Shown piece after piece: positions 1-64,000 of a stretch of DNA of 64,000 bases. Within the stretch, counting starts at the first letter, position 1. Each line of letters opens with the position of its first letter. The notes below the pieces were generated by a model. The model was not told the DNA's origin, did not search any database, and was given only the letters and a program-made list of their open reading frames with translations. A program made the translations under genes and the position numbers. The stretch is taken from the sequence record NC_061441.1; one strand, written 5' to 3'.

Positions 1-415
1 CTGCGAAGATATCAGCAAAGATATTGCCGAACAGGTCCTGGAACGAACGTCCACCGCCCATAATGTCGTCTTTTGTGAAACGAACAGGCTGTCCAAGCGC
101 ATTCTGCTTATTGCAGTGCGTGGATTCCACTTCGTTTTGAGTACGTCCACCAGCACGGAAGTTCTCATCAGGGCGTGACGCTTTACCCTCTGCGCCTGGT
201 TTAGTGTTGCCGTTGCGCAGATCTGCATCGCCTTCAACAGCCTTATCTGGGTCGAACATGTCGTCCGCTGTCTCGCTTTGGTTAGCGTCAAACGGAATCT
301 TGCCCGTCAGCTTATTCGGGTCAGGCCAGCTCTTTGGAATATCAGAAGCAGGTTGCGCTTTGTTCGTCATATCGCCGTTAGCTTCGCTATTCAGGCTGAT
401 CATAATACGTGCCAT
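1..415 (-). CDS. Hypothetical protein, partial (runs off window start); MARIMISLNSE...
   Basis: ATG at 415 (minus) with GGAG RBS overlapping the stop of 425..1531; I translated it open to base 1. Confidence 0.75.
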   Translation of the reverse strand, partial: MARIMISLNSEANGDMTNKAQPASDIPKSWPDPNKLTGKIPFDANQSETADDMFDPDKAVEGDADLRNGNTKPGAEGKASRPDENFRAGGRTQNEVESTHCNKQNALGQPVRFTKDDIMGGGRSFQDLFGNIFADIFA

Positions 416-424
416 TCGAATCTC

Positions 425-1531
425 CTATCGGATTTTATAGCCTTTGAAAATGTTGTACGCAACTTCTTTGCGCTGTACAGGACGAGTGGTACACACCCAT
501 TCCCACTGATCGTTCTTGGCCGTGCGTTTCTTCGGTGCTTCCATTACTTTCAGCACGTAGTTTTTGAAAGGCACAACAAGAATGTCCTCCGGTTCCAGAG
601 GGCCACAACGTGCAGGCAGAACGACTGTGAGGTTGCCGACAGTCAGTTCCTGATCGTAGTTCAACACGTTGGCCTCTTCGCTGAGGTTACCTTTAACCGC
701 AGGCACACCTAAATCGAAGATGATTGTGGCGTGTGTGAAAGCCTCAACGCCTTTGACGCGCACAATCACATGCTTACCCCGCCACGGCTCCAGATTAGCA
801 GCAGTCAGCTCCTGTTCTACACCGTTAACAACCAGTACAGGGCGTGGGAATGCAGGCAGCAACTGTTCATTCAATCGTACCGAATAAGTCGCCTGCGTAA
901 AGTATTTTGGAATAAGCTGATCGAAATCAACGTGTCCGTCTTTACGTACCTGCCTGAATGTCGCAGGGCTGGTGGATTGATCGAGCGTATACGCCGTCAG
1001 TGTTTTGGCGTGATGGTGCGTCATGACGTTGTAGATAAAGCCTGTGCTGATAAAGCCAGGCACAATGCCCTGACGGAAGCAGATGCCGCAGTTCGCAACG
1101 TTACCTGCGTCCCATCCGTTCGACACTTCCTCGTCGCCGTTGCCCATGAGATCGGCAGCGCCCATTACAGCGTTCATGCCGTCGTCGATATCATCAAGGC
1201 TTACTGTTTGGCGTCCACCACCAAACATACCTTTCGATACTGGTGCGATCTTAACGTTCGCGTCCATTACAGATGATTCGCGGCCAATCGACTTCATGCC
1301 GCCCACCTGTTCGTCGAAGATATCGTTGTCCACTTTGTTGCAGCTACAGGTTAGACCCATCTTCGCTTTCTTGAAGATGACGATATCGGTCGCATCAACC
1401 TGTAACGCCTGTTCAACTTTCGACTGCACAACCTTCTGCACCGAGTCGAGGCGTTGCTGGACGCGTTCGGTTTCGTAGGTCTTATGGCGGTCGTAAGCAG
1501 TTCGCGGTCTTCCGCGTTCAATCCAGCTCAT
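425..1531 (-). CDS. Hypothetical protein, possible head-completion/neck virion protein
   Basis: 368 aa, RBS GAGGAG; CSC and CxxC-x-x-G motifs; beta-rich C-terminus. The structural role is a weak inference. Confidence 0.4.
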   Translation of the reverse strand: MSWIERGRPRTAYDRHKTYETERVQQRLDSVQKVVQSKVEQALQVDATDIVIFKKAKMGLTCSCNKVDNDIFDEQVGGMKSIGRESSVMDANVKIAPVSKGMFGGGRQTVSLDDIDDGMNAVMGAADLMGNGDEEVSNGWDAGNVANCGICFRQGIVPGFISTGFIYNVMTHHHAKTLTAYTLDQSTSPATFRQVRKDGHVDFDQLIPKYFTQATYSVRLNEQLLPAFPRPVLVVNGVEQELTAANLEPWRGKHVIVRVKGVEAFTHATIIFDLGVPAVKGNLSEEANVLNYDQELTVGNLTVVLPARCGPLEPEDILVVPFKNYVLKVMEAPKKRTAKNDQWEWVCTTRPVQRKEVAYNIFKGYKIR

Positions 1532-1629
1532 AATCGTTCTCCTCTGTGTGGCTTAAATTAGTGTACAAAATTTAGGACCTTGCCCCTAGTAAATACTTAT
1601 TTAGAGTACGTTAAAACACGGAGCCTTTT

Positions 1630-2178
1630 ATGCGTATTCTTTCAGGCGACCCGGGCAAAGTGAACTTCGCGTTGGCTGTTCAGGAATTTAAGGACAAACG
1701 CATTACAGTGCTCGGTACGCGGATGTTTCAACATCCTATCCAGAATCTGCACCACGACATGCGACAGCCCACCAAGGAGTTTTTGGCAGAGCTGGAACTG
1801 ATGTGGAAGCTATACGGACCATTCGATGCTATGTGCTTCGAACGCTTTCAGTCGCGTGGTCTAGGTGGTAACACGATTGAGGCTATCAGTCTCATGCTTG
1901 GTGTTATCTCGTTCTTCGCCCTCAAAAAGAAATGCCCACTCGATTTGATTACGGCTAGCCAGTGGAAGAACGCATTCAACCGCACAATGGACCTCAAAGG
2001 TTATTACGCACACTATAACCTGACGTCCAAAAAGAGTCGCAAAGCGATTCACGAATTTGATGCCAGCCTTATCGGCGTCTACACCTTCTATCGTCACTCA
2101 GGAATCAAACCGTTCGCCGGTTTCAACCGCGTTGTCGATGTGTACGTACCACGATTCCTGGGCGCACCTGTGTTGTGA
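1630..2178 (+). CDS. RuvC-like Holliday junction resolvase
   Basis: N-terminal ILSGDPG, central FERFQ and C-terminal HEFDA give the RNase H-fold D/E/D triad; 182 aa. Confidence 0.8.
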   Translation: MRILSGDPGKVNFALAVQEFKDKRITVLGTRMFQHPIQNLHHDMRQPTKEFLAELELMWKLYGPFDAMCFERFQSRGLGGNTIEAISLMLGVISFFALKKKCPLDLITASQWKNAFNRTMDLKGYYAHYNLTSKKSRKAIHEFDASLIGVYTFYRHSGIKPFAGFNRVVDVYVPRFLGAPVL

Positions 2179-2184
2179 GGACAT

Positions 2185-2550
2185 ATGGAACAAATTGAAC
2201 TGTTACGCGTAGTGAAAGAGATCCTCAGCGAATACGGCAAAGTTGAGTTTCTGGCGCAAGGTCATGTTGGTGTGAACACCGAGCACCGTGCAACCTATGA
2301 AACGTTAATCACTGTGACCTCTGATAGCGACACAACTTTCCCTGAAGCAGATTTCGGCGCTAAGATTGCGGCGCAGATTGACGAGTATCGTGTGGTTGGA
2401 TTCAAGCGCACCTACAACGAGCAGACCCGAGAGTTTGTGCTGCAACTGACCGACCCAATATTCACCTACCGTGACCCATTGGTGTGTCCAGCAAACGGCA
2501 AAACTCTGTACTCGGTTTCCGTAGGTTTCCCGTTCGTGTCCACCAATTAA
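2185..2550 (+). CDS. Hypothetical protein
   Basis: 121 aa ORF, GAGGA RBS. Confidence 0.75.
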   Translation: MEQIELLRVVKEILSEYGKVEFLAQGHVGVNTEHRATYETLITVTSDSDTTFPEADFGAKIAAQIDEYRVVGFKRTYNEQTREFVLQLTDPIFTYRDPLVCPANGKTLYSVSVGFPFVSTN

Positions 2551-2560
2551 TCTGTAAATA
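2549..2560 (+). promoter_or_regulatory. AATCTGTAAATA motif (candidate phage-sigma promoter)
   Basis: Exact 12-mer also at 7088(-), 13982 and 20233; here upstream of the ATG at 2597. Confidence 0.6.
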
Positions 2561-2596
2561 TCCTTACTTGGTTAACGCGCGTGTGGGATATTGAAA

Positions 2597-3280
2597 ATGG
2601 CGAAGTTGAAGAAAGAACGATCGGTCAAAGTCAGTGCTAAAAAGACTGTTGCCGTAAAAACAAAGAAAGCAAAAGCTAAGGCTATTCCTGTTCGTGTCGT
2701 TCAGGACACACGGCCTATTATCAATTGCCCTGAGATGGAAGAGAAGCCTCAACCATTTCGTTTTCGTGGTCAGTGCCCGATAGTGACCTGTCAGTATTGC
2801 ACACGCGAAACTCCGACAGGCTGCATGGCGCTTGACCGCAAAGAATCGGCCGACCGTTCAATCTCTAACAAGGAGATCGCTTATTATAAACGTGGCCTCT
2901 TTCCTGAACTTAAAGACATGGATCAGAAGCAACTGGACAGTACGATTCGACGCGCACAAAATCGTACCCGCAATGCTATCTGCCTTACTATGTTTATTGC
3001 CGGGATTGATGATTCTGATTGCGATAGGTCTTTTCAATATGTAGAAGGCCGCAGTCGTCTGGTCGATCAGGTACATAACTATCTGGTCCAAACGTTCAAT
3101 GATTACCGTCCGTGGATGCTCGCATACCTCGACGACGAAAAACGATTCGGCGACATGGTGGGTAAAATAACCAATTCCGACTTTAATTTAAAAGACGCAT
3201 TGCGTTTGACTCCTCGCAAGTATCAAATGTTCTGCCAGTCGCTACAAAATCTTAAACAATCTGGAGACTCTCATGAGTAA
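2597..3280 (+). CDS. Hypothetical protein, Lys-rich N-terminus and Cys cluster
   Basis: ORF track 2591..3280; ATG at 2597; CPIVTCQYC...C possible Zn site. Confidence 0.75.
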   Translation: MAKLKKERSVKVSAKKTVAVKTKKAKAKAIPVRVVQDTRPIINCPEMEEKPQPFRFRGQCPIVTCQYCTRETPTGCMALDRKESADRSISNKEIAYYKRGLFPELKDMDQKQLDSTIRRAQNRTRNAICLTMFIAGIDDSDCDRSFQYVEGRSRLVDQVHNYLVQTFNDYRPWMLAYLDDEKRFGDMVGKITNSDFNLKDALRLTPRKYQMFCQSLQNLKQSGDSHE

Positions 3281-5045
3281 CTTTATCTCCCTCGATCAGT
3301 ATCGCGCGATCATTCGTCGCAACGTCCTGAAAGAGCCTCAGATGCTGGTGGTCAATCAGACGCAGCCACTGGGTCAAATCTTTTTCCAATGCCCCGGCGA
3401 TAACTTCCAGATGAAGGATATCATTGTCCCGCCATCTCGTAACGCTATCGACCTGACGCAGCAAGCACCGCTGGAAAATCTGCTGGCCTGTAGCCAACTG
3501 AAAGCGCTGCTGCAAACGCAACGTCTGGTGTTGTTGAACCCAGAAGAAATGCCAAACCCCGGTGAAGGCATTCAGATGCCTCAGCTTTCTGTTCCACCAG
3601 TTGCTGGTGCCGTGTCGGTTGACGGCGTAACTATTCCTAACGCTACCGTGATTGTCGAGCAAAATGGTAACGTCTGGACTGGTACTTCAAACGGCAGCGG
3701 TGTGTTCACTGTTGACGTATCTGGCCTGCAGGAAGGTGTGTTCTCAATCACCATTACTGCTGATGGTTTCGTGCCTGCTCGTTACAACTTCAATGCTGGT
3801 GCGCAACCTCTGCAACCAATGCCTGCTCCTACAGTACACGCTGTCTTTAAAGAGACAACTGTATCGGGAACCACGGTTGCGAATGCTAATATCATCGTAT
3901 CGGTGCAGAGCAAAGAGTTTACAGGTCAGGCTGATGATCAGGGTGCGTTTAGCATTAACGTTGACCCACTGCCGTTTGACATTATTCACCTGACGATCAC
4001 TGCTGCTGGTTATCTGGATAACGTTGTCAATCACATGGTTGACTCTGTTCCTGGTCTGGCTCAGATTAACAGCGCACCGTTCCTGTCTACTGCGCTGGCA
4101 GGTAAGGCAAGTCCAGAAGCTGAAATCGAAATCATCATCACCGGCCAGTCCAATCAGTTCGTTACTGCTGCTGCAAACGGCGACTGGACTGCTGTTGTTG
4201 GTGCTGTTAAAGGTGAAGTCTCTATTCGTGTGCTTGAGAAAGACGGCTACGACGAAGCGACTGCTACCATGCAGCCTACCAAACTGCCTGCTCCTGTACT
4301 GGCTGTCGATAACGCTGATAGCATCGGCGAGAATCAAACTGTCTTCGGTGGACCTATCACTGGTCTGAGTGCAGAAGCGAATGACGTAGCGGTAACGCTG
4401 ACTGTTCAGGCTGGTCTGTACGAAGGTACTGTTGACCTGCAATCAAGCCACTGGTCTGTGACTGGTGTTGATGCAAAAGCGGGTGTGGGTTCTGTAGGTG
4501 TTGTGAATCTGACGTCGGCCTTCTATGAAGATGCCTCAACGTCGTTCAACATTCTGGAAGAGTTCGCGCAGCCTACTCTGCAACAAGCGCAAGATGGGCA
4601 GACTGCGGTAGTTGGTGATACTGTGGCTAGCGCTACAGTTAAGATCACAATGAACGGCGAAACCAAAACTGCGTCTTCAAACCCGCAGGGTGCGTTCTCT
4701 GTTGATGGATTTACTAACGTTGTGCCTGGCCAGATTCGTATCGAACTGTCACGCAACGGTTACCTGCCTGCGGACTTCAATGTCGCTCTGGCAGTGCAGG
4801 CTCTCGGCCAGCTTGATGCAAATCTGGCTGTCGGTGAAGACACAGTTGCTGGACAAGCGACTCCTGGTTCTACTGTCACCTTGACGCAGGGTAGCGTTGT
4901 TGGTGATGCTGTGGCTGACGCGTCAACGGGTGACTTCATCATCACTCTGTCTGGACCGCTGGTAGAAGGTACACCAGTAGAGTTGAAAGTACAACACGCG
5001 GGCTATGTTGATTACGTTGAAACGTTAACTGTTTCTGCACCTTAA
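3273..5045 (+). CDS. Ig-like/carboxypeptidase-regulatory-like repeat protein, probable virion decoration protein
   Basis: About six ~80-aa beta-rich repeats (V-x-G-x-T...A-T-V...G-x-F...GY) after a ~90-aa N-terminal module. Confidence 0.7.
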   Translation: MSNFISLDQYRAIIRRNVLKEPQMLVVNQTQPLGQIFFQCPGDNFQMKDIIVPPSRNAIDLTQQAPLENLLACSQLKALLQTQRLVLLNPEEMPNPGEGIQMPQLSVPPVAGAVSVDGVTIPNATVIVEQNGNVWTGTSNGSGVFTVDVSGLQEGVFSITITADGFVPARYNFNAGAQPLQPMPAPTVHAVFKETTVSGTTVANANIIVSVQSKEFTGQADDQGAFSINVDPLPFDIIHLTITAAGYLDNVVNHMVDSVPGLAQINSAPFLSTALAGKASPEAEIEIIITGQSNQFVTAAANGDWTAVVGAVKGEVSIRVLEKDGYDEATATMQPTKLPAPVLAVDNADSIGENQTVFGGPITGLSAEANDVAVTLTVQAGLYEGTVDLQSSHWSVTGVDAKAGVGSVGVVNLTSAFYEDASTSFNILEEFAQPTLQQAQDGQTAVVGDTVASATVKITMNGETKTASSNPQGAFSVDGFTNVVPGQIRIELSRNGYLPADFNVALAVQALGQLDANLAVGEDTVAGQATPGSTVTLTQGSVVGDAVADASTGDFIITLSGPLVEGTPVELKVQHAGYVDYVETLTVSAP

Positions 5046-5054
5046 TCTTACCTG

Positions 5055-5070
5055 AGGGGCTTCGGCCCCT
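5055..5070 (+). terminator. Hairpin AGGGGC-TTCG-GCCCCT (weak U-tract)
   Basis: Perfect 6-bp stem with UUCG loop just after the stop at 5045. Confidence 0.55.
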
Positions 5071-5097
5071 TAATGAAATGCAATTCGGAGATTTACC

Positions 5098-5751
5098 ATG
5101 TCAGATAAAGCAAGCACCAAAGTACAACCCATTACGCTCACCACTTACAACGAGCGTTACGGCCAGAACCCTGTCGCACCTATGTACGTTGCTAACCGTA
5201 CCGAGCCTCGCGGCAACGTAATGTTCAGCGCACAGGACGACATGGGACAGCCTGTTCCAGTTCTCGTACCTGCTACCTTCATCCCGATCGACCTGACTCA
5301 GCAAGCTACCAAAGAGAGCCTGTTGAAATCTACGCACCTGCGCCGCGCACTGCAACGAAACCAGCTGGTCATCATCGACACTGAAAGCGCTGAAAACTAT
5401 CTGCGTACCAGTTCTCTGGCTAAAGCGGAAATGCGTAACCTGAACAAAATGGGTAGCGCAATCGCTGCTGATCTGGGCGAAGAAGGCGGTGAGCTGGCTG
5501 CTATCGATCTGGGCGGCGCGTCTAAACGTAACGTGCAGTTTGAAGGCGGTACTCAGTATTCTGAAAACCAGTTTGTTAACGCATTCATCGTTCGTGCTGC
5601 CGAAGACAGCGAAGAATCTGACGACAACCTGCAACGTGAATTCCTGTCTCGCGGTATCAACCTGCCAGTCTCTGAGCTGAACATTCTGCGTGAGCACATC
5701 ACTCGCCCAGCAATCGTTGAGCTGATCATGCAGGCTCTGGAAGACGCGTAA
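5098..5751 (+). CDS. Hypothetical protein sharing its N-terminal module with 3273..5045
   Basis: 217 aa; IDLTQQA block shared with the upstream gene. Confidence 0.8.
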   Translation: MSDKASTKVQPITLTTYNERYGQNPVAPMYVANRTEPRGNVMFSAQDDMGQPVPVLVPATFIPIDLTQQATKESLLKSTHLRRALQRNQLVIIDTESAENYLRTSSLAKAEMRNLNKMGSAIAADLGEEGGELAAIDLGGASKRNVQFEGGTQYSENQFVNAFIVRAAEDSEESDDNLQREFLSRGINLPVSELNILREHITRPAIVELIMQALEDA

Positions 5752-5767
5752 TTTTAGTGCTACAGAC

Positions 5768-5808
5768 AAAAAAAAATGGGAGGCCCCGAAAGGAGTCTCC
5801 CATTTTTG
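5768..5808. terminator. Bidirectional intrinsic terminator
   Basis: A-run + ATGGGAGGC..GAAA..GTCTCCCAT + T-run between convergent genes. Confidence 0.85.
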
Positions 5809-5988
5809 TTACTGCTGCTTTTCCGCTTGCTGTCTTAAACGATCAAGGAATGCCGAACTTTCACCTGGCTTAATGTGTCTCGGTTCAACTTTGATGCGAT
5901 TGATCATACGCTGCATACGACGAATGCTTCGGCTACGCAGGTCTTCAATCGAGTGCTGCTTAAACTGCTTTCTGAATTTCAGAGCCAT
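5809..5988 (-). CDS. Small basic protein, 59 aa (MALKFRKQFKQHS...EKQQ), absent from the ORF track
   Basis: ATG two bases after the primase stop, AAGGA RBS, TAA at 5809-5811 just before the terminator. Confidence 0.7.
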   Translation of the reverse strand: MALKFRKQFKQHSIEDLRSRSIRRMQRMINRIKVEPRHIKPGESSAFLDRLRQQAEKQQ

Positions 5989-5989
5989 C

Positions 5990-7048
5990 TTACTTTCCTT
6001 TCTGTGTTATCGCTTTAGGTCTATTCCAGCCTAACGCTTTTGCTGGCATGATACACTTCTTACCGTGTATGTCTTTCAGCGTCATGCGAACTTCTTTGAT
6101 CAAGTTCATCGGTGCATTGTCTGGGTCGAGCTTAATCAGCTTACCATCTTCATCATACTCACGCGGTAGCTTGAAGTGTTTGACAGGTACTGGAGAGTTC
6201 TTTTCAAACTCCGCCTTTATTTTATTGCGCAGTAGCTTCCCGCCACCATCGTTATCAGTCATCGTGTAGACAACACTCACGCCTAACATCTCAAGCGTTC
6301 TGCGTTTCGTTTCCCCGAACTGCTCTGCACCGAGTACAGCCAACGCAGGAATCCCATATGACAACAACGCCAGAGCATCACGAGGACCTTCGACGAGAAC
6401 AACATAGCGCAACTTGTATTTCTTCAAACACTCTTTAACTAACGGCAGAGGGAACAGGCCTTTCTCTTTCGCCCAATCACCATTCGAGTTCACATAGCTT
6501 GTGCCGTTCATCTGTTTGCGCAGATACGCAGCGATACCACCTATGTATTTCGTACCGTGCTTACATGGAAAGAAGCAGACGTTACTGCCTGTACGTTGCG
6601 CGTTAAGCAAACCCCCAGCAGCCTGAACGAGCGCTCCTGGATATCCACGCCATTCAACATCGAGAGGCCATTCCATGTAGCTGTTACGTCCGAGTGCTTT
6701 CATCAATAAACCGACAGAAGCATACGTGCCAATCTTATTGCCTATCTGCTCATACGTTTTGAACAACGCACTTAGGCTGTTTGTGTTAGCGTCTTTCAGC
6801 GCCCAGCCTTTGATCTCTTGCAGCTTCGCGTGTGCTGCTAACTTGTTCCAGCCACCCTTCTCACCGCAACCGAAGCAGTGAAAGAATCCTAAAGGAATCT
6901 CCATCCCAACAGAAGTGTAAATACCACAACTAGGCGTCTTATCACTATGAAACGGACAGCACACCATAACAGTGTCACCGTTATATTTCTTGTCGCCTGG
7001 CAATTTGCCAATCTCGTCAAGTATTATCTGATGAACGTCTTCTGCCAT
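5990..7048 (-). CDS. DNA primase (DnaG type)
   Basis: CHC2 zinc finger CCPFHSDKTPSC...HCFGC; TOPRIM VVLVEGPRDAL and TDNDGGG. Confidence 0.92.
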   Translation of the reverse strand: MAEDVHQIILDEIGKLPGDKKYNGDTVMVCCPFHSDKTPSCGIYTSVGMEIPLGFFHCFGCGEKGGWNKLAAHAKLQEIKGWALKDANTNSLSALFKTYEQIGNKIGTYASVGLLMKALGRNSYMEWPLDVEWRGYPGALVQAAGGLLNAQRTGSNVCFFPCKHGTKYIGGIAAYLRKQMNGTSYVNSNGDWAKEKGLFPLPLVKECLKKYKLRYVVLVEGPRDALALLSYGIPALAVLGAEQFGETKRRTLEMLGVSVVYTMTDNDGGGKLLRNKIKAEFEKNSPVPVKHFKLPREYDEDGKLIKLDPDNAPMNLIKEVRMTLKDIHGKKCIMPAKALGWNRPKAITQKGK

Positions 7049-7087
7049 ACCATCCTCTATTCGTATCGTAATTTCAGCATATACGCA

Positions 7088-7099
7088 TATTTACAGATT
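7088..7099 (-). promoter_or_regulatory. AATCTGTAAATA motif on the minus strand, upstream of primase
   Basis: Reverse complement of tatttacagatt; oriented with the primase gene, 40 nt upstream. Confidence 0.6.
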
Positions 7100-7112
7100 A
7101 AGGACAGCCAGA

Positions 7113-7448
7113 ATGGGTAATCCACATCGCTATGTGCATACGGCACAGCGCCGCTTCTATGGCAAACACTGGGTTAGCTTTTGTGATCTGATTCGTGTTG
7201 AACCGCAAAAGTACGGCGCATTCAATAGTCAGGATGATATGATCGGTCTGACGCTGCCGAAAGATTTTGATGTGGCCGAGGCAACAAAGAGCCTGCGCCA
7301 GATTTATGTGACGACTGACGAGAACGTAGAAGTACGCTGCTACCTGTTTGGTACTCGCTACTATAAGTTCGTATTCTTCGAGCAAACAATTGCCGTGAGC
7401 GAGGACACTGATGAGAACGTTAGCAAATATACCCGCCCGAGTGAATGA
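7113..7448 (+). CDS. Hypothetical protein
   Basis: 111 aa, AAGGA RBS. Confidence 0.7.
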   Translation: MGNPHRYVHTAQRRFYGKHWVSFCDLIRVEPQKYGAFNSQDDMIGLTLPKDFDVAEATKSLRQIYVTTDENVEVRCYLFGTRYYKFVFFEQTIAVSEDTDENVSKYTRPSE

Positions 7449-8496
7449 TACTCGCGGCCTGTCTCGCATCGGAAAAATGATTGATGCGGCTCTTGACGTA
7501 AAGAACCAAGAGAAGCGTTGGCCGAAGAAGCGCGTCAGTCCGTCCATGTTTCCTATCTGCCCGATTCAAGAAACAGCGAAACTGATTTACCAGAAGCACA
7601 ATAACTGCATGACCGGAGAGTCTGGTACGTTGCTGAACATCTTTGCGAAAGCAGGGACAGGGATGCACGAATCATTGCAGAATGCTCTGGGACACAGTGG
7701 TCAGATGGTTGGTCACTGGAAATGTACGAATGAAAAATGCGTCGAGTACCCGAAAACCAAAGGCAAGACAGTCGATGGTGAGTACGTCAAAGGCAAATAC
7801 ACGCGAACTCGAAGCACGAACAATCGTTGTCCGTCGTGCGATCAGCCTATGGCTTATGCAGAACTCAAAGTCCTGTACAAGTCACTCAAGGGTTACGTCG
7901 ATGGACTGATTGATAATCTGGACGGCACGTACAGTCTGATAGATTTGAAATCGACTATGGTGACCAAAGCTGCTGACGGAACCTTCTTCGTTAAGTATCA
8001 CCGCTTCCAGATCGCGACCTACGCATACCTGCTGAAAAAGCGTTACGGCTATAACATCGTGGACTATACCCTCGTCTACGTGCCACGCGACAACCCGAAG
8101 AAGTTTGTCGAGAAGACCTTTGTGTTTGACGAGGCAGAGTCGAAACGCGCCAAAGACTTTATGATGGAACAAATACGCGCATGGGATGCTGCGGTAAAAT
8201 CGGCTCGCACTGGCGACCTGCTGCCTGCTATTAAACGGAAGCCGTGCAAAAGCGCCGAGTATTATTGGGACGAGTTCCATGGATATGATACATGCCCTTT
8301 TGTTGACTATTGCTTTATTCAATCACACATGATTGACTTCATGAAGAAGTTAGAGCAGCGAATCATGGCCAACCCCGATCTTACTTATATGGAAATCGTA
8401 AGCACAGGTCGGAAAACTCAACAACAAGGTCTGCTGCCGGACAAGAAGCCAAAGTCTCAACGTCCGAAGCATATCGTAAAAACATTTGAGCTATGA
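7411..8496 (+). CDS. Cas4-like PD-(D/E)XK exonuclease (start uncertain: 7441 GTG or 7477 ATG)
   Basis: SPSMFPIC, GTGMHE, GYVDGLID, LIDLKS, QIATY and C-terminal PC...CPFVDYC (split 4Fe-4S-type Cys); extra C...CPSC insert. Confidence 0.8.
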   Translation: MRTLANIPARVNDTRGLSRIGKMIDAALDVKNQEKRWPKKRVSPSMFPICPIQETAKLIYQKHNNCMTGESGTLLNIFAKAGTGMHESLQNALGHSGQMVGHWKCTNEKCVEYPKTKGKTVDGEYVKGKYTRTRSTNNRCPSCDQPMAYAELKVLYKSLKGYVDGLIDNLDGTYSLIDLKSTMVTKAADGTFFVKYHRFQIATYAYLLKKRYGYNIVDYTLVYVPRDNPKKFVEKTFVFDEAESKRAKDFMMEQIRAWDAAVKSARTGDLLPAIKRKPCKSAEYYWDEFHGYDTCPFVDYCFIQSHMIDFMKKLEQRIMANPDLTYMEIVSTGRKTQQQGLLPDKKPKSQRPKHIVKTFEL

Positions 8497-8903
8497 GCAT
8501 ACAAAAAGATTATGAACGTTCAATGCGCCGACTTAAGGAGTCTGTCTATCGCAAAGAAAAACTCGGTTACGTTGCGCCGAGATGCGTTGATGTTGTTCTC
8601 TCAAAAGTGAGACCGCCTGAACAGGTAGCGTCGAGGAAGTATCTGGTCATGCTGATGCTATTCAGTCAGACCTGCGAACAACTCGGTGCTACCTTGACGA
8701 TGCGTGAACAACTCGTGGTCAAGATGGCTATCCTTAGTCGGAAGCACCCAACGCCAGACATTCAGCGCAAAATTCGCAGACTGGATGAACTGGTAATAAG
8801 TCAGGACAAAAACATTGAGGGTCAGCTTTTGTTGCTTGAGTATCGAGCGCAGATTCTGATTGATATCCTCGACGGTAAAGAACCCAACTCCAGATATACT
8901 TGA
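8493..8903 (+). CDS. Hypothetical protein
   Basis: 136 aa, ATGA overlap with the previous stop. Confidence 0.7.
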   Translation: MSIQKDYERSMRRLKESVYRKEKLGYVAPRCVDVVLSKVRPPEQVASRKYLVMLMLFSQTCEQLGATLTMREQLVVKMAILSRKHPTPDIQRKIRRLDELVISQDKNIEGQLLLLEYRAQILIDILDGKEPNSRYT

Positions 8904-8910
8904 GGTACTC

Positions 8911-9390
8911 ATGGAAATTTATGTAAGCCTGAGTCAGGATAGCACGGACAAGAACCGTAGCAAAGTCACAAGCCCAGAATCCACCACTGGTCGTGTTGAC
9001 GTGTCCGAATATGCTTCGCTTGAAAAGAAGCTGCGCCTGACCGAAGAGGCGAAAGACAAAGAGAAGTTAGCTCAAAAGGCTGGTGGCGGTGATTCTGTAA
9101 AGGGTAAGAAAGGCGCTAAAAAAGATAGCGCAAAGCCCAAGGATGACGACACTGATACGGACGAAGACCCTACATTAGATGATGAAGGTGACGCAGATGA
9201 TTCAGATGACGCTTCCGATACAGATGGAGACGACTCCGATGGAGACTCTAAAGGTAAGAAGTCACGAAAGAAACCTGACGACTCTGGAGCAGCGGACGAT
9301 GCGGACGCAGAAGACCCTGACGCAGACGAATCCGAAGGTGATGACGGGGATGCAGATGCTGAAAGCACTGATGACGAGGACATCGAATAG
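8911..9390 (+). CDS. Disordered Lys/Asp-rich protein (MEIYVSLSQD...)
   Basis: GAGG RBS before ATG 8911; poly-acidic C-terminal half. Confidence 0.75.
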   Translation: MEIYVSLSQDSTDKNRSKVTSPESTTGRVDVSEYASLEKKLRLTEEAKDKEKLAQKAGGGDSVKGKKGAKKDSAKPKDDDTDTDEDPTLDDEGDADDSDDASDTDGDDSDGDSKGKKSRKKPDDSGAADDADAEDPDADESEGDDGDADAESTDDEDIE

Positions 9391-9886
9391 CGATCCCGTC
9401 GATGTGCCGAAGACGCATGATGCAATGATCGAAGTGCTGATTGCTATTCGGTACATGTGCACCAAGCGCATGATCTTCCCTGTCGTGATTGCTAACATTG
9501 AACGGCGTAATGATTATCTGGTGATGAACAAACTCACCTTTAGCATGAAGCCTGGTAAATTCCTGACTGCTATTCAGGATAGCAACTGCCCTGTAAACGT
9601 GTGCTGGCTCATGCGAGCCTTCACACGCACCGCTCTGCATTTCGGTCTGATGCCTGTGATTGCAGACAGAAGTGGCGACTTTCAACCTTTAGTTAGTCGC
9701 TACTTCACGCAGGACGATCCAGATTTTGCTTACCGTCGTCATTACGACATTCGTTACATGAGCCAGCTCACTGATATCCGTAAGCCGCGCCTGTATCTGC
9801 TTAATGGAGTTAATTATGGCGTACAAGTCACTCGCCAAGAAACCGAAGAAGTCGAAAGCCGCCAAAGAGGCAGAGACTCGGAATAA
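9371..9886 (+). CDS. Hypothetical protein (start 9371 or 9425)
   Basis: Globular-looking part of track ORF 9179..9886. Confidence 0.6.
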   Translation: MTRTSNSDPVDVPKTHDAMIEVLIAIRYMCTKRMIFPVVIANIERRNDYLVMNKLTFSMKPGKFLTAIQDSNCPVNVCWLMRAFTRTALHFGLMPVIADRSGDFQPLVSRYFTQDDPDFAYRRHYDIRYMSQLTDIRKPRLYLLNGVNYGVQVTRQETEEVESRQRGRDSE

Positions 9887-10472
9887 GGCACACAAGCAAG
9901 CGCGTCGTGGTAAACTTGCTCAGGCAGTGAAAACAATCAGCACTGCCCTCAAGAAATCTCGACGCATGACGAAAGGTGAGAAACGTGCAATTCAGTTGCA
10001 GCCGTTCAAACCCCAAGTCGTACCGCAGCCGCCTAAAACTCCGCTCATGGAGAAAGGTCTTTCGTTGAACGCGCTGATTAAGTCTACGCCGCGTCTGATG
10101 AAAGAGAACGCTATGGAATGTTATGTCAATGGCGTGAAGCGCGGCAAGACGAACAAAGGCCTGCCGATGATTATGGCAAACGTTCGTCACAAAGATCCAC
10201 TGCGTCCTAATAAAACAGTGCGCATTCACAAGCCGATGATCATCGGTCTGGATGATCCGTACAAGCCTATTTCAAAACAAAAGCGTGTGCTGGTCAGTTG
10301 TCCCTGCGAGAACTTTGTGTTCATGTGGGAGTATGCGAACACCGAACATGGTTGTGCGCGAATTATTTACGGTAACGGCGAGCCACCAGACTTCACTAAC
10401 CCCGGTCACGCACCTGGTCTGTGTAAGCACCTGATGGCCTTAGCTGATCAAGTCAAACGAAACGGAGATTAA
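9816..10472 (+). CDS. SWIM zinc-finger protein with basic N-terminus
   Basis: VSCPCENF...GLCKHL fits CxC-n-CxH; GGAG RBS. Confidence 0.75.
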   Translation: MAYKSLAKKPKKSKAAKEAETRNKAHKQARRGKLAQAVKTISTALKKSRRMTKGEKRAIQLQPFKPQVVPQPPKTPLMEKGLSLNALIKSTPRLMKENAMECYVNGVKRGKTNKGLPMIMANVRHKDPLRPNKTVRIHKPMIIGLDDPYKPISKQKRVLVSCPCENFVFMWEYANTEHGCARIIYGNGEPPDFTNPGHAPGLCKHLMALADQVKRNGD

Positions 10473-10477
10473 TCCGA

Positions 10478-10759
10478 ATGTTCTTTAACAATCCGGCACC
10501 AGGCGTTATCCCTAACTATCCGATTGTGCATTCAATCAATGAGATGCACCGTCGTGTGGCTGAACTCAACGGCGAACTGATCGCTGCTGGCTGCACTGTC
10601 GTAGAGTCGTGCGGCGAGATGCTGATCGAGGTCCCTAAGGGCGCATCTGCGAAAGTTGACGATATCATCCAACGTCATCAGGATATGTTCAAAGGTCCTG
10701 TCCTCAGCCGCCCGGGTCGCTTGCAGATTGGAGGCGAAGATGCAGAAGCAGAAGTTTAA
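10478..10759 (+). CDS. Hypothetical protein
   Basis: 93 aa ORF in operon. Confidence 0.65.
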   Translation: MFFNNPAPGVIPNYPIVHSINEMHRRVAELNGELIAAGCTVVESCGEMLIEVPKGASAKVDDIIQRHQDMFKGPVLSRPGRLQIGGEDAEAEV

Positions 10760-11171
10760 CCCAGCGATCAATAGCGTGTCGCTTCACTACGGACCGCTTA
10801 TCGTTCACGGCCATGCGCAAGATAGCGCATTGAATAACGTTGTGCACCGCACGTTGCTGAACGAACTCAATCGCACCTGCGAAGATATGTTCAACAAGAT
10901 GGCATGTGTCCCTGCTGCCGCTCCGACTTTTGAGTGTGAAGTCACTGACGGTAACACCATTCTCCAATCGCTCAAACAGTGGCAGGCAGTCATCGAAGGG
11001 CAGGCGCCTGCGAAAGAGTTTGAACCGTGCTCTATTCCAGACTGGATGCGTCCGAGTCTTTTGGCTAAGGGCATGACTGACGCGGAGATCGATAGCATCC
11101 TTATCACTGGTATCGAACCTTCGTGGGATGAAACGCCTGGCGTTGTCTTCCGTACGGTGACCATTCCTTAA
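10740..11171 (+). CDS. Hypothetical protein
   Basis: GGAGG RBS before ATG 10740. Confidence 0.65.
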   Translation: MQKQKFNPAINSVSLHYGPLIVHGHAQDSALNNVVHRTLLNELNRTCEDMFNKMACVPAAAPTFECEVTDGNTILQSLKQWQAVIEGQAPAKEFEPCSIPDWMRPSLLAKGMTDAEIDSILITGIEPSWDETPGVVFRTVTIP

Positions 11172-11386
11172 TGGCCTGTTCGGGTTGTGGCCGTCGTAGC
11201 TCTCGCATTAGTTACAACGGCAGTTCTGCTCCTCAGACAGTAATCGAAGAGGACGATACGTTAAGCGCTGCGCGTTTAACACCTCATGGCTGGGTACGCA
11301 CCTGCGTTAAGTGTGGTGCCGTTTCCGAGCCTTCACCCTTTGCAGAAAACATTGAAAAACCTTGTGACTGCAAAACAGACGAGTGA
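11171..11386 (+). CDS. Small Cys-rich protein
   Basis: CSGC, CVKC and CDC motifs; TAATG overlap. Confidence 0.65.
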   Translation: MACSGCGRRSSRISYNGSSAPQTVIEEDDTLSAARLTPHGWVRTCVKCGAVSEPSPFAENIEKPCDCKTDE

Positions 11387-12609
11387 TCAAGATGAGCAAT
11401 CTCGTTGGTACTGCTGTAGCTTTGGACCATTGTCGCTTCTACGTGGAGAACATGGTCAACATTCAATTCGGTAATGTTCTCGCTCCTGTTCCACCAGAAG
11501 TTCCGTACAACAAGCCGATCAACAGTCGTGTGCTGCATGGTATGATCAAACATACCGAACTCATGTTCGACAACTTCATTAGTCGCACTGACCTGCAATT
11601 CCCATACGCGCCGATTCTGTATCGTTTCCGTTCTATCTACGGCGTGTATGTTGGTCAATACGCCGATGACGTGCAGCCTGTTCGCGGCATCCGTCCTGTG
11701 TTGAAAGAACACCCGCGCAATCCTGTTCCTGTCAAAGCAGGCGGTGAGCCAGACAAAGAGTTTGCTTCGCGCTTCCTCAAGCATACGTCTGAACAGGTAC
11801 GTTCGTTCCTGTACATGGTGTGTCTCGATCAGTATGCGCGTGAGCAGACAGACGTATGGCTGCCTGCGCCTCCGTTTGACTTCGACCAGCCGACGAACAT
11901 TCATAACGAAAGCCCGATCGCGTTTACGACTACGCATGACGTTTTGGTCAATCACTTGATGGAAGCGATGTTGCAGACGTATAGCGATACTCTGGACATT
12001 CATGTGTCGCTGCGTGACTACGGTCTGACTGTGTTGTTCCCGCTGGTGGCTGAATGCCGCAACGTGATTTATGCCGCTTGGCCGATTACGCGCGAATCAT
12101 TCCGCACTCCTAAGTTTCTGGACGGCGGTGAGCACGTAGCGTTTGAAGATCTACCTGTTGATGACGACAAAGAGGTGTGGGAACCAATCCCGCCAATGGG
12201 ACCTACGTTCGAAAATCAGGCGGAGTGGGAAAAGGCTGTGACTGAAATTGCAGAGTCGTTCAAGCTGCAAGCATTCACGGATGACGGTGATTCATCGTTT
12301 ATCCTCAAGCCCGCTCTGTATGCTAGTGGTGATGACTTCCTGTTCTGGAACGAAGGTCCACTGACTGACAAGTCCATTTTCGATATCGCGGTCGTTCCTG
12401 TTGTAGGTCAGTCCTACACTGATCTCGAAGTGCTGTTGCGTAGCGTCGGCAAAACCATTCGTGAATACGCAGTAGCTCGTGAGTGTCACATCGTCGCCCG
12501 CTACATCGAACAGGAAGACCAAATCATCGGTGCACTGTTCCGTGTTCGTCGTAACATCGACTTCCCTAATTCGCCGCAAGAAGTAATGACTCACGTGGGG
12601 TTAGCATGA
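11383..12609 (+). CDS. Hypothetical protein; C-terminal half paralogous to 12606..13139
   Basis: 408 aa; CHIVARY...IIGALFRVRRNIDFP. Confidence 0.75.
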   Translation: MIKMSNLVGTAVALDHCRFYVENMVNIQFGNVLAPVPPEVPYNKPINSRVLHGMIKHTELMFDNFISRTDLQFPYAPILYRFRSIYGVYVGQYADDVQPVRGIRPVLKEHPRNPVPVKAGGEPDKEFASRFLKHTSEQVRSFLYMVCLDQYAREQTDVWLPAPPFDFDQPTNIHNESPIAFTTTHDVLVNHLMEAMLQTYSDTLDIHVSLRDYGLTVLFPLVAECRNVIYAAWPITRESFRTPKFLDGGEHVAFEDLPVDDDKEVWEPIPPMGPTFENQAEWEKAVTEIAESFKLQAFTDDGDSSFILKPALYASGDDFLFWNEGPLTDKSIFDIAVVPVVGQSYTDLEVLLRSVGKTIREYAVARECHIVARYIEQEDQIIGALFRVRRNIDFPNSPQEVMTHVGLA

Positions 12610-13139
12610 CAGATCAAGTAATCACATTCGAAGACCAGCAAAGCTGGGAAGACTTCGGTGAAGCTGTTCACAATGAGTTTTTGCTGAACACGATGACAGG
12701 TAGCAGTAGCGCCAGTCAGATCCCGAGTGTTGGTCCTAACGAAGGCGTGAAACATGCGCTGACCTATGCCAACATTCTTCGTGGTGAGCAGTCGCCTATC
12801 GTTGTGCTCGATTTGCTGATCGAAGAAGTTGCTTTGGCTGAGGGCGAGACTAGTCCTTTCGATGCTGATGGTCTTGAGCAGGCCGTGCGTAAAGTAGTGG
12901 CGTTGTATCAAGCGCGAGCGCGTGACCTCGACTGTCATATCACTGGTCAGTACCTGACAGATGATAACAAGGTCATCGGCGCATTGCTGCGTGTGTATCG
13001 CAATCAGGACTTCCCGTGTACTGGGCATCCTGAAATGCTGCACGGTAAACCAATCGGTATGTTCCACTGCGATAAGTGTCATGAGATGCAAGTCGCTGGT
13101 ACGTTCCATCTTCCCAAAGAGGAAACTCAAAATGGTTAA
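12606..13139 (+). CDS. Hypothetical protein with C-terminal Cys/His cluster
   Basis: 177 aa; CHITGQY...VIGALLRVYRNQDFP; C..H..H...HCxxCH tail. Confidence 0.75.
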   Translation: MTDQVITFEDQQSWEDFGEAVHNEFLLNTMTGSSSASQIPSVGPNEGVKHALTYANILRGEQSPIVVLDLLIEEVALAEGETSPFDADGLEQAVRKVVALYQARARDLDCHITGQYLTDDNKVIGALLRVYRNQDFPCTGHPEMLHGKPIGMFHCDKCHEMQVAGTFHLPKEETQNG

Positions 13140-13599
13140 AGGTGGGTTGTGGCGTGTCTTCCCTGACTACGACTCGGAAGCATTGCTGATGAAGCTCGGC
13201 GCCGCTATCGGTATCGAGCACGACGAAGACGATGTGCCTGGAGAATTGCACGTTACTCTGGCTTACGACGAATCGAACCCTGACGTCAAGGCCGAGCAGA
13301 ACGATGCTGGTGAGTTCTTCGCTACCGTCAAATGTGCTAAGTTGTTTGGCGAAGGTCAAGATAGGATTCTGGTACTCGTACTTGAATCACCTGACCTGTG
13401 TGCAGAACATGATCGCATCCACGCATGTGGTGCCGCCCAGTTCGCATTCAAGCCGTACCGCCCTCACGTCACGCTGTTGAAGTCTGCCAAAGACAGCCAA
13501 GCTGAACATCTCAATCAGATCATTCAGCACCCAGGCCGTCCTCCAATCACTCTGCGCTTCATTGAAGAAGATCGCAAGGTGCTGGAGAAGCGTAACTAA
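13132..13599 (+). CDS. 2H phosphoesterase, Acb1 (T4 gp57B)-like anti-CBASS nuclease
   Basis: Two HxT motifs (LHVTLAY, PHVTLL); LVLVLESPDL..EH...GA....Y.PHVTL parallels the recalled T4 57B sequence; GAGGA RBS. Confidence 0.8.
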   Translation: MVKGGLWRVFPDYDSEALLMKLGAAIGIEHDEDDVPGELHVTLAYDESNPDVKAEQNDAGEFFATVKCAKLFGEGQDRILVLVLESPDLCAEHDRIHACGAAQFAFKPYRPHVTLLKSAKDSQAEHLNQIIQHPGRPPITLRFIEEDRKVLEKRN

Positions 13600-13604
13600 A
13601 TCCT

Positions 13605-13630
13605 AGCGGTGGCCATGTGCTGCCGCTTTT
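13605..13630 (+). terminator. Intrinsic terminator
   Basis: AGCGGTGGC-CATGT-GCTGCCGCT-TTT. Confidence 0.7.
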
Positions 13631-13650
13631 GTCGTTCTGGAGATATTTCT

Positions 13651-13980
13651 ATGGAAATGATGGTAAGTCTTAGTCACGAAATTCGCGTGGAGAAACAGGA
13701 CAACACTGCGAACGAAGCGCAGACTCAAGGTCCTACTGACGCGCAGCAACGCGCTCTTGATCTCGAAGACCAGCGCCGCATTGCGGAAGAATACGGTATC
13801 GACGCTCCCAAGGAAGAGATTGAAGAAAAGGAGAAGGAACGTATCGAGCGTGAGAAAGAAAAAGAAGAGGAGAATCGCGTTAGACCACCAGCAGACCTTG
13901 GGCAGCGCAAGCCTATCGAAGACAAAGATGTTACCGCTACAGATATCCAAAATGAGCACGATAACCTGACGAAGATCTAG
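13651..13980 (+). CDS. Charged, disordered protein (MEMMVSLSHE...)
   Basis: GGAG RBS; E/K/R-rich. Confidence 0.7.
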   Translation: MEMMVSLSHEIRVEKQDNTANEAQTQGPTDAQQRALDLEDQRRIAEEYGIDAPKEEIEEKEKERIEREKEKEEENRVRPPADLGQRKPIEDKDVTATDIQNEHDNLTKI

Positions 13981-13981
13981 G

Positions 13982-13993
13982 AATCTGTAAATA
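13982..13993 (+). promoter_or_regulatory. AATCTGTAAATA motif upstream of the sigma gene
   Basis: Exact intergenic copy. Confidence 0.6.
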
Positions 13994-14025
13994 AGAGTCA
14001 AAGCAACTAACAGGTGTATTTGACC

Positions 14026-15063
14026 ATGAACAATAAGTCGAATCTCACGGGCGGTCAGATAGAAAGCGTCATGGACACCATGTTGCATGACTGCCTCCGT
14101 GAGATTGTTGAGAACACGGATATCTTCGATATCCAATTGACCTACTTGTTGGGTCTGGTTACGTCAAATAAAAAGCGAAAGCCATACAACGCAGAAACGC
14201 GTGAACGAGCTATCAGCCTTCTGATTAAAGCGCTCTCTGTACCGCGTGACCAGAAGATGGTTTTCATTCAGGAACTTAAAATGGAGCGTAACTTCATTTA
14301 TGTCTTCCTGGAAAATGTAATTAAGCGGTACTACTCGGTGTATGTCGATTTGTACCGTGCATTCATCACGACGCAAGATCCAATCAAGCGCGTGGCGTAT
14401 TCAAAACGACTGGACGTGTATGTGAAGATGTTTGGTGCTGAGTCTCGCTCCAAGCTGTTTGTGGCGTTGTGTCGTTTGAATGACCTACTGCCGCAGTTCA
14501 TGGAATACTTCCACTCGGTAGTTGCTGACTTCTATCGTCTGTGCAGCAAGCAGACCAAATTCTATGTTGATACCAATCGTGGTAAACTCTACGACAGCAA
14601 AGACGTGCGCCAGAACTTCCTGCGTAACGTTATCATTGCAATCAACAAGTATGACTCATCGCGTGGTGCGATAGTCAGTTATACGAAGTGGTGGATTCTG
14701 AACGCTCAAACCTGTAGTAGCAGCGAGCACGAATACGGCATCGCCTACACTATTCCCCAGACTCAACGTAAGAAACTGGCGACAGGTGAAGATACCACTT
14801 CTCTAAATTTCTCGGTAAGTCTCGATACTCCAGCCAATGAATCTGATGAAGGTGCGGACGCGTCCCTACATCAAAAGGTGAGTGACCATCATCACCTGGA
14901 AGATCACGTTGATAGTGAAAGACGTACCGAAAAACTGAGACTGCTTATTAAGCGCGTTGACCCTCTCGGTGTTGCTCGACTAACGATGGACGTTGGCGAG
15001 GAGTTCGATAAGTTTGAACTCGACCTCATGCGTAAACATATGCAAGCTCAAGGGCTAGCCTAA
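14026..15063 (+). CDS. Phage RNA polymerase sigma70-like factor
   Basis: Region-2-like DVRQNF...IIAINKYDSSRG..VSYTKWWILNA; SLDTP region-3-like motif. Confidence 0.75.
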   Translation: MNNKSNLTGGQIESVMDTMLHDCLREIVENTDIFDIQLTYLLGLVTSNKKRKPYNAETRERAISLLIKALSVPRDQKMVFIQELKMERNFIYVFLENVIKRYYSVYVDLYRAFITTQDPIKRVAYSKRLDVYVKMFGAESRSKLFVALCRLNDLLPQFMEYFHSVVADFYRLCSKQTKFYVDTNRGKLYDSKDVRQNFLRNVIIAINKYDSSRGAIVSYTKWWILNAQTCSSSEHEYGIAYTIPQTQRKKLATGEDTTSLNFSVSLDTPANESDEGADASLHQKVSDHHHLEDHVDSERRTEKLRLLIKRVDPLGVARLTMDVGEEFDKFELDLMRKHMQAQGLA

Positions 15064-15074
15064 AACTGTAAACA
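15063..15074 (+). promoter_or_regulatory. Variant motif AAACTGTAAACA upstream of the SSB gene
   Basis: 2 mismatches to AATCTGTAAATA, intergenic. Confidence 0.45.
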
Positions 15075-15112
15075 GTGCATATCATAGCACAACTCAATAT
15101 TGAGGAAATATA

Positions 15113-16381
<1,269 letters not shown>

Positions 16382-16391
16382 TTCGCAACAC

Positions 16392-16420
16392 GGGGTAGCT
16401 TAGGCTGCCCCTTCTTTTCT
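16392..16420 (+). terminator. Intrinsic terminator
   Basis: GGGGTAGC-TTAG-GCTGCCCC-TTCTTTT. Confidence 0.8.
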
Positions 16421-16439
16421 CAATCTGGACTATCCCACA

Positions 16440-18971
16440 ATGGCGAAAACGAACAACAAGGCTGAGAAGAAGGCCGAGAAGAAAGCTAAAGTCAAAGCTC
16501 TGAAAAGCGGAGAAAAGGCAGTAGCTTCTGATGATATCGGCGGCGTTGAAATTCAAGGCTTCGACCTCGCAAGTTTGATGGACGATGTGCTTGACGGCAT
16601 CGAAAAGAAAACGAAAGTAAGTTCGCAGGATGCAGCGCGACACGCACCGCGTATCTCAACAGGCTGTCTGGCGCTTGACATGTATTTGTCTGGCGGTATC
16701 GTACCTGGCGGTTGGTACACATTCAGCGGCGGTGAGCAGTCATGTAAGTCAACAATGACCATGAGCATTATGGCGAGCCTGATTCGTCTGAAATACTCTG
16801 GCATTAGCGTAGTGTTCGACTACGAAGGTTCAACCGATGCCGAGTACGTTGCTGGTCAGTTGAAAACGTTCGGCGTTAAGGTCGACCCGAAAACTATCTT
16901 CGGTGTGCGTGACGATAAAGACGGTAGCTGGATCGTTAAGCCTAAGATCCGTTACTACGCACCAGACAACGGTGAGCGCTTCTTCGATTATATGTCGATG
17001 CTGCGTCGTCGTCTGCCTGACAAAATCGTTGAGAAAGACGGCACCGCGTATTACATCTTTGAGAACAACAAAGAGAACGCGAAGAAGCTGGCAGGCAAGT
17101 ACGATAAGAAATGGTTCAGCCGTAACAACCAGTTCAAAGTACCTGCGCCAGACGGCCACATGCAGGCGATGGTTATCGTTGACTCCTATCCTGCGATGAT
17201 GCCAGATCAGGTCGATGACGATGACGGCTCGAAAGCAATGGCGCTGCAAGCGCGTATGTTCTCTGACGGCATCAAACGTTTCCGTGGCGGTATGCGTCGT
17301 AAGATGATGACTATCGTTGGCGTTAACCAGTTGCGTCAGAAGCCAGCAGTAATGTTCGGCAGCCCGGAGTATGAGCCTGGTGGTGATGCGTTGAAGTTCT
17401 ATTGCTTCGACCGTGACACTCTGATTCGTACTGACCACGGCGTATTGACTGCACCGCAGATTAAAGCGCTGATGGACGAAGGCAAAGAAGTTGCCGTTGA
17501 GTCGTTCGATGGTTATCAGAAAATCAACGGCGCATGGCTTGTCAATGACGCTCCGTTCCCGTTCGAACTGAATGCTGGTGGTCATGTGTATGTTGGCTCG
17601 GCCGAACATCGCCAGTTCACGTTCATGCACGATCTGACTGCCGAAGGTACTCCAGTTCTGCGTCCTGAATGGAACACGCTGAATCAACTGGCGCAGTACC
17701 CAGAGCAGAAAGGTCAGTACGCTGGTCTGCGTGTACCACCAGTTAAGGAACTGAAAGAGAATGTTCCTGACGCCTTCGATGAAGCCTCACAACTGGTAAG
17801 CAATCTGCTTGGAAACTGCGACCCTGTTAGCAAGCAACTGCCGCTGGTGACTCACGGTGATACCACCTACGCTGCAAACTGTCTGTTCATCGACACTGTG
17901 GGCGAAGACACCGACACTGGTTCGTTCTCGTTCTGGGTAGAGAAGTTACTGGCCATCGGCGTATTTGCTTACGCTGACGAAAGCGGTATCTGGATTCCAG
18001 GTCTGAACAAACACGAACTGGAAGCGGCTGTAGCGCAGGACGAACTCGGTGCGTTTGCTGGTATCAGTTTTGAAGCGACCTGTCGTCAACGTCAGACTCA
18101 AATGCTGACCGTGATTGTCGATCACTTCCCTGAGCTGGTACGTTACGTTCTCGACTATCAGTTGCAGACGGGCGAAGACAAAATCTACCTGGCGCCTGAG
18201 AACGACTTCGCACAAGCGCTTGACCTGATTCTGCACAAAGAGATCGCTGGTTACGACGACTACTATGACCTGCTGATGTTCCAGCTGGCGTATGTCGATG
18301 ACTGGTACAACTTCGATTCCTCAATTCTGCCTGTGCCGTTTACGCTTCGTGCGCTCAACGAACAGCGTGAGTTCTGGGACGTGAACGTTGAAGAAACGTC
18401 GGTAGTAATCACCAACGGCTTCGTCAGTCACAACAGCGACGTGCGTGTGCGACTGGCTTCTCGTGCGGTACCAGAAGGCTGGCCGAAACTGAAAGATGCT
18501 CCTGGCATCGTCGGTGAGAAGTCGGTAACAGTTGAAGGAGGTACTGACCGCTATCGCTTCATCGCTGCTAAGACCATCAAGAACAAGATGGGCGGCATCC
18601 CTAACCAGCAGACGTGGTTACGTTTGTGGGAAGCTGACGGTAACGGTGAAGCTCGCGGTTTCGACCCAGTGTTCGATACGTGGCACTACCTGAAAACTCT
18701 GGGTCTGGTCAATGGTAGCCGTAAGTCGTTCAAGCTGAAAGCTCCGTGCCCGCTCGCATCTGATGTTAAGATGGATTGGGATGACTTCCGTACACTCATC
18801 AACGGCAGCAAAGAACAAGTTGTTGGCGTGTGTAAGAAACTGAAAGTCAAACCTGCGGGCCTGCGTCTGTGGTGCTTCAAGTTCGTTCAGTCCACTAAGG
18901 GCAACGAAATGTTGAAGAACGCAATCAGTAAGTCTGCCAAGAAGTCTGATGACGACGACGGCGACGAGTAA
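16440..18971 (+). CDS. recA: RecA/UvsX recombinase containing an intein
   Basis: ISTGCLALD..LSGG, Walker A GGEQSCKST, VIVDS, VNQLRQ, PGGDALKFY|SDVR, KTIKNK; 843 aa, 499 aa after splicing. Confidence 0.92.
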   Translation: MAKTNNKAEKKAEKKAKVKALKSGEKAVASDDIGGVEIQGFDLASLMDDVLDGIEKKTKVSSQDAARHAPRISTGCLALDMYLSGGIVPGGWYTFSGGEQSCKSTMTMSIMASLIRLKYSGISVVFDYEGSTDAEYVAGQLKTFGVKVDPKTIFGVRDDKDGSWIVKPKIRYYAPDNGERFFDYMSMLRRRLPDKIVEKDGTAYYIFENNKENAKKLAGKYDKKWFSRNNQFKVPAPDGHMQAMVIVDSYPAMMPDQVDDDDGSKAMALQARMFSDGIKRFRGGMRRKMMTIVGVNQLRQKPAVMFGSPEYEPGGDALKFYCFDRDTLIRTDHGVLTAPQIKALMDEGKEVAVESFDGYQKINGAWLVNDAPFPFELNAGGHVYVGSAEHRQFTFMHDLTAEGTPVLRPEWNTLNQLAQYPEQKGQYAGLRVPPVKELKENVPDAFDEASQLVSNLLGNCDPVSKQLPLVTHGDTTYAANCLFIDTVGEDTDTGSFSFWVEKLLAIGVFAYADESGIWIPGLNKHELEAAVAQDELGAFAGISFEATCRQRQTQMLTVIVDHFPELVRYVLDYQLQTGEDKIYLAPENDFAQALDLILHKEIAGYDDYYDLLMFQLAYVDDWYNFDSSILPVPFTLRALNEQREFWDVNVEETSVVITNGFVSHNSDVRVRLASRAVPEGWPKLKDAPGIVGEKSVTVEGGTDRYRFIAAKTIKNKMGGIPNQQTWLRLWEADGNGEARGFDPVFDTWHYLKTLGLVNGSRKSFKLKAPCPLASDVKMDWDDFRTLINGSKEQVVGVCKKLKVKPAGLRLWCFKFVQSTKGNEMLKNAISKSAKKSDDDDGDE
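17403..18434 (+). mobile_element. Intein (344 aa) in recA
   Basis: Starts with Cys (CFDRDTLI) after ALKFY; block B SAEH; block F FWDVNV; ends SHN followed by Ser; extein motif KFY-SDVR is restored on removal. Confidence 0.92.
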
Positions 18972-18977
18972 TAAATA

Positions 18978-19003
18978 GGCGGGCTTCGGCTCGCCCTTTC
19001 TTT
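18978..19003 (+). terminator. Intrinsic terminator
   Basis: GGCGGGC-TTCG-GCTCGCC-CTTTCTTT. Confidence 0.75.
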
Positions 19004-19013
19004 GGAGAAAGAA

Positions 19014-19442
19014 ATGCGCACTCAAATCTATACGGCTGATATCGTCAATCTGGAAACAGTGGTCGTTGACGAAGAAGGTCAAGAGACACGCAGTCCGACA
19101 ATCGTTCCTAATCTCGAAGGCGAACGTGATCTGACTGTTAGCACTCTCGGTACTATCATGGCTACCGTGACCGCTGAACCAAATCCTGACGCTCGCATGA
19201 TCGTTCTGGTGTCACGCGCTCTGTTCCCTGCTTTCGCAGACCCTGAAGGTGACCTGTTCGATATCTTCGATCCGATCGAACGTGTTGCTGATGTTGTTGC
19301 TGGAAACGTCGGCAGCATTCTCGGTATGCAGGTAGTAATCAACGATAAGTCCGACGACAACGTTCTGGCTATCGCTGATGTTCTTGATACCGAAGCTGGC
19401 GTTACTATTCGCACCTTCGGCGCTGCGCTCGTTCGCGCGTAA
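19014..19442 (+). CDS. Hypothetical acidic protein
   Basis: GGAG RBS, 142 aa. Confidence 0.75.
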   Translation: MRTQIYTADIVNLETVVVDEEGQETRSPTIVPNLEGERDLTVSTLGTIMATVTAEPNPDARMIVLVSRALFPAFADPEGDLFDIFDPIERVADVVAGNVGSILGMQVVINDKSDDNVLAIADVLDTEAGVTIRTFGAALVRA

Positions 19443-19448
19443 GTAAAC

Positions 19449-19476
19449 TTGTGCGGGATAATGCTTTCCCGCACAA
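19449..19476. other. Perfect 10-bp inverted repeat (hairpin without U-tract)
   Basis: TTGTGCGGGA-N8-TCCCGCACAA. Confidence 0.7.
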
Positions 19477-19483
19477 TCCCTCT

Positions 19484-19536
19484 CTCGATAGGCAATACGC
19501 CACGAGAAAACAAACCACTCGATAGGCAATACGCCA
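19484..19536 (+). repeat. 19-bp perfect direct repeat CTCGATAGGCAATACGCCA x2
   Basis: Copies at 19484-19502 and 19518-19536; the second abuts the GGAG RBS of 19547. Confidence 0.9.
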
Positions 19537-19546
19537 GGAGTAATGT

Positions 19547-20248
19547 ATGAAAAAGATTCAACACGTAACACTTCCGACCGATGCACTCAACGGACTCATT
19601 CATGGCTATTACCACCATAGCAAAACCACTGATGAATTTTGCAGATCGTTGATCTATATTGACGTTACCGACCGCAGCGCCTCAGATGCGCTGTATGCTA
19701 TATTGAAACGTGAGCCGACAAAAGGCATTGTCCCTATGGGATATGATTGCTTACGAGAAGCACGTGGGCACACTGCTCCAGCACAACTCGCAATCGTATT
19801 GTCCAACAACCTGTTGCATATAGATAATACGAAGATGGCTGGAGGCGTACAGGCCATCTTTAACGCTCTGGCCAGAACCACGCACACCAACGATACTCAA
19901 ATAACTGTGTACGGCGAGCCTGGAGTAAGTAAGATTCTCAACATAATGCGCGACATTCAATATAAAGAATATATTAACGCGCCTGAATCCGACATTGTGC
20001 TTGGCGACTTTAACCTTGAGTCGAACATGACTATAGACCATTTCGTTCACATGGCTATCGATCCTAAGTTCGAAGAAGCTATCCGCAATTCTCCTGCCAC
20101 AGAATTTAAACTGGGCAGCAGTTTCATGTTCATGCACCCAGATGAATTGACTAAGGTTGTACGCATGGTCCGCCGTTGCAGTAAAATCTGCATCATGCAC
20201 CCTGACATTCATCGCTATTACTTTGAGAACGTAATCTGTAAATACTAA
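19547..20248 (+). CDS. Hypothetical protein, paralogue of 21398..22165
   Basis: 233 aa; collinear motifs with 21398..22165. Confidence 0.75.
   Translation: MKKIQHVTLPTDALNGLIHGYYHHSKTTDEFCRSLIYIDVTDRSASDALYAILKREPTKGIVPMGYDCLREARGHTAPAQLAIVLSNNLLHIDNTKMAGGVQAIFNALARTTHTNDTQITVYGEPGVSKILNIMRDIQYKEYINAPESDIVLGDFNLESNMTIDHFVHMAIDPKFEEAIRNSPATEFKLGSSFMFMHPDELTKVVRMVRRCSKICIMHPDIHRYYFENVICKY
20233..20244 (+). promoter_or_regulatory. AATCTGTAAATA motif at the end of 19547..20248
   Basis: Exact copy upstream of the AcrVA2-like gene. Confidence 0.5.
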
Positions 20249-20296
20249 TCACCAAACCGAACACATTGCTGTGTGTAGTCTAGCCCGACTTGGGCA

Positions 20297-20327
20297 GGGG
20301 AGAGCCGGATGGCCTCCCCATTTTTTT
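20297..20327 (+). terminator. Intrinsic terminator in the leader of the AcrVA2-like gene
   Basis: GGGGAG-A-GCC-GGAT-GGC-CTCCCC-A-T7. Confidence 0.8.
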
Positions 20328-20350
20328 ATCTACACACTGCGGAGAACAGT

Positions 20351-21352
20351 ATGTCTAAAACGAAGTCAACTCCACAGACCTTCCTCGACCTATTCTTAAA
20401 GGATGTTAAGCTCTTTCTGCCAAGGTTCGACAAAGGACTGGACGCGTACTTATTGAAGTGCAAAGGCAAGCCGGGTCCTTATGGCGTATCGCTTCATCAA
20501 TACATGAAGTGGCTAAATCCTGTAGCGCGACTTCCTGCCAACGCAAGCGAAGTGTCTATCATCACATCAGGCTACCTGCATTACTTTTGGCAACTCGCTA
20601 AACCTAACTTTGTGTTGGAGCCTGTGCTTGTCAATCATTTGGTTGAGTCTGTGTTGCCTGACGAACTCCCGGCTGAGATTCTTCAACGTCTGCCTTACTG
20701 GAGTCAGTGGATTACGTTGCCTCTGCATCTGGTAAGCAAAGACAATATTCTGGATCTGGACTTCGATGGTGCTTTCGTTGGGTATACATCAATCGACAAC
20801 AGACCTGCGCTTGTCCTTGCGGCACCGTTTGTTTCCAACAATCAAAACATGCGCTCGAACGACTTCACACCGTTCGTTACATCGCATGTATTTCTTGATG
20901 CTCCTGTACGTCCAGAGTTTTTGGTAAGGAACAGCCACATACTCAACGTTGATGCAGACGCAATGAGCAAAGAAGCATACACCGTATTGATAATGAACAT
21001 TCACCACTTCCTGGTGAAAGTGATCAACTGTGTCATGTATATCTGCTCGCAACAGGAAGCACTGTATCAGGAAGGTCATTCTCAACCTAAGCCGCAGCGT
21101 CTAGGTAAGAGCTATCGCATCACGCCACCGAAAGATGATCGCATGATCACGGTGGGCGCCGAGATGACCAAGATACTCAAAGACTTCGAAGCAGAAGTCG
21201 AATCGTGTGCTCGCGCTTTCAATGGGCGTAAGCCGCATATACGAAAAGCGCACTACCACCACTTCTGGACAGGACCGAAAGTAGGAGTTCGTACCCTTGT
21301 CTGTAAGTGGTTGCCACCAAGTATTGTTCGCGGCACCATCGTAGAGCAATAA
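20351..21352 (+). CDS. AcrVA2/FinQ-family protein
   Basis: LPDELPAEILQRLPYW and C-terminal RKPHIRKAHYHHFWTGP...KWLPP match recalled AcrVA2 (LPDDTPTSIFLNLPDW; RPHIRRGHWHGYWQG...RWQP); GGAG RBS. Confidence 0.75.
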   Translation: MSKTKSTPQTFLDLFLKDVKLFLPRFDKGLDAYLLKCKGKPGPYGVSLHQYMKWLNPVARLPANASEVSIITSGYLHYFWQLAKPNFVLEPVLVNHLVESVLPDELPAEILQRLPYWSQWITLPLHLVSKDNILDLDFDGAFVGYTSIDNRPALVLAAPFVSNNQNMRSNDFTPFVTSHVFLDAPVRPEFLVRNSHILNVDADAMSKEAYTVLIMNIHHFLVKVINCVMYICSQQEALYQEGHSQPKPQRLGKSYRITPPKDDRMITVGAEMTKILKDFEAEVESCARAFNGRKPHIRKAHYHHFWTGPKVGVRTLVCKWLPPSIVRGTIVEQ

Positions 21353-21397
21353 CTTTTATCTCAACTCCACGTATGGGCGTTATGCCCGGAGGCTATT

Positions 21398-22165
21398 ATG
21401 AAATCTCGTGTACAACATGCGTATATTCCTGATATGGAATCGTTTGACCCTTACGTCCGCTCTCTGTGCCATATGGCGCGAGCACTGGACACACCGAACT
21501 CTAACTACGGTAAGTTGAAACGTGTCGTGATCATCGGTACGTCGAAGCGTGTGGTTGAGGCATACGTTAAGCAGTTACTCAACACAAACACGCTGCCGCA
21601 CACTCTCATTTGTTTTGGCGTAGACGAACCGCCTATCAGTCACCGTGATTATACCTACGCTGGCGCCCACGTTGTGCTGATGCACGATCTGACCTACGTT
21701 GATAGCGGCACAATGGACAAGGTCGCCACGCGTGTGATTGAAATCATCGACAGCCTCAAACAGAAGCCTGGCGAAACAGAACTTAAAAATTCCGAGCTGT
21801 CTATGGTGTATTCGAATCCTCTGCTGTGGCGATCCATTATCGACTACGGTGCTTCCGTTTCTCTGCGCATGAATGGTAGCAATATTGAATACCGTAGCGG
21901 TCTGGTGTCGTCTATTGGCTTCGATGCGTTGTTACGTTGTGAAAGCAATGCAGACTACCATGAACTTCGCGCTGATAAGATTACGATCGGTCTGGAGTTC
22001 TTCTGCGTACACACGGACTACCTGCTGTCAAAAGTACACAACCTGCTGTGGTCGCTCGCTTGTGACGACTGCAAATTCAAAAAGACGCACCGTATTATCT
22101 TCCATGAAGACTTCCGACGCTTATTCTTCGAAGAATATCTCTTGAGGGACTTCCAGGGCTTTTAA
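21398..22165 (+). CDS. Hypothetical protein, paralogue of 19547..20248
   Basis: 255 aa, GGAGG RBS. Confidence 0.75.
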   Translation: MKSRVQHAYIPDMESFDPYVRSLCHMARALDTPNSNYGKLKRVVIIGTSKRVVEAYVKQLLNTNTLPHTLICFGVDEPPISHRDYTYAGAHVVLMHDLTYVDSGTMDKVATRVIEIIDSLKQKPGETELKNSELSMVYSNPLLWRSIIDYGASVSLRMNGSNIEYRSGLVSSIGFDALLRCESNADYHELRADKITIGLEFFCVHTDYLLSKVHNLLWSLACDDCKFKKTHRIIFHEDFRRLFFEEYLLRDFQGF

Positions 22166-22196
22166 GATTATTCTTAGCCTGCTCTCTAATTTCAAT

Positions 22197-22499
22197 ATGT
22201 TGGCAAGTAGTGCTGACATATCGTTATTGGAGAATAACATGTGCGAACGTAGCCATTTGCGGTTGAAGTACCTCGCACGGTCATCTGGCTGGTGCAATAA
22301 TAAAGTAAACGCTTGTAGTGAGCGGAAGGCGAAGAATGTACAATGCGAAGAATTTTTGGCTGCGACCAAAGATTGCCGCAGCGAACAGAAGTCGTCCAGT
22401 GTTGTTTCATTCTTCAAAGGTCATGAGCTGGTTGGTCAGGCTATATGGCATGAGATAGAGGGGGACAGCACACTTCAATTCCGGTTGCTACTTGCTTAA
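22197..22499 (+). CDS. Possible hypothetical protein (start perhaps ~22238 after GGAG)
   Basis: Fills the gap before a terminator; no motif. Confidence 0.45.
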   Translation: MLASSADISLLENNMCERSHLRLKYLARSSGWCNNKVNACSERKAKNVQCEEFLAATKDCRSEQKSSSVVSFFKGHELVGQAIWHEIEGDSTLQFRLLLA

Positions 22500-22505
22500 C
22501 GACAG

Positions 22506-22546
22506 AGGGCCTTTCAGAGTAATATCTGGTGGGCCCTTTCTTCTTT
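22506..22546 (+). terminator. Intrinsic terminator
   Basis: AGGGCCT...CAGA-GTAATA-TCTG...GGGCCCT-TTCTTCTTT. Confidence 0.65.
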
Positions 22547-22597
22547 CTATGCTAATTTTTAACGTCATTACACACCAACCGACTTCGGGGTATCACT

Positions 22598-24286
22598 ATG
22601 TCTTTGATTAAGATCGAAGGCGTCCAATCATTATCTGCGCCTACCAAAGCCCAGAAAGACGCCGCAATTTATATGTTTGGTTCTAAGGGCCATTCAATCG
22701 TCGCCGTACTCGACAAGTTCAGTCGTGTAAAAGAACTGCGTACTGCCCACATTGACGGTCTGCTCAAGCTGATGAAAGAAGGTGAAGATGACGAGATCGT
22801 CAAGTTCACTGCATCGGCTGCTGGTAAGAAATCTCTGGCTGCGGCCAAGCAATTCGCTACAGCCAAAACTCTGGCTATGTCCATCAAAGCGCTGAAACTG
22901 ATTCGCGTTCCGATGAAGTGGATCGCTGGTCACTCTGATGCAGCAGCGGCCCGTATCACCGAGACGAAAGAAATTCGCGCTCGTAAGACTGCTGGCAACA
23001 AGCCAGAGAAGCCAATCAAACTCGATAATCCTCATGCGCCAGAAGCGACAACGGCCGAACAGACCAAGCAGAACTCTGCCTTGAGCAAAATCTACAAGCT
23101 GCCTAAAAACGGCAATGGTTATGACAATAAACTGTCTCCGCAGTGGAACGCCCTGATTAAAACAATCAACACTACCTTCAAAGGGATGTTCGCTGCCAAG
23201 TGGATCAAAGCCGAAGGTGCTATTCGCATCACGCCTAAAGGTCCTGGGTATCGCTCAATCCCTGAAGCCTTCTTGGGTGCTATCCCTGAAGACAATAGCT
23301 GGCAGATGTATACCGTGTCACCGCGCGGGCAGGTTGAAGGCTACGCTATCGGCAATCAACTGACTATGGCTTCTGTTGCTATATTCATGCGTGACTTCAT
23401 GGCGACCAAGAAGACTCCTGATGTTGCAGCCATCAATAAGATGGTTGCTGGCGCTACTGCGTTCAACACAGAAGTCCTGCACACCGAAGAGAACAGCCCA
23501 GAACTGAAAGAACTGGGTGATGCTCAACGCAAGCTGGACGCAGAAGGTGTAGCAAAAGGCGCCATCAACTCTGTTACCAAGATCACTTCGGCTAACGTGT
23601 CTAAGATTACACGTGGAGCGCAGATTAAGATCGAAGAACAGTTGAACAGCAAGCTGGGGAATGTTCTGTATAACGCAAACTTCCGTGAGAAAGGCACCTA
23701 CCCAGCGCTCGATGGTTACCTGTTTGAAATGACTCAGGCGACTAAGCATAGCGGTTCGGGCAACAAGTACGCAGCGTTCGCACTGATTCCTCCTCAGAAA
23801 GGTACTCAACTTGCAGGTCAGACTTGGCGTGTAGCGGCATTTAACATGGGCCGCCAGACTGCCACTGACCTGATTGATATCGGTGCTAAGTTCTCTCTGG
23901 CGAAAGTGAAGTCTGCTATCAAACAGATTGACGGCGTTTCTTCTGCAAAGTACACACCGTCAGGTAAGTCGCCTGACTCTTTGGTGGATGAAATCGCAGA
24001 AACCCCTGCTCGTAAAATCGCAGCAATGCCTTTACAGGGACGCGAAGAATACTTCAACGCCCTGAACGCTGTCATTCAGCGTAACATGCCTCACGCAAAC
24101 GTGATTGTGTCTTCTGATGGCCTGACGATAACAAAAGGCAGTAAGATGCACACCGTGAGCCTGACTGATAAAGGCTGGTTCATTAAGACTGGCGCCACAG
24201 GCAAACCAAAACGTATCGGCGTAACGTTCGATATTGTTGACCTGCTCGGCATGATCGACAAGAGCATTCTCAAACCTAAAGCGTAA
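22598..24286 (+). CDS. Large Lys/Ala-rich hypothetical protein, possibly virion-internal
   Basis: 562 aa monocistron between two terminators. Confidence 0.75.
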   Translation: MSLIKIEGVQSLSAPTKAQKDAAIYMFGSKGHSIVAVLDKFSRVKELRTAHIDGLLKLMKEGEDDEIVKFTASAAGKKSLAAAKQFATAKTLAMSIKALKLIRVPMKWIAGHSDAAAARITETKEIRARKTAGNKPEKPIKLDNPHAPEATTAEQTKQNSALSKIYKLPKNGNGYDNKLSPQWNALIKTINTTFKGMFAAKWIKAEGAIRITPKGPGYRSIPEAFLGAIPEDNSWQMYTVSPRGQVEGYAIGNQLTMASVAIFMRDFMATKKTPDVAAINKMVAGATAFNTEVLHTEENSPELKELGDAQRKLDAEGVAKGAINSVTKITSANVSKITRGAQIKIEEQLNSKLGNVLYNANFREKGTYPALDGYLFEMTQATKHSGSGNKYAAFALIPPQKGTQLAGQTWRVAAFNMGRQTATDLIDIGAKFSLAKVKSAIKQIDGVSSAKYTPSGKSPDSLVDEIAETPARKIAAMPLQGREEYFNALNAVIQRNMPHANVIVSSDGLTITKGSKMHTVSLTDKGWFIKTGATGKPKRIGVTFDIVDLLGMIDKSILKPKA

Positions 24287-24288
24287 TC

Positions 24289-24317
24289 AAAAGGGGTGGC
24301 TTCGGCTGCCCCTTTTT
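24289..24317 (+). terminator. Intrinsic terminator (A-run/T-run flanked)
   Basis: AAAAGGGGTGGC-TTCG-GCTGCCCCTTTTT. Confidence 0.85.
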
Positions 24318-24344
24318 GCGTCTATATGCGCCACAAATCTGATG

Positions 24345-24403
24345 AACTCTGCACATAATAGGATGAAATCGCCATGTACGCGCCCGTGCGCCCGTGATAC
24401 AAT
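24345..24403 (+). promoter_or_regulatory. Early promoter cassette P1
   Basis: AACTCTGCACATAATAGGATGAAATCG; TG-A-TACAAT begins 37 nt after the GG; hairpin 24413-24429. Confidence 0.75.
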
Positions 24404-24440
24404 ACACGTAGACGCTACATGTCGTAGCGCATACAACTAC

Positions 24441-24460
24441 TGCCGAGGGGCACACAATGA
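24441..24460 (+). repeat. 20-nt leader/RBS TGCCGAGGGGCACACAATGA, repeated at 24913-24932
   Basis: Identical translation-initiation regions on two adjacent genes. Confidence 0.85.
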
Positions 24461-24831
24461 CTGCTATCAAATTTGATTCTGTTTACGACATTCTTACCGA
24501 GATGGACGAATGCGCCAGAGATGTTGACTTCACCAAGACTCTTGGCTTCGACCCAATCAAAGTAGAAATTCTGCAATGCGGTCTGCAAGAAGATCTCGGC
24601 GTGTACGCGTGTTTGCCGAACGCCACAAACATTCTGATTGCCGATTCGACTGACCTGTTCTCTGAGCACCTTAAAGGTGACGGCGAAATCACAGTCTGCC
24701 GAATCTTAACGCCTAACGGCGAGATGTTCGATGAGCCAGAAGTCGAAGTCAAACAGCTTGGCACGTTCAATGATTTTGATTCAGCTTATGCTGCATGGTT
24801 AGCGGCGATTAACGAAGAAATCGACAAATAA
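24457..24831 (+). CDS. Acidic hypothetical protein
   Basis: 124 aa, D/E-rich. Confidence 0.8.
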   Translation: MTAIKFDSVYDILTEMDECARDVDFTKTLGFDPIKVEILQCGLQEDLGVYACLPNATNILIADSTDLFSEHLKGDGEITVCRILTPNGEMFDEPEVEVKQLGTFNDFDSAYAAWLAAINEEIDK

Positions 24832-24876
24832 TAGGTCAAAAGCGCTGTAGCAATGCAGCGCTATTTATCGTACTAT
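24825..24876 (+). promoter_or_regulatory. Early promoter cassette P2
   Basis: CAAATAATAGGTCAAAAGCG; TACTAT 37 nt after the GG; hairpin GCGC-AATGAT-GCGC. Confidence 0.6.
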
Positions 24877-24928
24877 GTAATCTCTGGCGCAATGATGCGC
24901 ACATACAACACTTGCCGAGGGGCACACA

Positions 24929-25630
24929 ATGAAAGCAGCAAACTTTGACGTAGCATTTAACGCGAAAGACGAAGCAACCTTAAACGCATACGCAGCGAAA
25001 ATTCTCGAAGCGCTTAACGCTCTGGGGCGTTATGACCTGAAGATCAATATCATCTTCGGCACTGACCCGTTCGGCGAACGCCCTGATTTTGTGAATGACC
25101 CGAACGGTTTTCGCGTTACACAGAACGGCGAAGAAATTTTTGATATCTACACGCCGACAGAAAAACAGATTGAAGGCGATGCGTCAGATGCTTTCATCTA
25201 CGCTTCATGGGCCGACGGCGAAGCGCCGTGGGGTAAAGACGTGTCAGACAATGACATTGCAGAAATCGCCGAACACCTGAACGCTGCAATCCCGCGTGTC
25301 GGCCGTGTGTTCAACGAATCTGATCGTCAGATGCTGCAAAAACTCGCCGACACTTTGAACGCTCGTATGGATCGTACCGATGCGCGAGTGATCGTAACGA
25401 ACGGTGCCGAAGACGATCTGATTCTTATGGTAGTTGGCTATGACGCCGAAGAAGATGAAGTCAGTGATGAATACGGCTTCTTCTTGAGCCTGCCGTACAC
25501 AGATGAAGACGGCACCGACGAGAAATACAGTCTGCACTACGCTGGCTATCCCGGCGTGAACGACCACTCATATAGCTCTGCTGACCTCGACGAAATTTCA
25601 GAAGAAATCGAGTCACTCGACCTGCTCTAA
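24929..25630 (+). CDS. Very acidic hypothetical protein
   Basis: 233 aa, D/E-rich throughout. Confidence 0.8.
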   Translation: MKAANFDVAFNAKDEATLNAYAAKILEALNALGRYDLKINIIFGTDPFGERPDFVNDPNGFRVTQNGEEIFDIYTPTEKQIEGDASDAFIYASWADGEAPWGKDVSDNDIAEIAEHLNAAIPRVGRVFNESDRQMLQKLADTLNARMDRTDARVIVTNGAEDDLILMVVGYDAEEDEVSDEYGFFLSLPYTDEDGTDEKYSLHYAGYPGVNDHSYSSADLDEISEEIESLDLL

Positions 25631-25692
25631 TCACTAACTAACTGCGGGGTTACGGCCCCGCTTACTTCACAATCTAATTGAGAGAACATGCC

Positions 25693-26307
25693 ATGAACCT
25701 TATCAATACTTTCTTCGTCAAACGCTCTTACGCTTCTCTGGCCGCAGGTAACTTTGCAATCGACGCCAAGCACGTACAAGAGCTGGTGGAATGTGAGTGT
25801 ATGATCGTACACGTAGACACCGGCCACCGTAATGCGTTCGCATTAAAGAACATCTCTATCACGCCTATCGACGAACACAACGTTCGCATTACGTTCGACC
25901 CGCTGACCGACGCACACGCGATGCCTGTGACTGTCATGCCGAAAGATCTGAAAGGTAGCATTGAAGTCTACGGCATGTATGTAGAAGACCTGAAAGACGT
26001 GCCACGTTTCAGCGTGTCGAATGACGCATCAGGCAACAATCCAAATCTGCTGTCACTTGATCTCGAAAGCCGCCAGCGCTTCGTTCAATACTTCGGTGGC
26101 ATGTGTACGCTGACTGACCTGTGCCTGACGCTGCATGAGAAAGGCATTCACGTTGTCGATATCCACAACAACGTTAAGCAGCACGATCACGGCGTTGGCG
26201 TTTTCACTCAGCGTTATCGCACCGCATTCGAACTGAACAAAGACAATGGCGTTAAGCGCCACAACGACGACTATCCTGTTTTGGCGCGCATGACCGTTTT
26301 AATGTAA
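25693..26307 (+). CDS. Hypothetical protein
   Basis: Track ORF 25678..26307; ATG 25693 after GAGAG. Confidence 0.75.
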   Translation: MNLINTFFVKRSYASLAAGNFAIDAKHVQELVECECMIVHVDTGHRNAFALKNISITPIDEHNVRITFDPLTDAHAMPVTVMPKDLKGSIEVYGMYVEDLKDVPRFSVSNDASGNNPNLLSLDLESRQRFVQYFGGMCTLTDLCLTLHEKGIHVVDIHNNVKQHDHGVGVFTQRYRTAFELNKDNGVKRHNDDYPVLARMTVLM

Positions 26308-26355
26308 ACACACCTTGCCTCGCATACCGCGGGGCTTTTCTATTTGGAGAATGCT

Positions 26356-26616
26356 ATGTACCACTATACGCGTGAAGAACTGGAAGAAATGAACTGCATC
26401 GAACTGGACCAGCTTGCAAACGAGCGCGGTCTGCTGGAAGATAAAGACGATGACGACGATCTGGACAATGACCTGCTCATCGGCATGATTCTTGACGACC
26501 AGAACGAACAGCAACTGGCAGACGAAGAAGCCGAAGATAAGCAACGCGCCGAAGATGATCGCGACCCACGTATTAATCGCCGTGACGGCCAAGACGGTTC
26601 AGACGACTATTGCTGA
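26356..26616 (+). CDS. Small acidic protein with Rho_N/HeH-like module
   Basis: LEEMNCIELDQLANERGL...DLLIGMIL. Confidence 0.65.
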   Translation: MYHYTREELEEMNCIELDQLANERGLLEDKDDDDDLDNDLLIGMILDDQNEQQLADEEAEDKQRAEDDRDPRINRRDGQDGSDDYC

Positions 26617-26673
26617 TTAAGTAAACCAAGAGGCTGCCAGCGCTGGTGGCCTCACTCACAAGAAGGAGCAATA

Positions 26674-27021
26674 ATGAAGCGCAAAGTAATATTGATAGAC
26701 ACGGCAGAGTTTCACAACCAACCCATCTCGTTTCCATCGATCATTGATTTTGACGGCATAGACACGGTGGTGTTTGTTGTGAAGTCAAATGGTGAGCACG
26801 GAGGCATTGATTATCTTGGTGCGTACTGTGCAACACAAATGACAGTTGGCTATACGAAAGCGCCTATGGCGCAGACGTTGAACATCGACGAATATGGCGT
26901 TGTGCCTCTCGAAGATGATATGAAGGCCAAGCTACTCCACACCAACCAGTACGTTGACGAAGTGCCTGAGCAACATCAAAGCATCTACAGCACGAAGACT
27001 GAAATCCTCTTCGCTGAGTAA
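26674..27021 (+). CDS. Hypothetical protein
   Basis: AAGGAG RBS, 115 aa. Confidence 0.75.
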   Translation: MKRKVILIDTAEFHNQPISFPSIIDFDGIDTVVFVVKSNGEHGGIDYLGAYCATQMTVGYTKAPMAQTLNIDEYGVVPLEDDMKAKLLHTNQYVDEVPEQHQSIYSTKTEILFAE

Positions 27022-27025
27022 CCAC

Positions 27026-27054
27026 AAGGGCTGCCATTATTGGTGGCCCTTTTT
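27026..27054 (+). terminator. Intrinsic terminator; related hairpin at 26630-26653
   Basis: AAGGGCTGCCA-TTAT-TGGTGGCCCTT-TTT. Confidence 0.8.
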
Positions 27055-27056
27055 CA

Positions 27057-27068
27057 TTTCTGTAAATA
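27057..27068 (+). promoter_or_regulatory. Variant motif TTTCTGTAAATA upstream of 27099
   Basis: Core CTGTAAATA, intergenic. Confidence 0.5.
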
Positions 27069-27098
27069 CCTCGTACATTCACTGATGCGAGAAACACA

Positions 27099-27470
27099 AT
27101 GCGCCGCTTTCTGACAGTCTTCAATGTCACTCAACAGGAGTTTGACGAACTACGCTTCTACCGCCACAAGCTCAACATCGTAACCACTTTGCGCCGCACT
27201 CACGGCATACTGCTGGTGGTACGTGAGACAGGCCGTGTGTTCAATGCCTCAACCGCCCTGTATCAACAAGCCGAAGAATACGACTTGCGCCGCGTAGACT
27301 TCACTGGTCCTGTCGAAGTGACCAAAGAGTTAGGCGAACGCTTCTCTGAACTCAAGCAGGCAATCGCAAACAACCGGCAGGATAAAAGCATCAACTACTT
27401 TGGCCGCACTCTCTCGCTCGACGAAACTCAAGAGCGATTGTACGCCACTAAACTGGAGATACTCGTATGA
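27099..27470 (+). CDS. Hypothetical protein
   Basis: 123 aa ORF. Confidence 0.7.
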   Translation: MRRFLTVFNVTQQEFDELRFYRHKLNIVTTLRRTHGILLVVRETGRVFNASTALYQQAEEYDLRRVDFTGPVEVTKELGERFSELKQAIANNRQDKSINYFGRTLSLDETQERLYATKLEILV

Positions 27471-27709
27471 CAACAATCGGTGCCTCGCTTGGTGCTCGCT
27501 TCGCTGCCACATCTTCGGAGCGTTGTTCTTCCCGCAAGAAAGCCAAGCCGCGCAACAAGACGCTGACTGCCGCAACAACTGCCGACATTCATAGCGCTGT
27601 CGAACGCCTGGCAATCAAGCTGGACACAACACGCTCGAACGTAATCGAGATCGCACTCAAAGAACTGTGCGCGAAACATGGCATAGCGATAGGCGATACC
27701 GATGAGTAA
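27467..27709 (+). CDS. Ribbon-helix-helix (CopG/Arc-like) DNA-binding protein
   Basis: TLTAATTADIHSAVERLAIKLDTTRSNVIEIALKEL fits the strand-helix-helix pattern. Confidence 0.65.
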   Translation: MTTIGASLGARFAATSSERCSSRKKAKPRNKTLTAATTADIHSAVERLAIKLDTTRSNVIEIALKELCAKHGIAIGDTDE

Positions 27710-28049
27710 CTTTATCTACTGTAGGCTGTACGGCGTTCAACATCGCCTGAATGTAGAAGGCATCGACTTCTCACAACAGACCGTATCGTATATGGTATCT
27801 GCCTCTGATGTGCTGCGCATGATGCCGCGCATTCAGGTAGGTGCGGCCTATGACACGTACACGCCATACAATGTGCTTAAGGCAGGACGTGCTGACTTCA
27901 AGATCAAAAAGATTGAGAAGATAAGCGCCGACGAGTGGCGCTATTCGTTTGTTGATTATGCTGATAGACCGTTCAACACAATTCTTAAACGGAGGTCGTA
28001 TGTCGATAGGACTAGTGAAAGTCGTCGGCTTAAAAGACAAAGCGCCTAA
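27702..28049 (+). CDS. Hypothetical protein
   Basis: 115 aa, overlapping start. Confidence 0.65.
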   Translation: MSNFIYCRLYGVQHRLNVEGIDFSQQTVSYMVSASDVLRMMPRIQVGAAYDTYTPYNVLKAGRADFKIKKIEKISADEWRYSFVDYADRPFNTILKRRSYVDRTSESRRLKRQSA

Positions 28050-28632
28050 GGGATTTGATTTAGATATCTGCCCTGTGTCGCGTGATGACGATTGGTGGTC
28101 ATTGAGTCCATTCTACCTAGGGCCTTGTCGTACACCGAGCGGCATTATGTTCCACAACATGGAGAACATGTGGCAGTATAGCAAGGTGTACGAAGAACAC
28201 CTAGTCAACTCGAATGATTTGTTTCATGGTGAAGTATCTGCCGAGTGGTGGGAATGGCATTTGAAAGGCAGTACAACCGAACAGGCGCATCGCTATCCAG
28301 CGGGGAAGGGTCGAAAGGCCCTGTTCTCGAAATGGGGCGACTTGCGCCTTTCGTACATTCCCGCACGAAAACAAATCTACGTGCCCGAATATGCGAAGCT
28401 GGTAATCCACAAGCCGAAGTTTAAACGCCTGCTTAAGGATTATAAGAAAGGTGCCAAGATAGTCCTCAGAGATTATGACACCTACGATATTCAAAAGGCC
28501 TATCCAGATTCTCGTAGTCCGTGGCTGTCGGCCATTCAAAACGAGAACGCAAAATTCGGCCATGCGTTTGTCATTGCATTGGCCTTGATGTTCCACGAAC
28601 GACCACTATGGTACAATCAATGGGTAATCTGA
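28000..28632 (+). CDS. NADAR-like (putative ADP-ribosyl hydrolase-related) protein
   Basis: LSPF...F.NMENMWQYSK resembles the NADAR LSNF...F...E...Q..K motif; GGAGG RBS before ATG 28000. Confidence 0.5.
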   Translation: MSIGLVKVVGLKDKAPKGFDLDICPVSRDDDWWSLSPFYLGPCRTPSGIMFHNMENMWQYSKVYEEHLVNSNDLFHGEVSAEWWEWHLKGSTTEQAHRYPAGKGRKALFSKWGDLRLSYIPARKQIYVPEYAKLVIHKPKFKRLLKDYKKGAKIVLRDYDTYDIQKAYPDSRSPWLSAIQNENAKFGHAFVIALALMFHERPLWYNQWVI

Positions 28633-28940
28633 CCAGATACGTAGCCTGCATTGAGTTGTCTACGCGCGAAGGAAATATGAATCTGCCGATTCTACCTCGC
28701 TGTGAACTACAAGCATTTGTTCTTGACGGACACACGCAAACTAAAGTGCCTATCAAACTTAATGTCACAAACGTCATCAATGTGATGGGCAAAACGTGTG
28801 GTAGTCTGCAATGGTTTGATTGTGTGAATCTGCTCATATGGTCATCGTTTGAGCCAGGCAGGTTCACGCTGTATATTGAACGTGCTTGCAAAACAGACGA
28901 GACTACAGACGACCAGCAATCTGCTGAACTCTGCAAATAA
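28620..28940 (+). CDS. Hypothetical protein
   Basis: Part of track ORF 28521..28940; ends ...AELCK within promoter cassette P3. Confidence 0.55.
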   Translation: MGNLTRYVACIELSTREGNMNLPILPRCELQAFVLDGHTQTKVPIKLNVTNVINVMGKTCGSLQWFDCVNLLIWSSFEPGRFTLYIERACKTDETTDDQQSAELCK

Positions 28941-28986
28941 TAGGCTGAAATAGCCATTCAGTCAGATACGCTTCCTATGCTATACT
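28927..28986 (+). promoter_or_regulatory. Early promoter cassette P3
   Basis: AACTCTGCAAATAATAGGCTGAAATAG; TG-C-TATACT at 38 nt; hairpin TGAGC-GCAGT-GCTCA. Confidence 0.8.
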
Positions 28987-29031
28987 ATACGTGAGCGCAG
29001 TGCTCATAAAACTAACGCTGAGGAGCGTATC

Positions 29032-29481
29032 ATGACTACTTTATCTATCGTTGATTTGAAGACCCCTGCGGAATTTACTACCCACCTGACTTTCGGTCAC
29101 ATGGAAGAACTGCGAGCCAGCCTTGAGCGCGCCTTGAATCGTTCTGATCTCGAGGTGTATGTTGAATGCGATTCGAACTACACACTCGAAGAAGCAAACA
29201 CCGACGGCCCTGACCAGCTGGTGGGCGATCATGAATGTATTAACGTTCACGTTCGTTATGCGGGAATGTCGTTCGATGAAGCGACGGCGAAAGGCGTGTG
29301 GGATATTTTACTGCAAACCCCGCACGAAGATAATAGCATGTCCGAGTGGTCTAACTCATACATCATGTATGTGGCCGATGAAAACCTCGACGCGCTGGAA
29401 GAAGTGACGATAGAAAACGGGAATCCTCGTATGATGGAAACTCTCGTTGATCGTATTAACTACTGGCTGCCAAAACTCTAA
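29032..29481 (+). CDS. Acidic hypothetical protein
   Basis: CTGAGGAG RBS, 149 aa. Confidence 0.8.
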   Translation: MTTLSIVDLKTPAEFTTHLTFGHMEELRASLERALNRSDLEVYVECDSNYTLEEANTDGPDQLVGDHECINVHVRYAGMSFDEATAKGVWDILLQTPHEDNSMSEWSNSYIMYVADENLDALEEVTIENGNPRMMETLVDRINYWLPKL

Positions 29482-29483
29482 GC

Positions 29484-29522
29484 GATTTGTGAAGGGCATT
29501 TGCGAGTGCCCTTTGAAAATCA
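29484..29522 (+). repeat. Intergenic interrupted hairpin, copy 1
   Basis: GATTT-GTG-AAGGGCATT-TGCG-AGTGCCCTT-TGA-AAATC; copy 2 at 29866-29906. Confidence 0.85.
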
Positions 29523-29547
29523 AACACCATAAGCTGAGGAGCTTAAC

Positions 29548-29865
29548 ATGTCATCTTCTACTACTCTGACTTTCATCTTCCCAGAAATGACCACTCTGGA
29601 AGTATCTATCGGTAATGGCATTGTGCCTGCGTATCTGGGTCTCGCAGAAAATAGAGACATAACATTCAGCGACGTTAAGGCGCTGCGTCTGATGGGTGAC
29701 TCAAACATCGTGGGTGCCATGTCACGCTTCGACCAGTCGATGTTGAATCTGCTGATCGACCGTCACATGTCACATGAGAATGTTCGCTGCCGTGACGCCA
29801 TCGACGCGGGCACCGAGCACTTCCCGTCTACTTGTCTTTATCTGAAAGTAGCGCACCACCGCTAA
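29548..29865 (+). CDS. Hypothetical protein
   Basis: CTGAGGAG RBS. Confidence 0.75.
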   Translation: MSSSTTLTFIFPEMTTLEVSIGNGIVPAYLGLAENRDITFSDVKALRLMGDSNIVGAMSRFDQSMLNLLIDRHMSHENVRCRDAIDAGTEHFPSTCLYLKVAHHR

Positions 29866-29906
29866 GATTTGTGAAGGGCATTCCAACGAGTGCCCTTTGA
29901 AAATCA
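29866..29906 (+). repeat. Intergenic interrupted hairpin, copy 2
   Basis: Same arms as copy 1, different loop (CCAACG). Confidence 0.85.
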
Positions 29907-29930
29907 CAACCTGTTCTGAGGAGAACAACA

Positions 29931-30284
29931 ATGCCAGCAACTGAACTGCCTATCGACGCTCGCGCTTTTGACGACCTGAGCAATAACAACTTCCTGCAAG
30001 TGTGCAACGCGATCTCTTTCTGCGTGTCTCGCGGTGACCTTGAGTTTCGTCATCATATCAAAGGTCGCCACATCGACGTTGCGTATCGCGCTGGTGGTAA
30101 CAACGTTTTTGGTATCAGCACCGTTCGCATCCTGATGCCGTCCGAAGTCCTGCGTGAAGATATCGTAGAAGACTTCGAGATCATTCACGGCGATGCAGTC
30201 ATTCAGATTGAACGCCAGAAAGATTCGTTCTCGACGTTGCAACGTATCGCAGGTGCAGTCGAAGCGTGTATGCCTAAACGGTGA
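29931..30284 (+). CDS. Hypothetical protein
   Basis: CTGAGGAG RBS. Confidence 0.75.
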   Translation: MPATELPIDARAFDDLSNNNFLQVCNAISFCVSRGDLEFRHHIKGRHIDVAYRAGGNNVFGISTVRILMPSEVLREDIVEDFEIIHGDAVIQIERQKDSFSTLQRIAGAVEACMPKR

Positions 30285-30349
30285 TTGTTGCTCGCAGGTT
30301 CTTACGAGAGCCTGCTGTCAACATAACCCCATAAGCTGAGGAGCTTAAC

Positions 30350-30757
30350 ATGAAACAATATCCACAACGCGGCCGTGTGTACACGCTGAAAGAAATCGAA
30401 AACGAACTGGAACTGCGTGACAGTCCGTTTCTGCGTTTCTGCCCGCAGAAAGTTCGTCTGCTGGGCGAGAAAGAAGCAGGCATTCAGGTAATCCAGCAAT
30501 CGCATATCGCCAACCTGTCTGACGTTGAAGGTTGGGCAGACACCGAGTGGTCATATGTGCGCGAGACCGAAGAGTGGATTCCGCTTTTCCGTGCAGTTGA
30601 CGACGCTGAGATTGAGGCGCTCTGCGTTATCGAGCCTGACACGTCTGAGTTTCGTTCATGTGATGGTATGTTCATCTACCCGAAAGGCGCGGTGTGCAAG
30701 CAGTACACGCCTTATGACAAAAAGATTCACGGCGAACTGCTGGTGGCAGTAGAATAA
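30350..30757 (+). CDS. Hypothetical protein
   Basis: Leader CCATAAGCTGAGGAGCTTAACATG identical to that of 29548. Confidence 0.8.
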   Translation: MKQYPQRGRVYTLKEIENELELRDSPFLRFCPQKVRLLGEKEAGIQVIQQSHIANLSDVEGWADTEWSYVRETEEWIPLFRAVDDAEIEALCVIEPDTSEFRSCDGMFIYPKGAVCKQYTPYDKKIHGELLVAVE

Positions 30758-30816
30758 CAAAAACAGGGACGCTCACGAAGGTGTGCGCGTCCCATTTCTC
30801 ATTTAAGGACAAATCT

Positions 30817-31326
30817 ATGATTCCCGAAATCACCCACATCTTCAACGTAATGATGACCAGCCTGAAAGACGTTCGCAGTGTTGAGCGTCTGCATCTCATT
30901 AACAAGAGTGCCGTGCGCTTTCATCTCAAAGGCAAACATTTCGACGTGCGTGGTCAGTACCCGCTGTTCTCTGTCCACGAAATCGAAGGCTCCACTATGG
31001 CTTACTCACGGGCAGCCAAAGAGATTGAATCCCAACTCAATGGTGAACCTATCGAAGAAGTCGAAGATAACACGCATGACGCAGCACTGGACGATGTGCT
31101 GATCGCTCATGTTGACAACATGGCCGAAGATCGTGTTCGCGCATACAACGAAGAATGCGGCGGCCCTGACTTAGACCCAATCAATATGCAGCGCACTTGG
31201 CTAAAGACCCACTTCCTGCATATAGGCCACAACACGCCTGACCTGTTAGAGACTGTGCTCTACATGGAAGGGAAAGAACGGAGAGAAGAACTGGCGAAAG
31301 CCATTAAGGGGGTATTATGTTTTTAG
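30817..31326 (+). CDS. Hypothetical protein
   Basis: AAGGA RBS before ATG 30817. Confidence 0.75.
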   Translation: MIPEITHIFNVMMTSLKDVRSVERLHLINKSAVRFHLKGKHFDVRGQYPLFSVHEIEGSTMAYSRAAKEIESQLNGEPIEEVEDNTHDAALDDVLIAHVDNMAEDRVRAYNEECGGPDLDPINMQRTWLKTHFLHIGHNTPDLLETVLYMEGKERREELAKAIKGVLCF

Positions 31327-31598
31327 CGTGGTTTAAATATCGGCGCGCCAAGAAACGTAACGAGTTCATGGCAGAAGTCGTATCTGCAATAGCAAAACTG
31401 AATCAGCGTGATCGCGACCTGTTGTGTCGTGCAATCAGTTTGCCTGCAACTGCTGACGGTCTGTTTGCGTTAACTAACATGCCGCGTAAAGAGCTGGCTG
31501 CACAATGCAATCAGTATTACGCCCATGTGTCGGGCAATAAATGGAACGTGTACGATGCGTTCTGCAAAGTCATTCATACCGCAAGAAAAGGAAAGTAA
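31317..31598 (+). CDS. Hypothetical protein
   Basis: 93 aa, overlapping start. Confidence 0.7.
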   Translation: MFLAWFKYRRAKKRNEFMAEVVSAIAKLNQRDRDLLCRAISLPATADGLFALTNMPRKELAAQCNQYYAHVSGNKWNVYDAFCKVIHTARKGK

Positions 31599-31600
31599 CC

Positions 31601-32041
31601 ATGAACGAAATAGATATTCTGATCCGTGAGTTCTCTCGGGCGTATCTGAAAGCAGAAGCATCACCTTTCGGTAACGTCGCATATCACGTACAAGACCAAA
31701 CAGACGGCCTGAAAAACATTGCACTCTATCTGCGTTTTCGTTCTGGTCCGCAAGCTCTTTGGCAGCGACCGTGTTTGGTGCTCGCCACAATTGATGTTCG
31801 TGACTCGGGTAAAGGTACATTCAGTGAGTTGCTTCGTCGCACAAAAGACCTGTGCCGCGAACGTGACTGGATTCTTCAAATTGAAAACGTCCTGACACCG
31901 CAGTTCAGGAAGTTCTTGCAGCGTGGTGGCTTCAAGCCGTTCGGTGTAGACAAAGACGTACCGTTCGGCAGTCTCTATTGGTTCTACGACGAGACAATCC
32001 CTCAGCAATGTGCGATGTACCCAGAGAGGGCACACCCATGA
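31601..32041 (+). CDS. GNAT-like acetyltransferase
   Basis: LATIDVRDSGKGTFSELL (motif A-like), LQIENV..PQF..FLQRGGF (motif B-like). Confidence 0.6.
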   Translation: MNEIDILIREFSRAYLKAEASPFGNVAYHVQDQTDGLKNIALYLRFRSGPQALWQRPCLVLATIDVRDSGKGTFSELLRRTKDLCRERDWILQIENVLTPQFRKFLQRGGFKPFGVDKDVPFGSLYWFYDETIPQQCAMYPERAHP

Positions 32042-32478
32042 TTAACTGGCCTGTAGTTCTCTGTGGATTCTTTCCACTGATCGCTTGCTATATAACAATT
32101 CCGTGGTTCCGTGCTGCTGTTAACCGTAGACTGACGTTCAAGCCGTTCGACTATGATGCGCTTGACGAGATACTGACTGACGGCATGCCTGAGAAGTTGA
32201 CGATCTCCTGTCTACAGGCTACGTACCGCGTCAACTCACCTGCGCATTCGCATATTGATATTTACGCACACAAGGACAATGTTGCTGTTGTTCGAATGTT
32301 GGTGGACCCTAACTTCCCGATAGCACGTTGTTTCCATGACGTGTTGAACGCGAACATAAACGCATTCGCTGTGAAGTCACATAGACCACCGACACTCATA
32401 ATCAATCAGTGTCTCTATCCTGTTGTTGAGTATGAGTACGACGATACGTACCTGTTGATTTACCTTAAACATAAGTAA
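32038..32478 (+). CDS. Membrane-anchored hypothetical protein
   Basis: N-terminal hydrophobic stretch. Confidence 0.65.
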   Translation: MINWPVVLCGFFPLIACYITIPWFRAAVNRRLTFKPFDYDALDEILTDGMPEKLTISCLQATYRVNSPAHSHIDIYAHKDNVAVVRMLVDPNFPIARCFHDVLNANINAFAVKSHRPPTLIINQCLYPVVEYEYDDTYLLIYLKHK

Positions 32479-32487
32479 GGGACTATC

Positions 32488-32787
32488 ATGGTCACCCAAC
32501 AACAACTATCAGAGTTTGCGCGACTGCCTACACTGCACCGTAAAGTGATACTTCGCAGTATGCAGGTTGAGATGTTGGGTGCCTTGCCTGAGCTTACTGA
32601 CATTGTGCGTGAAATGCTTTATCGTGCAATTGTCGTGGATGTGGCTCAAGCAGAAATGGCACTCCTTGCTGCCCGTCAAATGTGTGACAACAAAGACGTC
32701 CGTAGAAGTATTGACGATCTGCTGCAATTCGTTGCTCGTCTTCATGACGTTGCAACTGATAACTTTCTTTCTGGAGATTTACTATGA
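32488..32787 (+). CDS. Hypothetical protein
   Basis: 99 aa, AAGGGA RBS. Confidence 0.7.
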   Translation: MVTQQQLSEFARLPTLHRKVILRSMQVEMLGALPELTDIVREMLYRAIVVDVAQAEMALLAARQMCDNKDVRRSIDDLLQFVARLHDVATDNFLSGDLL

Positions 32788-33848
32788 ATAAGACCGTTGG
32801 CCTGATGATTGATGAAGACGTAATGAACTGGCTGGACATGCTGCTTGCGGGCGAACTGAGCAACGTCTTAGGTGCGTTGAACAATATCGTGTATGCCCGC
32901 CGTCAGGAGCTGTCTGTTGAACGTCTGACCGAAGACGAAGACATTGGTGCGCTCTCTCATAAAGAGCTGGAGATCATTCTGCGCTACGCCGCTCCTAATC
33001 ATGAGTACGATACGACGGTGCTGTCGAACGAACAACTGCTTCGTCTGGCGATGGATGCACAAGGGATCATCTCGTACACACTGCCATGCCATTGCTCTCC
33101 TATCATGGTTAAACGTGCTTTCGCTAACGGCAACGTGTGCTCACTGCTTGGCAGTTTTTCGAATCGTGCTGATATCGTCATGGCTGTACATCACTGGGAA
33201 TGTGGTCTGTCCAACATCTCGCTCGACGGTGTGACTGGTAACGACGAACGCCCAGACGAACAAGGCATGTACCTGTGCTACGATGAGCACAAGCAAGTTC
33301 GTTATGGCCGACTGTTCAAGAACGCCAACGACGGCTGGACATTCAGCGAGTATTATTCTGCTGGTGGATCTACTACGTGGCTTGAAGCGAGTCCAAACAA
33401 TGCGCTTGATGGTGACGACCTGCCGATCAGCCTGCTGACTAACTGGGTATTCGTTGTTCCAGATCGTTCGCCGTCTATTCTCAAACCTGCTGAGGGATTC
33501 AAGCGTCTGTCCGACACACAACGCATCTTCCTGTATCTGCGTAGCCTGAGTCCTCACGTTAAAGCTGAGATCGTCGCACACTTCGACGGCGTTCTGGACA
33601 ATCGATCATTCACCTCTGTCGATCAGATTGGTCGCCTGACTGAAAAAGACTGGCGCGATGCTGCGATTGCTATCGGTGAAGAAGAAAGTGGCCAAGAAGG
33701 TCCTCACTACTGGGATGATCGTAGTGCGTGGGCTTGCTTCGTCGCTGTGCTCAACTCTCTGTGCTTCGACATGGACACACGCGACTTCCAACCGCAGTAT
33801 GAGTACCAGGCCAACGACGACACTATGGAAGAAGACAACAATGGCTAA
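32784..33848 (+). CDS. Multi-domain hypothetical protein
   Basis: 354 aa; IGALSHKELEIIL...NEQLLRLAM is a possible HeH-like segment. Confidence 0.75.
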   Translation: MNKTVGLMIDEDVMNWLDMLLAGELSNVLGALNNIVYARRQELSVERLTEDEDIGALSHKELEIILRYAAPNHEYDTTVLSNEQLLRLAMDAQGIISYTLPCHCSPIMVKRAFANGNVCSLLGSFSNRADIVMAVHHWECGLSNISLDGVTGNDERPDEQGMYLCYDEHKQVRYGRLFKNANDGWTFSEYYSAGGSTTWLEASPNNALDGDDLPISLLTNWVFVVPDRSPSILKPAEGFKRLSDTQRIFLYLRSLSPHVKAEIVAHFDGVLDNRSFTSVDQIGRLTEKDWRDAAIAIGEEESGQEGPHYWDDRSAWACFVAVLNSLCFDMDTRDFQPQYEYQANDDTMEEDNNG

Positions 33849-34374
33849 ATCACTCGGCGTATACATGACTTACATTCTGCGTCACAAGCCGCAGGATATC
33901 GGAATCGCAATGGACACCCAGGGTTGGGTGTCTGTTCTGGACTTCTTGCAGAAAGCAAAGTATGTCAAACAGGTCACTCTCGAAATGCTGATTGCAGAAG
34001 TTGAGGCGGACGAGAAAGGCCGTTTCGAGTTCAACTCTAACCGCTCCAAGATTCGTTGTGTGCAAGGCCATTCGGTTGAGAACGTTATTCTGCATCTTGA
34101 ACCGTTCACTGACCTTGCGCCTTTGTATCACGGTACGGCAGATAAGAACGTGGCATCAATCATGCACGAAGGTATCACGAAGCGGAAACGCAAACACGTC
34201 CACATCAGCCGTGAAATAGAAACAGCCGAGAACGTTGGTCGTCGTCACGGTGCACCTGTTGTGTTTCAGATTGATACACAGGCAATGATCACTCACGGCT
34301 ATAAGTTCTACCGAGCCGAGAATGGAGTCATCCTGACCGATCACGTACCGTCCAGATATATCAAGTTGGTGTGA
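33841..34374 (+). CDS. kptA: RNA 2'-phosphotransferase (Tpt1/KptA)
   Basis: ILRH, GRF, IRCVQGHS (Arg-His-Arg-Arg tetrad), LYHGT, HVHIS, GRRHG. Confidence 0.92.
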   Translation: MAKSLGVYMTYILRHKPQDIGIAMDTQGWVSVLDFLQKAKYVKQVTLEMLIAEVEADEKGRFEFNSNRSKIRCVQGHSVENVILHLEPFTDLAPLYHGTADKNVASIMHEGITKRKRKHVHISREIETAENVGRRHGAPVVFQIDTQAMITHGYKFYRAENGVILTDHVPSRYIKLV

Positions 34375-34375
34375 T

Positions 34376-34777
34376 ATGGAAAAGACGTACATGACACATT
34401 GGGGATCGCGCTACGTGCGGTCCTCCTCCGGCAAGTGGTATTCAGTTCATGGACGTGAAGGTACTTGGGTAACTAATCGCTACGGTACCTCATTCTATCG
34501 TAGCGGTTCAGAGGTATGGCGGGACATAACTCTTGCCGACCGAGAGTCATTAGAACGCGAATTACTCAAACGCACCCGCAATGACTTCAAGGAAAATAAG
34601 CTCAAGTATAACCACTGGGGCAAAGTGGTGTTGACCATAGCTCGCCAGTCAGAAGATGAAAAGAATGAGCACACGGCAGAACTTGCTGTGATGCTTGAAG
34701 CGCTTAGACAGACTTTCTATGGACAGAAGGTACAGCAACTAAGCACAATTCTGGATGAAATAGCCGTTAAAGACTAA
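34376..34777 (+). CDS. Hypothetical protein
   Basis: 133 aa. Confidence 0.7.
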   Translation: MEKTYMTHWGSRYVRSSSGKWYSVHGREGTWVTNRYGTSFYRSGSEVWRDITLADRESLERELLKRTRNDFKENKLKYNHWGKVVLTIARQSEDEKNEHTAELAVMLEALRQTFYGQKVQQLSTILDEIAVKD

Positions 34778-34795
34778 GCTCGTTTGTGATATAAT
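34748..34795 (+). promoter_or_regulatory. Early promoter cassette P4
   Basis: ATTCTGGATGAAATAG; TG-A-TATAAT 37 nt after the GG. Confidence 0.7.
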
Positions 34796-34838
34796 AGAGA
34801 TCAACGCTAGACACTCGTTTAGCTACTTACATGAGGAT

Positions 34839-35180
34839 ATGTATATGAAAAAGTCAAAAGTTAAAGCAGAAGTTGTTGCACCTACTATCGAAGGTCGTTC
34901 ATTCACGTTATATAACGCCTCGCCTGTTCCCGAATTGTCCGTAACACCGTTTGCAGGCCGTGATGCGTTTTTACCTCTACTGCGTAAAGTTCAGGATGCT
35001 GCTCAACTGGAGCGTATTCGTGGTATGTCCTGTTGTCCGTACTGCCGTGAAACAATGATGTTAGGCGAGTACACCAAAGACAACTGGCTGTGGTCATATT
35101 CATATCAGCACATGATCGAACACCACAACGTAACGCCGTCCGCAGAATTTATTGCATACGTCGAAGCCGCTTCTAAATAA
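34839..35180 (+). CDS. Hypothetical protein with CxxC/His cluster
   Basis: RGMSCCPYC...W.W...HMIEHHNV.P..EF. Confidence 0.75.
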   Translation: MYMKKSKVKAEVVAPTIEGRSFTLYNASPVPELSVTPFAGRDAFLPLLRKVQDAAQLERIRGMSCCPYCRETMMLGEYTKDNWLWSYSYQHMIEHHNVTPSAEFIAYVEAASK

Positions 35181-35200
35181 TCCGAACTGCACCATAGGAC

Positions 35201-36727
35201 ATGAACATGAAAAAGATTAAACACACTTTCCGCCTGACCGATTTGGTACACATCGCAAAACTTCCTGCAGGTATGTCCAAATTCCACGAAGGCTCGGATG
35301 CTATTGTTGTCGGCCGCAACGAAGATAGCGACCAATATATTCTGCACGTTAAAAACGTTGGTGAGCTTTCGTGGTACGAAGGTAAATCACTGACGTTGAT
35401 CAGTCACAACAACGGCGAACTGCTTGACCAGTGGGAAGCAGGTGACTACGGTCGTGATAAGAAAAAGAAACGCAAGATCCCAAAAGAACTGCGTAACTTC
35501 ACGGCTATCTTGCCTGTGACCTGCAACGCCGATTGTTCGTTCTGCCCTGAGAAAGAAATGGAGCAGAAAGCCAACCAGAAAGAATGGCAAGATGGTTTGA
35601 TTGCAGAGATCAAACGCATGTACAAGAAAACGAAGTTCGACCACGTATCAATCAGCGGCGGCGAACCGACGTTGCGTACAAAGTTCCTGTTCGAAACGAT
35701 CGACCGTATTCAGAAAGAAACGCCGATCAAGAAAGTCGGTCTGACTTCTAACGGTCAGTTCCTTGAGAAACCAAACAGTACGTTCGACTTCTTAGACCGT
35801 AACACTACGCCTGAGATGACCAGCAAGCTGTCGCATCTGAATATCAGTATGCACTCGTTCAACCGCGACCTTGCGAACAAGATCATGGGCGTGAACTACA
35901 AACAGACTCTGGAAGATTTAGTTCGCTTCCGCCGTCAGCTCGGCCGTGACGTTAGCTTCCACATTAACTTCGTGATCAATGACCAGACTGGTTCGATTAC
36001 GGAAGAGTTCAAGAGGGCCGCAAACTTCATGCGCGCCAATCCATTTATCGACGTTGTGTTCCGTGTTGATTACAACGACGTTGAACTGTCGAAAGCTCTG
36101 CGTGACTACGCTATGGAATATGAAGCGTGGCAGGAAGCAAGTCGCATCGCTGTGGCTACTCGCAAGAAGTGCAAAGTGAAAGAGCCTCGCGCACCTCACA
36201 TTGTTCAGAAGTTTGATCGCTTCTTCGGCGGCCAGAATCTCGATGACGTTGAAAGCGCTTGGACTACAGGTTGCCCGTCGTGCTTCACTCATGCGTCGAA
36301 CCCTATCAATAACAGCCGCGCATATCTGAAAGCGTCTTCCTACGAACCTAATGAAGACGAAGCGGAGTACACTGAGCTGGTGTATCACATGGACGGTGCT
36401 CTGTATTGGGACTGGACTCGTAATGACCCTGTACCAGCTCCGCGTAGCAAGCGTTTTGACTTCGAGATGAAAGAAGAAGAAGACAAGGCGTGGGAACATG
36501 GTTCTGTGGCCGAAGCGATTAACGCGAATCGCTGTTCATTTGGACCTGCTGCACCGCATCACTGCTCTTACGATTCTACTGGCACAACGGTCGCACCGAA
36601 AGCTGCGAAGAAACCTAAGAAAGTGACACCCGCCAAGAAAACGAAGAAGGTGGGTGGAAAAGTTTCGAGCGTTCCTGGTGCTGCTCCTGGTGTTTGTGGC
36701 TACGGCAATAGTCGTTGTGGCTATTAA
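35201..36727 (+). CDS. Radical SAM protein with N-terminal accessory domain and Cys-aromatic tail
   Basis: CNADCSFC (CxxxCxxC), SISGGEPT, TSNG, NISMH; GCPSC. Confidence 0.88.
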   Translation: MNMKKIKHTFRLTDLVHIAKLPAGMSKFHEGSDAIVVGRNEDSDQYILHVKNVGELSWYEGKSLTLISHNNGELLDQWEAGDYGRDKKKKRKIPKELRNFTAILPVTCNADCSFCPEKEMEQKANQKEWQDGLIAEIKRMYKKTKFDHVSISGGEPTLRTKFLFETIDRIQKETPIKKVGLTSNGQFLEKPNSTFDFLDRNTTPEMTSKLSHLNISMHSFNRDLANKIMGVNYKQTLEDLVRFRRQLGRDVSFHINFVINDQTGSITEEFKRAANFMRANPFIDVVFRVDYNDVELSKALRDYAMEYEAWQEASRIAVATRKKCKVKEPRAPHIVQKFDRFFGGQNLDDVESAWTTGCPSCFTHASNPINNSRAYLKASSYEPNEDEAEYTELVYHMDGALYWDWTRNDPVPAPRSKRFDFEMKEEEDKAWEHGSVAEAINANRCSFGPAAPHHCSYDSTGTTVAPKAAKKPKKVTPAKKTKKVGGKVSSVPGAAPGVCGYGNSRCGY

Positions 36728-36739
36728 GAGGAAAATGAA

Positions 36740-37102
36740 ATGAATGAACGTCGCAACTATTACTATGACAGTCCGTTCTACTACGGACTGATCACTTGGC
36801 GTAAACGCCTATTCATCGTCGTGGCCTTCTTTGTCTTCATCGTGATGTTCCATGCAGACAAGCCGCACGTATCAAACCATCAGTGGGTGTGGACAGCAAT
36901 CATCTTCGGCCTGTTGTTCGCTCTCTGTTATATCAAGCTGCGTGTGTACGAAACGTATTTGCTTGAAGCAATGGGTCCGCTGGACAACAACACCATTATC
37001 GGTAGTTTGTCGTTTGATCGTCTTGAACGCCAGCATGAAGTCTGGTACGAAAAGAAGTTTGGTCACAAGCCACCTAAGACTAACACATGGAGCATCGACT
37101 AA
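36740..37102 (+). CDS. Two-TM membrane protein
   Basis: Two hydrophobic helices. Confidence 0.75.
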   Translation: MNERRNYYYDSPFYYGLITWRKRLFIVVAFFVFIVMFHADKPHVSNHQWVWTAIIFGLLFALCYIKLRVYETYLLEAMGPLDNNTIIGSLSFDRLERQHEVWYEKKFGHKPPKTNTWSID

Positions 37103-37479
37103 TGGCACTCATGTTTACTGAACGGCATCGCAAGCAGTTCGGCCGCGATAGCAGTGACCCGCAGTATCATGGCGATGCGTGTGAAGCTGTTTATAATCAC
37201 GGCATGGAATTGTTGCGTGAGCATAAGCGTCTGACGTTGCTCATTGGTGCGAAGCGTAGAACACGCATGGGATGTAAAGCGCCTCTGACTAAACGTTCAC
37301 GCAAACAGTGGATTGAAGATAAGACACTGGCGAACGAAGACACTCGACCGATTGCTGTACTGATTGCTCGCTTTAAAGAAGTGGCTGTGCTGTTAAAGCT
37401 GGCGCGAATGAACTATACCGACCTGCATACTCGTCGTCACGGCTTTACTCGTCCTAGCTACTTCCACTGGAGAGACTAA
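37102..37479 (+). CDS. Basic hypothetical protein
   Basis: TAATG overlap. Confidence 0.7.
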   Translation: MALMFTERHRKQFGRDSSDPQYHGDACEAVYNHGMELLREHKRLTLLIGAKRRTRMGCKAPLTKRSRKQWIEDKTLANEDTRPIAVLIARFKEVAVLLKLARMNYTDLHTRRHGFTRPSYFHWRD

Positions 37480-37480
37480 C

Positions 37481-38053
37481 ATGGAAAAGAAATTCTGCAA
37501 ACTGGCACACATCGGTGCTGACGTGATTATGCCTGCTATCCTGTACGCATTGAACGAAAAGATGCAGGCAGGCGTCAAAGTAGATCTGGCCGAAGCGTAT
37601 ACGTTGTTGAACGATACACAGGCTGTGTATCTTACGCTGGCAAGCGGTCAGCCTGATCGCTATTACGATCAACTCACGCCAACCATTCGAGCGCTTCTGG
37701 AGAAGTATGAAATACAATGGGCCCTCGACCGAGACACGTTGACTAAATACTGTCAATCGTATATGGAGAGCAAAGGCTTCACTCCTGTTGAAGACGGTGT
37801 GTACTCATATCCAGAAGTTGTTGCGTATAACAATTACGACCGCGTGTTCCTACGTTCGTTGATTGGTGTTGCAGACTACAATCTGCTGGAAGCTGCAATC
37901 CAGGAAGAGATGGACGTTGTGTCCGAGATGGACGAGATTGATAAGAAACTCGACCGTGTAGAAGATGGCTGTTGTTCTGAATGCGGCAAAGAACTTGAAC
38001 CCGATATTGAAGGTCCGTTCATGTGCCTAGAATGTGACGATGACGGAGAATAA
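37481..38053 (+). CDS. Hypothetical protein with C-terminal zinc ribbon
   Basis: CSEC...CLEC. Confidence 0.75.
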   Translation: MEKKFCKLAHIGADVIMPAILYALNEKMQAGVKVDLAEAYTLLNDTQAVYLTLASGQPDRYYDQLTPTIRALLEKYEIQWALDRDTLTKYCQSYMESKGFTPVEDGVYSYPEVVAYNNYDRVFLRSLIGVADYNLLEAAIQEEMDVVSEMDEIDKKLDRVEDGCCSECGKELEPDIEGPFMCLECDDDGE

Positions 38054-38055
38054 AA

Positions 38056-38319
38056 ATGGCTGTAGGCTTTGTAAAAGATGATGGCGTTAATGACACCATC
38101 GAAGCTAACCTGAATAACGAGATTGATCGCGCCCGTGCTGAACTGCTAGGCAAAGGCACCACGCACTGCATCAACCCTGACTGTGGCGCAGAGATTCCAC
38201 TGATGCGCCGTGTCGCTATGCCGAATGCTCGTTACTGTGTGGCCTGTCAATCAAGCCACGATGGTTCGGCTGTTAGCCACTACAATCGTCGCGGTTCAAA
38301 AGATTCTCAACTGAGGTAG
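38056..38319 (+). CDS. DksA/TraR C4 zinc-finger protein, YbiI-like
   Basis: G(F)..DD.V..., C..(P)DCG.EIP..RR.A.P....CV.CQ, C-terminus YNRRGSKDSQLR as recalled for E. coli YbiI. Confidence 0.9.
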   Translation: MAVGFVKDDGVNDTIEANLNNEIDRARAELLGKGTTHCINPDCGAEIPLMRRVAMPNARYCVACQSSHDGSAVSHYNRRGSKDSQLR

Positions 38320-38321
38320 TT

Positions 38322-38546
38322 ATGAATATTAAAGCTAACCCTGAAGTGACATACATGCTTGAAGGCTTCTTCCCTGATAGAAACATCTGGGTGATCATTC
38401 ATTCAGATCTTAAAGAAAAGGTTGATATCTCTGAGTTGTTAGATCAGTTGAAGATTGACCCGAAGTGTCCACGTAGTCCTGCCACTGCGTTTCGTATGGT
38501 GCAGGTAACACGCGACGTTGTTCAATTCATGGAGGTTGTTAAATGA
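38322..38546 (+). CDS. Hypothetical protein
   Basis: 74 aa, GAGG RBS. Confidence 0.7.
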   Translation: MNIKANPEVTYMLEGFFPDRNIWVIIHSDLKEKVDISELLDQLKIDPKCPRSPATAFRMVQVTRDVVQFMEVVK

Positions 38547-38686
38547 ATGATGAAGAACGTAAAGAACCATACTCACGCTGTACTGACTGCCGTACGCCTC
38601 TAGCAGAGGATGAAGTGTACGGCGAGTGGGATGACCTGTGCGAGAATTGCTGTGCTGACCGTGAAGATGAAGGGGAGTCTACATAA
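38543..38686 (+). CDS. 47-aa acidic C4 zinc-ribbon protein, absent from the ORF track
   Basis: MNDEERKEPYSRCTDC...LCENC...; ATGA and TAATG overlaps on both sides; GGAGG RBS. Confidence 0.75.
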   Translation: MNDEERKEPYSRCTDCRTPLAEDEVYGEWDDLCENCCADREDEGEST

Positions 38687-39003
38687 TGCTGCGTAAACTT
38701 TGGGTAGCTTTGGGATTCAAATTCCCTACTGTGGCCGACGCCATGCGTAAGCGTCAGGCCTGCACACGCGTTGGCTATAAGAGCTACTGCGTTATGAATC
38801 GTGCTGGATTCGCAGAAGCATTTACTCACCACCTGCATGAGTATCGTGATTCCAGCCCTTCGCTGGCTGTGCTCAATAAACACAAGCATGAAGAAGTAGC
38901 GGCCAAGGCACAGCGTATGGACTATCCGTGCGTTGTTGTTTTTGCTGACGATGGCTTCTCTGCAATTGCAATTGATGCGCCTACCATGGAGCGCCACGTA
39001 TGA
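38686..39003 (+). CDS. Hypothetical protein
   Basis: 105 aa. Confidence 0.7.
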   Translation: MLRKLWVALGFKFPTVADAMRKRQACTRVGYKSYCVMNRAGFAEAFTHHLHEYRDSSPSLAVLNKHKHEEVAAKAQRMDYPCVVVFADDGFSAIAIDAPTMERHV

Positions 39004-39353
39004 AACTCAAAAACACACCACGCTGGCTGTGGCTGTACGTTAAACAACTCTACTTAATGTGTCTGTTGCTTAAGGATGAATATGACCTTATCCGACTGGA
39101 GCATGAGTCAGAAGTTCTTGACGCTCTGCAAAGATTGACCGAACGGGACATGGCTAATAGCACAGATATAGGTGTACGCGTTCTGTTGTTCTTTAAGGAA
39201 CACAAGAAACCACGTAGCGCAAAATATAACCTGCCTTACTTGTGGCCTAAGCGCGACCTAATTCGTTTGTTCAACCAGAATGGTGTTGCAGTAGGCCCCG
39301 TGCCGAACTACTTTGTAGCACTCCATCAACTCGTCGATAAGGGCTTCAAGTGA
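39000..39353 (+). CDS. Hypothetical protein
   Basis: 117 aa, ATGA overlap. Confidence 0.7.
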   Translation: MKLKNTPRWLWLYVKQLYLMCLLLKDEYDLIRLEHESEVLDALQRLTERDMANSTDIGVRVLLFFKEHKKPRSAKYNLPYLWPKRDLIRLFNQNGVAVGPVPNYFVALHQLVDKGFK

Positions 39354-39688
39354 TGAAGACAGTAATCTGTTCTGTAAATGCTGTACACGGTAAACGTGTG
39401 CTGCCAATCTTCTTTCAAGAGGAAGAAGAAAAGTTTTATATAGGCAGTGACTTCTGGAAAAGTCTGAACCTGCGCGACGACCTGTTCATTGAACCCCAAA
39501 CAGAGCAAGTCCTCCACAATGACGAGCGCGTGAATCGTACCGAGTTCATTCGTGTCTCTACCGTGCGTGATGTTATTCATGCGCTGCATCGTTGTCGCAA
39601 TTATATCCGCTACTTTGAGTATATCTCCGACGAGGAAATTGACAGCCTCGCCGAAGCACTCGAACATTGGGAAAAACCAGAGGACTAA
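39350..39688 (+). CDS. Hypothetical protein
   Basis: 112 aa. Confidence 0.7.
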   Translation: MMKTVICSVNAVHGKRVLPIFFQEEEEKFYIGSDFWKSLNLRDDLFIEPQTEQVLHNDERVNRTEFIRVSTVRDVIHALHRCRNYIRYFEYISDEEIDSLAEALEHWEKPED

Positions 39689-39690
39689 CC

Positions 39691-40314
39691 ATGAACACCA
39701 CAATTCAATTTCTCATGGATGAGAACGAGATAGAAGATGCACTCACCTCGTATCACACTGACCCTACCGATGAAAATAAACGCCGTGTGATTGAAACGAT
39801 TTTGAGTGAGTCTAAACACGCACCAAAACCAGACATTGAACCTGAGGCGCATCGCATTATATTTGTGCCGTCCGTAACTACACTTAGAAGTGAGCCTGCT
39901 GTTACGCAATATGCTTCTTTCAGCGGTGAGATTGACAAGATGCTTATGGCCACTGCTAAATTGGCTAAGCGCGTTGTAGACAAAATTCATGAAGCAGGTA
40001 GTTCCGCTGTGTTTGTTCGCTTCGATCCAGAAGAATGGTATTCTTATCGCATTCCTATTCTTTGGGGATTCTACGATCTGGCGTTAGAAGCGAAAACGCT
40101 GGACGGGATTGATTCATCCATGCGCGACCTCATGCGCAAGGTAGGCAATCTGCCTTTCGATGAAGATGTTGAAGACTTCTACGGAAGAATAAATCGTTAT
40201 GTGACTGAGGGGGAGCATGAAGGCTGTCTGCGCTCCATCACTCAAATGGTGGACACTAAGTTCACGCGCAACTTACCTCAAACCGAAACCGAAGAAGAAG
40301 GTGAAGAAGAATGA
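39691..40314 (+). CDS. Hypothetical protein
   Basis: GAGGA RBS. Confidence 0.75.
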   Translation: MNTTIQFLMDENEIEDALTSYHTDPTDENKRRVIETILSESKHAPKPDIEPEAHRIIFVPSVTTLRSEPAVTQYASFSGEIDKMLMATAKLAKRVVDKIHEAGSSAVFVRFDPEEWYSYRIPILWGFYDLALEAKTLDGIDSSMRDLMRKVGNLPFDEDVEDFYGRINRYVTEGEHEGCLRSITQMVDTKFTRNLPQTETEEEGEEE

Positions 40315-40682
40315 TTAGACAAATGCCTAGGCAGATCTCGACCAAAGACTTTAGCTACTCTATTGATGGCTTTGCGGCAAAAGTCAATCTCGAAAACTAC
40401 ACGGCAATCGTTCGTGGTAAGTGGCGTTTGCTTCGTGGTACAGACACAAGCGGTAACTTCACGATCGTACTCATCGGTCCGTATGCAGTGTCGCCTGACC
40501 TGACGGGTTATCAGATTCTCGTTGCTGCTGGTTATCAGCCTGTTGACGCAATGCAAGCGCTTGGTCTTGACCACAATCACCTGCGCACCATGCAGAAAGA
40601 ACACCGTAAGCGCGTAGCTCAATCGAAAGCAGCACCGCGCCGGGGCAACACTAATTCACTCGACGATCTCCAGGGGAAGTAA
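40311..40682 (+). CDS. Hypothetical protein
   Basis: 123 aa, ATGA overlap. Confidence 0.7.
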   Translation: MIRQMPRQISTKDFSYSIDGFAAKVNLENYTAIVRGKWRLLRGTDTSGNFTIVLIGPYAVSPDLTGYQILVAAGYQPVDAMQALGLDHNHLRTMQKEHRKRVAQSKAAPRRGNTNSLDDLQGK

Positions 40683-40683
40683 C

Positions 40684-41427
40684 ATGAAACAGTTATTCGT
40701 AGGCAGTCACCCAAACACCGTTCGCTTTTCTGACCTCGACGGTCGTGACCGTATCTGTGAGATTCGTGCCATGATCGCTGACGCGTATCGCATGTTGCGT
40801 GATTCTATTGGTGAACAGGCGAAGAACGAAACGAATACTTTCCACGGTCCGTGGCTTGTGTTTCGTAATCTCATGAACGATCACCCTGCTGCCTGTCTGG
40901 AAGAGTTCCGCCACGCCTCTATCTACTTCGATGCAGATACCGAAGGTAAGGTGACTGAGATTGCTGACCTGATTGAACAGCACATCGAACTGACTCGCCA
41001 ATCGATCTGTTTGAAAGGCGCTAATCAACATCAGGCCGATGCAATGATTGGCATTGCAAGCACTGGTGGACGAATCGAAACGACTGTTATGCAGGGTCTG
41101 GGCAAAACACGCCAGAACAACCCGCACCGCACTTTAGCAGAAGACCTGCGTAAGTACCTCAACACGTTCAAAGATCATGATGGTACCTTTGAATTGTGTA
41201 CGTTGTTGACTAAGCTCTACGGTAAACCGTCGTTCGACACGTATGCTGATAGTACGGTAGATGAGATGTTTGACGAAACGTGTCAGGCAATTCAAAGTGC
41301 GAATGAGCCTATCGACCAGGTATATGATATGGTGTGTCGTGCAATCCTTTCGTTCGGTCTGCCTGCTATGCCCGCAGACAGTGATGGCCAGGCGGCTGAT
41401 GATGAAAACTTTGCTCTCCGCGGTTAA
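40684..41427 (+). CDS. Hypothetical protein
   Basis: 247 aa. Confidence 0.75.
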   Translation: MKQLFVGSHPNTVRFSDLDGRDRICEIRAMIADAYRMLRDSIGEQAKNETNTFHGPWLVFRNLMNDHPAACLEEFRHASIYFDADTEGKVTEIADLIEQHIELTRQSICLKGANQHQADAMIGIASTGGRIETTVMQGLGKTRQNNPHRTLAEDLRKYLNTFKDHDGTFELCTLLTKLYGKPSFDTYADSTVDEMFDETCQAIQSANEPIDQVYDMVCRAILSFGLPAMPADSDGQAADDENFALRG

Positions 41428-41605
41428 AATCTATTGGCGTGAAGCGATGATACTGGCTGTGCTTGTGGTCATCGCTGTCGCTCTCCCTTTCTTAGAAGTG
41501 CGCAACCCAGTTCTGGTGATGCTTGTTGCTGTCATCGTTGCTGCGTACTTCATTGCTACTTGGGCATGTAAGCCTGTATACGGATCAGACGATGAAAAAG
41601 AATGA
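41399..41605 (+). CDS. Small two-TM membrane protein
   Basis: MILAVLVVIAVALPFL and VLVMLVAVIVAAYFIATW. Confidence 0.65.
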   Translation: MMKTLLSAVKIYWREAMILAVLVVIAVALPFLEVRNPVLVMLVAVIVAAYFIATWACKPVYGSDDEKE

Positions 41606-42143
41606 AATCAAACTGAGTGCCGCAGACATTGCAGCAGGTATCATCTGCATTAACGAAGCTCTGGCCAAACACGGCCTGTCGTGTGCAGAAGGTGATGTTG
41701 GTTACGAAACAGTGTACACCGATGATCACGGTGAAACACAGGGAGGCTGGTACGCCGAGTTCGATAAGAAGTCCCGCGACAAGCTGCGTGAATCAAAACA
41801 GGTGTCATGGCGTAATTGCGGTATGCTTAGTGGCGACACGATTGATAGCATTCTACGCACAATCGACAGTCTCAAGTTCCGCAACCATGCTAAAGAGCCT
41901 ACGCCGTTGCAGTTGAAAATGGCGGAGAATGTTAAGAGCAAGGTCGAAGCAACTAAGGCAGCGCTTGAAGTGTACAACTCGGCAGCGCCTCTTTCTGACT
42001 CTGACCTGCGTTTGTGTATCGAGCACTTCCGTACTCTGGATAAAGCTGTGCAGGCAGACCCGATGCTTGCTCTGTGTAAGCTACATGTAACACTCAATCT
42101 CGAAACACTCTTAGGCTACAAAGAAGCACGTAAGCGTAAGTAA
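41592..42143 (+). CDS. Hypothetical protein
   Basis: Track ORF 41523..42143; likely start 41592. Confidence 0.7.
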   Translation: MKKNEIKLSAADIAAGIICINEALAKHGLSCAEGDVGYETVYTDDHGETQGGWYAEFDKKSRDKLRESKQVSWRNCGMLSGDTIDSILRTIDSLKFRNHAKEPTPLQLKMAENVKSKVEATKAALEVYNSAAPLSDSDLRLCIEHFRTLDKAVQADPMLALCKLHVTLNLETLLGYKEARKRK

Positions 42144-42198
42144 CCAATCAGGGAGGTCCTTAGCGGGATCTCCCTATGTCATTTCTGGAGCATTTCTC

Positions 42199-43179
42199 AT
42201 GCGTTTTGGTTTCGCCTGCAAATTGCTTGACGCAAACAACAAACAACCATTCACGAATAAGAGCCTTAGCTATAAACATTTCTCTGCGCTGTCTGCTACT
42301 GACCAACATGCAAAACTTCTGGACGTTGTTACGCACAACCTGACTTCGTTGCTCAACATGATTAAACACGTTGGCCGACTGCGTACAGACCTACGTATGT
42401 TTCGAATCACCAGTGAGTTGCTTCCACTCTACACTCACCCTAAAGTGTTTCACATGTACATGCGCCATGACGTTGTTACTCTTACTGAGTCGCTACTCGC
42501 CTTGTGTGGTGAAGCGGCTCGACGCCATGACGTGCGATTATCATTTCACCCAGGTCAGTTCACGGTACTCGCATCTGACCGACCTGATGTTGTCCAGAAC
42601 TCAATAGCCGAACTTGAGTACCATGCGTACTGTGCATATCACATGGGATATGGTCGCCGCTTCCAAGACTTCAAAATCAATATTCACCTTAGCGGTAGAC
42701 TTGGTGCTTCTGGTTTCAGACAAGCGCATTCGAAACTTTCTGATCGCTGCCGAAACATGTTGACCGTAGAGAACGACGAAATCACTTCCAGCCTCGAAGA
42801 TGTTTTGTGTCTGGCAGACATATGCCCGATTGTCCTCGACATTCATCATCACTGGGTAATGACCAACGAATACATACAACCGACCGACGATCGTGTTCAG
42901 CGTGTCATTGATTCTTGGCGCGGCGTAAGACCAGTAGCGCATTACTCTGTGTCGAAGCCTGAGTTCGTACCGTCGCGCGGACTCCCTGATCAGAACAAGC
43001 TGTCCGCTAATCGAATGCAGTTACGTGCTCATGCTGATTACTACCACAACGAAGACGTAAACGAGTGGGCCACTAGTTTCACTGATTTTGACCTTATGTG
43101 TGAGTCAAAAGCGAAAAATAGGGCTAGACTGAAACTGGCGTGTTTTAGCGTCAACTCTGCAAATAATTGGACAAAATGA
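42199..43179 (+). CDS. uvsE: UV damage endonuclease (UvsE/UVDE)
   Basis: FGFACK, FRITSELLP, RLSFHPGQF, VENDE, VLDIHHHW, HYS, AHADY, MCESKAK. Confidence 0.93.
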   Translation: MRFGFACKLLDANNKQPFTNKSLSYKHFSALSATDQHAKLLDVVTHNLTSLLNMIKHVGRLRTDLRMFRITSELLPLYTHPKVFHMYMRHDVVTLTESLLALCGEAARRHDVRLSFHPGQFTVLASDRPDVVQNSIAELEYHAYCAYHMGYGRRFQDFKINIHLSGRLGASGFRQAHSKLSDRCRNMLTVENDEITSSLEDVLCLADICPIVLDIHHHWVMTNEYIQPTDDRVQRVIDSWRGVRPVAHYSVSKPEFVPSRGLPDQNKLSANRMQLRAHADYYHNEDVNEWATSFTDFDLMCESKAKNRARLKLACFSVNSANNWTK

Positions 43180-43212
43180 GGCTTGTTTACGAAGGTAGCC
43201 CTGTGATACACT
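43153..43212 (+). promoter_or_regulatory. Early promoter cassette P5
   Basis: AACTCTGCAAATAATTGGACAAAATG; TTGTTT-18-TACACT; hairpin GAGCG-TTAT-CGCTC. Confidence 0.75.
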
Positions 43213-43264
43213 AGATATGAGCGTTATCGCTCGTATAACTAGACTGACACAAGGAAATAAGACA

Positions 43265-43567
43265 ATGTTCAATACTACTACCATCGTAAAGAAATCTGGT
43301 GCTGCAAACGCTACCAATCATTCGTTCGGTATTACAGGTATCACGCCAACCAATCGCATCTCCTGCATCTGGCCTGGCGCTCTGGAAGTTCCGGCTGACA
43401 TTAAACGTTGGTGCCGTGCTAACGAAATCATGAATGACCTTGACGCTTACATGCGTGTTCGTTTTAAAGGTCGTCGTGCTGATATCCTGAACTTGGTTGC
43501 TCGTCATCTGGCGCCAAACAATCCTGAACTGGCTGTGCGTATTCTTGCAACTATCACTGAGGCCTAA
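43265..43567 (+). CDS. Hypothetical protein
   Basis: AAGGA RBS, ATG 43265. Confidence 0.75.
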   Translation: MFNTTTIVKKSGAANATNHSFGITGITPTNRISCIWPGALEVPADIKRWCRANEIMNDLDAYMRVRFKGRRADILNLVARHLAPNNPELAVRILATITEA

Positions 43568-43568
43568 A

Positions 43569-43832
43569 ATGAAAGTCCAATCTATGGAAGCTGTTTACGG
43601 TGCTACAAACACCAACACTCCGCTTGTGGAGAAACGCGGCTTTCGTTCTGTCGAATCGAAGTACGTCGATGGAACGGAGGTTAGATTACAACGGTTGTCG
43701 CATGACATACATGAACGTCAGGTGGTGGGCTACGATCAATTTGGTCGGGCAGTGTACGGAACATATGTACCACCATCTACGTTCGAAGTGCGTGACAGCA
43801 AGGAAAGCGAACCGAATAAGACGGCGCCCTAG
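43569..43832 (+). CDS. Hypothetical protein
   Basis: GAGG RBS, ATG 43569. Confidence 0.7.
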   Translation: MKVQSMEAVYGATNTNTPLVEKRGFRSVESKYVDGTEVRLQRLSHDIHERQVVGYDQFGRAVYGTYVPPSTFEVRDSKESEPNKTAP

Positions 43833-43890
43833 CAAGCTCACAACCAGAAGCCATAGAATAACAAACAATAAATTCATGCGCTGACCTATC

Positions 43891-44283
43891 GTGGGGTGTC
43901 TTAAAATGATCGTTATATGTAATAGCTCGAAAGAATTTTCAGCCGACCGTTTGGCTCATGGCGACGCATTTGTTTTTGGGAAGACTCGCATGTTGTTACG
44001 TGCGGACTTCATCGTCCTGACAGACAAAAACAATGCGGTATTCGTAATACGCAAATCTGATGTTGTTTGGTCTCCCGAGCTTACGGGCGCAACGCATGTG
44101 ATTAAAATCCGGGCGTATGCCCAGGTTAGGCCGTTTGAACTCAACGCAGCATGTCCGCAGTTTAACAGTCGTGTGTTCGGAACAATCGCGTTTCGTAACC
44201 CACACTTTGAGCACCGTCTTGGTAGCTTGAAATATGTAGAGACAATCTTCGGAGGTTTACATGGCACGGTATCATGTGTTTAG
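43891..44283 (+). CDS. Hypothetical protein (start possibly 43906)
   Basis: 130 aa ORF. Confidence 0.6.
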   Translation: MGCLKMIVICNSSKEFSADRLAHGDAFVFGKTRMLLRADFIVLTDKNNAVFVIRKSDVVWSPELTGATHVIKIRAYAQVRPFELNAACPQFNSRVFGTIAFRNPHFEHRLGSLKYVETIFGGLHGTVSCV

Positions 44284-44512
44284 TGCGACTCATAAATACT
44301 ACGGTGAAGCATACGAAGGGACTTGGCTCAAAGAGATAACTCTTAACGGGCACCAAGTCCTCAACGCAGAGTTCCCTAACTTCGAGGCCGCGAAAGAATG
44401 CGCCGACAAGTTGCATGAGGTTTGCGATATTGGGTGGATCGTGTATAACGCTTTTTCTGAACGCGCTATGTACGATACCCGCACGGTACAAGGCGAGTCT
44501 GTAAAGAACTAA
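44261..44512 (+). CDS. Hypothetical protein
   Basis: GGAGG RBS. Confidence 0.7.
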   Translation: MARYHVFSATHKYYGEAYEGTWLKEITLNGHQVLNAEFPNFEAAKECADKLHEVCDIGWIVYNAFSERAMYDTRTVQGESVKN

Positions 44513-44585
44513 CAGGCCCGCCAGTTATCCCTAAACGTGATGCTCACGGGCGTCACACAAATTTTTCACAATACGAGGCTATAAA

Positions 44586-45095
44586 ATGAAATTCACCGCA
44601 ATCGCTATCGCACTGGTTATGTCTGCTTCCGCTTCCGCTGCAAACTATGTGGCACCAGCTCCTGCTGCTGGCATGAAATCTTCTGGTATGACTATCAGCG
44701 ACAAGCTGGACGATAGCTGCCAGAAGAAACTTAATCAGGCGATCGACCTGCGTCATTCAGTGATTGACTTCGCTGTATCGAAAGATGCAATCGACACTGT
44801 AGCCGCTTGGCCGCTTGTGTGTTCACCGACTGTTGAGTCTGCGTCGGTTACTGTTGAACGTATCGGCAGTGACATTACGATCACCTACGTCAATAACGAC
44901 AAGTCGCTGGCGAATCTTAGCCTCGTGTTGCAGCGCGTAGAATCCACTACAGAAGACGATGCACCAGCGTATCAGATCGTTCAGATTGGTGACCTGAATG
45001 CTATGGGCTATCAGGAACAAACTGACGTGAAAGACTGGCTGCTTGATTGTTATGCGGCTACTGTGCAGGACGACATGGCTGTAGTGAGGAACTGA
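44586..45095 (+). CDS. Secreted/periplasmic protein
   Basis: Signal peptide MKFTAIAIALVMSASASA; three Cys. Confidence 0.75.
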   Translation: MKFTAIAIALVMSASASAANYVAPAPAAGMKSSGMTISDKLDDSCQKKLNQAIDLRHSVIDFAVSKDAIDTVAAWPLVCSPTVESASVTVERIGSDITITYVNNDKSLANLSLVLQRVESTTEDDAPAYQIVQIGDLNAMGYQEQTDVKDWLLDCYAATVQDDMAVVRN

Positions 45096-45400
45096 TGAAA
45101 GGAAAGAAGTTAGACGTATTTTTGCAGCAACGCACGGCAATGAACAAAATCGCGTCCAGCCCGCAAGACTGGGAGACGTACAAAGATATGCTGTTGAACA
45201 TACGGCTTGCCGTTGCTGTTGACCCTCGACCTGATGCTGCTGTACGCCACTTAGCGCGTACATGGCACGCCGAAAAGAAATATGCGCTCCCTGTCTGTCA
45301 GGCTACGCTTCTGAAACTGATGACGTTGAAGAAAGCAAACCAAACGCTTGAAGAAATGATCGCGCTTTACATTGACCTTGAGGAAGGACCGAAGAAATGA
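45095..45400 (+). CDS. Hypothetical protein
   Basis: TGATG overlap, GAGGA RBS. Confidence 0.7.
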   Translation: MKGKKLDVFLQQRTAMNKIASSPQDWETYKDMLLNIRLAVAVDPRPDAAVRHLARTWHAEKKYALPVCQATLLKLMTLKKANQTLEEMIALYIDLEEGPKK

Positions 45401-46590
45401 CCGAAGCTGAAATGAACATCGACCACATTCGCAACGCCACGAAATCTATCTTCACTTCTGGCACCGTTCAGCAACGTGACGCTCTGCGTTCAATCGCTAA
45501 CACTGTACTTGCACCTAACGCCATGTTTGCGTGTGAAGTCGAGGCGCCTGATGTTGAAACCGCGTATCGTCTGCTGGAAGAAATCAAATTCACTGGCGAC
45601 GGCACTAACATGCTTCCGGCCGATGAAGTGTATGCGCTCGATTCCATTCTGAGTAAGAAGTGGAAGAAAGACTTCTTTGAAGCAGTGTGCAATATCGCAC
45701 TGACTATGTACAGCACCGACCCGGCTACTTCGGGTAAAGGCTTTTGGCCACGCAATCACGGCGAGTTCAATCAGTTGATCACTCGTGCTTTCGTCTGGGT
45801 CTTGGCTCAAGAAGGTCTGAAAAACGTATTGAAAGATCCGACTGTCGTTAGCCATACGCGTCTTGCTCAATTCATGATCGCAACTCAACTCGTAGGTAAA
45901 GACGAAGCGAACCTGCGTCACTTCACAACGTATCGTCCTTACCAGGACACTGGCGGCGTGAACTGCGACAACATTCTGCCTGAGTCTTATCTCGAACAGA
46001 TTCGCGCAGAACGCCGTGCAGGCCAGCCTCCAGAATATGAAGCGGCCAAGAGCATGTCGTTCTCTGACCTGGCCGATCTGTGTGAGCGCCTGAACGTCAT
46101 TGGTCCAGGTTCTACCAAACCAGTAACCTGTAATTGCCCTGTCGGTGAACTTTGCGAATGCGAAGAAGACGAATACCAGACGCGTGATGATTTTGACGAA
46201 GACCCGGAGGAGTTGCTGGAAGAGTTCTATCGTAAATTCGGCTTCCCTCACGATGAAGATGAAGACGAGCCCGAAGAAGAAATCTGGCGTGAAGGTATCT
46301 CGCTCATGGAAGTTGAGGTCGACCTGCCTACTGTGCGTCTGACTCTTCCAGAAGCCGGAGTCCGCAGAGACTCACGCATGAAAAAGCCGATGCAGAAATC
46401 TCGCCGTAACAAGATTCTGCTTACGGCTGAACAACAAATCTGGCACAAGGTTGACACTGACCCTGTGTCCGCAGATCGTCGCTTCGCTATCAGCCTCGTA
46501 TCTCGTCATACGTGCGGTGTTAGTCGCCCTGTCGCCACGCAGCGTGAAGCACTGGCAATCGCCGCTGCTTTAGCTGAACTCTGCAAGTAA
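45397..46590 (+). CDS. Hypothetical protein with acidic and Cys-containing region
   Basis: 397 aa; CNCPVGELCEC; ends ...AELCK within promoter cassette P6. Confidence 0.8.
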   Translation: MTEAEMNIDHIRNATKSIFTSGTVQQRDALRSIANTVLAPNAMFACEVEAPDVETAYRLLEEIKFTGDGTNMLPADEVYALDSILSKKWKKDFFEAVCNIALTMYSTDPATSGKGFWPRNHGEFNQLITRAFVWVLAQEGLKNVLKDPTVVSHTRLAQFMIATQLVGKDEANLRHFTTYRPYQDTGGVNCDNILPESYLEQIRAERRAGQPPEYEAAKSMSFSDLADLCERLNVIGPGSTKPVTCNCPVGELCECEEDEYQTRDDFDEDPEELLEEFYRKFGFPHDEDEDEPEEEIWREGISLMEVEVDLPTVRLTLPEAGVRRDSRMKKPMQKSRRNKILLTAEQQIWHKVDTDPVSADRRFAISLVSRHTCGVSRPVATQREALAIAAALAELCK

Positions 46591-46635
46591 CTGGTCAGAA
46601 TAGCGCTTCTTCGTGGGGCGCTTCTATGATATAAT
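46577..46635 (+). promoter_or_regulatory. Early promoter cassette P6
   Basis: AACTCTGCAAGTAACTGGTCAGAATAG; TG-A-TATAAT at 37 nt; hairpin AGAGC-AATATC-GCTCT. Confidence 0.8.
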
Positions 46636-46701
46636 CATAGATAGAGCAATATCGCTCTCAACGTTTTATCAACCATACGTTTAAACACGGGATTGTCATT
46701 T

Positions 46702-47004
46702 ATGTCACGCACTATTTCACGCAAGAAAGCCTTAGAGTTAATGTCCAAAACTTATAACGCCAAGCACCCTGAATATCTTCCACGCCTGATGGCCGAAGAT
46801 ATGGATTCGAAAGACCTGTTCGAATTCCGTGAAGATGTTGTTGCCCAGATTCGTGCTGGGAAAGATCCCGTTAAGGTTGTTGATGATATGATCGACAACG
46901 CAATTCGTGTGACTCTGGTTCGTCGTCGTTCGAGCAATGATTATAATCCGAAGATTGCCGACGTACTGACTGATGAAATTCGTGACCTGCTTCGTAACCT
47001 GTAA
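46702..47004 (+). CDS. Hypothetical protein
   Basis: First gene after P6. Confidence 0.75.
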   Translation: MSRTISRKKALELMSKTYNAKHPEYLPRLMAEDMDSKDLFEFREDVVAQIRAGKDPVKVVDDMIDNAIRVTLVRRRSSNDYNPKIADVLTDEIRDLLRNL

Positions 47005-47012
47005 GGAATAAA

Positions 47013-47564
47013 ATGAAAAGCTACGGTTACTTCTACATGTTGAACCATATCGCAATGGCCGTAGACGCACCCAACAAGGAAGTTGGGTTTAAATCAATGG
47101 TTGAACTGGATATGTTTAATCGCGCGTCTATTTTCACTCGACCTGATGCAGAGCCTCGTGCCGCGCAACTCGTCAAAGACCTGACTGCTGCTATCTACCC
47201 TGTCGGTGACTGTCACCCGACCGTAGAGCAACGCATGATGCTGGTGCAAGCGCTGCATGACCAAGAGCTGGAAAAGATTCTTGGTTCGATTCGTTTCTTC
47301 GTGCCGTTCGCATACACGAAAGAAGAACTGTGCGACACGTTCGGCTTCTTCGACAACGGTGATACGTTGAGCATTCCGTATTTTCTGCGTCACCACTTCA
47401 TGGACGACCAAGCAGTCTTCTATGACGGCAAGCTGACCAGCTTCGCGTATTCGTGTACGCACGGCGAAGTGTCGCAGACTGCCCGACAGTATGGCCTGTT
47501 CCCTGCATACGCTTACGGTAAGAACGACATACCTGAGCAATTCAAACATCTGCCTCTATTCTAG
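47013..47564 (+). CDS. Hypothetical protein
   Basis: AAGGA RBS, 183 aa. Confidence 0.75.
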   Translation: MKSYGYFYMLNHIAMAVDAPNKEVGFKSMVELDMFNRASIFTRPDAEPRAAQLVKDLTAAIYPVGDCHPTVEQRMMLVQALHDQELEKILGSIRFFVPFAYTKEELCDTFGFFDNGDTLSIPYFLRHHFMDDQAVFYDGKLTSFAYSCTHGEVSQTARQYGLFPAYAYGKNDIPEQFKHLPLF

Positions 47565-47572
47565 GAGACACT

Positions 47573-48037
47573 ATGGGAGTAGTTAAAGGCATAACCGCTA
47601 CCACGTTCCCTGCACGTGGGCGTGACGAGGGCCAGAAGATTGCTCTCAAGACTCGCTGGGGAATCTACCCAGCTGTTATCGTGCGTCAAGACAACGACAA
47701 TCCGTACAACGAGATTTGGAAGATCGATGCAAAGAATCTTCCTCGTCGTTACTTTACTGAGGTCGATGACCTGTTCGTGTCTCGCAAGTTCATTGAGAAC
47801 TATCCGAAGCTCTCGCCTATCTGCGAGAAAAGCGAGTACGAAGGCAAGTTCGTTGACGTTGTGTTTGACCATGACGTCCAGAACAAATGTGAAGGGATTG
47901 TCGTCACACATCGCAATGCTCTGCTGGTCATTCTGATAACGACAGGTCCGCATGAAGGTCGTTATGTCACAGGCAAAGAATGTCAGTACGCCGTGAAGCC
48001 GCGCACGGTTAAGGACCTGATCGATGAAAACGAATAA
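47573..48037 (+). CDS. Hypothetical protein, two beta-rich (SH3-like) halves
   Basis: EGQKIAL...AVIVRQD versus EGKFVDV...GIVVTH. Confidence 0.7.
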   Translation: MGVVKGITATTFPARGRDEGQKIALKTRWGIYPAVIVRQDNDNPYNEIWKIDAKNLPRRYFTEVDDLFVSRKFIENYPKLSPICEKSEYEGKFVDVVFDHDVQNKCEGIVVTHRNALLVILITTGPHEGRYVTGKECQYAVKPRTVKDLIDENE

Positions 48038-48305
48038 AGGTAATTTCCTTGAGCGCTTGAAGTCCGGCGAAACTTTTTACATGCACATTAGCGGTAAGAA
48101 GAAGGGCCAACCACGTCAAGGTGTTTCGTTAGGCCATGACGCTCGATACAAAGACCTGATGATGGCTATAGGTGGTGTGGCATTCACTCACGGGTATAAG
48201 AACGTTCAGGTATCATTTAGTCGCAACATCATGGCAGACGCTGATGGTGTTGTGGTGTTTCGTGTTAAACAATCAATCACTGTTAAAGAAGAAAGGACGT
48301 ACTAA
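48024..48305 (+). CDS. Hypothetical protein
   Basis: 93 aa. Confidence 0.7.
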   Translation: MKTNKGNFLERLKSGETFYMHISGKKKGQPRQGVSLGHDARYKDLMMAIGGVAFTHGYKNVQVSFSRNIMADADGVVVFRVKQSITVKEERTY

Positions 48306-48832
48306 TGCAATTCTTAATCAAGCCAGAAGATCGTTTCCCGAATTTCATCCCGCCTAAACGCGCTACAGCAAAAGCTGCGGGCTTCGACCTGTTCGCGCAG
48401 GAAGATATGATCATCACGGGCGACACCGTGCTGTTCGATCTGGGCTTCCGCACTAAAGTGCCAAAAGACCACGTTGCTATCATCTTCCCACGTAGCGGCC
48501 TGGGCGCTAAGTTCCAGGTGCAGTTGGCAAACACGAACGGTGTTATCGACGCAGACTACACTGGCATCTGGATGGCTGCTCTGCATCTCGGCGGTAAAGG
48601 TACGCAGGTGCAACAACTCGACTGGCTGAGTGCTGCATACGAGCAATCCAGCTTCACCGAAATCCCTGACATTGACGACGACGAAGATCAGAAAGCGTTG
48701 TTGATTAAACGCGGTGATGCGTTTGCACAGGTGTTGTTCTTCCCTGTGCCAGAAGTCGAAGTGGTTATCACGCACGAACCTCTGCCTGAAACAGATCGTG
48801 GTGACGGCGGCTTCGGTTCCACAACGAAGTGA
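48305..48832 (+). CDS. dut: Trimeric dUTPase
   Basis: AAGFDL, RSGLG, GVIDADYTG, AQVLF, RGDGGFGST (motifs I-V). Confidence 0.95.
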   Translation: MQFLIKPEDRFPNFIPPKRATAKAAGFDLFAQEDMIITGDTVLFDLGFRTKVPKDHVAIIFPRSGLGAKFQVQLANTNGVIDADYTGIWMAALHLGGKGTQVQQLDWLSAAYEQSSFTEIPDIDDDEDQKALLIKRGDAFAQVLFFPVPEVEVVITHEPLPETDRGDGGFGSTTK

Positions 48833-49044
48833 TTTACTTCTGGCTGATCTTCGCAGCGTACTACGTTGTCGGCATTGCCGTGTTTGTCCGTGACCTAAAA
48901 GAAACGTCCGACGATGTGATGCTGATGCGCCAGTTCAATGAAGAACTGAATCACATGACCAATCTTGAACTAGTTTGGGATGCGATAAAACTTTTGCTAT
49001 TCGTGGTGTTCATCCACATTCCTTGTTGGATTCTCCGCGTATAG
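48829..49044 (+). CDS. Small two-TM membrane protein
   Basis: Hydrophobic N- and C-terminal segments. Confidence 0.65.
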   Translation: MIYFWLIFAAYYVVGIAVFVRDLKETSDDVMLMRQFNEELNHMTNLELVWDAIKLLLFVVFIHIPCWILRV

Positions 49045-49102
49045 TGACGTTACTCACACGAGGAGCCTTACGTGGGCTCCTCATTATCGTAATATAAATG
49101 CT

Positions 49103-49417
49103 ATGGGAAAGAAAACTTATCTGCTGCCTCGCGAGCGCCCTAGCCCTCTGCCGAACTTACGTGCCTATCTCGCGTATCTCGCCCGGAAGCCTAACGCTAA
49201 CCGCGAAGTATTAGAAACGTATTGCAATCAGAGTCTGGCCCAAATGCGCCGTGAGCGGTTCTTTGTTGGTAAGCTCTTTGCCTATAAAGTGTATACGAAG
49301 TCGAACAAGCTCGCATACACGGTCGTATGGATTGACCCATACAACTATGACTGCCTTGTTCTGAATCACCAAAGGAGATGCGTAGAGTTTAAAAATTTAT
49401 ACGGCCTGCTTTTATAG
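49103..49417 (+). CDS. Basic hypothetical protein
   Basis: 104 aa. Confidence 0.6.
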   Translation: MGKKTYLLPRERPSPLPNLRAYLAYLARKPNANREVLETYCNQSLAQMRRERFFVGKLFAYKVYTKSNKLAYTVVWIDPYNYDCLVLNHQRRCVEFKNLYGLLL

Positions 49418-49454
49418 TTAGGTCCTAGCGCCTTCACACTAGGAGATTCTTCCA

Positions 49455-50135
49455 ATGATAACTGTTCTTAACAATCGTACCGACGAGGTAATGAAACGCC
49501 TAAACGTAGCAGTATGGGTTTGTGTTGCTTTCGCATTTGCTGTTTTAATCGCAGTGTTGAATACGCCCGCTAACGCCAGCATGTCTACAGGCCCTGACAA
49601 CGCCATTGATATGTCTTCAACCGTGTCACTCGATCCCTCCAATCGTGTGGCGACTAAATACAAGGAGATCGAAAAGGCAGTAGCAGTAAAAGACGAACGA
49701 AGGCCAAAACGCTATGTAACACGCGAGCGCCTCCGACAACTCTATGCGCACTTGCCCCATCCAACAGACCTTGGCAAGCAAATTGATTTGGCCGCAGAGA
49801 AGTACGGAGTAGACGCAAAACTCGTTCTCTCCATCTGCGTTTCCGAGTCGCATCTTCGTGCAAAGGTCAGAAACAAGTCTGGCGCAACTGGCTTATGTCA
49901 GATTATGCCAGACATGCACGGCCGTTCTGTTAAAGAACTTCTGGACTACCGAGTCAATGTTGATCAGGCAGCCCAAATCGTAGCGCTACTAAACAAGCAG
50001 TGTAAGGGGCGACGCGCTTGCGTCATTCAGGCTTACAACACTGGTTGGGGAGCATATTTAAAAGGTGTACGTTCACCACAATACTTAGCTAAAGTTCAGA
50101 CCGAGTATCGCCGCAAGCATACTCCTTCTTCCTAA
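49455..50135 (+). CDS. Lytic transglycosylase (SLT domain) with N-terminal membrane anchor
   Basis: AAEKYGVD..LVLSI..SES, GATGLCQIMP, AYNTG; TM segment near residues 16-35. Confidence 0.88.
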   Translation: MITVLNNRTDEVMKRLNVAVWVCVAFAFAVLIAVLNTPANASMSTGPDNAIDMSSTVSLDPSNRVATKYKEIEKAVAVKDERRPKRYVTRERLRQLYAHLPHPTDLGKQIDLAAEKYGVDAKLVLSICVSESHLRAKVRNKSGATGLCQIMPDMHGRSVKELLDYRVNVDQAAQIVALLNKQCKGRRACVIQAYNTGWGAYLKGVRSPQYLAKVQTEYRRKHTPSS

Positions 50136-50147
50136 GAGGATATAATA

Positions 50148-50798
50148 ATGAGCATCAATATCGCCGCGCTGTACAAAATGCAATTCCAGTTGTTGAAGCC
50201 GCTGTCTCCACGTCAAGAGTTTGCTCTCGTTGTGCTGCTCTCCGATGACCTGCGTGACGGTGATGTTAAAGCACTGGCAGAAGTAATCATCCGCGACTAC
50301 CCGCATGTAGGCCGTCTGTATGACGCGTTCGCTGCGGCTAATCAGTTTGAGAATGCGGTACCGTTCATCGTACCTGTGCTGAACTCCGAAGAAGTGACAG
50401 AAGAAATCTTCTGCATTCGTGACCACGCGCTTGTCGTTGCACCTGAACTGCGTGACCTTCTGAGTCAGGCTCTGGACCGTGTCGAACAGATGCGTGAAAG
50501 TCCTGATGAACTGCGTTTCTGCGAAGGCGCCAAGCCACTTCAACTTGGCTGGTTCATTGATTGTATGCTCGACGCATATAACTGCGGTGTGTTGCCTATG
50601 ATCGTGCGACCTACGAAAGACCAGCAAGCGATGCGTGATGACCGTCTGCTGTCTTTTGAAATGCTGCGTGATAGCAACATGTTCTCTGGAAGTCTTGACT
50701 TTACTAAGGCGCTACAGCCGAGCGAACGTGCTCGTGTTATCGCCCAGCAGTTGTTAGCACGTCTGCGCCATAACTCGCTGCGTGTGGTGACACAATAA
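50148..50798 (+). CDS. Hypothetical protein
   Basis: GAGGA RBS, 216 aa. Confidence 0.75.
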   Translation: MSINIAALYKMQFQLLKPLSPRQEFALVVLLSDDLRDGDVKALAEVIIRDYPHVGRLYDAFAAANQFENAVPFIVPVLNSEEVTEEIFCIRDHALVVAPELRDLLSQALDRVEQMRESPDELRFCEGAKPLQLGWFIDCMLDAYNCGVLPMIVRPTKDQQAMRDDRLLSFEMLRDSNMFSGSLDFTKALQPSERARVIAQQLLARLRHNSLRVVTQ

Positions 50799-50803
50799 AA
50801 CCC

Positions 50804-50834
50804 AACGGGAGACCTTAACTGGTTTCCCGTTTTT
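50804..50834 (+). terminator. Intrinsic terminator
   Basis: AACGGGAGACC-TTAACT-GGTTTCCCGTT-TTT. Confidence 0.8.
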
Positions 50835-50866
50835 CATTTCTGCGCAAATTTTTAAGGACTACCACA

Positions 50867-51808
50867 ATGACTAAAATGATCAACATGCCGTTCGCCACAT
50901 CTTCAATTCGTAGCTCTTTCTTCTCGGCCAAAGTTCGAGAACTCGATCTCCAGAACGTCTGGAGTCACGTTGTATCAAACAACAATCCACAATGGCACGG
51001 CGACCCGTTGCTGCACCACATGCACTATCATTCTACCGAGCACATGAAGCAAGTAACTGCTCTCGCTCTGTGGCTGCTGAACGAAGAAGCTGAACAGCCG
51101 TGGCAGTATGACTTGGGTGCGCTGCCGCTGGCTGTCGCGTGTATGTTCCACGATATGCACCACTCTCTTGGCCGCTTGAGCGATGCAGTCAACGTGCGTA
51201 ATGCACAAGACGCTTTCAAACAGTATGTGGCTGTGTGTGAAGACCAACGCATTATCGACCAGCAGGAAATCATTCTCGAACTGATAGGAGTTACGGAATT
51301 CCCGTACATGAAGAATCGTCAGCCGAAGAATCTGGTTGAGCGTTGCATTCGTGATGCGGATATTCTCTACGGTATGCAGGACGATGCGCTGGACGTTGTG
51401 ATGTTCGCACTACGCCGTGAGGTGAATCGTGCTGTGAACAAGCCAACACACTTCACGTCAGAACAATGGGCAGCAGGTCGTGTTGACTTCCTCATGTCTG
51501 TTGAGATGTATACGCCTACAGCAAACGCGATCATGGACTGGCTGTTGGCCCAAGACAACGATCACAATCATCAGTCTAAGATTGATAGCTGGATGCGGGA
51601 CAACATTATCTTCCGCGATACGTCAGCACACAAGCTCCAGGCCAATGACGTGTTGTTCATCGACACTGAGGCAGATAGTGCGCCGAAGCGCCGACTGATT
51701 GAGCGTGTTGAGTCAGTACACCCTTACATCAACTTCTATTTCCACGACGGCGAAGCTATCTCGCTGCGTGACGGCGAGAGCTGTGTCGTTTGCGAAAGAC
51801 GCAAATAA
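50867..51808 (+). CDS. HD-domain phosphohydrolase
   Basis: YHSTEH...ACMFHD..H...IRDAD; ~55-aa beta-rich C-terminal extension. Confidence 0.85.
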   Translation: MTKMINMPFATSSIRSSFFSAKVRELDLQNVWSHVVSNNNPQWHGDPLLHHMHYHSTEHMKQVTALALWLLNEEAEQPWQYDLGALPLAVACMFHDMHHSLGRLSDAVNVRNAQDAFKQYVAVCEDQRIIDQQEIILELIGVTEFPYMKNRQPKNLVERCIRDADILYGMQDDALDVVMFALRREVNRAVNKPTHFTSEQWAAGRVDFLMSVEMYTPTANAIMDWLLAQDNDHNHQSKIDSWMRDNIIFRDTSAHKLQANDVLFIDTEADSAPKRRLIERVESVHPYINFYFHDGEAISLRDGESCVVCERRK

Positions 51809-51852
51809 TAGGCTGAAATAGACGTATACGAACCACGTGCCTGTGATATAAT
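51801..51852 (+). promoter_or_regulatory. Early promoter cassette P7
   Basis: GCAAATAATAGGCTGAAATAG identical to 28933-28953; TG-A-TATAAT at 36 nt. Confidence 0.8.
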
Positions 51853-51884
51853 ACGCATAGGCACACATAATAGAGAGAACTCGA

Positions 51885-52589
51885 ATGAAATACTTGAAGC
51901 GCATTCATCCAGGTGTGGACGCAAGTCTGTTTGCGATTAACGGAATCGTAATACCGCTGGCTTTCTTCTACATGGGCGTCACCGTTCACGATCAGGAGCG
52001 CGGCGACAAAGAAATAAAAATCGGTGTGCGTATGAATCCACACGTACATACTGAGGCGCAATTACCTGGTGTGGATTACAGAACGTTTATTCCAGTGTTA
52101 GCCTGTGACCCATCTGATGATGAAGGCTTCCATACAGAGCTAGGTTACATTGACATTAAAAGTCGCTGTGTTGCCTTGCATCACCAGAAGCGAACGTATC
52201 TTGCGTATCTCGGTTCGTTGCCGGATGTTGCTGAGTCCGATATGCGTGACAAACGTTATGTATGTCCGATCGATATACGCCAAGTGCCATCACCAGTAAC
52301 CATGCCTCAACGTTTCCGCAACGTGCCACGCTATGGAGCAACGATTCGAACTGACTACCTACGTACTTCTGCACTCGATCAGATTGACGATGAAACGTGG
52401 GAAGCGCTACTCACCATTGACCACGCTAAAGGCACCACGTGGTCGCAGTTCTTAGACGCCGCAACGTCAGGGCGCTTCACGCCGCATGATGATCTGTCAG
52501 ATTGTCTGGAAAGTATCGACCAAGAATACATGCCTGAGCATATCTTCAAGCGTATTCGTATTGCTCAATTCGAGAAAAGAAGGAACTGA
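51885..52589 (+). CDS. Hypothetical protein
   Basis: 234 aa. Confidence 0.7.
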   Translation: MKYLKRIHPGVDASLFAINGIVIPLAFFYMGVTVHDQERGDKEIKIGVRMNPHVHTEAQLPGVDYRTFIPVLACDPSDDEGFHTELGYIDIKSRCVALHHQKRTYLAYLGSLPDVAESDMRDKRYVCPIDIRQVPSPVTMPQRFRNVPRYGATIRTDYLRTSALDQIDDETWEALLTIDHAKGTTWSQFLDAATSGRFTPHDDLSDCLESIDQEYMPEHIFKRIRIAQFEKRRN

Positions 52590-52591
52590 TC

Positions 52592-52822
52592 ATGATGCAC
52601 GATTTGTATAAGGTGAGTGCTATCCTGTTCTACACGCTAGGCGCTATGGCTTTCCTTGCACATATCGTAGGCTTCATGAAGAACTGGATGAAAATTCAGG
52701 AGATGCGCCAGAAGGCAAAAGCGAAAGCCGCTAAGGTGCGCTCTCCACTGCAAGACATTAAACGCCGTCTGCGTAAAGCAGAAGAACGCGCACGGCATCG
52801 CCCACGTAAACTGAGAGATTGA
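52592..52822 (+). CDS. Single-TM protein with basic tail
   Basis: AILFYTLGAMAFLAHIVGF then R/K-rich. Confidence 0.7.
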   Translation: MMHDLYKVSAILFYTLGAMAFLAHIVGFMKNWMKIQEMRQKAKAKAAKVRSPLQDIKRRLRKAEERARHRPRKLRD

Positions 52823-53133
52823 TTATGCCTACTATTAACCGCAACGATGATCTGGAAAAGAAAGTACAACGCGCCCTTGAAATCTGCTGGAATGAAACGG
52901 CAAAGAACAACGAAGGTCCAACTACCTACGCGTTCCTTGCTTCTTCGTTTGCTGCCGATGGAAAGAATTTGTTCGAAGGCGAGTTGAAGATGATCAACGT
53001 GATGCTGCGTGATGCAGTGAACATCAACATGTACGGTCGCCACGTTGCTACTGTGTACACAAGCAATAAAGGCTTCATGGTAGCATTCCAGCCTGTTGCT
53101 GACCTCGAAGATATTGTTGAACTGGAGTTATGA
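52819..53133 (+). CDS. Hypothetical protein
   Basis: 104 aa. Confidence 0.7.
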   Translation: MIMPTINRNDDLEKKVQRALEICWNETAKNNEGPTTYAFLASSFAADGKNLFEGELKMINVMLRDAVNINMYGRHVATVYTSNKGFMVAFQPVADLEDIVELEL

Positions 53134-53708
53134 TGGAACAGATTGATATGTTCGATACGCAGGGTGCGCATGAAATTTCTGAGTACGCAGAACTTGATCA
53201 AGACCGTTTGCATCCATCTGTGGTTACACGCAATGATCGCCGTGTGTTTGCTGCGTTTGGCGATCCTGTACTCAGTGAAGAATATCTCACTAAGTGGCCT
53301 AGTATGCGGCCAGGCAAATTGAAGTTTCGCAAGAAGCTGGTTATGGTCCAGGAGTTTGTGCTCGTCACGCACGACAAGCTCAAGGCGAGCCTGCTCAAGA
53401 AACAGGGCAACGTTCGACAGACAGGTAATATCGACCCGCAGTACCTGATCAATGTGTACAATCACACCGAGAAGGTAGCGTTGTTCATGCGTGACTTTGA
53501 AGACTTCATGGAACACTTCATGAATGCCGTTCACCTGTTTACGGTCGCAACTGTGTATGACGGTCGTCTGTTAATCTTTGCGGAGAACGGCGCTCCTGTT
53601 ATTACCTCAGAAGAAACGTTGGCGATGCTCACCGAAATCGAGCACTTCATCAACCGTAGTAAAGTGTATCGCGTACATTCACAAAACGCCATCTACCGTA
53701 CAATCTAA
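53130..53708 (+). CDS. Hypothetical protein
   Basis: 192 aa. Confidence 0.75.
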   Translation: MMEQIDMFDTQGAHEISEYAELDQDRLHPSVVTRNDRRVFAAFGDPVLSEEYLTKWPSMRPGKLKFRKKLVMVQEFVLVTHDKLKASLLKKQGNVRQTGNIDPQYLINVYNHTEKVALFMRDFEDFMEHFMNAVHLFTVATVYDGRLLIFAENGAPVITSEETLAMLTEIEHFINRSKVYRVHSQNAIYRTI

Positions 53709-53744
53709 CCTGAGCGCTTACGGGCGCTCTACTGGAGAAACATT

Positions 53745-55181
53745 ATGTCATTCGATCTTCGTCAAAACTTACTGCTTGTTCGTGACGCTGCCTTGACAGG
53801 TAAGCCGCTGTTTTATTTCTACAACGCCATGGGGCGTGAGATGGTTCTCACTGGCGATGTGCTGCGTGAAATCATTGATCGTCAGAAAGAAGGTACGCTC
53901 TGCACTAACACTTACTGGGGTTTCGCTTCTGACCCTACGCTGGAAGTTTGGTCGTTCGATGATAACAATGACCTAATGCTTCACCATCACGTAGGCAAGT
54001 CCTGCAAAACGTTCCTGCCTTATGAGATGATTGAGAGTGCGCATGAAGGCTTCAAGCCGATCAATGGTCTGTTCATTGAAGACAGTCTGCGCCGTATCAT
54101 CCGTATTCATCTCAAGGCAACGTGCCGTGAAGAACAAAAGATCACTTGGTTCGCCGATCTGCCTGAGCCTGAAATGCGTAGTATGTTGCTATCTCTCGGT
54201 GTTGGTCCTATGCGTGTATCGCGTGAAGACAAAGAAGGTCTGATCAAACTTCATGACCGCTGGCTCGAAGACTTCGACGACAAATACAAGTACACGCACA
54301 ACGCAATCGGCTTGGACGACAACGAAAAAATTCCTGCTGACTATCGCCCTGAACGCATTCGTGATCTTACGAAGCGTATGATGGCTAACGGTAAGACTCA
54401 GGAAATGATGGACCAAACTCTGAATGACCTGCTGCGTCAGTGTCGTATCAGAGGCGATATCCCACATCCTGGTCGTAACTTCAATCGCTACCAGTTGACA
54501 TGCTATTACGCAACGCATTTGATCTTTGCGCAAGATGCGAAAGAGAAAATGGTTGAACTGATTGATACTCCGCAATTCGTGGTCAACTTTATTTATGGTT
54601 GGTACCCGGACTACACATGGATTATGATCAACGAAGAAACGTTCGAGTACCAGCGGTCTCTGGTACGTGCCGCGCTGATCAGTTTGCAGAGTCATGTGCA
54701 AAATGAAGTTGGCGTATACAAGATCGATCATGGTATGGTTACGTTCGCAGATAACTTTGACCCACACGCAGACGAAGAACCAGAAGATGACGGTCGGGTG
54801 GATGACGAAGAAGACGAGATTGAAAATGAACCTGAGCAGGAACGTGTGCCGCGGCCACGTAAATTCCCGGTGATGTTGCATCATAACCGCATCGACCACG
54901 ATGTTATTCGTCGCTCTTTGGTTCAGATGAAGATCATTGCGAGCCAGAGCGCTCTCAATAAACTGTTTAAGAAAGACGGTTTGACCGTTGCCCAGCAACA
55001 CGCAGCATATCGTACAATGCTGAAAAATGTTGTTCTGGACCCAGCACGGGACGTACTGAGCAAGCTGTCTGATTCGTCTTTATGTGCGCTAGCCATGAGC
55101 CTGACTAAGCTGAAAGACGGTGATGGCTATCCTCGTGACAATGCGTACCTGAAAGAACTAATTAAACACGCGGTCAAGTGA
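53745..55181 (+). CDS. Large hypothetical protein with acidic linker
   Basis: 478 aa, GGAG RBS; VIRRSLVQMKII..SALNKL segment. Confidence 0.8.
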   Translation: MSFDLRQNLLLVRDAALTGKPLFYFYNAMGREMVLTGDVLREIIDRQKEGTLCTNTYWGFASDPTLEVWSFDDNNDLMLHHHVGKSCKTFLPYEMIESAHEGFKPINGLFIEDSLRRIIRIHLKATCREEQKITWFADLPEPEMRSMLLSLGVGPMRVSREDKEGLIKLHDRWLEDFDDKYKYTHNAIGLDDNEKIPADYRPERIRDLTKRMMANGKTQEMMDQTLNDLLRQCRIRGDIPHPGRNFNRYQLTCYYATHLIFAQDAKEKMVELIDTPQFVVNFIYGWYPDYTWIMINEETFEYQRSLVRAALISLQSHVQNEVGVYKIDHGMVTFADNFDPHADEEPEDDGRVDDEEDEIENEPEQERVPRPRKFPVMLHHNRIDHDVIRRSLVQMKIIASQSALNKLFKKDGLTVAQQHAAYRTMLKNVVLDPARDVLSKLSDSSLCALAMSLTKLKDGDGYPRDNAYLKELIKHAVK

Positions 55182-55215
55182 ATCGTAAACATACCTATCA
55201 TTGAAGGGAAACAAA

Positions 55216-55638
55216 ATGCAATTCGAACAAAACATTCTGGTAGTTAATCGTGTGGCTCTTATCATGGGCGATGACCTCGTAGCTAAATGGGGTGAGGCTG
55301 CAAACGCCAATCGTGATCAAGCTGCGTATGCGACCATCGTTATTCTGTCTCGTCTTCAACAAAAGGTTATTGCTGCCCTTGCTGCGGAAAACCCAGAAGC
55401 CTGTTGCCGTCCTGATTTGCTTTGGACCGACTACGGTTCAATCTCAACCTCAGGCCTGTTTGTCATTGCTTCCTCTGCGGACCGTGAAGTGTTGAATCAC
55501 TTCGAAGACCATGACTACCTGAATCATCTGCACACAATCAAACGTGTTGCTGAGGAGAATGGATTCACGTTAACCGTTACGCCAGTGAAGCACTTATTCC
55601 CATTCGCTAACACTGAAATTCCAGCTAACATGAAATGA
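55216..55638 (+). CDS. Hypothetical protein
   Basis: Track ORF 55201..55638; MQFEQ start after AAGGGA. Confidence 0.7.
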   Translation: MQFEQNILVVNRVALIMGDDLVAKWGEAANANRDQAAYATIVILSRLQQKVIAALAAENPEACCRPDLLWTDYGSISTSGLFVIASSADREVLNHFEDHDYLNHLHTIKRVAEENGFTLTVTPVKHLFPFANTEIPANMK

Positions 55639-55646
55639 GGTGACCT

Positions 55647-55946
55647 ATGCCACGCGAACAAATTCTGATGAATGACGTTGCTATCGTCCTGACCATGAGC
55701 GAACGTCGTGCGTTCTTGGGACCTAAAGCTGATGGCTTCGTGTACCTGCCGTCGAAAGAAGCTCTCACGAAGTTTGAGGCTCATATCAAACGTTATGGTA
55801 GTCGTGATGAGTATGCGTTCATTGAACACCGCGAACTGCACTCTTTGAACTCTGCTGGGATTGTGGCTATCGCTCACGCTGTCGAATCTGACTCCGAGCG
55901 CCCGTGGCTGTGGACGAAAGAAGACTTCCGCGTTAAGCTCTGGTAA
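55647..55946 (+). CDS. Hypothetical protein
   Basis: GAGGTG RBS. Confidence 0.75.
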   Translation: MPREQILMNDVAIVLTMSERRAFLGPKADGFVYLPSKEALTKFEAHIKRYGSRDEYAFIEHRELHSLNSAGIVAIAHAVESDSERPWLWTKEDFRVKLW

Positions 55947-55950
55947 GCAT

Positions 55951-55999
55951 AAAACTGGCTAAAATCGTGGTATCAATTTAAGCCCGACTGTGATATACT
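55951..55999 (+). promoter_or_regulatory. Early promoter cassette P8
   Basis: AAAACTGGCTAAAATCGTGG; TG-A-TATACT at 37 nt; hairpin 56001-56023. Confidence 0.8.
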
Positions 56000-56049
56000 A
56001 AAAGCGTAGCGATGCTGCGCTTTTTCACTTATGTCTGAGGAGACAACAA

Positions 56050-56514
56050 ATGATTGAAGAAATCAAACCCACCATGTCGGATATTGAATTGCAGGACCAG
56101 ATGATCGATGCGGCTGCCCAGAAGCTGATTGAACTGAAACCTGAATGGGTGGACGTTTGTGCGGCTGCACTTCGTTTATATCTGACCGTGTGTGAAGAAA
56201 TTGGCGGTCCTATTCCAGAACTGCGGTTCGTCCACAACTCCAAGCCATGCCGCCTTCAATTCAATTTGAAAGAGTCGGTGGAAGGTGCCGAGTTCGTGGC
56301 GAACGAAATCGACAAAGACAAGCAGATGGCTATTGTCGATGAGATGTTGAAAACTGCCGAAGCGTGTCCGAACGGCCACTCGATGTTGGACTTCGCTATT
56401 TGCTCTGGACGCCTGTTCATGATTGGTTATGATGGCCTTGCTGGTACGCTCGATAAGATTTGCTTCTGTGCCAACAAGAAAAACTATTCCATGACTCTGG
56501 TTAAAGGTGAATAA
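56050..56514 (+). CDS. Hypothetical protein
   Basis: CTGAGGAG RBS. Confidence 0.8.
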   Translation: MIEEIKPTMSDIELQDQMIDAAAQKLIELKPEWVDVCAAALRLYLTVCEEIGGPIPELRFVHNSKPCRLQFNLKESVEGAEFVANEIDKDKQMAIVDEMLKTAEACPNGHSMLDFAICSGRLFMIGYDGLAGTLDKICFCANKKNYSMTLVKGE

Positions 56515-57199
56515 CATGAAACCTGACTACACTCTGCTGAAACGTAGTAAGACGCACGAAGATGTTTTCGCTTTCGTGTTTGATGGCGAGTTGCTTGTTC
56601 AATTCAAAGCTGTCCAGTTGCATAAAGCTCTGACCGAAACGCTCAAAGCAAACTGCATCAATGAAGTCGATATCCTGTGGCGCGACGGTACGCGTACGGT
56701 CCAACAACTGGTTGTGCATCATACGCGTGAGTTCGTACAGTTCGACACTATCGTCCACAACTACAGCGTGTGCCTGATGCTTCGCGCACAAGGCGTTGGT
56801 CATTCGCTCGCTGTGCCTGTCGATGTTCGTTCTATGTATGATGCCGACGGCCCGATGATCAGTGAGATTCGCATTGATAGTGAAACAGTCGCTGATCTAA
56901 TGCGTCACATTAAAACCACGCCATACATTGATCCAGAAGAAGATGACGATGTTGGCGATATGGACGAAGATGATGATTGGGATGACGATGATCTCGATCC
57001 GACCGAGTTCCACGATATCGAAACAGAATCTATTGCCGATAACAAATTGCAGATTGGCGACTGGGGATATCGCGCCCACGACTGGGCGATCACTCTGACC
57101 GACGAACAGGTAGACCGCATTCACTTCCTCGAAGTCGGCATTGACCCTGACATTGAACTGCCTATTGCCGATGATGCTAAGAAGGACGCATTCTTCTAA
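56507..57199 (+). CDS. Hypothetical protein with acidic C-terminal half
   Basis: 230 aa. Confidence 0.75.
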   Translation: MNNMKPDYTLLKRSKTHEDVFAFVFDGELLVQFKAVQLHKALTETLKANCINEVDILWRDGTRTVQQLVVHHTREFVQFDTIVHNYSVCLMLRAQGVGHSLAVPVDVRSMYDADGPMISEIRIDSETVADLMRHIKTTPYIDPEEDDDVGDMDEDDDWDDDDLDPTEFHDIETESIADNKLQIGDWGYRAHDWAITLTDEQVDRIHFLEVGIDPDIELPIADDAKKDAFF

Positions 57200-57390
57200 T
57201 GAAAACGATCAACGAACAAGTCAACGAATTGAAACAGCGCGGCGTGCTTATCATCGAAGAACACCAGAAGCATACGCTGCCAGATTTGACCTTCACGCTT
57301 GACTGCATGTGTCTGCCTCATACGAAGCGTGAAGTAGAGACAACCACGCGCGGCCGCGTTGTTAAGATTCGCCTGACAAACATTCACTAA
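57199..57390 (+). CDS. Hypothetical protein
   Basis: TAATG overlap, 63 aa. Confidence 0.7.
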   Translation: MKTINEQVNELKQRGVLIIEEHQKHTLPDLTFTLDCMCLPHTKREVETTTRGRVVKIRLTNIH

Positions 57391-57534
57391 CTTTTGTGGT
57401 CTTGGCCCGCCCGTCCAGAAATGCTCACCCCCAATGAGGTGTCTCGCGCATAGGCATGACGGTCACCGGGTCCTTTTTAGAGCGCACTACAGAGTACGCT
57501 GTACAAAGTAAACAACAAAACAGGAGGCTGTTAT

Positions 57535-57879
57535 ATGCGTTTCACCGAAGTATCAAAAGACGCACAGGTTGCGTTAATGTCTAGCGCACTTGCGGGAGTA
57601 ATTGAGGCATTCACCCGCGAAGAAGATGATGAAGGCCGCAAGATTCTAGTTCTGGCCCTCAAGCAAGTCGGTCTGACGGTAGATGAGTTCAGCGCACTTA
57701 TCTCTGACTTGTCGCCAGAAGTTGAGCTTGAGATCGTTCGCGTTATGGAAGCTGCTGATGCCGAAGCGGATGAAGAAGACGCAGACAGCGAACTCGACAC
57801 GATGGAAGAGCGCCCAGGCAACCTGAACGATGCGCCGAACATTAATGCAGACGGCTGGGAGAATCTCAAAGATGAGTAG
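57535..57879 (+). CDS. Acidic hypothetical protein
   Basis: AGGAGG RBS. Confidence 0.8.
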   Translation: MRFTEVSKDAQVALMSSALAGVIEAFTREEDDEGRKILVLALKQVGLTVDEFSALISDLSPEVELEIVRVMEAADAEADEEDADSELDTMEERPGNLNDAPNINADGWENLKDE

Positions 57880-58075
57880 TCAAGATGATGTGAATGGTAG
57901 AATTGCTGCGGCCGACGAGCAACGTCAGAAAGAGCGTGAATCACGCTATGATGATTGGTCGATTGACGACCTGCGTGATGCTCTGCTTGAGAATGGTCTT
58001 GTATTTGACGGTGAAGACGTAGACGACTACAGCCGCGCAGACTGTATCAGACTGCTACTGGCTGATGGCTTCTAA
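57872..58075 (+). CDS. Small acidic protein with Rho_N/HeH-like module
   Basis: YDDWSIDDLRDALLENGL...SRADCIRLLL. Confidence 0.7.
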   Translation: MSSQDDVNGRIAAADEQRQKERESRYDDWSIDDLRDALLENGLVFDGEDVDDYSRADCIRLLLADGF

Positions 58076-58080
58076 GCACA

Positions 58081-58128
58081 AAACTGGACAAAATCGTGGT
58101 TGTCTCAAATAGCTGCCTGAACTATACT
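58081..58128 (+). promoter_or_regulatory. Early promoter cassette P9
   Basis: AAACTGGACAAAATCGTGG; TTGTCT-17-TATACT; 37 nt from the GG. Confidence 0.8.
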
Positions 58129-58176
58129 ATATAGACAGCGAGACAACTATCTCTCTGTATGCCTTTGTTATTGCTT

Positions 58177-58325
58177 GACCGTGCGTTTTTCGATTTTCCC
58201 GGACGCACGGTCCTTTTTAAAGTGGACTTCGCTGAGGTTCCTTTAAAAAGGGTTCGATACCCTTTGAGCGCGTCGGGCTTTACGCGGTTTCCGCCTTACG
58301 TGCTCTCATGCTAAACCGCAAAGGA
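58177..58325 (+). ncRNA. Candidate structured 5' leader/ncRNA (four hairpins plus alternative pairing)
   Basis: Stems 58177-58212, 58214-58249, 58247-58265 (TTCGATA loop), 58266-58305; GCGGTTT/AAACCGC next to the RBS. Confidence 0.5.
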
Positions 58326-58332
58326 AATTGAA

Positions 58333-59091
58333 ATGCCTACTACTTCACGTCCTAAGACAGAAGACAAGTTTTCCCGTGCTCGCGCCGCCAAAAACTCACC
58401 TGAGCGTCAGGCCGCGGCCACCAAGAAAACGCCACGAGGTCCTTCCTCGGTTCGTCCTAAATCAACGGCAGATCGTGAGCCTAAGATTCGTGACGAGGAG
58501 CGTGTGTACAATCTCGTACATGCAATTCTGAGCGCGTGGAAAGCTGATGTGGGACATGCCGAAAACACGGCAGCCTCTGCTGGTATCATCAAAGTGTCTC
58601 GCCGTAAAATTGAAGGCTCCTTGCGTGACCTCAAGAATACGCGCTTCACTAAAATCCCGACGCTCATTAATGACGTCCTCGTGTATAACGAAGTCTGCAA
58701 TGAGTTCGGGCAGTGGGTGTACGTTGAGCATGACAGTCCTGATTGGATTTTCGTGCGACTGCCGGATAACAGCACACCTGTGATTCGTGCTGATATCAGC
58801 TACGACAAGACAGGCAAAACTGCCGCATCTGTTTCAACTTCAAGCGAAGTTTTGCTGGAAGACTTGGACGAAGAAGAGGAAGATGAAATCCCTGAGAACG
58901 TCGAATATGACGACGAGGACGATTCTGATGTGAATGAAGAAGAGGACGACGAGGAGGAGTACCAGTCCTGGTCCCTCAGCCAACTTCAAAACTTTGCTAA
59001 GGCCGAAGGTTACATCGGCATCAAAGATGAAGGTTGGAACGACCGCCAGACGCTTCTTGCTCGCATCCTGAATAAGGGAGCAATCAAATGA
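58333..59091 (+). CDS. Hypothetical protein: basic N-terminus, acidic linker, C-terminal Rho_N/HeH-like module
   Basis: YQSWSLSQLQNFAKAEGY...RQTLLARIL; AAGGA RBS. Confidence 0.8.
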   Translation: MPTTSRPKTEDKFSRARAAKNSPERQAAATKKTPRGPSSVRPKSTADREPKIRDEERVYNLVHAILSAWKADVGHAENTAASAGIIKVSRRKIEGSLRDLKNTRFTKIPTLINDVLVYNEVCNEFGQWVYVEHDSPDWIFVRLPDNSTPVIRADISYDKTGKTAASVSTSSEVLLEDLDEEEEDEIPENVEYDDEDDSDVNEEEDDEEEYQSWSLSQLQNFAKAEGYIGIKDEGWNDRQTLLARILNKGAIK

Positions 59092-59537
59092 GTCTGACTA
59101 TTCGCTCTGCTGCCGAAACTGCTGCAATGATCATTGAAAACGTCACTCTCTACTCTCAAGAGAAGGGGCACGAATATCCGCTGCCGCGCTTTAAGATGCC
59201 CGACAATGCGATACGTCGAATCTCTGGTCATGCTCGCGTTCTGCCTGAAAGCTATATTGAGCAACTGTCTATCGAGCTGCAACAAATCGACTGGATGATG
59301 CTGCGGTATAACGCCGGCGAGTTCTTGTTCATGCACTACGATATCCCAAAGAACTGGACGCGACTGAGTGCGAAGCGTGTGGTCCCTAATGACGACCCTG
59401 CCGCTGAGTACGATACGTGGACGCTTCCTGAACTTCAGGGATTCGCTCAACGTAACGACTTTTTGCAGCCTGACGAAGAGGGCTTCAACGATAGAGCGTC
59501 ACTGATTCGCGCTATCATGCTAGGCGAGACCCATTGA
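59088..59537 (+). CDS. Hypothetical protein with C-terminal Rho_N/HeH-like module
   Basis: YDTWTLPELQGFAQRNDF...RASLIRAIM. Confidence 0.8.
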   Translation: MSLTIRSAAETAAMIIENVTLYSQEKGHEYPLPRFKMPDNAIRRISGHARVLPESYIEQLSIELQQIDWMMLRYNAGEFLFMHYDIPKNWTRLSAKRVVPNDDPAAEYDTWTLPELQGFAQRNDFLQPDEEGFNDRASLIRAIMLGETH

Positions 59538-59555
59538 GTAGGGGAAGATAATCGA

Positions 59556-59702
59556 ATGAACAAATCTAAGCGGGACGCAGAAGACCCCGACATTGCTAAA
59601 ATGCGCAAGCGTCTGGTAGATGCGAAAATCATCAAGCCAGAAGCTGCTGTGAAGCTGTCAAGCAATGACATTGTGAAGCTGTACACTTACTACAGCGTAT
59701 AA
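59556..59702 (+). CDS. 48-aa protein (MNKSKRDAED...YYSV), absent from the ORF track
   Basis: GGGGA RBS; KMRKRLVDAKII..EAAVKLSSNDIVKLY resembles the C-terminus of 59868..61457. Confidence 0.7.
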   Translation: MNKSKRDAEDPDIAKMRKRLVDAKIIKPEAAVKLSSNDIVKLYTYYSV

Positions 59703-59755
59703 GCAATAATGAGCAGGCAGTGAACGTGCTGCCTGCTATCTGCGAAGTATGCAGA

Positions 59756-59804
59756 AAACTGGACAAAATCGTGGTTGTTATCTGAAAGCAACCTATGCTA
59801 TACT
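59756..59804 (+). promoter_or_regulatory. Early promoter cassette P10
   Basis: AAAACTGGACAAAATCGTGG; TTGTTA-18-TATACT; hairpin GACGC-AATATC-GCGTC. Confidence 0.8.
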
Positions 59805-59867
59805 TAATGCAGACGCAATATCGCGTCGGCAAGCAAATCAAACAACAAATACTGAGGAGTATTAATC

Positions 59868-61457
59868 ATGGCACGTCTGGAAACTAACACTAACCTGGTT
59901 GGCAAAACTATCATCCTGCTGAACGGCACCAAATCTAAAATCGAAGATGCAATCGCGTCTGGCTATAAAGTGAAGGGCCAGTCAAAACGTATCGCCACCC
60001 GCTGCGTCATCAAAGAAGGTTCTCACTTCCGCGAAATTGAGCGCATGAACATGAGCCAGCTGGAAGATACTGGTGAAGGTTACGTTAAACTGAAAGATGC
60101 GAAAGCGTCTGGTAAGAAAGCTGGCGCGAAAGAGAAAGAGCCGAAAGCGTCTGGCAAGAAGACTGGCGGCAAAGCTACGGCCAAAGAGAAAGAGCCGAAA
60201 GTTCGCCGTAAGTCTTCTAAAGAGCAAGGCGATGAGTATCAGGCTCTGGCGAAAGAAATCATCAAAGGCGGCAAACGTGCTGCGCCAGTTGAAATCGACG
60301 AGATCGATGGCGACCTGACTGATACCGTTGCTCAACGTCTGGTAGACGTACTGAACAATACCGAAATCGCCAAGCTGTGCGCTGACAACAAAACGCCGAT
60401 CGCTAACGCCATCGAAGTTGCTTACGGCGCTGAGTTCGCACCTGAAACAAACGTCATGCAGATCACGCTGAGCCTGCAATACGCGAAGCCTGTTAAAACG
60501 CAGTCATCTTCTACGCTGGAAAACGCCGATGCAATCGCGGCCCGTGCTAAGAAAATGATCGCGCCGAAGCTGTCTAAGAAACTCGCTAAGGCGATTCGTG
60601 AAGCGTTCGGCCTGGAAGACGCCGCCGAGCTTGAAGCTGGTACCGTGTTGTTGTCTGACGGCGCTGAGTTCGTCTTCTGCGGCGAGAGCGCGAAGCACCT
60701 CGGCAAAGCGCTGCTGTATGTTGTAGAGACCGACAAGTTCAAATCTGTTGTAGGCTCTGCGCTGGCTGATTACGAAATTGGTCAGGAAGAAGAAGAGGAA
60801 GAAGAGGAAGACCTCGAGGAAGAGGAGTCTGAGGAAGAAGAAGAAGAGGAGGAGGAGGAGGAAGAAGAAGACGGCGAAGAAGACGACGGTGAGTCTGACG
60901 ATACTGAATACCAGTATGTGGCCGTGACCAAAGATCATACCAACATGATCAACAAGAAAGTCACCGCTAAGTATCACGCCGCGCTGGCTGAGCGCTTCAA
61001 CACAACCGAAGAAGCTCTGGTACCTGGCCTCGTGTTGACTGACGGCGAAACAACGTTCGCTTACCTGGGCTGTGATAGCAAAGGTGGTCTGCTGGTCATC
61101 GACGTTGAAGCTGAGGAGAACGAAGAAGACGTTCTGCTGTATAGCAAAGCCGATATCAAAGAACTGACCGACTTCAATCCTGTGCTGGATGACGTAGAAG
61201 GCGCTGCCGATGATGAAGGCGAAGAAGAAGACGGTGAAGAAGACGGTGAAGAAGAAGACGGTGAAGAAGATCTGGACGAAGAAGACGGCGAAGAGGAAGA
61301 AGACGACGAAGACTTCGACTTCGATGATGTTCCTGCCGTTGACCTGAAAGATCTGTCCGAAGACGAACTGCGTGACCGTGTCGTTGAAGCCGGCCTGACC
61401 ACCGTGCGTAAAGCTGACAAAATGAACGCGGCTCAACTGCGCAAGCTCCTGAAATAA
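59868..61457 (+). CDS. Large multi-domain protein with Lys-rich and Glu/Asp-rich IDRs
   Basis: 529 aa; KASGKK/KEKEPK repeats, poly-E tracts, terminal helix-pair module. Confidence 0.85.
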   Translation: MARLETNTNLVGKTIILLNGTKSKIEDAIASGYKVKGQSKRIATRCVIKEGSHFREIERMNMSQLEDTGEGYVKLKDAKASGKKAGAKEKEPKASGKKTGGKATAKEKEPKVRRKSSKEQGDEYQALAKEIIKGGKRAAPVEIDEIDGDLTDTVAQRLVDVLNNTEIAKLCADNKTPIANAIEVAYGAEFAPETNVMQITLSLQYAKPVKTQSSSTLENADAIAARAKKMIAPKLSKKLAKAIREAFGLEDAAELEAGTVLLSDGAEFVFCGESAKHLGKALLYVVETDKFKSVVGSALADYEIGQEEEEEEEEDLEEEESEEEEEEEEEEEEEDGEEDDGESDDTEYQYVAVTKDHTNMINKKVTAKYHAALAERFNTTEEALVPGLVLTDGETTFAYLGCDSKGGLLVIDVEAEENEEDVLLYSKADIKELTDFNPVLDDVEGAADDEGEEEDGEEDGEEEDGEEDLDEEDGEEEEDDEDFDFDDVPAVDLKDLSEDELRDRVVEAGLTTVRKADKMNAAQLRKLLK

Positions 61458-61482
61458 ACCTGTAGTATCGCAACACTGAATA

Positions 61483-61509
61483 ATGTACGCCTCAGACAGG
61501 GGCGTACAT
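61483..61509. other. Intergenic hairpin without U-tract
   Basis: ATGTACGCC-N9-GGCGTACAT. Confidence 0.6.
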
Positions 61510-61540
61510 CTGACAACTAAGCTGATTGAGGAATCACACT

Positions 61541-62791
61541 ATGTCAAACGCAAACAAAATTCTGCTTAACGCCCGTGTTCGTCGTACTGATGGCACCATC
61601 ACTTACATCAACAAAGTAAACGCTAACGGTTATAGCACCGACGCGAAAGGCCCGCAGATTCCTGTGAAGCGCATTGTGTTCGCAGGCAAAACGCTGAAAG
61701 AGATTGAACAGCCATTCGCAAAAGGCGAGTACGTGATTGTGCAGGGTGTCGCTGTGAAGTTGAACAAGCGCCAGCAACGTGAACTGGCTGATGGTACTCT
61801 CGACGAGAAAGCGCTGCGTCCTGAGTTTGGCCGTTTGGTTATCATCGACCCTGAAACAGGCAAAGCAACTGACGGCAAGAAAGTGAAGCCGAAAGCTGAC
61901 AAGAAAGACGGTGGCCTGAAAGCTACGCGCAAGCATAGCGGCGATACCAGCACGAAGAAAGAGCGCAAAGCTGAGAAGGCGAATCTGAAAGACGACCTTG
62001 ACTTCATTCAGTCTGACAAGATTGACCGTAAAGCCGAACTCGTCAAGCTCCTCGATGGCTCTATCGCTGACGCGAATACGAAAGAGCGCCGTAAGCAATT
62101 GTCCGAAGCGTTTGACATGGACTGGAAAGATCTTAAAAAGCACGGCGGTAAAGGTGTTGTCAAACATCTCGGCCGCAAGGCAGCACAAAGCGCCGTTGAC
62201 CGTCTGTCTGCTACGCTGACGCAAGACGCATTCATCAAACAAATGCCGACTGAGTTGAAGCGCCTGATTCAAGACCGTCGTCTGGTTCTGAATAAGCGTC
62301 AGATTGAAGCTGTACTCTCTGCATTGGGTCTGGACGTTAAGTTCTACGCCATCGCAATGCAAACGCTGCTGGGTAACCTGTCGCTCGCTGTAGACGACAC
62401 GGCCGTGAATCCCAAAGCAGGTAAGAAAGCAAAGAAGCGCAAACCAGCAAAGCCTGAGTATGCGTCTGATAAAGAAATAAAGCGCCGTATCAAAAAGATG
62501 AAAGTCAGTTTGATCATGCCTCCTAAGAGCGAAATCAAAACGGCTAAAGCTCACCTGAAACAAGCGAAAGCCATTCTCGCCGACAAGCTGGGTATCTCGG
62601 CGAAAGATATCAAGCGCGGTCTGATCGTGCATCATAAGAACGGCGTTGACTACATGTTCGTTGCGTGTGACCTGCGCGGACCAATCTTCATCGACAAAGA
62701 TGGTGATCCGTCTGTGTATACCTACGCCAACCTCGAATCGACTTTCGACTTCACGCTGGCGAAATCTTCTGAGCTGGATGAGGCTGTATGA
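61541..62791 (+). CDS. Basic protein paralogous (N- and C-terminal domains) to 59868..61457
   Basis: GAGGA RBS; DGT..YI..V...GY...I....V..G....EIE. Confidence 0.8.
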   Translation: MSNANKILLNARVRRTDGTITYINKVNANGYSTDAKGPQIPVKRIVFAGKTLKEIEQPFAKGEYVIVQGVAVKLNKRQQRELADGTLDEKALRPEFGRLVIIDPETGKATDGKKVKPKADKKDGGLKATRKHSGDTSTKKERKAEKANLKDDLDFIQSDKIDRKAELVKLLDGSIADANTKERRKQLSEAFDMDWKDLKKHGGKGVVKHLGRKAAQSAVDRLSATLTQDAFIKQMPTELKRLIQDRRLVLNKRQIEAVLSALGLDVKFYAIAMQTLLGNLSLAVDDTAVNPKAGKKAKKRKPAKPEYASDKEIKRRIKKMKVSLIMPPKSEIKTAKAHLKQAKAILADKLGISAKDIKRGLIVHHKNGVDYMFVACDLRGPIFIDKDGDPSVYTYANLESTFDFTLAKSSELDEAV

Positions 62792-63171
62792 CAAATAACG
62801 AAATACTCCTGTCTGGTATGTTTGCTCAACTGTATGCGCGGCTGGTAACGGCCGCAATACTGAAAACGCATGTGTTCTATTCTGACTTGGCCCCGATAGT
62901 ATTCGGCATCCAACTGTCCGAAGTGAGCACTGCGCAATATGACGCTCTGTGGGGTTTAGTAGCGACTTCTATGAGCGTCGATATCTCGCATGGAAGAGCA
63001 CCGCTTGCTGCGCTCTATGTGTCGCGGTCAACTGATGATAAGAAGCCGAGCCGCAAGTTCTTCCGTGAGTATCACAAGATTACAGGCAAGCATCTGTCGG
63101 ACAAAGAGTGGCAAGCACTCGTCCAGCAGGTGTACACTCAATACGAATCAAATCTCCGAGAGCCATCATGA
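62788..63171 (+). CDS. Hypothetical protein
   Basis: ATGA overlap, GAGG RBS. Confidence 0.7.
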   Translation: MTNNEILLSGMFAQLYARLVTAAILKTHVFYSDLAPIVFGIQLSEVSTAQYDALWGLVATSMSVDISHGRAPLAALYVSRSTDDKKPSRKFFREYHKITGKHLSDKEWQALVQQVYTQYESNLREPS

Positions 63172-63629
63172 AAAAAGCAAAGGTAGTAATTAGTCGTGGT
63201 GGATATCGACCGGCCTCCCACGAAGAAGCACAAAAGCTGGTGGTCGAAATGTTGTTAGCTTCAATCGGCGTTGACCCTACTATACTGAGCCAGCAAATGC
63301 TGTTGAACGTTGCGAACTATAACTTCCTGACGTCAATCGCAGATACAGGCAAAGCAAATAACGCGAACCAGACAACTCTGCATAAAACTGTAAAAGAACT
63401 TAATGCGTTTTGTAGATTGCACAAGATTCCGCTGGGCTTGCTAATTATGCCCCATACATCGGCTAGTGATTATGCTGGTGATGAGGTTGTAGCGATTCCG
63501 TGGGAGCATGTGCGTAAAAACACATTAAGCCAGAACGCTGTCAATTCCCTGTTCCAAACAGTCGAAGCTGATGGCTATCCGCAGTTTGTGACTGACGCGA
63601 AAACAGTAGAGGAATACAATGTTTTATGA
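63168..63629 (+). CDS. Hypothetical protein
   Basis: ATGA overlap at 63168. Confidence 0.7.
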   Translation: MKKAKVVISRGGYRPASHEEAQKLVVEMLLASIGVDPTILSQQMLLNVANYNFLTSIADTGKANNANQTTLHKTVKELNAFCRLHKIPLGLLIMPHTSASDYAGDEVVAIPWEHVRKNTLSQNAVNSLFQTVEADGYPQFVTDAKTVEEYNVL

Positions 63630-64000
63630 TCACGTATTCAACCACGACGAAAAGCTAACGCTCTTGTCGGTGGCTGAGTCTAAATTCCTGGTGCGGCTCG
63701 ACTGCCCTGATTACTTGAAGAAGTCGAAGCACTCAATTGAGATTCGCCACACTGTAACGAACCGCGGCGAGCAACGTCGAAGCGGTGTTGTGAATACAAC
63801 CTTTGTTCCGCGTATTCATACTGCAACCGTTCAGCGTTTGGTGCGTGAAGTTCGTGACAATGCTAACGTTAGTTCTGCGAACAGCCTAGCCGCGTTGTTC
63901 GAACTTGGCCTGGGTGTGCCTAAGCAAAAGGACATTGCAACGTACCTGCGAGACTACTCGCGTGATAACGATAAGAAGGGCGTGGGCATCAAATATATCC
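63619..64000 (+). CDS. Hypothetical protein, partial (runs off window end); MFYDHVFNHDEK...
   Basis: GAGGA RBS; I read the frame open to 64000. Confidence 0.7.
   Translation, partial: MFYDHVFNHDEKLTLLSVAESKFLVRLDCPDYLKKSKHSIEIRHTVTNRGEQRRSGVVNTTFVPRIHTATVQRLVREVRDNANVSSANSLAALFELGLGVPKQKDIATYLRDYSRDNDKKGVGIKYI

Follow-up and report, generated by a model that had tools for sequence, protein, structure and literature searches.

On the current view (PMC13282480), jumbo phages without an RNA polymerase of their own use their own sigma factors to take over the host enzyme. Erwinia phage pEa_SNUABM_16 (NC_061441.1), an Alexandravirus with a genome of 266,838 bp (5% non-coding), has no promoter and no RNA polymerase gene in its annotation, so the host core enzyme must be redirected. 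The stretch analysed here, referred to as the window, comprises the 64,000 bp from base 186001 to 250000 of this genome and gave zero matches to Rfam families. Within it, the 12-mer AATCTGTAAATA, termed M1, recurs upstream of several genes, including one for a sigma-like protein, gp245. An earlier note on this DNA had proposed a -35-less, T4-like middle or late promoter that is read by gp245 and drives positive autoregulation of the sigma gene.

Distribution and geometry of the M1 box

The four exact 12-mers and two variants listed by the earlier note were all found (Table 1). They are located 30–106 nt from the start codons in matching orientation, in agreement with the spacing of about 30–110 nt given there, and the copy preceding the primase gene is flipped. 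The four exact copies in the window compare with 0.01 expected, and at least four were present in 0 of 100 shuffles. Genome-wide, the exact 12-mer occurs 14 times (0.02–0.03 expected) and its core CTGTAAATA 29 times (1–2 expected), flanked by AAT or AAA. The enrichment and orientation check suggested by the note gave a uniform result, as the core is oriented with the following gene in 29 of 29 genome copies. Non-coding DNA is touched by 15 of the 29 (p about 4e-11), the end of the box is 17–42 nt from the start codon for most copies, and a terminator hairpin directly precedes M1 in six.

Upstream of the box no -35 conservation is observed: across the 29 sites, no position between -40 and -5, counted from the box, reaches an information content of 0.3 bit. 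Downstream, 18 of the 29 sites carry an A at a distance of 7 nt from the box, and transcription would probably start at this A, giving 5' leaders of about 10–35 nt. Host-type promoters are depleted in positions 1–20000 of the window (10 found, 19 expected). M1 is very probably a -35-less phage promoter, as predicted from the sequence. The proposal of the earlier note stands in this respect: -35 information is missing, intrinsic terminators precede several copies, and boxes are kept at orthologous sites.

The box at 2549 overlaps the stop codon of gp226 and is followed by the operon gp227–229. The leader following the box at 20233 (20245–20352) folds at -39 kcal/mol (z -4.07) and contains an internal terminator-like hairpin with a U run. 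Among matches with two mismatches, the one at 19047 is inside a gene and looks like chance, and those at 28928 and 43154 are part of another element that lies ahead of early promoters. An assignment of M1 as a LexA half-site (CTGT) was rejected as the downstream ACAG partner is not conserved, and the sigma54, sigma28 and sigma32 consensus sequences do not fit by inspection.

Table 1. Predicted promoter elements and associated genes; positions are those of the window unless stated otherwise.
Feature	Position	Strand	Context
M2 CTAATTT	1555..1561	-	23 nt before gp224; orthologous copy in Yoloswag
M1 AATCTGTAAATA, exact	2549..2560	+	36 nt before gp227
gp231, DnaG-type primase	5990-7048	-	CHC2 zinc finger and Toprim domain
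M2 GTAATTT	7068..7074	+	before gp232
M1, exact	7088..7099	-	39 nt before primase gene gp231
M1, exact	13982..13993	+	32 nt before sigma gene gp245
gp245, sigma70-family protein	14026..15063	+	345 aa
M1 variant AAACTGTAAACA	15063..15074	+	38 nt before SSB gp246 (SSB-UvsX unit)
M1, exact	20233..20244	+	at gp249 3' end, 106 nt before gp250
M2 CTAATTT	22186..22192	+	before gp252; orthologous copy in Yoloswag
M2 CTAATTT	22552..22558	+	after terminator, 39 nt before gp253; orthologous copy in Yoloswag
M1 variant TTTCTGTAAATA	27057..27068	+	just after terminator hairpin, 30 nt before gp259
Early host-type extended -10 promoter TGCTATACT	28978..28986	+	example of class
Further early-class promoters	34787, 43204, 46627, 51844, 55991		
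Possible weak M1 variant AGTCTGTAAAGA	44496..44507	+	78 nt before gp297
gp343, ECF-like sigma candidate	genome 265299-266441		outside window

Conservation of M1 and the Lu11 box

The boxes preceding the sigma, SSB and primase genes are kept in five to six relatives while the flanks diverge. The primase site is retained in phages Y3, AD1, Yoloswag and JA29, and the sigma-gene site is retained as (A/T)CTGTAAA(T/G)A in these four and in Yersinia phage fHe-Yen9-02; its flanks in JA29 and fHe-Yen9-02 are unrelated. The Yoloswag sigma gene has the CTGTAAAGA form in front, which is also the form of the weak variant at 44496. The SSB site is kept in all enterobacterial relatives examined and in Lu11, and Yoloswag gp218 is preceded by an orthologous copy of the 2549 box. 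The core CTGTAAATA is found 33 times in Lu11, 29 in Yoloswag, 19 in JA29 and 24 in Yen9-02, compared with 2–5 occurrences of the reversed word; ACTGTAAA in HRDY3 gives 51 versus 7, and PaBG has the variant AAACTGT(A/G)AA. M1 and the gp245 family co-occur down to 35–40% sigma identity (Lu11, HRDY3 and the PaBG variant), and M1 is not enriched in phages with a sigma of only 25% identity. No M1 box is located directly upstream of the sigma gene in Lu11, PaBG or HRDY3.

Lu11 belongs with pEa_SNUABM_16 to one group of phages (Lu11, PaBG and the Dickeya and Erwinia jumbo phages), and both have a sigma of one family, though the Lu11 protein is only 37% identical to gp245. The Lu11 genome was described in a genome note (Adriaenssens et al. 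2012, J Virol). Its GenBank record (JQ768459) labels the same box "putative middle/late promoter", including the site before the SSB gene. The core aaaaCTGTAAATA, orientation and intergenic placement are also shared, and M1 reads CTGTAAA(T/C)A preceded by A/T, the form that defines the Lu11-group box. The Lu11 box differs in having AAAA instead of AAT as its flank and GTA about 4 nt downstream, and, unlike the gp245 gene, the sigma gene of Lu11 is not directly preceded by a box. The label in Lu11 is itself predicted, as is the promoter role of M1 here. M1 was thus already known as a predicted promoter box from a distant relative, and its finding is no surprise.

Three predicted promoter classes

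The elements in pEa_SNUABM_16 are predicted to form three promoter classes: early host-type, middle M1 and late M2. The early class would consist of host-type TGnTATAAT promoters, found within 210–260 kb of the genome before small genes. The middle class would use M1, with the core CTGTAAA, as its sole, phage-specific recognition element. M1 precedes the genes for primase, clamp loader, DNA polymerase, ligase, methyltransferase, SSB/UvsX and the sigma protein gp245, and would turn these on. The late class would use M2, which is (C)TAATTT with a GTC some 7 nt further on, in front of virion and lysis genes. The CTAATTT copies are co-oriented in 22 of 22 cases and precede portal, PAAR, tail, head-tail connector and endolysin genes; simple counts of CTAATTT across phages are uninformative for so short a word. 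The gene classes point to M1 as a middle, DNA-metabolism class and not a late class. Of the middle/late assignment in the earlier note, the middle part is retained and the late part is not, the virion and lysis genes carrying (C)TAATTT. That M1 is the single element of a -35-less middle-gene promoter class within a three-class programme is considered likely.

The division between M1 and M2 is not absolute. M1 also precedes gp227–229, which contain Ig-like and CarboxypepD_reg domains and are possibly virion decoration, and M2 precedes the nuclease/RNA-ligase operon gp232–243. The latter M2, at 7068, is divergent from the primase M1 within one 64-nt spacer. As read off the alignment upstream of the primase gene in reverse complement, (G/C)TAATTT is kept at the equivalent site in Y3, AD1, Yoloswag and JA29.

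Sigma-like proteins gp245 and gp343

The 14026..15063 ORF, taken by the earlier note to encode a sigma factor, does encode a real, apparently truncated sigma70-family protein, gp245, with the fold of regions 1.2–2.4. Searches of gp245 with Pfam at the default threshold, NCBIfam and PDB phmmer returned no matches, and the protein was identified only via its family profile, PHROGs and fold searches. It belongs to PHROG 17569 (E 3e-157) and provides the sole Sigma70_r2 match in the genome, at 13.5–16 bits, under the Pfam cut-off. The family profile matches region 2 of SigA chains (E 1e-3), aligning to SigA DLIQEG...KFD...STYATWWIRQA with the Y, W and W of the Y..WW motif kept, and family members hardly vary in the region 2.3/2.4 motif. 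In Foldseek, all top matches of the AF2 model (pLDDT 80) are E. coli sigma70 (prob 1.0), and model residues 3–232 align with sigma70 domain 2 over ~223 residues (VIA Z 12–15.6, with 15.6 for this alignment). The protein is composed of region 1.2, an NCR-like insert, region 2, a disordered linker (residues 231–287, low model confidence) and a small C-terminal helical domain (288–341) without a separate match. Pfam Sigma70_r4 gave no match to gp245, and with only residues 4–234 matching sigma70, the protein seems to be without regions 3 and 4.

A second candidate, gp343, did not yield matches in Pfam, PDB-sequence or profile searches, and hhalign of the gp245 and gp343 families found no relation. 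In structure, its residues 146–237 are similar to ECF sigma domain 2 (77 residues aligned, Z 9.5, rmsd 2.2) and residues 291–380 to sigma domain 4 (Z 6.2), values that are middling for a helical protein and accompanied by a Foldseek E of only 0.2. T4 gp55 (7d7d_F), to which gp245 bears no specific likeness, appears only in the comparison with gp343, at Z 6.5. The gp343 operon is located behind the early host-type promoters TGATATAAT and TGTTACAAT; matching promoters are present in Yoloswag, and the PaBG counterpart is TTGACT-N17-TACAAT.

Candidate readers of the M1 box

The promoter function of M1, its timing and its reader are all inferred from these patterns, and other readings were weighed. 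RNA cleavage sites, too, can be marked by intergenic words with a fixed strand orientation, and about half of the 29 core copies are within the last part of the upstream ORF, as might be expected if M1 were an RNA-processing site, a repressor operator or a replication or packaging signal. An RNA-processing role is disfavoured by the six copies right after terminator hairpins, because little RNA would be available there to process. M1 keeps a constant distance to the start codon, is AT-rich and -10-like, and has an A about 7 nt behind it; the genes concerned are otherwise without a host-type promoter, and 29 dispersed copies do not fit an origin or pac site. A non-promoter role is accordingly judged very improbable. 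The host sigma70 holoenzyme could instead read M1 if an early phage protein redirected it, much as AsiA/MotA do in T4, without gp245 or gp343. M1 is invariant across Erwinia, Yersinia, Dickeya and Pseudomonas hosts, in which sigma70 is highly conserved, and many small early genes without known function are found behind host-type promoters. This reading is nevertheless unlikely, as M1 has neither a -10-like hexamer with T at -7 nor a second conserved element beside it, and its TG abuts TAAATA one base out of the extended -10 register.

The earlier note had gp245 itself reading M1 as a gp55-like protein at a middle/late promoter, with the copy before its own gene giving positive autoregulation. 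The seeming loss of regions 3 and 4 fits a promoter without a -35, M1 matches 7 of 8 bases of the T4 late box, and the nearly invariant region 2.3/2.4 motif speaks for this reading too, as does the co-occurrence of M1 and the gp245 family to 35–40% identity with no enrichment of the box at 25%. Nothing in the sequence, however, identifies gp245 as the reader, and M1 precedes replication rather than virion genes. Only M1 and the M2-type box at 7068 are found upstream of gp245; because the gene is without an early promoter of its own, pure autoregulation poses a bootstrapping problem, with nothing to make the first gp245. The lack of a box directly before the Lu11, PaBG and HRDY3 sigma genes also speaks against autoregulation. 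The gp343 family is equally widespread, occurring also where the gp245-like sigma shares only 25% identity, and M1 and M2 boxes are both present in Lu11 and PaBG; because both sigma-like families and both boxes co-occur group-wide, presence patterns across phages cannot assign readers. Reading of M1 by gp245 is thus held to be rather improbable.

It is more likely that gp245 is a product of the M1 class than its reader, and a cascade in which M1 switches on the sigma gene fits better than pure autoregulation. As such a product, gp245 more likely reads the late TAATTT box, because TAATTT agrees with the T-12/A-11/T-7 rule for region 2 of sigma70 and is a better match to a region-2 -10 element than M1. 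The preferred reader of M1 is gp343, though as a candidate only and with a probability somewhat short of even. In the resulting relay, gp343, an ECF-like protein with a 145-residue N-terminal extension, would be made early from host-type promoters. It would then read CTGTAAATA, switching on the replication genes, its own operon and gp245, and gp245 would in turn read the late TAATTT box. Host RNA polymerase would be directed through single-box promoters only. As a whole, this relay is offered as a possible but doubtful scheme.

Implications

No mapped promoter or tested sigma factor was found for the Lu11/PaBG/Alexandra group in the literature searched, and a search of sequencing runs for the phage returned DNA metagenomes only. 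With its three clear-cut promoter classes and its pair of sigma-like proteins, pEa_SNUABM_16 offers a compact, testable programme. Known pairs of box and reader would predict timed expression in dozens of Erwinia, Dickeya, Yersinia and Pseudomonas jumbo phages, and would add orthogonal single-box promoter/sigma pairs for engineering. Several such jumbo phages are used in fire-blight biocontrol cocktails. If true, the relay would set out how transcription is programmed across the whole group and would represent an ECF-like sigma working without a -35 element.

Comparison with known systems

The late promoters of T4 consist of TATAAATA and are recognised by gp55 together with gp33 and the gp45 clamp. 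M1 resembles them as a lone AT-rich 8-mer at about -10 without a -35, 7 of 8 bases being identical, and in the phage-supplied, reduced sigma-family protein. Unlike the T4 box, M1 has G for A at position 2 in all of its ~30 copies, which have the sequence TGTAAATA (the genome holds just two exact copies of TATAAATA), and it has an extra AATC extension upstream. M1 also differs in preceding replication genes, the virion genes carrying TAATTT, and gp245, with regions 1.2–2.4 and an insert in 345 aa, is not an orthologue of gp55. Host extended -10 promoters (TGnTATAAT) likewise combine TG with an AT-rich hexamer and need no -35. The extended -10 arrangement (TG at -15/-14, one base, TAnnnT) is not present in M1, whose TG directly abuts TAAATA and whose hexamer has A, not T, at the would-be -7; true TGnTATAAT promoters form a separate class.

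The cascade of Bacillus phage SPO1 proceeds from host sigmaA to gp28 and then to gp33/34, as outlined in PMC13401047. SPO1 promoters have two elements, a -35 and a -10, whereas both phage classes of pEa_SNUABM_16 are single boxes with putative readers. The two systems would share three promoter classes and the principle, proposed here, that a sigma-like protein made from one class reads the next, in the order gp343, M1, gp245 and TAATTT.

Occurrence and anatomy of the M1 box

Over bases 13000-21000 the window matches Erwinia phage pEa_SNUABM_16 (NC_061441.1; 266,838 bp; genus Alexandravirus) at 100% identity by megablast, and its first base corresponds to position 186001 of that genome. The box under study, M1 (core CTGTAAATA), is present in the window as four exact 12-mers, where 0.01 would be expected by chance, and as two variant copies. 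The copies lie 30-106 nt upstream of annotated start codons in the orientation of the gene, and the copy preceding the primase gene (gp231) is on the minus strand, as is the gene itself; the earlier note had described this arrangement correctly. Genome-wide counts were made on the complete genome, joined from six pieces of the annotated record, two of which were confirmed to match the window. The box is strongly over-represented under uniform or Markov models, with 14 exact 12-mers (0.02 expected) and 29 copies of CTGTAAATA (1-2 expected), all 29 of which are co-oriented with the local genes. Fifteen of them touch non-coding DNA, which makes up 5% of the genome, and TCTGTAAA is the top-ranking 8-mer by frequency in the intergenic regions. 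Distances to the annotated starts cluster at 17-42 nt genome-wide, and a terminator hairpin with a T run is found within a few bases upstream of six copies.

Alignment of the 29 sites gives the consensus A-A-T-C-T-G-T-A-A-A-T-A, the G of which falls in the stretch TGTAAATA. Information content stays at or below 0.3 bit throughout positions -40 to -5 relative to the box, and M1 is thus without a conserved -35 element. The seventh nucleotide past the last base of the box is A in 18/29 sites, which would be +1 if TAAATA occupies -12 to -7. M1 is very probably a promoter. Host-type promoters are rarer than expected in window bases 1-20000 (10 versus 19). Two M1 boxes also lie just upstream of an 835-bp stretch within the virion-gene block that contains no annotated gene (see table).

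Coordinates of the putative promoter boxes and associated features
Feature	Coordinates	Strand	Remark
M1, exact 12-mers	window 2549, 7088, 13982, 20233	minus (7088)	7088 precedes the primase gene
M1, variants	window 15063, 27057
M1, gp343 operon	genome 262305
M1, virion-gene block	genome 86499, 86778	minus
Gene-free stretch	genome 85184-86018 (L003:35184-36018)
Primase/gp232 spacer	window 7049-7112		64 nt
M2-type box	window 7068
Terminator upstream of gp245	window 13605-13627
UvsX-like recombinase	window 16440-18971	+	843 aa
19-nt direct repeat	window 19484-19502, 19518-19536	+	CTCGATAGGCAATACGCCA, exact
gp250 leader	window 20245-20352	+	106 nt
Early promoters with second element	window 28929-28986, 43155-43212, 46579-46635, 51809-51852, 55950-55999
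M1 look-alikes	window 28928, 43154		2 mismatches
gp343	genome 265299-266441 (L007:15299-16441)		outside the window

Three proposed promoter classes

Intergenic word counts revealed a second box, M2, with the sequence (C)TAATTT. All 22 copies of CTAATTT are co-oriented with genes, and G-T-C is over-represented 7 nt past the box. The genes behind M2 include the portal operon, PAAR, tail and baseplate, head-tail connector, endolysin and other late-looking genes. Those behind M1 encode a DNA methyltransferase, NAD ligase, DNA polymerase piece, clamp loader, HNH endonuclease, the sigma factor gp245, SSB/UvsX, the topoisomerase-linked operon gp340-344 and the gp231 primase, a DnaG-type enzyme with CHC2 zinc-finger and Toprim domains. 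M1 had been proposed as a middle/late promoter; the middle assignment is favored over the late one, as M1 fronts DNA-metabolism genes and M2 fronts virion and lysis genes, and M1 is thus best named a middle, DNA-metabolism promoter. There are two exceptions to this division: M1 is also upstream of gp227-229 (Ig-like and CarboxypepD_reg domains), and a conserved GTAATTT of the M2 type precedes the nuclease/RNA-ligase operon gp232-243, divergent from the primase M1. The primase (minus)/gp232 (plus) spacer carries M1 on one strand and GTAATTT on the other, approximately 14 nt apart, and both are kept in four relatives; by sequence, it is a compact divergent promoter pair of two classes.

The third class, TGnTATAAT, is located upstream of small genes of unknown function at genome 210-260 kb. 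These early promoters share a second element, (A)CTCTGCAAATAAT.GG.C.GAAAT, which at approximately 40-50 nt upstream is too distant to be a -35 element and accounts for two M1 look-alikes in the window.

Conservation in related phages

M1 is kept upstream of the sigma, SSB and primase genes in the related jumbo phages Y3, AD1, Yoloswag, JA29 and Yersinia phage fHe-Yen9-02 (Yen9-02), including JA29 and Yen9-02, where its flanks are unalignable. Copy numbers of the core CTGTAAATA are 33 (Lu11), 29 (Yoloswag), 19 (JA29) and 24 (Yen9-02), compared with 2-5 when the word is reversed; in HRDY3, ACTGTAAA is found 51 times and the control seven times. No exact M1 copy is found in PaBG, in which the variant AAACTGT(A/G)AA is in use and GCTAATTT is also present. 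M1 is not enriched in GR7B, PhiXhv-12 or Peetri, whose sigma factors are only ~25% identical. The PaBG paper describes a sigma70-like gene and what may be another sigma, with promoters absent from the account (PMC7412058), and a literature search found no transcript mapping for this phage group.

Neighboring elements

For the leader that separates gp250 from the M1 box at 20233, the predicted fold (-39 kcal/mol, z -4.07) has a terminator-like hairpin followed by U7, closed off by a long outer stem, GCUGUGUGUAG...CUACACACUGC. The word GCTGTGTGTAGTC and the hairpin are also found in Y3, JA29 and Yen9-02, and Rfam returned no match for the leader; it could act as an attenuator or be a small RNA that M1 drives. 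Just 5' of the gp249 Shine-Dalgarno is an exact direct repeat; one copy of CTCGATAG(G/A/C)C(A/C)A precedes the gp249 orthologue in Y3, AD1, Yoloswag, JA29 and Yen9-02. This repeat may be a translational operator or protein-binding site. The UvsX-like recombinase, 843 aa here, has a length of ~500 aa in three relatives (PaBG, Lu11, JA29) and of 1167 aa in Yen9-02, and its RecA Pfam match is split into two stretches; this size spread and split match suggest at least one insertion, for instance an intein or extra domain.

Candidate sigma factors and the reader of M1

No RNA polymerase gene is annotated in the genome, and gp245 (window 14026-15063) is the one annotated sigma factor and the only Sigma70_r2 match. 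It belongs to PHROG 17569, and a profile built from 39 homologues retains the Y..WW motif where it aligns with region 2 of SigA chains. The top Foldseek matches of its AF2 model (pLDDT 80) are without exception E. coli sigma70, each with a probability of 1.0. Residues 4-234 align with sigma70 residues 111-446 (VIA-align, Z 12-15.6, ~223 aligned), covering region 1.2, the non-conserved insert and regions 2.1-2.4. Residues 231-287 are disordered, and the last 55 form a small helical domain without a separate match. Such a predicted domain-2-only sigma would fit a -35-less promoter with either box.

A second candidate, gp343, is annotated as hypothetical and is a homologue of PaBG gene 112, with homologues even in Vibrio phage GR7B, Xanthomonas phage PhiXhv-12 and Pseudomonas phage Peetri. 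Its model (pLDDT 83.5) has a 145-residue N-terminal extension before ECF-like domain 2 and domain 4. Residues 146-237 match ECF sigma domain 2 (sigH Z 9.5, rmsd 2.2, 77 aligned; sigma domain 2 in 7/10 top matches) and residues 291-380 match sigma domain 4 (Z 6.2), but structural Z scores below ~13 may be generic for helical proteins, so gp343 is a candidate ECF-like sigma rather than a finding. Full-length alignments to sigma28, AlgU and sigma32 were also obtained, and ECF sigmas top the Foldseek list with an E of only 0.2. The family consensus contains DLTCDIMCKVL and YLRAxLxNRINN, which by eye resemble ECF regions 2.2 and 2.4.

The earlier note had proposed that gp245 reads M1 and autoregulates its own gene, a reading made less probable by three points. 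Upstream of gp245 are only M1, a terminator and the M2-type box at 7068, with no early promoter, so that a sigma confined to its own promoter class would have no means of starting up; positive autoregulation is not supported. Known phage cascades usually transcribe a sigma gene from the preceding class. Sigma70 region 2 reads T-12, A-11 and T-7, all of which are in TAATTT, whereas TAAATA has a final A. A possible, if somewhat doubtful, alternative is that gp343 is made early and reads M1, after which gp245 would read M2. Promoters upstream of the gp343 operon are TGATATAAT, ahead of the topoisomerase genes, and TTGTAT-N17-TACAAT with TG just after M1, so gp343 could be made early; promoters like these are found in Yoloswag, and PaBG has TTGACT-N17-TACAAT. 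The presence pattern across phages has no power to assign the reader because both protein families and both boxes co-occur. The M1 system is useful mainly as a clean test of this two-sigma relay.

Comparison with known systems

M1 does not belong to the host extended -10 class. It resembles the T4 late promoter in being a lone AT-rich box with no -35 element and 7/8 bases identical; its box sequence and gene class, however, place it outside the T4 late system. M1 agrees with the Lu11-group box on every feature examined. The Lu11 GenBank record labels the same box (aaaaCTGTAAATAcatAGTA) "putative middle/late promoter", and the M1 motif has thus been predicted before, in a relative with a sigma factor of 37% identity.

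Follow-up and report, generated by a model that had tools for sequence, protein, structure and literature searches.

Enzymes of the Acb1 family serve phages to eliminate the cyclic nucleotides by which bacterial CBASS immunity raises its alarm. Cleavage of 3'3'-cGAMP and cAAA has been described for Acb1 of phage T4 and nine of its homologues (Hobbs 2022, PMC9117128). The proteins of Erwinia phage FBB1 and of T4 carry a H44/T46/H113/T115 tetrad and four stacking aromatic residues, Y12, W74, F107 and W147. Their E141 residue touches the adenine N6, so that at least one adenine is required in the substrate, and a C-terminal lid spanning residues 145-152 becomes ordered over the ligand (PMC9117128). 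More generally, the viral 2H phosphodiesterases (PDEs) fall into structural groups with sharply different substrate scope (Doherty 2025, bioRxiv 10.1101/2025.08.21.671373). Structural group 3, which includes T4 Acb1, PDE-8 and PDE-9, is the broadest on CBASS-type messengers, and two 2H structural groups were inactive on a panel of 18 messengers. According to the same preprint (10.1101/2025.08.21.671373), specificity is set by the enzyme core and not by the lid, the latter mattering most for the less-preferred substrate. The active site of PDE-9, from Burkholderia phage BCSR5, is closed by an N-terminal lid (residues 1-15); the enzyme spares 2'3'-c-di-AMP, and when deprived of its lid it still degraded 3'3'-cGAMP over an hour. 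A lid-deleted T4 Acb1 fails to trigger Panoptes, which the authors of the preprint read as a need for the lid in catalysis (10.1101/2025.08.21.671373). The accessible portions of the supplements to Hobbs 2022 (PMC9117128) and of the set of 75 PDEs of Doherty 2025 (10.1101/2025.08.21.671373) contain no member of the clade considered here, that of the gp243 protein of an Erwinia jumbo phage.

Coding frame and genomic neighbourhood of gp243

The window, a stretch of 64,000 nucleotides analysed as a whole, matches Erwinia phage pEa_SNUABM_16 (Alexandravirus; genome 266.8 kb; host Erwinia amylovora) with 100% identity. Window positions are obtained by subtracting 186000 from the positions of the sequence record. 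The features surrounding the gene are as follows.

11392-12609: gp241, an orphan gene upstream of gp242, in one unit with gp242 and gp243; overlaps gp242 by 4 nt
12606-13139, plus strand: gp242, an orphan (phrog_29033) directly upstream of gp243
13119-13123, plus strand: Shine-Dalgarno-like GAGGA, separated from the gp243 ATG by an 8-nt spacer; GAGGAA or GGAGAA in relatives
13132-13599, plus strand: gp243 coding sequence, putative Acb1-family 2H phosphodiesterase of 155 aa (RefSeq MPK64_gp243, record 199132-199599)
13605-13637, plus strand: hairpin (9 bp, -15.3 kcal/mol; z -1.9) followed by a T-rich run

A mechanical list of open reading frames reports a 212-codon frame at 12961-13599 on the plus strand, within which an internal ATG at 13132 opens the 155-aa product. 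The preliminary description had placed the real start at this internal codon, and four lines of evidence agree with it: the RefSeq start, the GAGGA motif, the 8-nt overlap between the gp243 ATG and the stop of the upstream gene (ATGGTTAA), and the state of the upstream stretch in relatives. Indeed, the ATG of gp243 and its ribosome-binding site are both retained in 13 relatives, and the upstream in-frame part of the longer frame is either interrupted by stops (as in relatives L005 and L007) or has lost its ATG. The frame starting at 12961 was rejected as a gene on these grounds. Within the coding part of gp243, dN/dS values among relatives ranged from 0.05 to 0.16; the gene is under strong purifying selection.

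The hairpin at 13605-13637 is probably the intrinsic terminator closing the gp241-gp242-gp243 unit, although its features are only suggestive. Downstream from gp243 lie a small ORF and the genes for a sigma-like factor, SSB and UvsX, a context that differs from that of the T4 gene (57A/ipI). Gene order was compared in a single other phage, Dickeya phage JA29 (Salmondvirus), where the segment L019 2486-6438 reproduces the order of window positions 12606-18971: first an upstream ORF whose end overlaps the start of the PDE, then the PDE itself, followed by a small ORF and the genes for a sigma-like factor of 345 aa, SSB and RecA/UvsX. Conservation of this order in a Salmondvirus suggests that gp243 belongs to a conserved block, with no obvious variable anti-defence island.

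Neither gp241 nor gp242 matches a Pfam family. The two are paralogous, residues 272-401 of gp241 aligning with residues 7-146 of gp242 (31% identity, E 4e-13). The final 45 or so residues of gp242, rich in His and Cys (phrog_29033 / phrog_34602), have counterparts of about 57% identity in jumbo phages that include PaBG and Xanthomonas phages. Elsewhere in the window, gp233 (7411-8496) bears the RefSeq label 'CRISPR/Cas system associated'.

Catalytic motifs and family assignment

Three features of the coding sequence are relevant to its classification.

13249-13257, plus strand: first catalytic HxT, H40-V41-T42; H40 and T42 invariant in 69 family members
13465-13473, plus strand: second catalytic HxT, H112-V113-T114; H112 invariant in the 69 family members, T114 being T or S
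13492-13524, plus strand: helix, residues 121-131, 3' of the second HxT; present in BCSR5 PDE-9, deleted in T4-type Acb1

The Acb1-like reading had been proposed from two HxT motifs with Acb1-like spacing and from a segment paralleling T4 gp57B. Both motifs are present, as HVT at residues 40-42 and 112-114, with a His-to-His distance of 72 residues (69 in T4). The quoted gp243 segment occupies residues 79-115, and the T4 segment given alongside it is exact to the letter when compared with NC_000866. Using T4 numbering for Acb1 residues, here and below, MAFFT and hhalign superimpose the H44/T46/H113/T115 tetrad on H40/T42/H112/T114 of gp243. The tetrad is intact.

Among all Pfam and NCBIfam models, only the Pfam Acb1 model, PF23474, scored above its own cut-off with gp243 (45 bits versus a cut-off of 27; E 1.2e-11). 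The match takes in no more than the catalytic core, from position 32 to position 122 of the 144 in the profile, and T4 Acb1 reaches 203 bits on the same profile. The LigT-type models all stayed under cut-off: PF13563 (2_5_RNA_ligase2) with 26 versus 27, PF02834 (LigT_PEase) with 17.7 versus 23.3, and TIGR02258, the NCBIfam equivalog for RNA 2',3'-cyclic phosphodiesterase, with 24.6 versus 65.7. The AKAP7_NLS model of Pfam also stayed below its cut-off. PHROG 755 aligns with gp243 from end to end (E 1.2e-28). BLASTP revealed 35% identity to T4 Acb1 across an 84-residue core, and hhalign of the gp243 clade against 13 T4-type Acb1 proteins returned a probability of 99.4% (E 9.4e-22, 142 columns). 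In PDB, a phmmer search with gp243 alone found FBB1 Acb1 (7t26, E 1.9e-4) and nothing else; a profile of the clade found 7t26 (E 3.3e-6) and both entries for the BCSR5 enzyme (9q2g, E 3.7e-5), the depositors of 9q2g having named it 'Anti-CBASS protein Acb1'. A word search yielded 16 close relatives. A profile search of 5.8 billion proteins yielded 79, every one of which (79/79) carries PF23474. In viral contigs, the gp243 protein and an alignment, used as separate queries, both led to one set of 14 close relatives and no further; T4-type Acb1 was reached with the profile. Judged from these sequence comparisons, the resemblance to Acb1 is far beyond chance, and gp243 is a distant, divergent member of the Acb1 family.

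An AF2 model of gp243, built on 69 sequences, has a mean pLDDT of 90.7 and a pTM of 0.86. When this model was compared with PDB by Foldseek, 9q2y/9q2g ranked first (TM 0.77) and 7t26/7t27 second; below the Acb1-type entries came Arabidopsis CPDase, Usb1, TT0787, the penguinpox cGAMP PDE and LigT. The VIA-align scores rank the structures in a similar manner: Z 16.3 for 9q2y (rmsd 2.5 A, 141 residues), Z 16.2 for 7t26 (rmsd 2.3 A, 134 residues), Z 12.4 for Arabidopsis CPDase (1jh6) and Z 10.2-11.1 for LigT. The nearest BFVD models are those of proteins that UniProt calls 'Anti-CBASS protein Acb1', from jumbo phages JA29, fHe-Yen9-04, pEt-SU, RisingSun and PaBG. The predicted fold thus groups gp243, as a model-based assignment, with T4/FBB1 Acb1 and BCSR5 PDE-9 in structure. 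The Acb1-like reading in the preliminary description finds support in the Pfam score, the hhalign result and the structure comparison. The profile and structure comparisons with Acb1 that it had called for both favoured Acb1 over LigT. A closer relationship to LigT-type 2',3'-cyclic phosphodiesterases, which it had named as the outcome that would overturn the assignment, was not found, these enzymes lying some 4-5 Z units further away.

Like gp243, T4 gp57B and FBB1 Acb1 (7T26, 7T27) are phage-encoded proteins of about 150 aa with a compact 2H fold and an HxT/HxT tetrad. Unlike T4 Acb1, gp243 has the additional helix (121-131) past the second HxT, and the invariant Arg of the T4-type 'RH' is replaced by Glu (E92). 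PDE-9 of BCSR5 (9Q2Y, 9Q2G), the best structural match, shares with gp243 the helix past the second HxT, the lack of a C-terminal Trp lid and an origin in a large phage, although identity is only 23-25%. Members of the LigT family (E. coli LigT 5LDI, T. thermophilus 1IUH, Arabidopsis CPDase 1JH6) have the 2H superfamily fold and HxT/S chemistry in common with gp243, but differ from it by larger size (about 170-185 aa) and poorer superposition (Z 11-12.4, rmsd 3.7-4.3 A).

A quick maximum-likelihood tree with SH-aLRT supports, in which several branches are long, assigned gp243 to a clade of 25 members (support 97) made up of Alexandravirus, Yoloswag-type and Salmondvirus proteins and uncultured relatives. 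The family is conserved across this clade of enterobacterial jumbo phages. The proteins of Dickeya phage JA29 and Erwinia phage Yoloswag, which belong to the clade, are 39-47% identical to gp243. A close relative of the phage (G001, 97% identical) has one copy only, genome-wide, by the Acb1 model.

A separate observation from the clade-profile search concerns the portal protein of cyanophage Pam3 (PDB 8hds_A), residues 499-593 of which, in its C-terminal part, matched with E 0.0075, both H-x-T/S-like motifs being in register. The alignment suggests that this portal may carry a fused 2H-like domain.

Substrate-contact residues and the missing lid

The positions corresponding to the ligand contacts of T4 Acb1 lie near the two ends of the gene.

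13147-13149, plus strand: codon of L6; the residue aligns with Y12 of T4 Acb1, which stacks on a base, and is Tyr in sister clades
13576-13578, plus strand: codon of K149; the residue aligns with E141 of T4 Acb1, which contacts adenine N6, and is Glu in sister clades
13585-13596, plus strand: C-terminal polar tail EKRN, four residues, where T4/FBB1 have an 8-9-residue lid with W147; pLDDT 67 in this last block

Pocket-lining residues were defined from the published FBB1/T4 contacts, and their equivalents in gp243 by sequence and profile alignment, which for Y12, E141 and W147 concerns both termini, where the protein diverges most. Aromatic residues occupy the W74 and F107 positions in gp243 as they do in T4/FBB1 Acb1: W74 corresponds to F72, which is invariant in the clade, and F107 to F106, where close relatives have Phe or His. 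By contrast, MAFFT and hhalign agree in aligning Y12 with L6, so that by alignment the stacking Tyr is a Leu, in aligning E141 with K149, and in finding no counterpart of W147. Thus, two of the four base-stacking residues of T4/FBB1 Acb1 (Y12 and W147), together with the adenine-specific Glu, are not conserved in gp243. Shifting the alignment by one residue would bring the invariant W7 to the position of Y12, but this option was discarded: R8 would then enter the register of the hydrophobic core, and both alignments favour L6.

The exchanges at these two positions are confined to one part of the tree. Within the clade, Leu at the Y12 position and Lys at the E141 position occur in the Alexandravirus subclade (support 99) alone, and the Yoloswag and JA29 sister clades keep Tyr and Glu. 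The loss of the C-terminal lid is more general: the DLDW lid is absent from all 25 members of the clade, the JA29 and Yoloswag proteins included. Beyond the last strand, gp243 has four residues, all polar, versus nine in T4 Acb1. At the other end, three residues precede the first strand, and neither terminal tail contains an aromatic. The lid of PDE-9 sits at the opposite terminus from that of T4 Acb1, so that not every enzyme of the Acb1 family has its lid at the C terminus. Residue 2 of the gp243 model aligns with residue 15 of PDE-9, and hence gp243 has no equivalent of the N-terminal lid of that enzyme either. Yoloswag-type proteins differ from gp243 in having 6-13 additional N-terminal residues, and the uncultured relatives have more.

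In another subgroup of the Acb1 family (P0064, P0073, P0075 and P0080; about 207 aa, one cluster numbering 134 members), a C-terminal extension of some 54 residues (DLDK...ITEH...GDKWV...) takes the place of the Trp lid.

Probable function and significance

Most likely, gp243 cleaves cyclic oligonucleotide immune signals. We assign a probability of roughly 0.65 to its being an Acb1-family 2H phosphodiesterase that is competent in catalysis and degrades CBASS-type cyclic-nucleotide signals. The intact catalytic machinery, combined with strong purifying selection, makes an active phosphodiesterase the sensible default; that its substrates are of this class and that it acts against CBASS is inferred, and degradation of the same CBASS signals as by T4 Acb1 would be a further inference. 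In the mechanism envisaged, the HxT motifs H40/T42 and H112/T114 would face each other from strands on either side of a U-shaped cleft and carry out metal-independent acid-base catalysis, in which a ribose 2'-OH of a small cyclic oligonucleotide attacks its 3'-5' phosphodiester. The ring would open via a 2',3'-cyclic phosphate intermediate. In this way, the alarm signal made by a host CD-NTase (a CBASS messenger of the 3'3'-cGAMP type) could be destroyed before it activates an abortive-infection effector. Against this interpretation count the rarity of CBASS in E. amylovora, the position of the gene in a conserved core, the weakness of the Pfam match, the exchanges at the Y12 and E141 positions, the loss of the lid and the sharp differences in substrate scope between 2H structural groups. 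On the first point, a 2026 survey (PMC13480210) describes CBASS type I as a low-prevalence defence in E. amylovora genomes. In this survey, acb1 is found in Erwinia phages more often than any other anti-defence gene (61/227), and the Alexandraviruses are likely to be counted among the 61 acb1-positive phages.

Leu in place of Tyr, Lys in place of Glu and the lack of a functional-looking lid at either end make it probable that the substrate range of the Alexandravirus enzyme is not identical to that of T4 Acb1. It is possible, if on balance doubtful, that nature has here produced an Acb1 without a lid and with a remodelled adenine pocket (Leu for Tyr, Lys for Glu), the substrate range of this Alexandravirus enzyme being materially unlike that of T4 Acb1. 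If so, it might, for instance, have lost the adenine requirement, or its range might have narrowed so as to disarm CBASS yet spare 2'3'-c-di-AMP and avoid setting off decoy-based systems such as Panoptes. A related alternative to the CBASS-degrading enzyme favoured above keeps fold and chemistry but assigns them to a different signal, the protein being an Acb1-fold PDE that has been retuned to substrates other than the set cleaved by T4 Acb1: signals without adenine, a narrow subset of cyclic dinucleotides that spares 2'3'-c-di-AMP and does not trip Panoptes, or linear or 2'-5'-linked oligonucleotides. The confinement of both substitutions to the Alexandravirus subclade, the absence from gp243 of both the W147 lid and a lid of the PDE-9 type, and the findings that the core sets specificity and that PDE-9 spares 2'3'-c-di-AMP (Doherty 2025) are in line with such retuning. 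Yet the residue equivalences come from alignment at the most divergent ends of the protein, F72 and F106 are kept, and the nearest structural neighbours all cleave 3'3'-cGAMP, so that we hold a change of signal to be unlikely.

The names in the databases imply a different activity, that of a LigT-type RNA 2',3'-cyclic phosphodiesterase healing the ends of damaged tRNA or mRNA: gp243 is an 'RNA ligase' in RefSeq, and relatives are listed as 'putative cyclic phosphodiesterase' in GenBank. The sub-threshold matches to PF13563, PF02834 and TIGR02258, the chemistry common to all 2H enzymes and the helix past the second HxT, a canonical 2H feature, could be read in the same sense. This activity becomes quite improbable when one considers that the LigT models stay under curated cut-offs that the Acb1 model exceeds, that the structural Z is about 11 for LigT as opposed to 16 for Acb1 and PDE-9, and that gp243, at 155 aa, is as compact as Acb1. 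Moreover, the G001 genome (97% identical) lacks a match to RtcB and has a single sub-threshold match to PF09414 (RNA_ligase), in a 659-aa ORF far from the gp243 homologue. Blank results with the models PF09511 (Rnl1) and PF13876 (Acb2/Vs.4) carry no weight, as their controls gave no match anywhere either. As for the RefSeq name, it is that of PHROG 755 and is applied to T4 57B/Acb1 as well. A catalytically feeble or non-enzymatic protein, such as a nucleotide binder or one with a structural role, in which lid loss has ended efficient turnover, would fit the failure of lid-deleted T4 Acb1 in the in vivo Panoptes assay and the existence of two 2H structural groups inactive on 18 messengers. Strict conservation of the HxT/HxT tetrad, strong purifying selection and the degradation of 3'3'-cGAMP by lid-less PDE-9 over an hour make this possibility scarcely credible.

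The product is called 'RNA ligase' in RefSeq and 'hypothetical protein' in GenBank; the founding Acb1, T4 57B (NC_000866 73952-74410), is also an 'RNA ligase' in RefSeq. The name comes from the PHROG 755 label and the superfamily name, '2'-5' RNA ligase'. It is a legacy misnomer that does not testify to ligase activity, and the present analysis corrects this misleading public label for gp243. The assignment to the Acb1 family is not new, automated resources already recognising the family: in UniRef, the 89%-identical protein of pEa_SNUABM_2 and the proteins of JA29, JA33 and Yoloswag are 'Anti-CBASS protein Acb1'. The interest of gp243 resides, besides its wrong product name, in the lack of a lid at either terminus and in the exchange of the residue that reads adenine. 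With the lid missing at both ends in the clade and the adenine-reading residue swapped in Alexandravirus, the group constitutes a natural experiment on the respective parts of core and lid in substrate specificity, a question that stems from the recent work on viral 2H phosphodiesterases.

The analysis also locates a putative signal-degrading enzyme of the Acb1 family in a core region conserved throughout a group of jumbo phages of Erwinia and Dickeya that are considered for biocontrol of fire blight and soft rot, and a counter-defence gene bears on the host strains that such phages can kill. Sequencing runs with partial word matches, none of them infection RNA-seq, were of DNA from the phyllosphere and from silage, with a single metatranscriptome, from wastewater (0.11 of words).

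Follow-up and report, generated by a model that had tools for sequence, protein, structure and literature searches.

Among the systems described so far, the PhoVMA intein of P. horikoshii (PDB 7qst) is one of the closest parallels to the phage intein reported here, since both are full-size inteins in which the endonuclease is degenerate yet retained (Beyer & Iwai 2022, PMC8966425). PhoVMA is fixed in an essential ATPase, and its endonuclease has lost the catalytic Asp residues, carries one truncated LAGLIDADG block, shows altered surface electrostatics and binds DNA weakly; both alpha-beta halves are kept, activity can be restored by grafting active-site residues, and the endonuclease can be deleted with splicing surviving (PMC8966425). 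HINT-HEN mutualism, a known phenomenon, can explain why selection preserves an endonuclease domain that is dead, and endonuclease scaffolds on which splicing depends have been described (PMC8966425). A second parallel is the RadA intein of P. horikoshii, which, like the phage intein, interrupts the ATPase core of a recombinase of the RecA family and whose splicing is induced by ssDNA, with intein-extein contacts timing the maturation of the recombinase (PMC5238726, PMC4513877). Unlike the phage intein, the RadA intein is a mini-intein without an endonuclease remnant and is regulated through contacts between the extein and the Hint domain; it is the model behind the reading of the phage intein as a sensor.

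The phage intein departs from PhoVMA in two respects: a four-helix bundle, its best-conserved part, takes the place of the second half of the endonuclease, and it belongs to an unrelated sequence family that is not seen by Pfam. It resembles the M. tuberculosis RecA intein in its RecA-family host and in its splicing domain (2imz_A; Z 15.7, rmsd 2.7 over 132 residues), whereas it differs from the mycobacterial RecA inteins in its jumbo-phage host, in its insertion point and in having no detectable sequence similarity to them in a profile search of PDB sequences. VMFG/SPE (a slash marks an insertion point throughout), which we take to be the site of the M. leprae RecA intein, is the position occupied in this phage family by another intein (intein A; the one under study is intein B), and the mycobacterial sites are presumably those named RecA-a in M. 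tuberculosis and RecA-b in M. leprae. To our knowledge, no RecA intein has been described at the site used by intein B, after the equivalent of Tyr218. In structure, the surviving part of the endonuclease is matched best by WhiA (DUF199; 8dy9_I, Z 7.1 over 86 residues), which is taken as a resemblance of fold only because Z is below 8. Like the phage remnant, WhiA is a LAGLIDADG scaffold that was retained after catalysis was lost; unlike that remnant, which has one half and is poor in Lys and Arg, it has two halves, is basic and has been domesticated as a DNA-binding transcription factor through an added HTH.

Host gene, insertion point and splicing residues

The window (the whole stretch of 64,000 nucleotides that was analysed, record NC_061441.1) contains an ORF that is 100% identical to a gene of the Erwinia jumbo phage pEa_SNUABM_16 annotated as 'UvsX-like recombinase' and that matches PF00154 (E 1.9e-23) and phrog_97 (E 4.8e-75). 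The intein comprises residues 322-665 of the encoded 843-aa protein (window positions 17403-18434), is 344 aa long, starts with Cys, ends with His-Asn and is followed by Ser; its parts are listed in Table 1. An earlier note made from the DNA alone had called it a RecA intein. The intein itself is borne out by empty alleles and by the fit of its splicing domain to the Hint fold (Z 15-17), but the host protein is a UvsX/RecA-like recombinase of a phage and not the RecA of a bacterium. In about 50 GenBank records of jumbo phages the 843-aa gene is named 'UvsX-like recombinase', 'putative RecA protein' or 'hypothetical protein'. An intein annotation was absent from all the database records of this gene that were examined, and no publication on the intein was found in open-access full text.

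Table 1. Features of the recombinase gene and its intein (positions are those of the window).
Feature	Position	Strand	Evidence or remark
UvsX/RecA-like recombinase precursor ORF	16440..18971	+	843 aa plus stop; 100% identity to annotated pEa_SNUABM_16 gene
N-extein, residues 1-321, ending ...GGDALKFY	16440..17402	+	aligned to E. coli RecA up to Tyr218; pI 9.2; dN/dS 0.07
Empty insertion site of intein A, VMFG/SPEY, inside loop L2	17358..17363	+	occupied in some close relatives
Hint domain, N-terminal part, intein residues 1-92 (Cys1; block B S66..H69)	17403..17678	+	AF2, VIA-align
Linker strand and helix, intein residues 93-120 (invariant A107, R110, E116)	17679..17762	+	AF2 model, alignment
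Single LAGLIDADG-like alpha-beta-beta-alpha-beta-beta-alpha half, intein residues 121-219	17763..18059	+	fold matches
Four-helix subdomain, intein residues 220-305 (motifs RQRQTQM, FPEL..Y, QLAYVDD)	18060..18317	+	AF2 model
Hint domain, C-terminal part, intein residues 306-344 (block F D326, block G H343-N344)	18318..18434	+	AF2, VIA-align
C-extein, starting SDVRVRL, with Ser+1 nucleophile and stop codon	18435..18971	+	dN/dS 0.08; intein-less alleles

The boundaries of the intein are exact because natural alleles without it, those of the Dickeya phages JA29 and JA33 and of phage NCTB, read ...ALKFY/SDVR... with nothing between the two halves; the insert is in frame in a conserved host protein whose orthologues without it show exact junctions. 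An alignment to E. coli RecA places the insertion directly after the equivalent of Tyr218, at a point that we take to be 9 residues past loop L2, in agreement with the position past L2 proposed for it earlier. The splicing motifs, also described as intact from the first, proved invariant: C1, S66-x-x-H69 (SAEH), D326 of block F, H343, N344 and Ser+1 are shared by 13 to 25 aligned sequences down to about 29% identity. In block B, Ser stands where the motif (T/S)xxH often has Thr, and the residues expected of class 1 are present. The block F/G sequence is common to all inteins at ALKFY/S, including those with an intact endonuclease. Among the aligned relatives, C1 is the only invariant Cys, and no second conserved Cys that could form a redox trap was found. 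Positions 17403-18434 encode a genuine class 1 intein of the Hint superfamily, and we infer that it splices, because the catalytic residues are invariant and because the insert sits inside the ATPase core. Attack by Cys1, trans-esterification to Ser+1 and cyclisation of Asn344 would release a UvsX/RecA protein of about 499 aa and a free intein of 344 aa and 38 kDa.

The central domain and its relatives

The AF2 model of the intein (pLDDT 88, pTM 0.87) has a Hint fold which VIA-align matched at Z 15-17 to the NpuDnaB, NrdJ-1, VidaL and Mtu RecA inteins, with Z 16.9 and rmsd 2.0 over 129 residues for NpuDnaB. A Z of at least 8 was reached by 29 chains, and among those listed nearly all were inteins or other domains of the Hint superfamily; in a Foldseek search with the whole model, the top matches were PI-PfuI, the Tli and Pho VMA inteins and PI-SceI. 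Residues 121-219 are predicted to form one LAGLIDADG-like half, in which the helix at residues 122-138 bears LVSNLLGNCD. VIA-align matched this half to WhiA (Z 6.8-7.1), I-DmoI (5.8), I-Vdi141I (5.1) and I-CreI (4.5-4.7), the best 30 Foldseek matches were nearly all I-CreI or I-MsoI at E of about 0.04, and its neighbours in the ESM Atlas were LAGLIDADG_3 clusters at 0.88. It is also the most variable, mosaic stretch of the intein. In contrast, residues 220-305, the best-conserved part, are predicted to be purely helical and lack a beta-saddle. No convincing fold match was found for these four helices; the best, to helices of polyprenyl synthases and to N-domains of sigma factors and integrases, were discounted because a Z at or below 5.6 is under the level that is meaningful for helical bundles. 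The conserved polar residues of the intein are R110, E116, Q229, R230, D240, Q294 and D300.

Several features indicate that the endonuclease region is degenerate, as had been suggested from its vestigial motifs. Only the helix at residues 122-138 fits a LAGLIDADG helix, where two are expected, and the predicted structure contains one half followed by four helices instead of a two-half beta-saddle. D140, at the catalytic position of the LAGLIDADG-like helix, is present in this phage, but relatives have K, G, A or a gap there, and the residue varies even within the genus. Pfam models of LAGLIDADG_1, _2 and _3 and of inteins (PF14890 or the Hint families) gave no match in this intein and 12 relatives, for which only noise below threshold, such as CUE, was returned, and PF14528 had no match in three related phage records. 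Taken together, the sequence and the predicted fold suggest that the nested LAGLIDADG endonuclease has decayed and that the central domain most likely neither binds nor cuts DNA, and it is on the same grounds that we infer the loss of nuclease activity.

A comparison of alleles with and without the intein, which the earlier note had proposed, yielded the exact joins described above and a graded series. Of 120 homologues, 99 carry an insert at ALKFY/S and 20 have no insert at all. Only two of the 99 (P0103 and P0104; 458-459 aa) have the intact motifs FVLGALAGDG and FLRGYLSADG, and these match PF14528 (E 1e-14), have a pI of 7.3-8.1 and contain 12% Lys/Arg. The other 97 are 239-421 aa long, with a pI of 4.3-5.8 and a median Lys/Arg content of 7.6%. 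Alleles of 254-271 aa in other lineages are missing the LAGLIDADG-like half and have kept the four-helix subdomain, while the full-size remnant (335-356 aa) occurs in all of the about 60 sequences of the group formed by Alexandravirus, Y3, Snuvirus, Yoloswag and Rivsvirus. A span of 15 residues around loop L2 contains three intein sites, and a single protein can carry as many as two inteins. Intein A, 14 codons upstream of intein B, is a canonical LAGLIDADG intein that has kept both motifs and is sporadic among close relatives; at the third site, EYEP/C, the pI is 6.3-9.3 for endonuclease-bearing forms and 4.7-7.1 for mini forms. When the profile of the intein B family was compared with 1.84 billion representative sequences, only 5 clusters were found, all of them phage RecA with the insert at the ALKFY/S site, and no solved intein was matched among PDB sequences. 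Judging from these searches, the sequence family is restricted to this phage recombinase lineage.

Charge of the intein

The acidity that had drawn attention to the intein was confirmed, and a count of about 34 D/E against about 10 K/R in the central insert was closely reproduced (32 vs 12 for intein residues 100-294; 33 vs 11 for residues 110-304). The whole intein has 54 D/E and 21 K/R and a pI of 4.34, compared with 9.35 for the exteins, and the acidity recurs in all relatives found within its family. Its net charge of -0.10 to -0.11 per residue lies at about the 10th percentile of 80 ORFs in the window, so that the acidity, though genuine, is not exceptional by the standards of the host phage. 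The domain is acidic because most of the Lys and Arg have been lost rather than because D/E are in excess: the K/R content of the pEa_SNUABM_16 insert is 5.6%, as opposed to 12-13% where inteins of this gene family have kept an intact endonuclease. Throughout the recombinase family, inteins with intact endonuclease motifs have 12-13% K/R and a pI of 5.6-9.3, and remnants have 6-8% K/R, so that intact and remnant inteins are told apart by K/R content. The general statement that active intein endonucleases are basic holds only roughly in this family. An acid shift accompanies the loss of the endonuclease at two of the three intein sites of the family. The net charge is -13 to -23 in seven full-length remnants and -8 in a shorter one of 155 residues. 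Divergent members have exchanged 55-65% of their acidic positions and yet kept a negative net charge, which hints that charge itself is under selection.

The charge density of the intein is about half that of Ocr, a classic DNA mimic. Neither the very high negative charge nor the similarity to a known mimic that would mark a DNA mimic of the Ocr, ArdA or AcrIF7 type was found. The one mimic-like match, to AcrIF7 (7jzx_J, 6m3n_A; phmmer against PDB, E 0.07 over 64 ungapped residues), was gone when a 13-sequence family profile was used and was also absent from all fold searches, and it is read as a chance match driven by composition. The only match of the family profile below 0.01 among PDB sequences was a de novo designed helical bundle, which is not meaningful.

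Selection on the remnant and its possible causes

In the central domain dN/dS is 0.19, with 0.22-0.28 in the LAGLIDADG-like half and 0.12-0.14 in the helical part, compared with 0.14-0.18 in the Hint domain and, for the exteins, 0.07-0.08; all segments and pairs stayed at or below 0.8. A dN/dS of about 0.2 indicates that the central domain is not evolving neutrally, and simple neutral decay, which the earlier note had named as a possible outcome, does not describe it. Positive selection was considered for a hypervariable block at intein residues 126-195 and rejected, since dN/dS there ranges from 0.06 to 0.76 and never exceeds 1, and dS is raised as well. Within residues 130-190, nucleotide identity falls to 53-67% between phages that are at least 90% identical on both sides, and dS is again raised. 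In several pairs, four-fold-site divergence is about 1.5 times higher in intein B than in the exteins (for example, 0.51 vs 0.34). Trees of the intein and of the exteins recover the same clades and the GC content of the intein matches that of its flanks, in keeping with vertical inheritance. The extein tree and the extein composition were derived from alignment columns. At the depth of the intein-less Salmondvirus alleles, whose lack of an intein may be ancestral or a secondary loss, the extein tree collapses into a polytomy.

We consider it likely that this is an old, fixed intein whose decayed endonuclease remnant has been kept since splicing and folding rely on it, that is, a case of HINT-HEN mutualism. 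In several related genera of jumbo phages, all members seen carry the intein in their recombinase, and it would have been inherited mostly vertically. The endonuclease has decayed to one alpha-beta half that lacks a conserved catalytic Asp, and a predicted four-helix bundle fills the remainder of the central domain. A working recombinase would require the precursor to fold and to splice, which would place the remnant under purifying selection, and missense changes that destabilise the nested domain, chiefly the helical subdomain beside the C-terminal Hint strands, would be purged. The constraint, presumably structural in nature, may reflect HINT-HEN mutualism or selection for non-interference. 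Some observations fit less well with this explanation: the helical subdomain is under tighter constraint than the Hint domain (0.12-0.14 vs 0.14-0.18), which goes beyond simple non-interference, the charge has been kept despite the turnover of acidic positions, and the group of about 60 sequences has never trimmed its remnant of 335-356 aa, though trimming occurred elsewhere.

It had also been argued that an endonuclease that is dead but not deleted may have been repurposed, for instance as a DNA mimic or as a sensor. That argument was not supported, because HINT-HEN mutualism already accounts for purifying selection on the remnant, because the acidity arises from the loss of Lys and Arg, and because shorter alleles exist elsewhere; the DNA-mimic form of it also conflicts with the failure of the AcrIF7 match and with the modest rank of the charge. 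We regard as unlikely an exaptation in which the acidic remnant gained a host-beneficial role, such as masking the basic DNA-binding face of the precursor, tying splicing to ssDNA or stress, or working in trans after excision, either as a DNA mimic or by regulating UvsX or SSB. A dN/dS well below 1, a helical subdomain constrained like parts of the host protein, acidity maintained through turnover and the sharp contrast in charge with the exteins (pI 4.3 vs 9.35) next to loop L2 are consistent with such a role, for which P. horikoshii RadA (ssDNA/DNA damage; PMC5238726) and the conditional splicing of M. tuberculosis RecA (PMC11377839) provide precedents. However, the charge is unexceptional among the phage ORFs, an acid shift likewise follows endonuclease loss at another intein site of the family, other lineages have dropped the LAGLIDADG-like half or the whole intein, and a signal of positive selection is absent. 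It is quite doubtful that the remnant, chiefly its four-helix subdomain, was co-opted as a built-in regulator of the recombinase, either by shielding L2 and coupling splicing to ssDNA or by modulating UvsX/SSB in trans; in the latter variant, the excised intein would be made one-for-one with UvsX.

The higher four-fold-site divergence of intein B, the local dip in identity with raised dS at residues 130-190, and an intein A whose sporadic occurrence with both LAGLIDADG motifs is typical of active homing could alternatively reflect hitch-hiking, in which a non-homing intein is spread by general recombination during co-infection or by co-conversion when intein A homes. This would keep functional alleles circulating and is compatible with the explanation that we favour, but as a cause in itself it appears quite improbable, because the two trees give the same clades, all known members of the clade carry intein B, which leaves no empty targets to convert, and the raised dS could also reflect effects of base composition or codon usage. 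It is highly improbable that the central domain still works as a homing endonuclease in some uncommon way, such as by pairing single LAGLIDADG halves into a homodimer or by using a different active site. D140 varies even inside the genus, the second beta-sheet half is missing, K/R content is less than half that of the intact endonucleases of the gene family, the intein is fixed across the clade instead of sporadic, and the putative DNA-contact hairpins are its most variable part, even though the domain is under purifying selection, has kept one LAGLIDADG-like half with D140 in pEa_SNUABM_16, and has empty sites available in sister genera.

The dependence of splicing and folding on a dead endonuclease domain thus remains our preferred explanation, and the locus shows a late and unremarkable phase in the life cycle of an intein, in which nothing points to a new function. 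The intein exposes a gap in annotation, as it is missing from GenBank records and is undetectable by Pfam. At a single site of one phage recombinase family, stages of the homing cycle can be seen as an intact endonuclease, a large dead remnant, a trimmed form and an empty site, and this allelic series offers a natural test system in which to study what keeps dead endonuclease domains in place and whether splicing needs the helical subdomain.

Recombinase gene and its intein

The window, which is 100% identical to Erwinia amylovora jumbo phage pEa_SNUABM_16, carries a gp32-like SSB gene immediately upstream of an interrupted UvsX/RecA-like recombinase ORF. Three agreeing lines from sequence and modelling, namely empty alleles, invariant catalytic residues and a Hint fold, show that the interruption is an intein (intein B), with splicing predicted. 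ALKFY|SDVR is uninterrupted in the 501-aa orthologues of two Salmondvirus phages of Dickeya, JA29 and JA33, and in the 503-aa orthologue of phage NCTB, and therefore the boundaries proposed in the earlier note are exact. The splicing motifs that it described are likewise intact: C1, S66-x-x-H69, D326, H343, N344 and Ser+1 are invariant in relatives down to 29% identity. In an AlphaFold2 model of the intein (pLDDT 88, pTM 0.87), residues 1-92 and 306-344 form a Hint fold that matches solved inteins at Z 15-17, such as the NpuDnaB intein (Z 16.9, rmsd 2.0, 129 residues) and the Mtu RecA intein (Z 15.7), and the best Foldseek matches of the whole model were the endonuclease-bearing inteins PI-PfuI, TliVMA, PhoVMA and PI-SceI. 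Intein B had no match in Pfam or PHROG, and its family profile matched no solved intein; a search of 1.84 billion cluster representatives with this profile gave only five clusters, all of them phage RecA proteins interrupted at the same site. Alignment of the N-extein with E. coli RecA extends to ...GGNALKFY, which places the insert after the Tyr218 equivalent, nine residues past loop L2 in RecA numbering.

Features of the recombinase region (window coordinates)
Feature	Position	Strand	Remarks
gp32-like SSB	15113-16381	+	phrog_15004
UvsX/RecA-like recombinase ORF, 843 aa	16440-18971	+	RecA (PF00154) and UvsX-like (phrog_97) matches
Unoccupied intein A site, VMFG|SPEY	17360|17361		14 codons upstream of intein B
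Equivalent of the EYEP|C site	17378|17379		+1 residue Gly, not the required Cys
Intein B insert, protein residues 322-665	17403-18434	+	first residue Cys, last residues His-Asn, then Ser
Mosaic block, intein residues 130-190	~17790-17972		nucleotide identity 0.53-0.67
Small ORF, 142 aa, pI 4.05	19014-19442	+	directly downstream of recombinase

At its end the SSB has a low-complexity tail, over 100 residues long, in which poly-Asp/Glu blocks alternate with poly-Lys. The small acidic ORF has a counterpart annotated as "hypothetical" at the corresponding position in most of the relatives that were inspected. This jumbo-phage SSB-recA block was also found, with identical scores, in PV550095.1 ('Alcaligenes phage Afa-NA1', 78 kb, with the recA CDS reaching record base 1) and PV359490.1 ('Salmonella phage Sen-NF', 108 kb), which seem to be fragments, or mis-assigned contigs, derived from an Erwinia-type jumbo phage rather than the complete genomes that their names imply.

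Structure and evolution of the central domain

Folded alone, the central domain, the degenerate endonuclease region, reached a pLDDT of 82.5. Residues 121-219 form a single alpha-beta-beta-alpha-beta-beta-alpha unit in both the isolated and whole-intein models, and their best structural matches were single LAGLIDADG domains (WhiA, Z 7.1; I-DmoI, 5.8; I-Vdi141I, 5.1; I-CreI, 4.5; PI-TkoII, 4.4). The top 30 Foldseek rows were nearly all I-CreI or I-MsoI, at a weak E of ~0.04, and the language-model neighbours were viral LAGLIDADG_3 clusters (score 0.88). These individually weak lines agree that residues 121-219 resemble a LAGLIDADG half. The motif LVSNLLGNCD, previously read as a LAGLIDADG vestige, does lie in this half, on helix 122-138. 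D140 occupies the position expected for a catalytic Asp, but relatives have K, G, A or a gap there. Residues 220-305 form four helices without beta-strands, with no convincing match in a fold search, and the second half of the DNA-binding saddle is therefore absent from the model; LVRYVLDYQLQTG (residues 245-257), taken for a second vestige, falls within this four-helix bundle. With this half missing and D140 not conserved, it is very unlikely that the domain is a working LAGLIDADG enzyme of the ordinary type.

Median pairwise Nei-Gojobori dN/dS values among ten phages, with dS near saturation between genera, were 0.07-0.08 for the exteins, 0.14-0.18 for the Hint parts and 0.19 for the whole central domain, within which residues 126-195 gave 0.22, residues 196-225 gave 0.28 and the helical subdomain (226-305) gave 0.12. 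In the three closest pairs, with unsaturated dS, the central domain gave 0.07-0.10. No segment or pair was above 0.8. These values exclude the neutral decay that the earlier note had named as a refuting outcome, and there was no sign of positive selection either. Phages that differ in the mosaic block, for example pEa_SNUABM_2 compared with Alexandra and with the window, are at least 0.9 identical on both flanks; because dS is raised in the block as well, co-infecting phages may have exchanged parts of the intein, which the data suggest more than diversifying selection.

Acidity and loss of the endonuclease

The charge counts of the earlier note were essentially right: the central 213 residues contain 35 D/E and 12 K/R (pI 4.18), and the whole intein 54 and 21 (pI 4.34), with an extein pI of 9.35. 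Compared with 80 window ORFs, 12.5% of which have a pI below 4.5, the intein, at a net charge of -0.10 per residue, falls at about the 10th percentile, and its D/E content only around the 75th to 80th; the unusual feature is the K/R content of 5.6-6.1%, below the 5th percentile. The pI is 4.26-4.69 in 14 phage inteins of the family and 4.3-5.8 in 97 of the 99 ALKFY|S inteins from a wider protein search. Members 14-33% identical share just 35-45% of acidic positions; despite this turnover, the net charge of the central domain is -13 to -23 in seven full-length members, and -8 in a shorter, 155-residue remnant.

The N-extein search gave 120 homologues, in which insertions were mapped by alignment to an intein-less member. 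Twenty were insert-free, and a stretch of 15 residues around loop L2 contains three intein sites: VMFG|SPEY (8 proteins), EYEP|C (16) and ALKFY|S (99). The block F/G sequence at the C-terminal end, ..yD.n.P.T..i.TNG..SHN, is common to all ALKFY|S inserts. Two of 458-459 aa have canonical motifs (FVLGALAGDG and FLRGYLSADG), PF14528 matches at E 1e-14 to 2e-15, pI 7.3-8.1 and 12% K/R. The others (one of 421 aa; many of 317-356 aa, including that of the window; 285-301 aa; 239-271 aa) are all acidic and have no recorded LAGLIDADG-family Pfam match, and several of the shortest (254-271 aa) retain the helical subdomain and Hint-C with the LAGLIDADG-like half gone. The pattern is repeated at EYEP|C, where the pI is 6.3-9.3 in endonuclease forms (393-398 aa; PF03161; PT-HINT and LAGLIDADG_2) and 4.7-7.1 in mini forms (138-179 aa); these inteins occur in more distant phage recombinases (homologues P0080-P0110), often alongside a site-B intein. 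Therefore, judged from these sequences, acidity in this gene family is a residue of losing the DNA-binding endonuclease surface and is not peculiar to intein B.

Inheritance and retention of intein B

Intein A, a second intein of 349-350 aa at VMFG|SPEY, is Pfam-detectable (PF14890, E 9e-13), has 41 K/R and conserves both LAGLIDADG motifs (LNAVAVGDS and FAVFYMDDG). It is sporadic among close relatives (pEa_SNUABM_17, Yersinia phage fHe-Yen9-02 and several metagenomic contigs; retrieved loci L005:291-3866 and L035:1071-2117), one carrier having an intein B 94% identical to that of the window. Its identity, 71-97%, is about at extein level, against only 39-82% for intein B in the proteins that carry both, and from these sequences intein A looks currently mobile. 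Intein B is present in every phage record with an N-extein at least 76% identical, and its tree and the extein tree recover the same clades.

The repurposing that the earlier note proposed for the retained endonuclease region is not supported, as the same acid shift accompanies endonuclease loss at both ALKFY|S and EYEP|C. Intein B is probably, on sequence and model, an old class-1 intein that has become fixed, is inherited vertically and still carries what is left of a dead endonuclease. This remnant is probably kept because no recombinase would be produced unless the precursor folds and splices. Published cases agree: the PhoVMA intein has a degenerate endonuclease with altered electrostatics, and other inteins need their endonuclease scaffold in order to splice (PMC8966425). 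The homing-cycle framework, together with the exceptions known to it (PMC1654191), would accommodate intein B as well. Three features go slightly beyond this explanation: the helical subdomain is very strongly constrained, the net charge is maintained although acidic positions turn over, and no trimming has occurred across several genera. They leave a slim chance, by analogy with recombinase inteins elsewhere for which such regulatory roles have been shown (PMC5238726, PMC11377839), that the remnant has a regulatory or trans-acting role.
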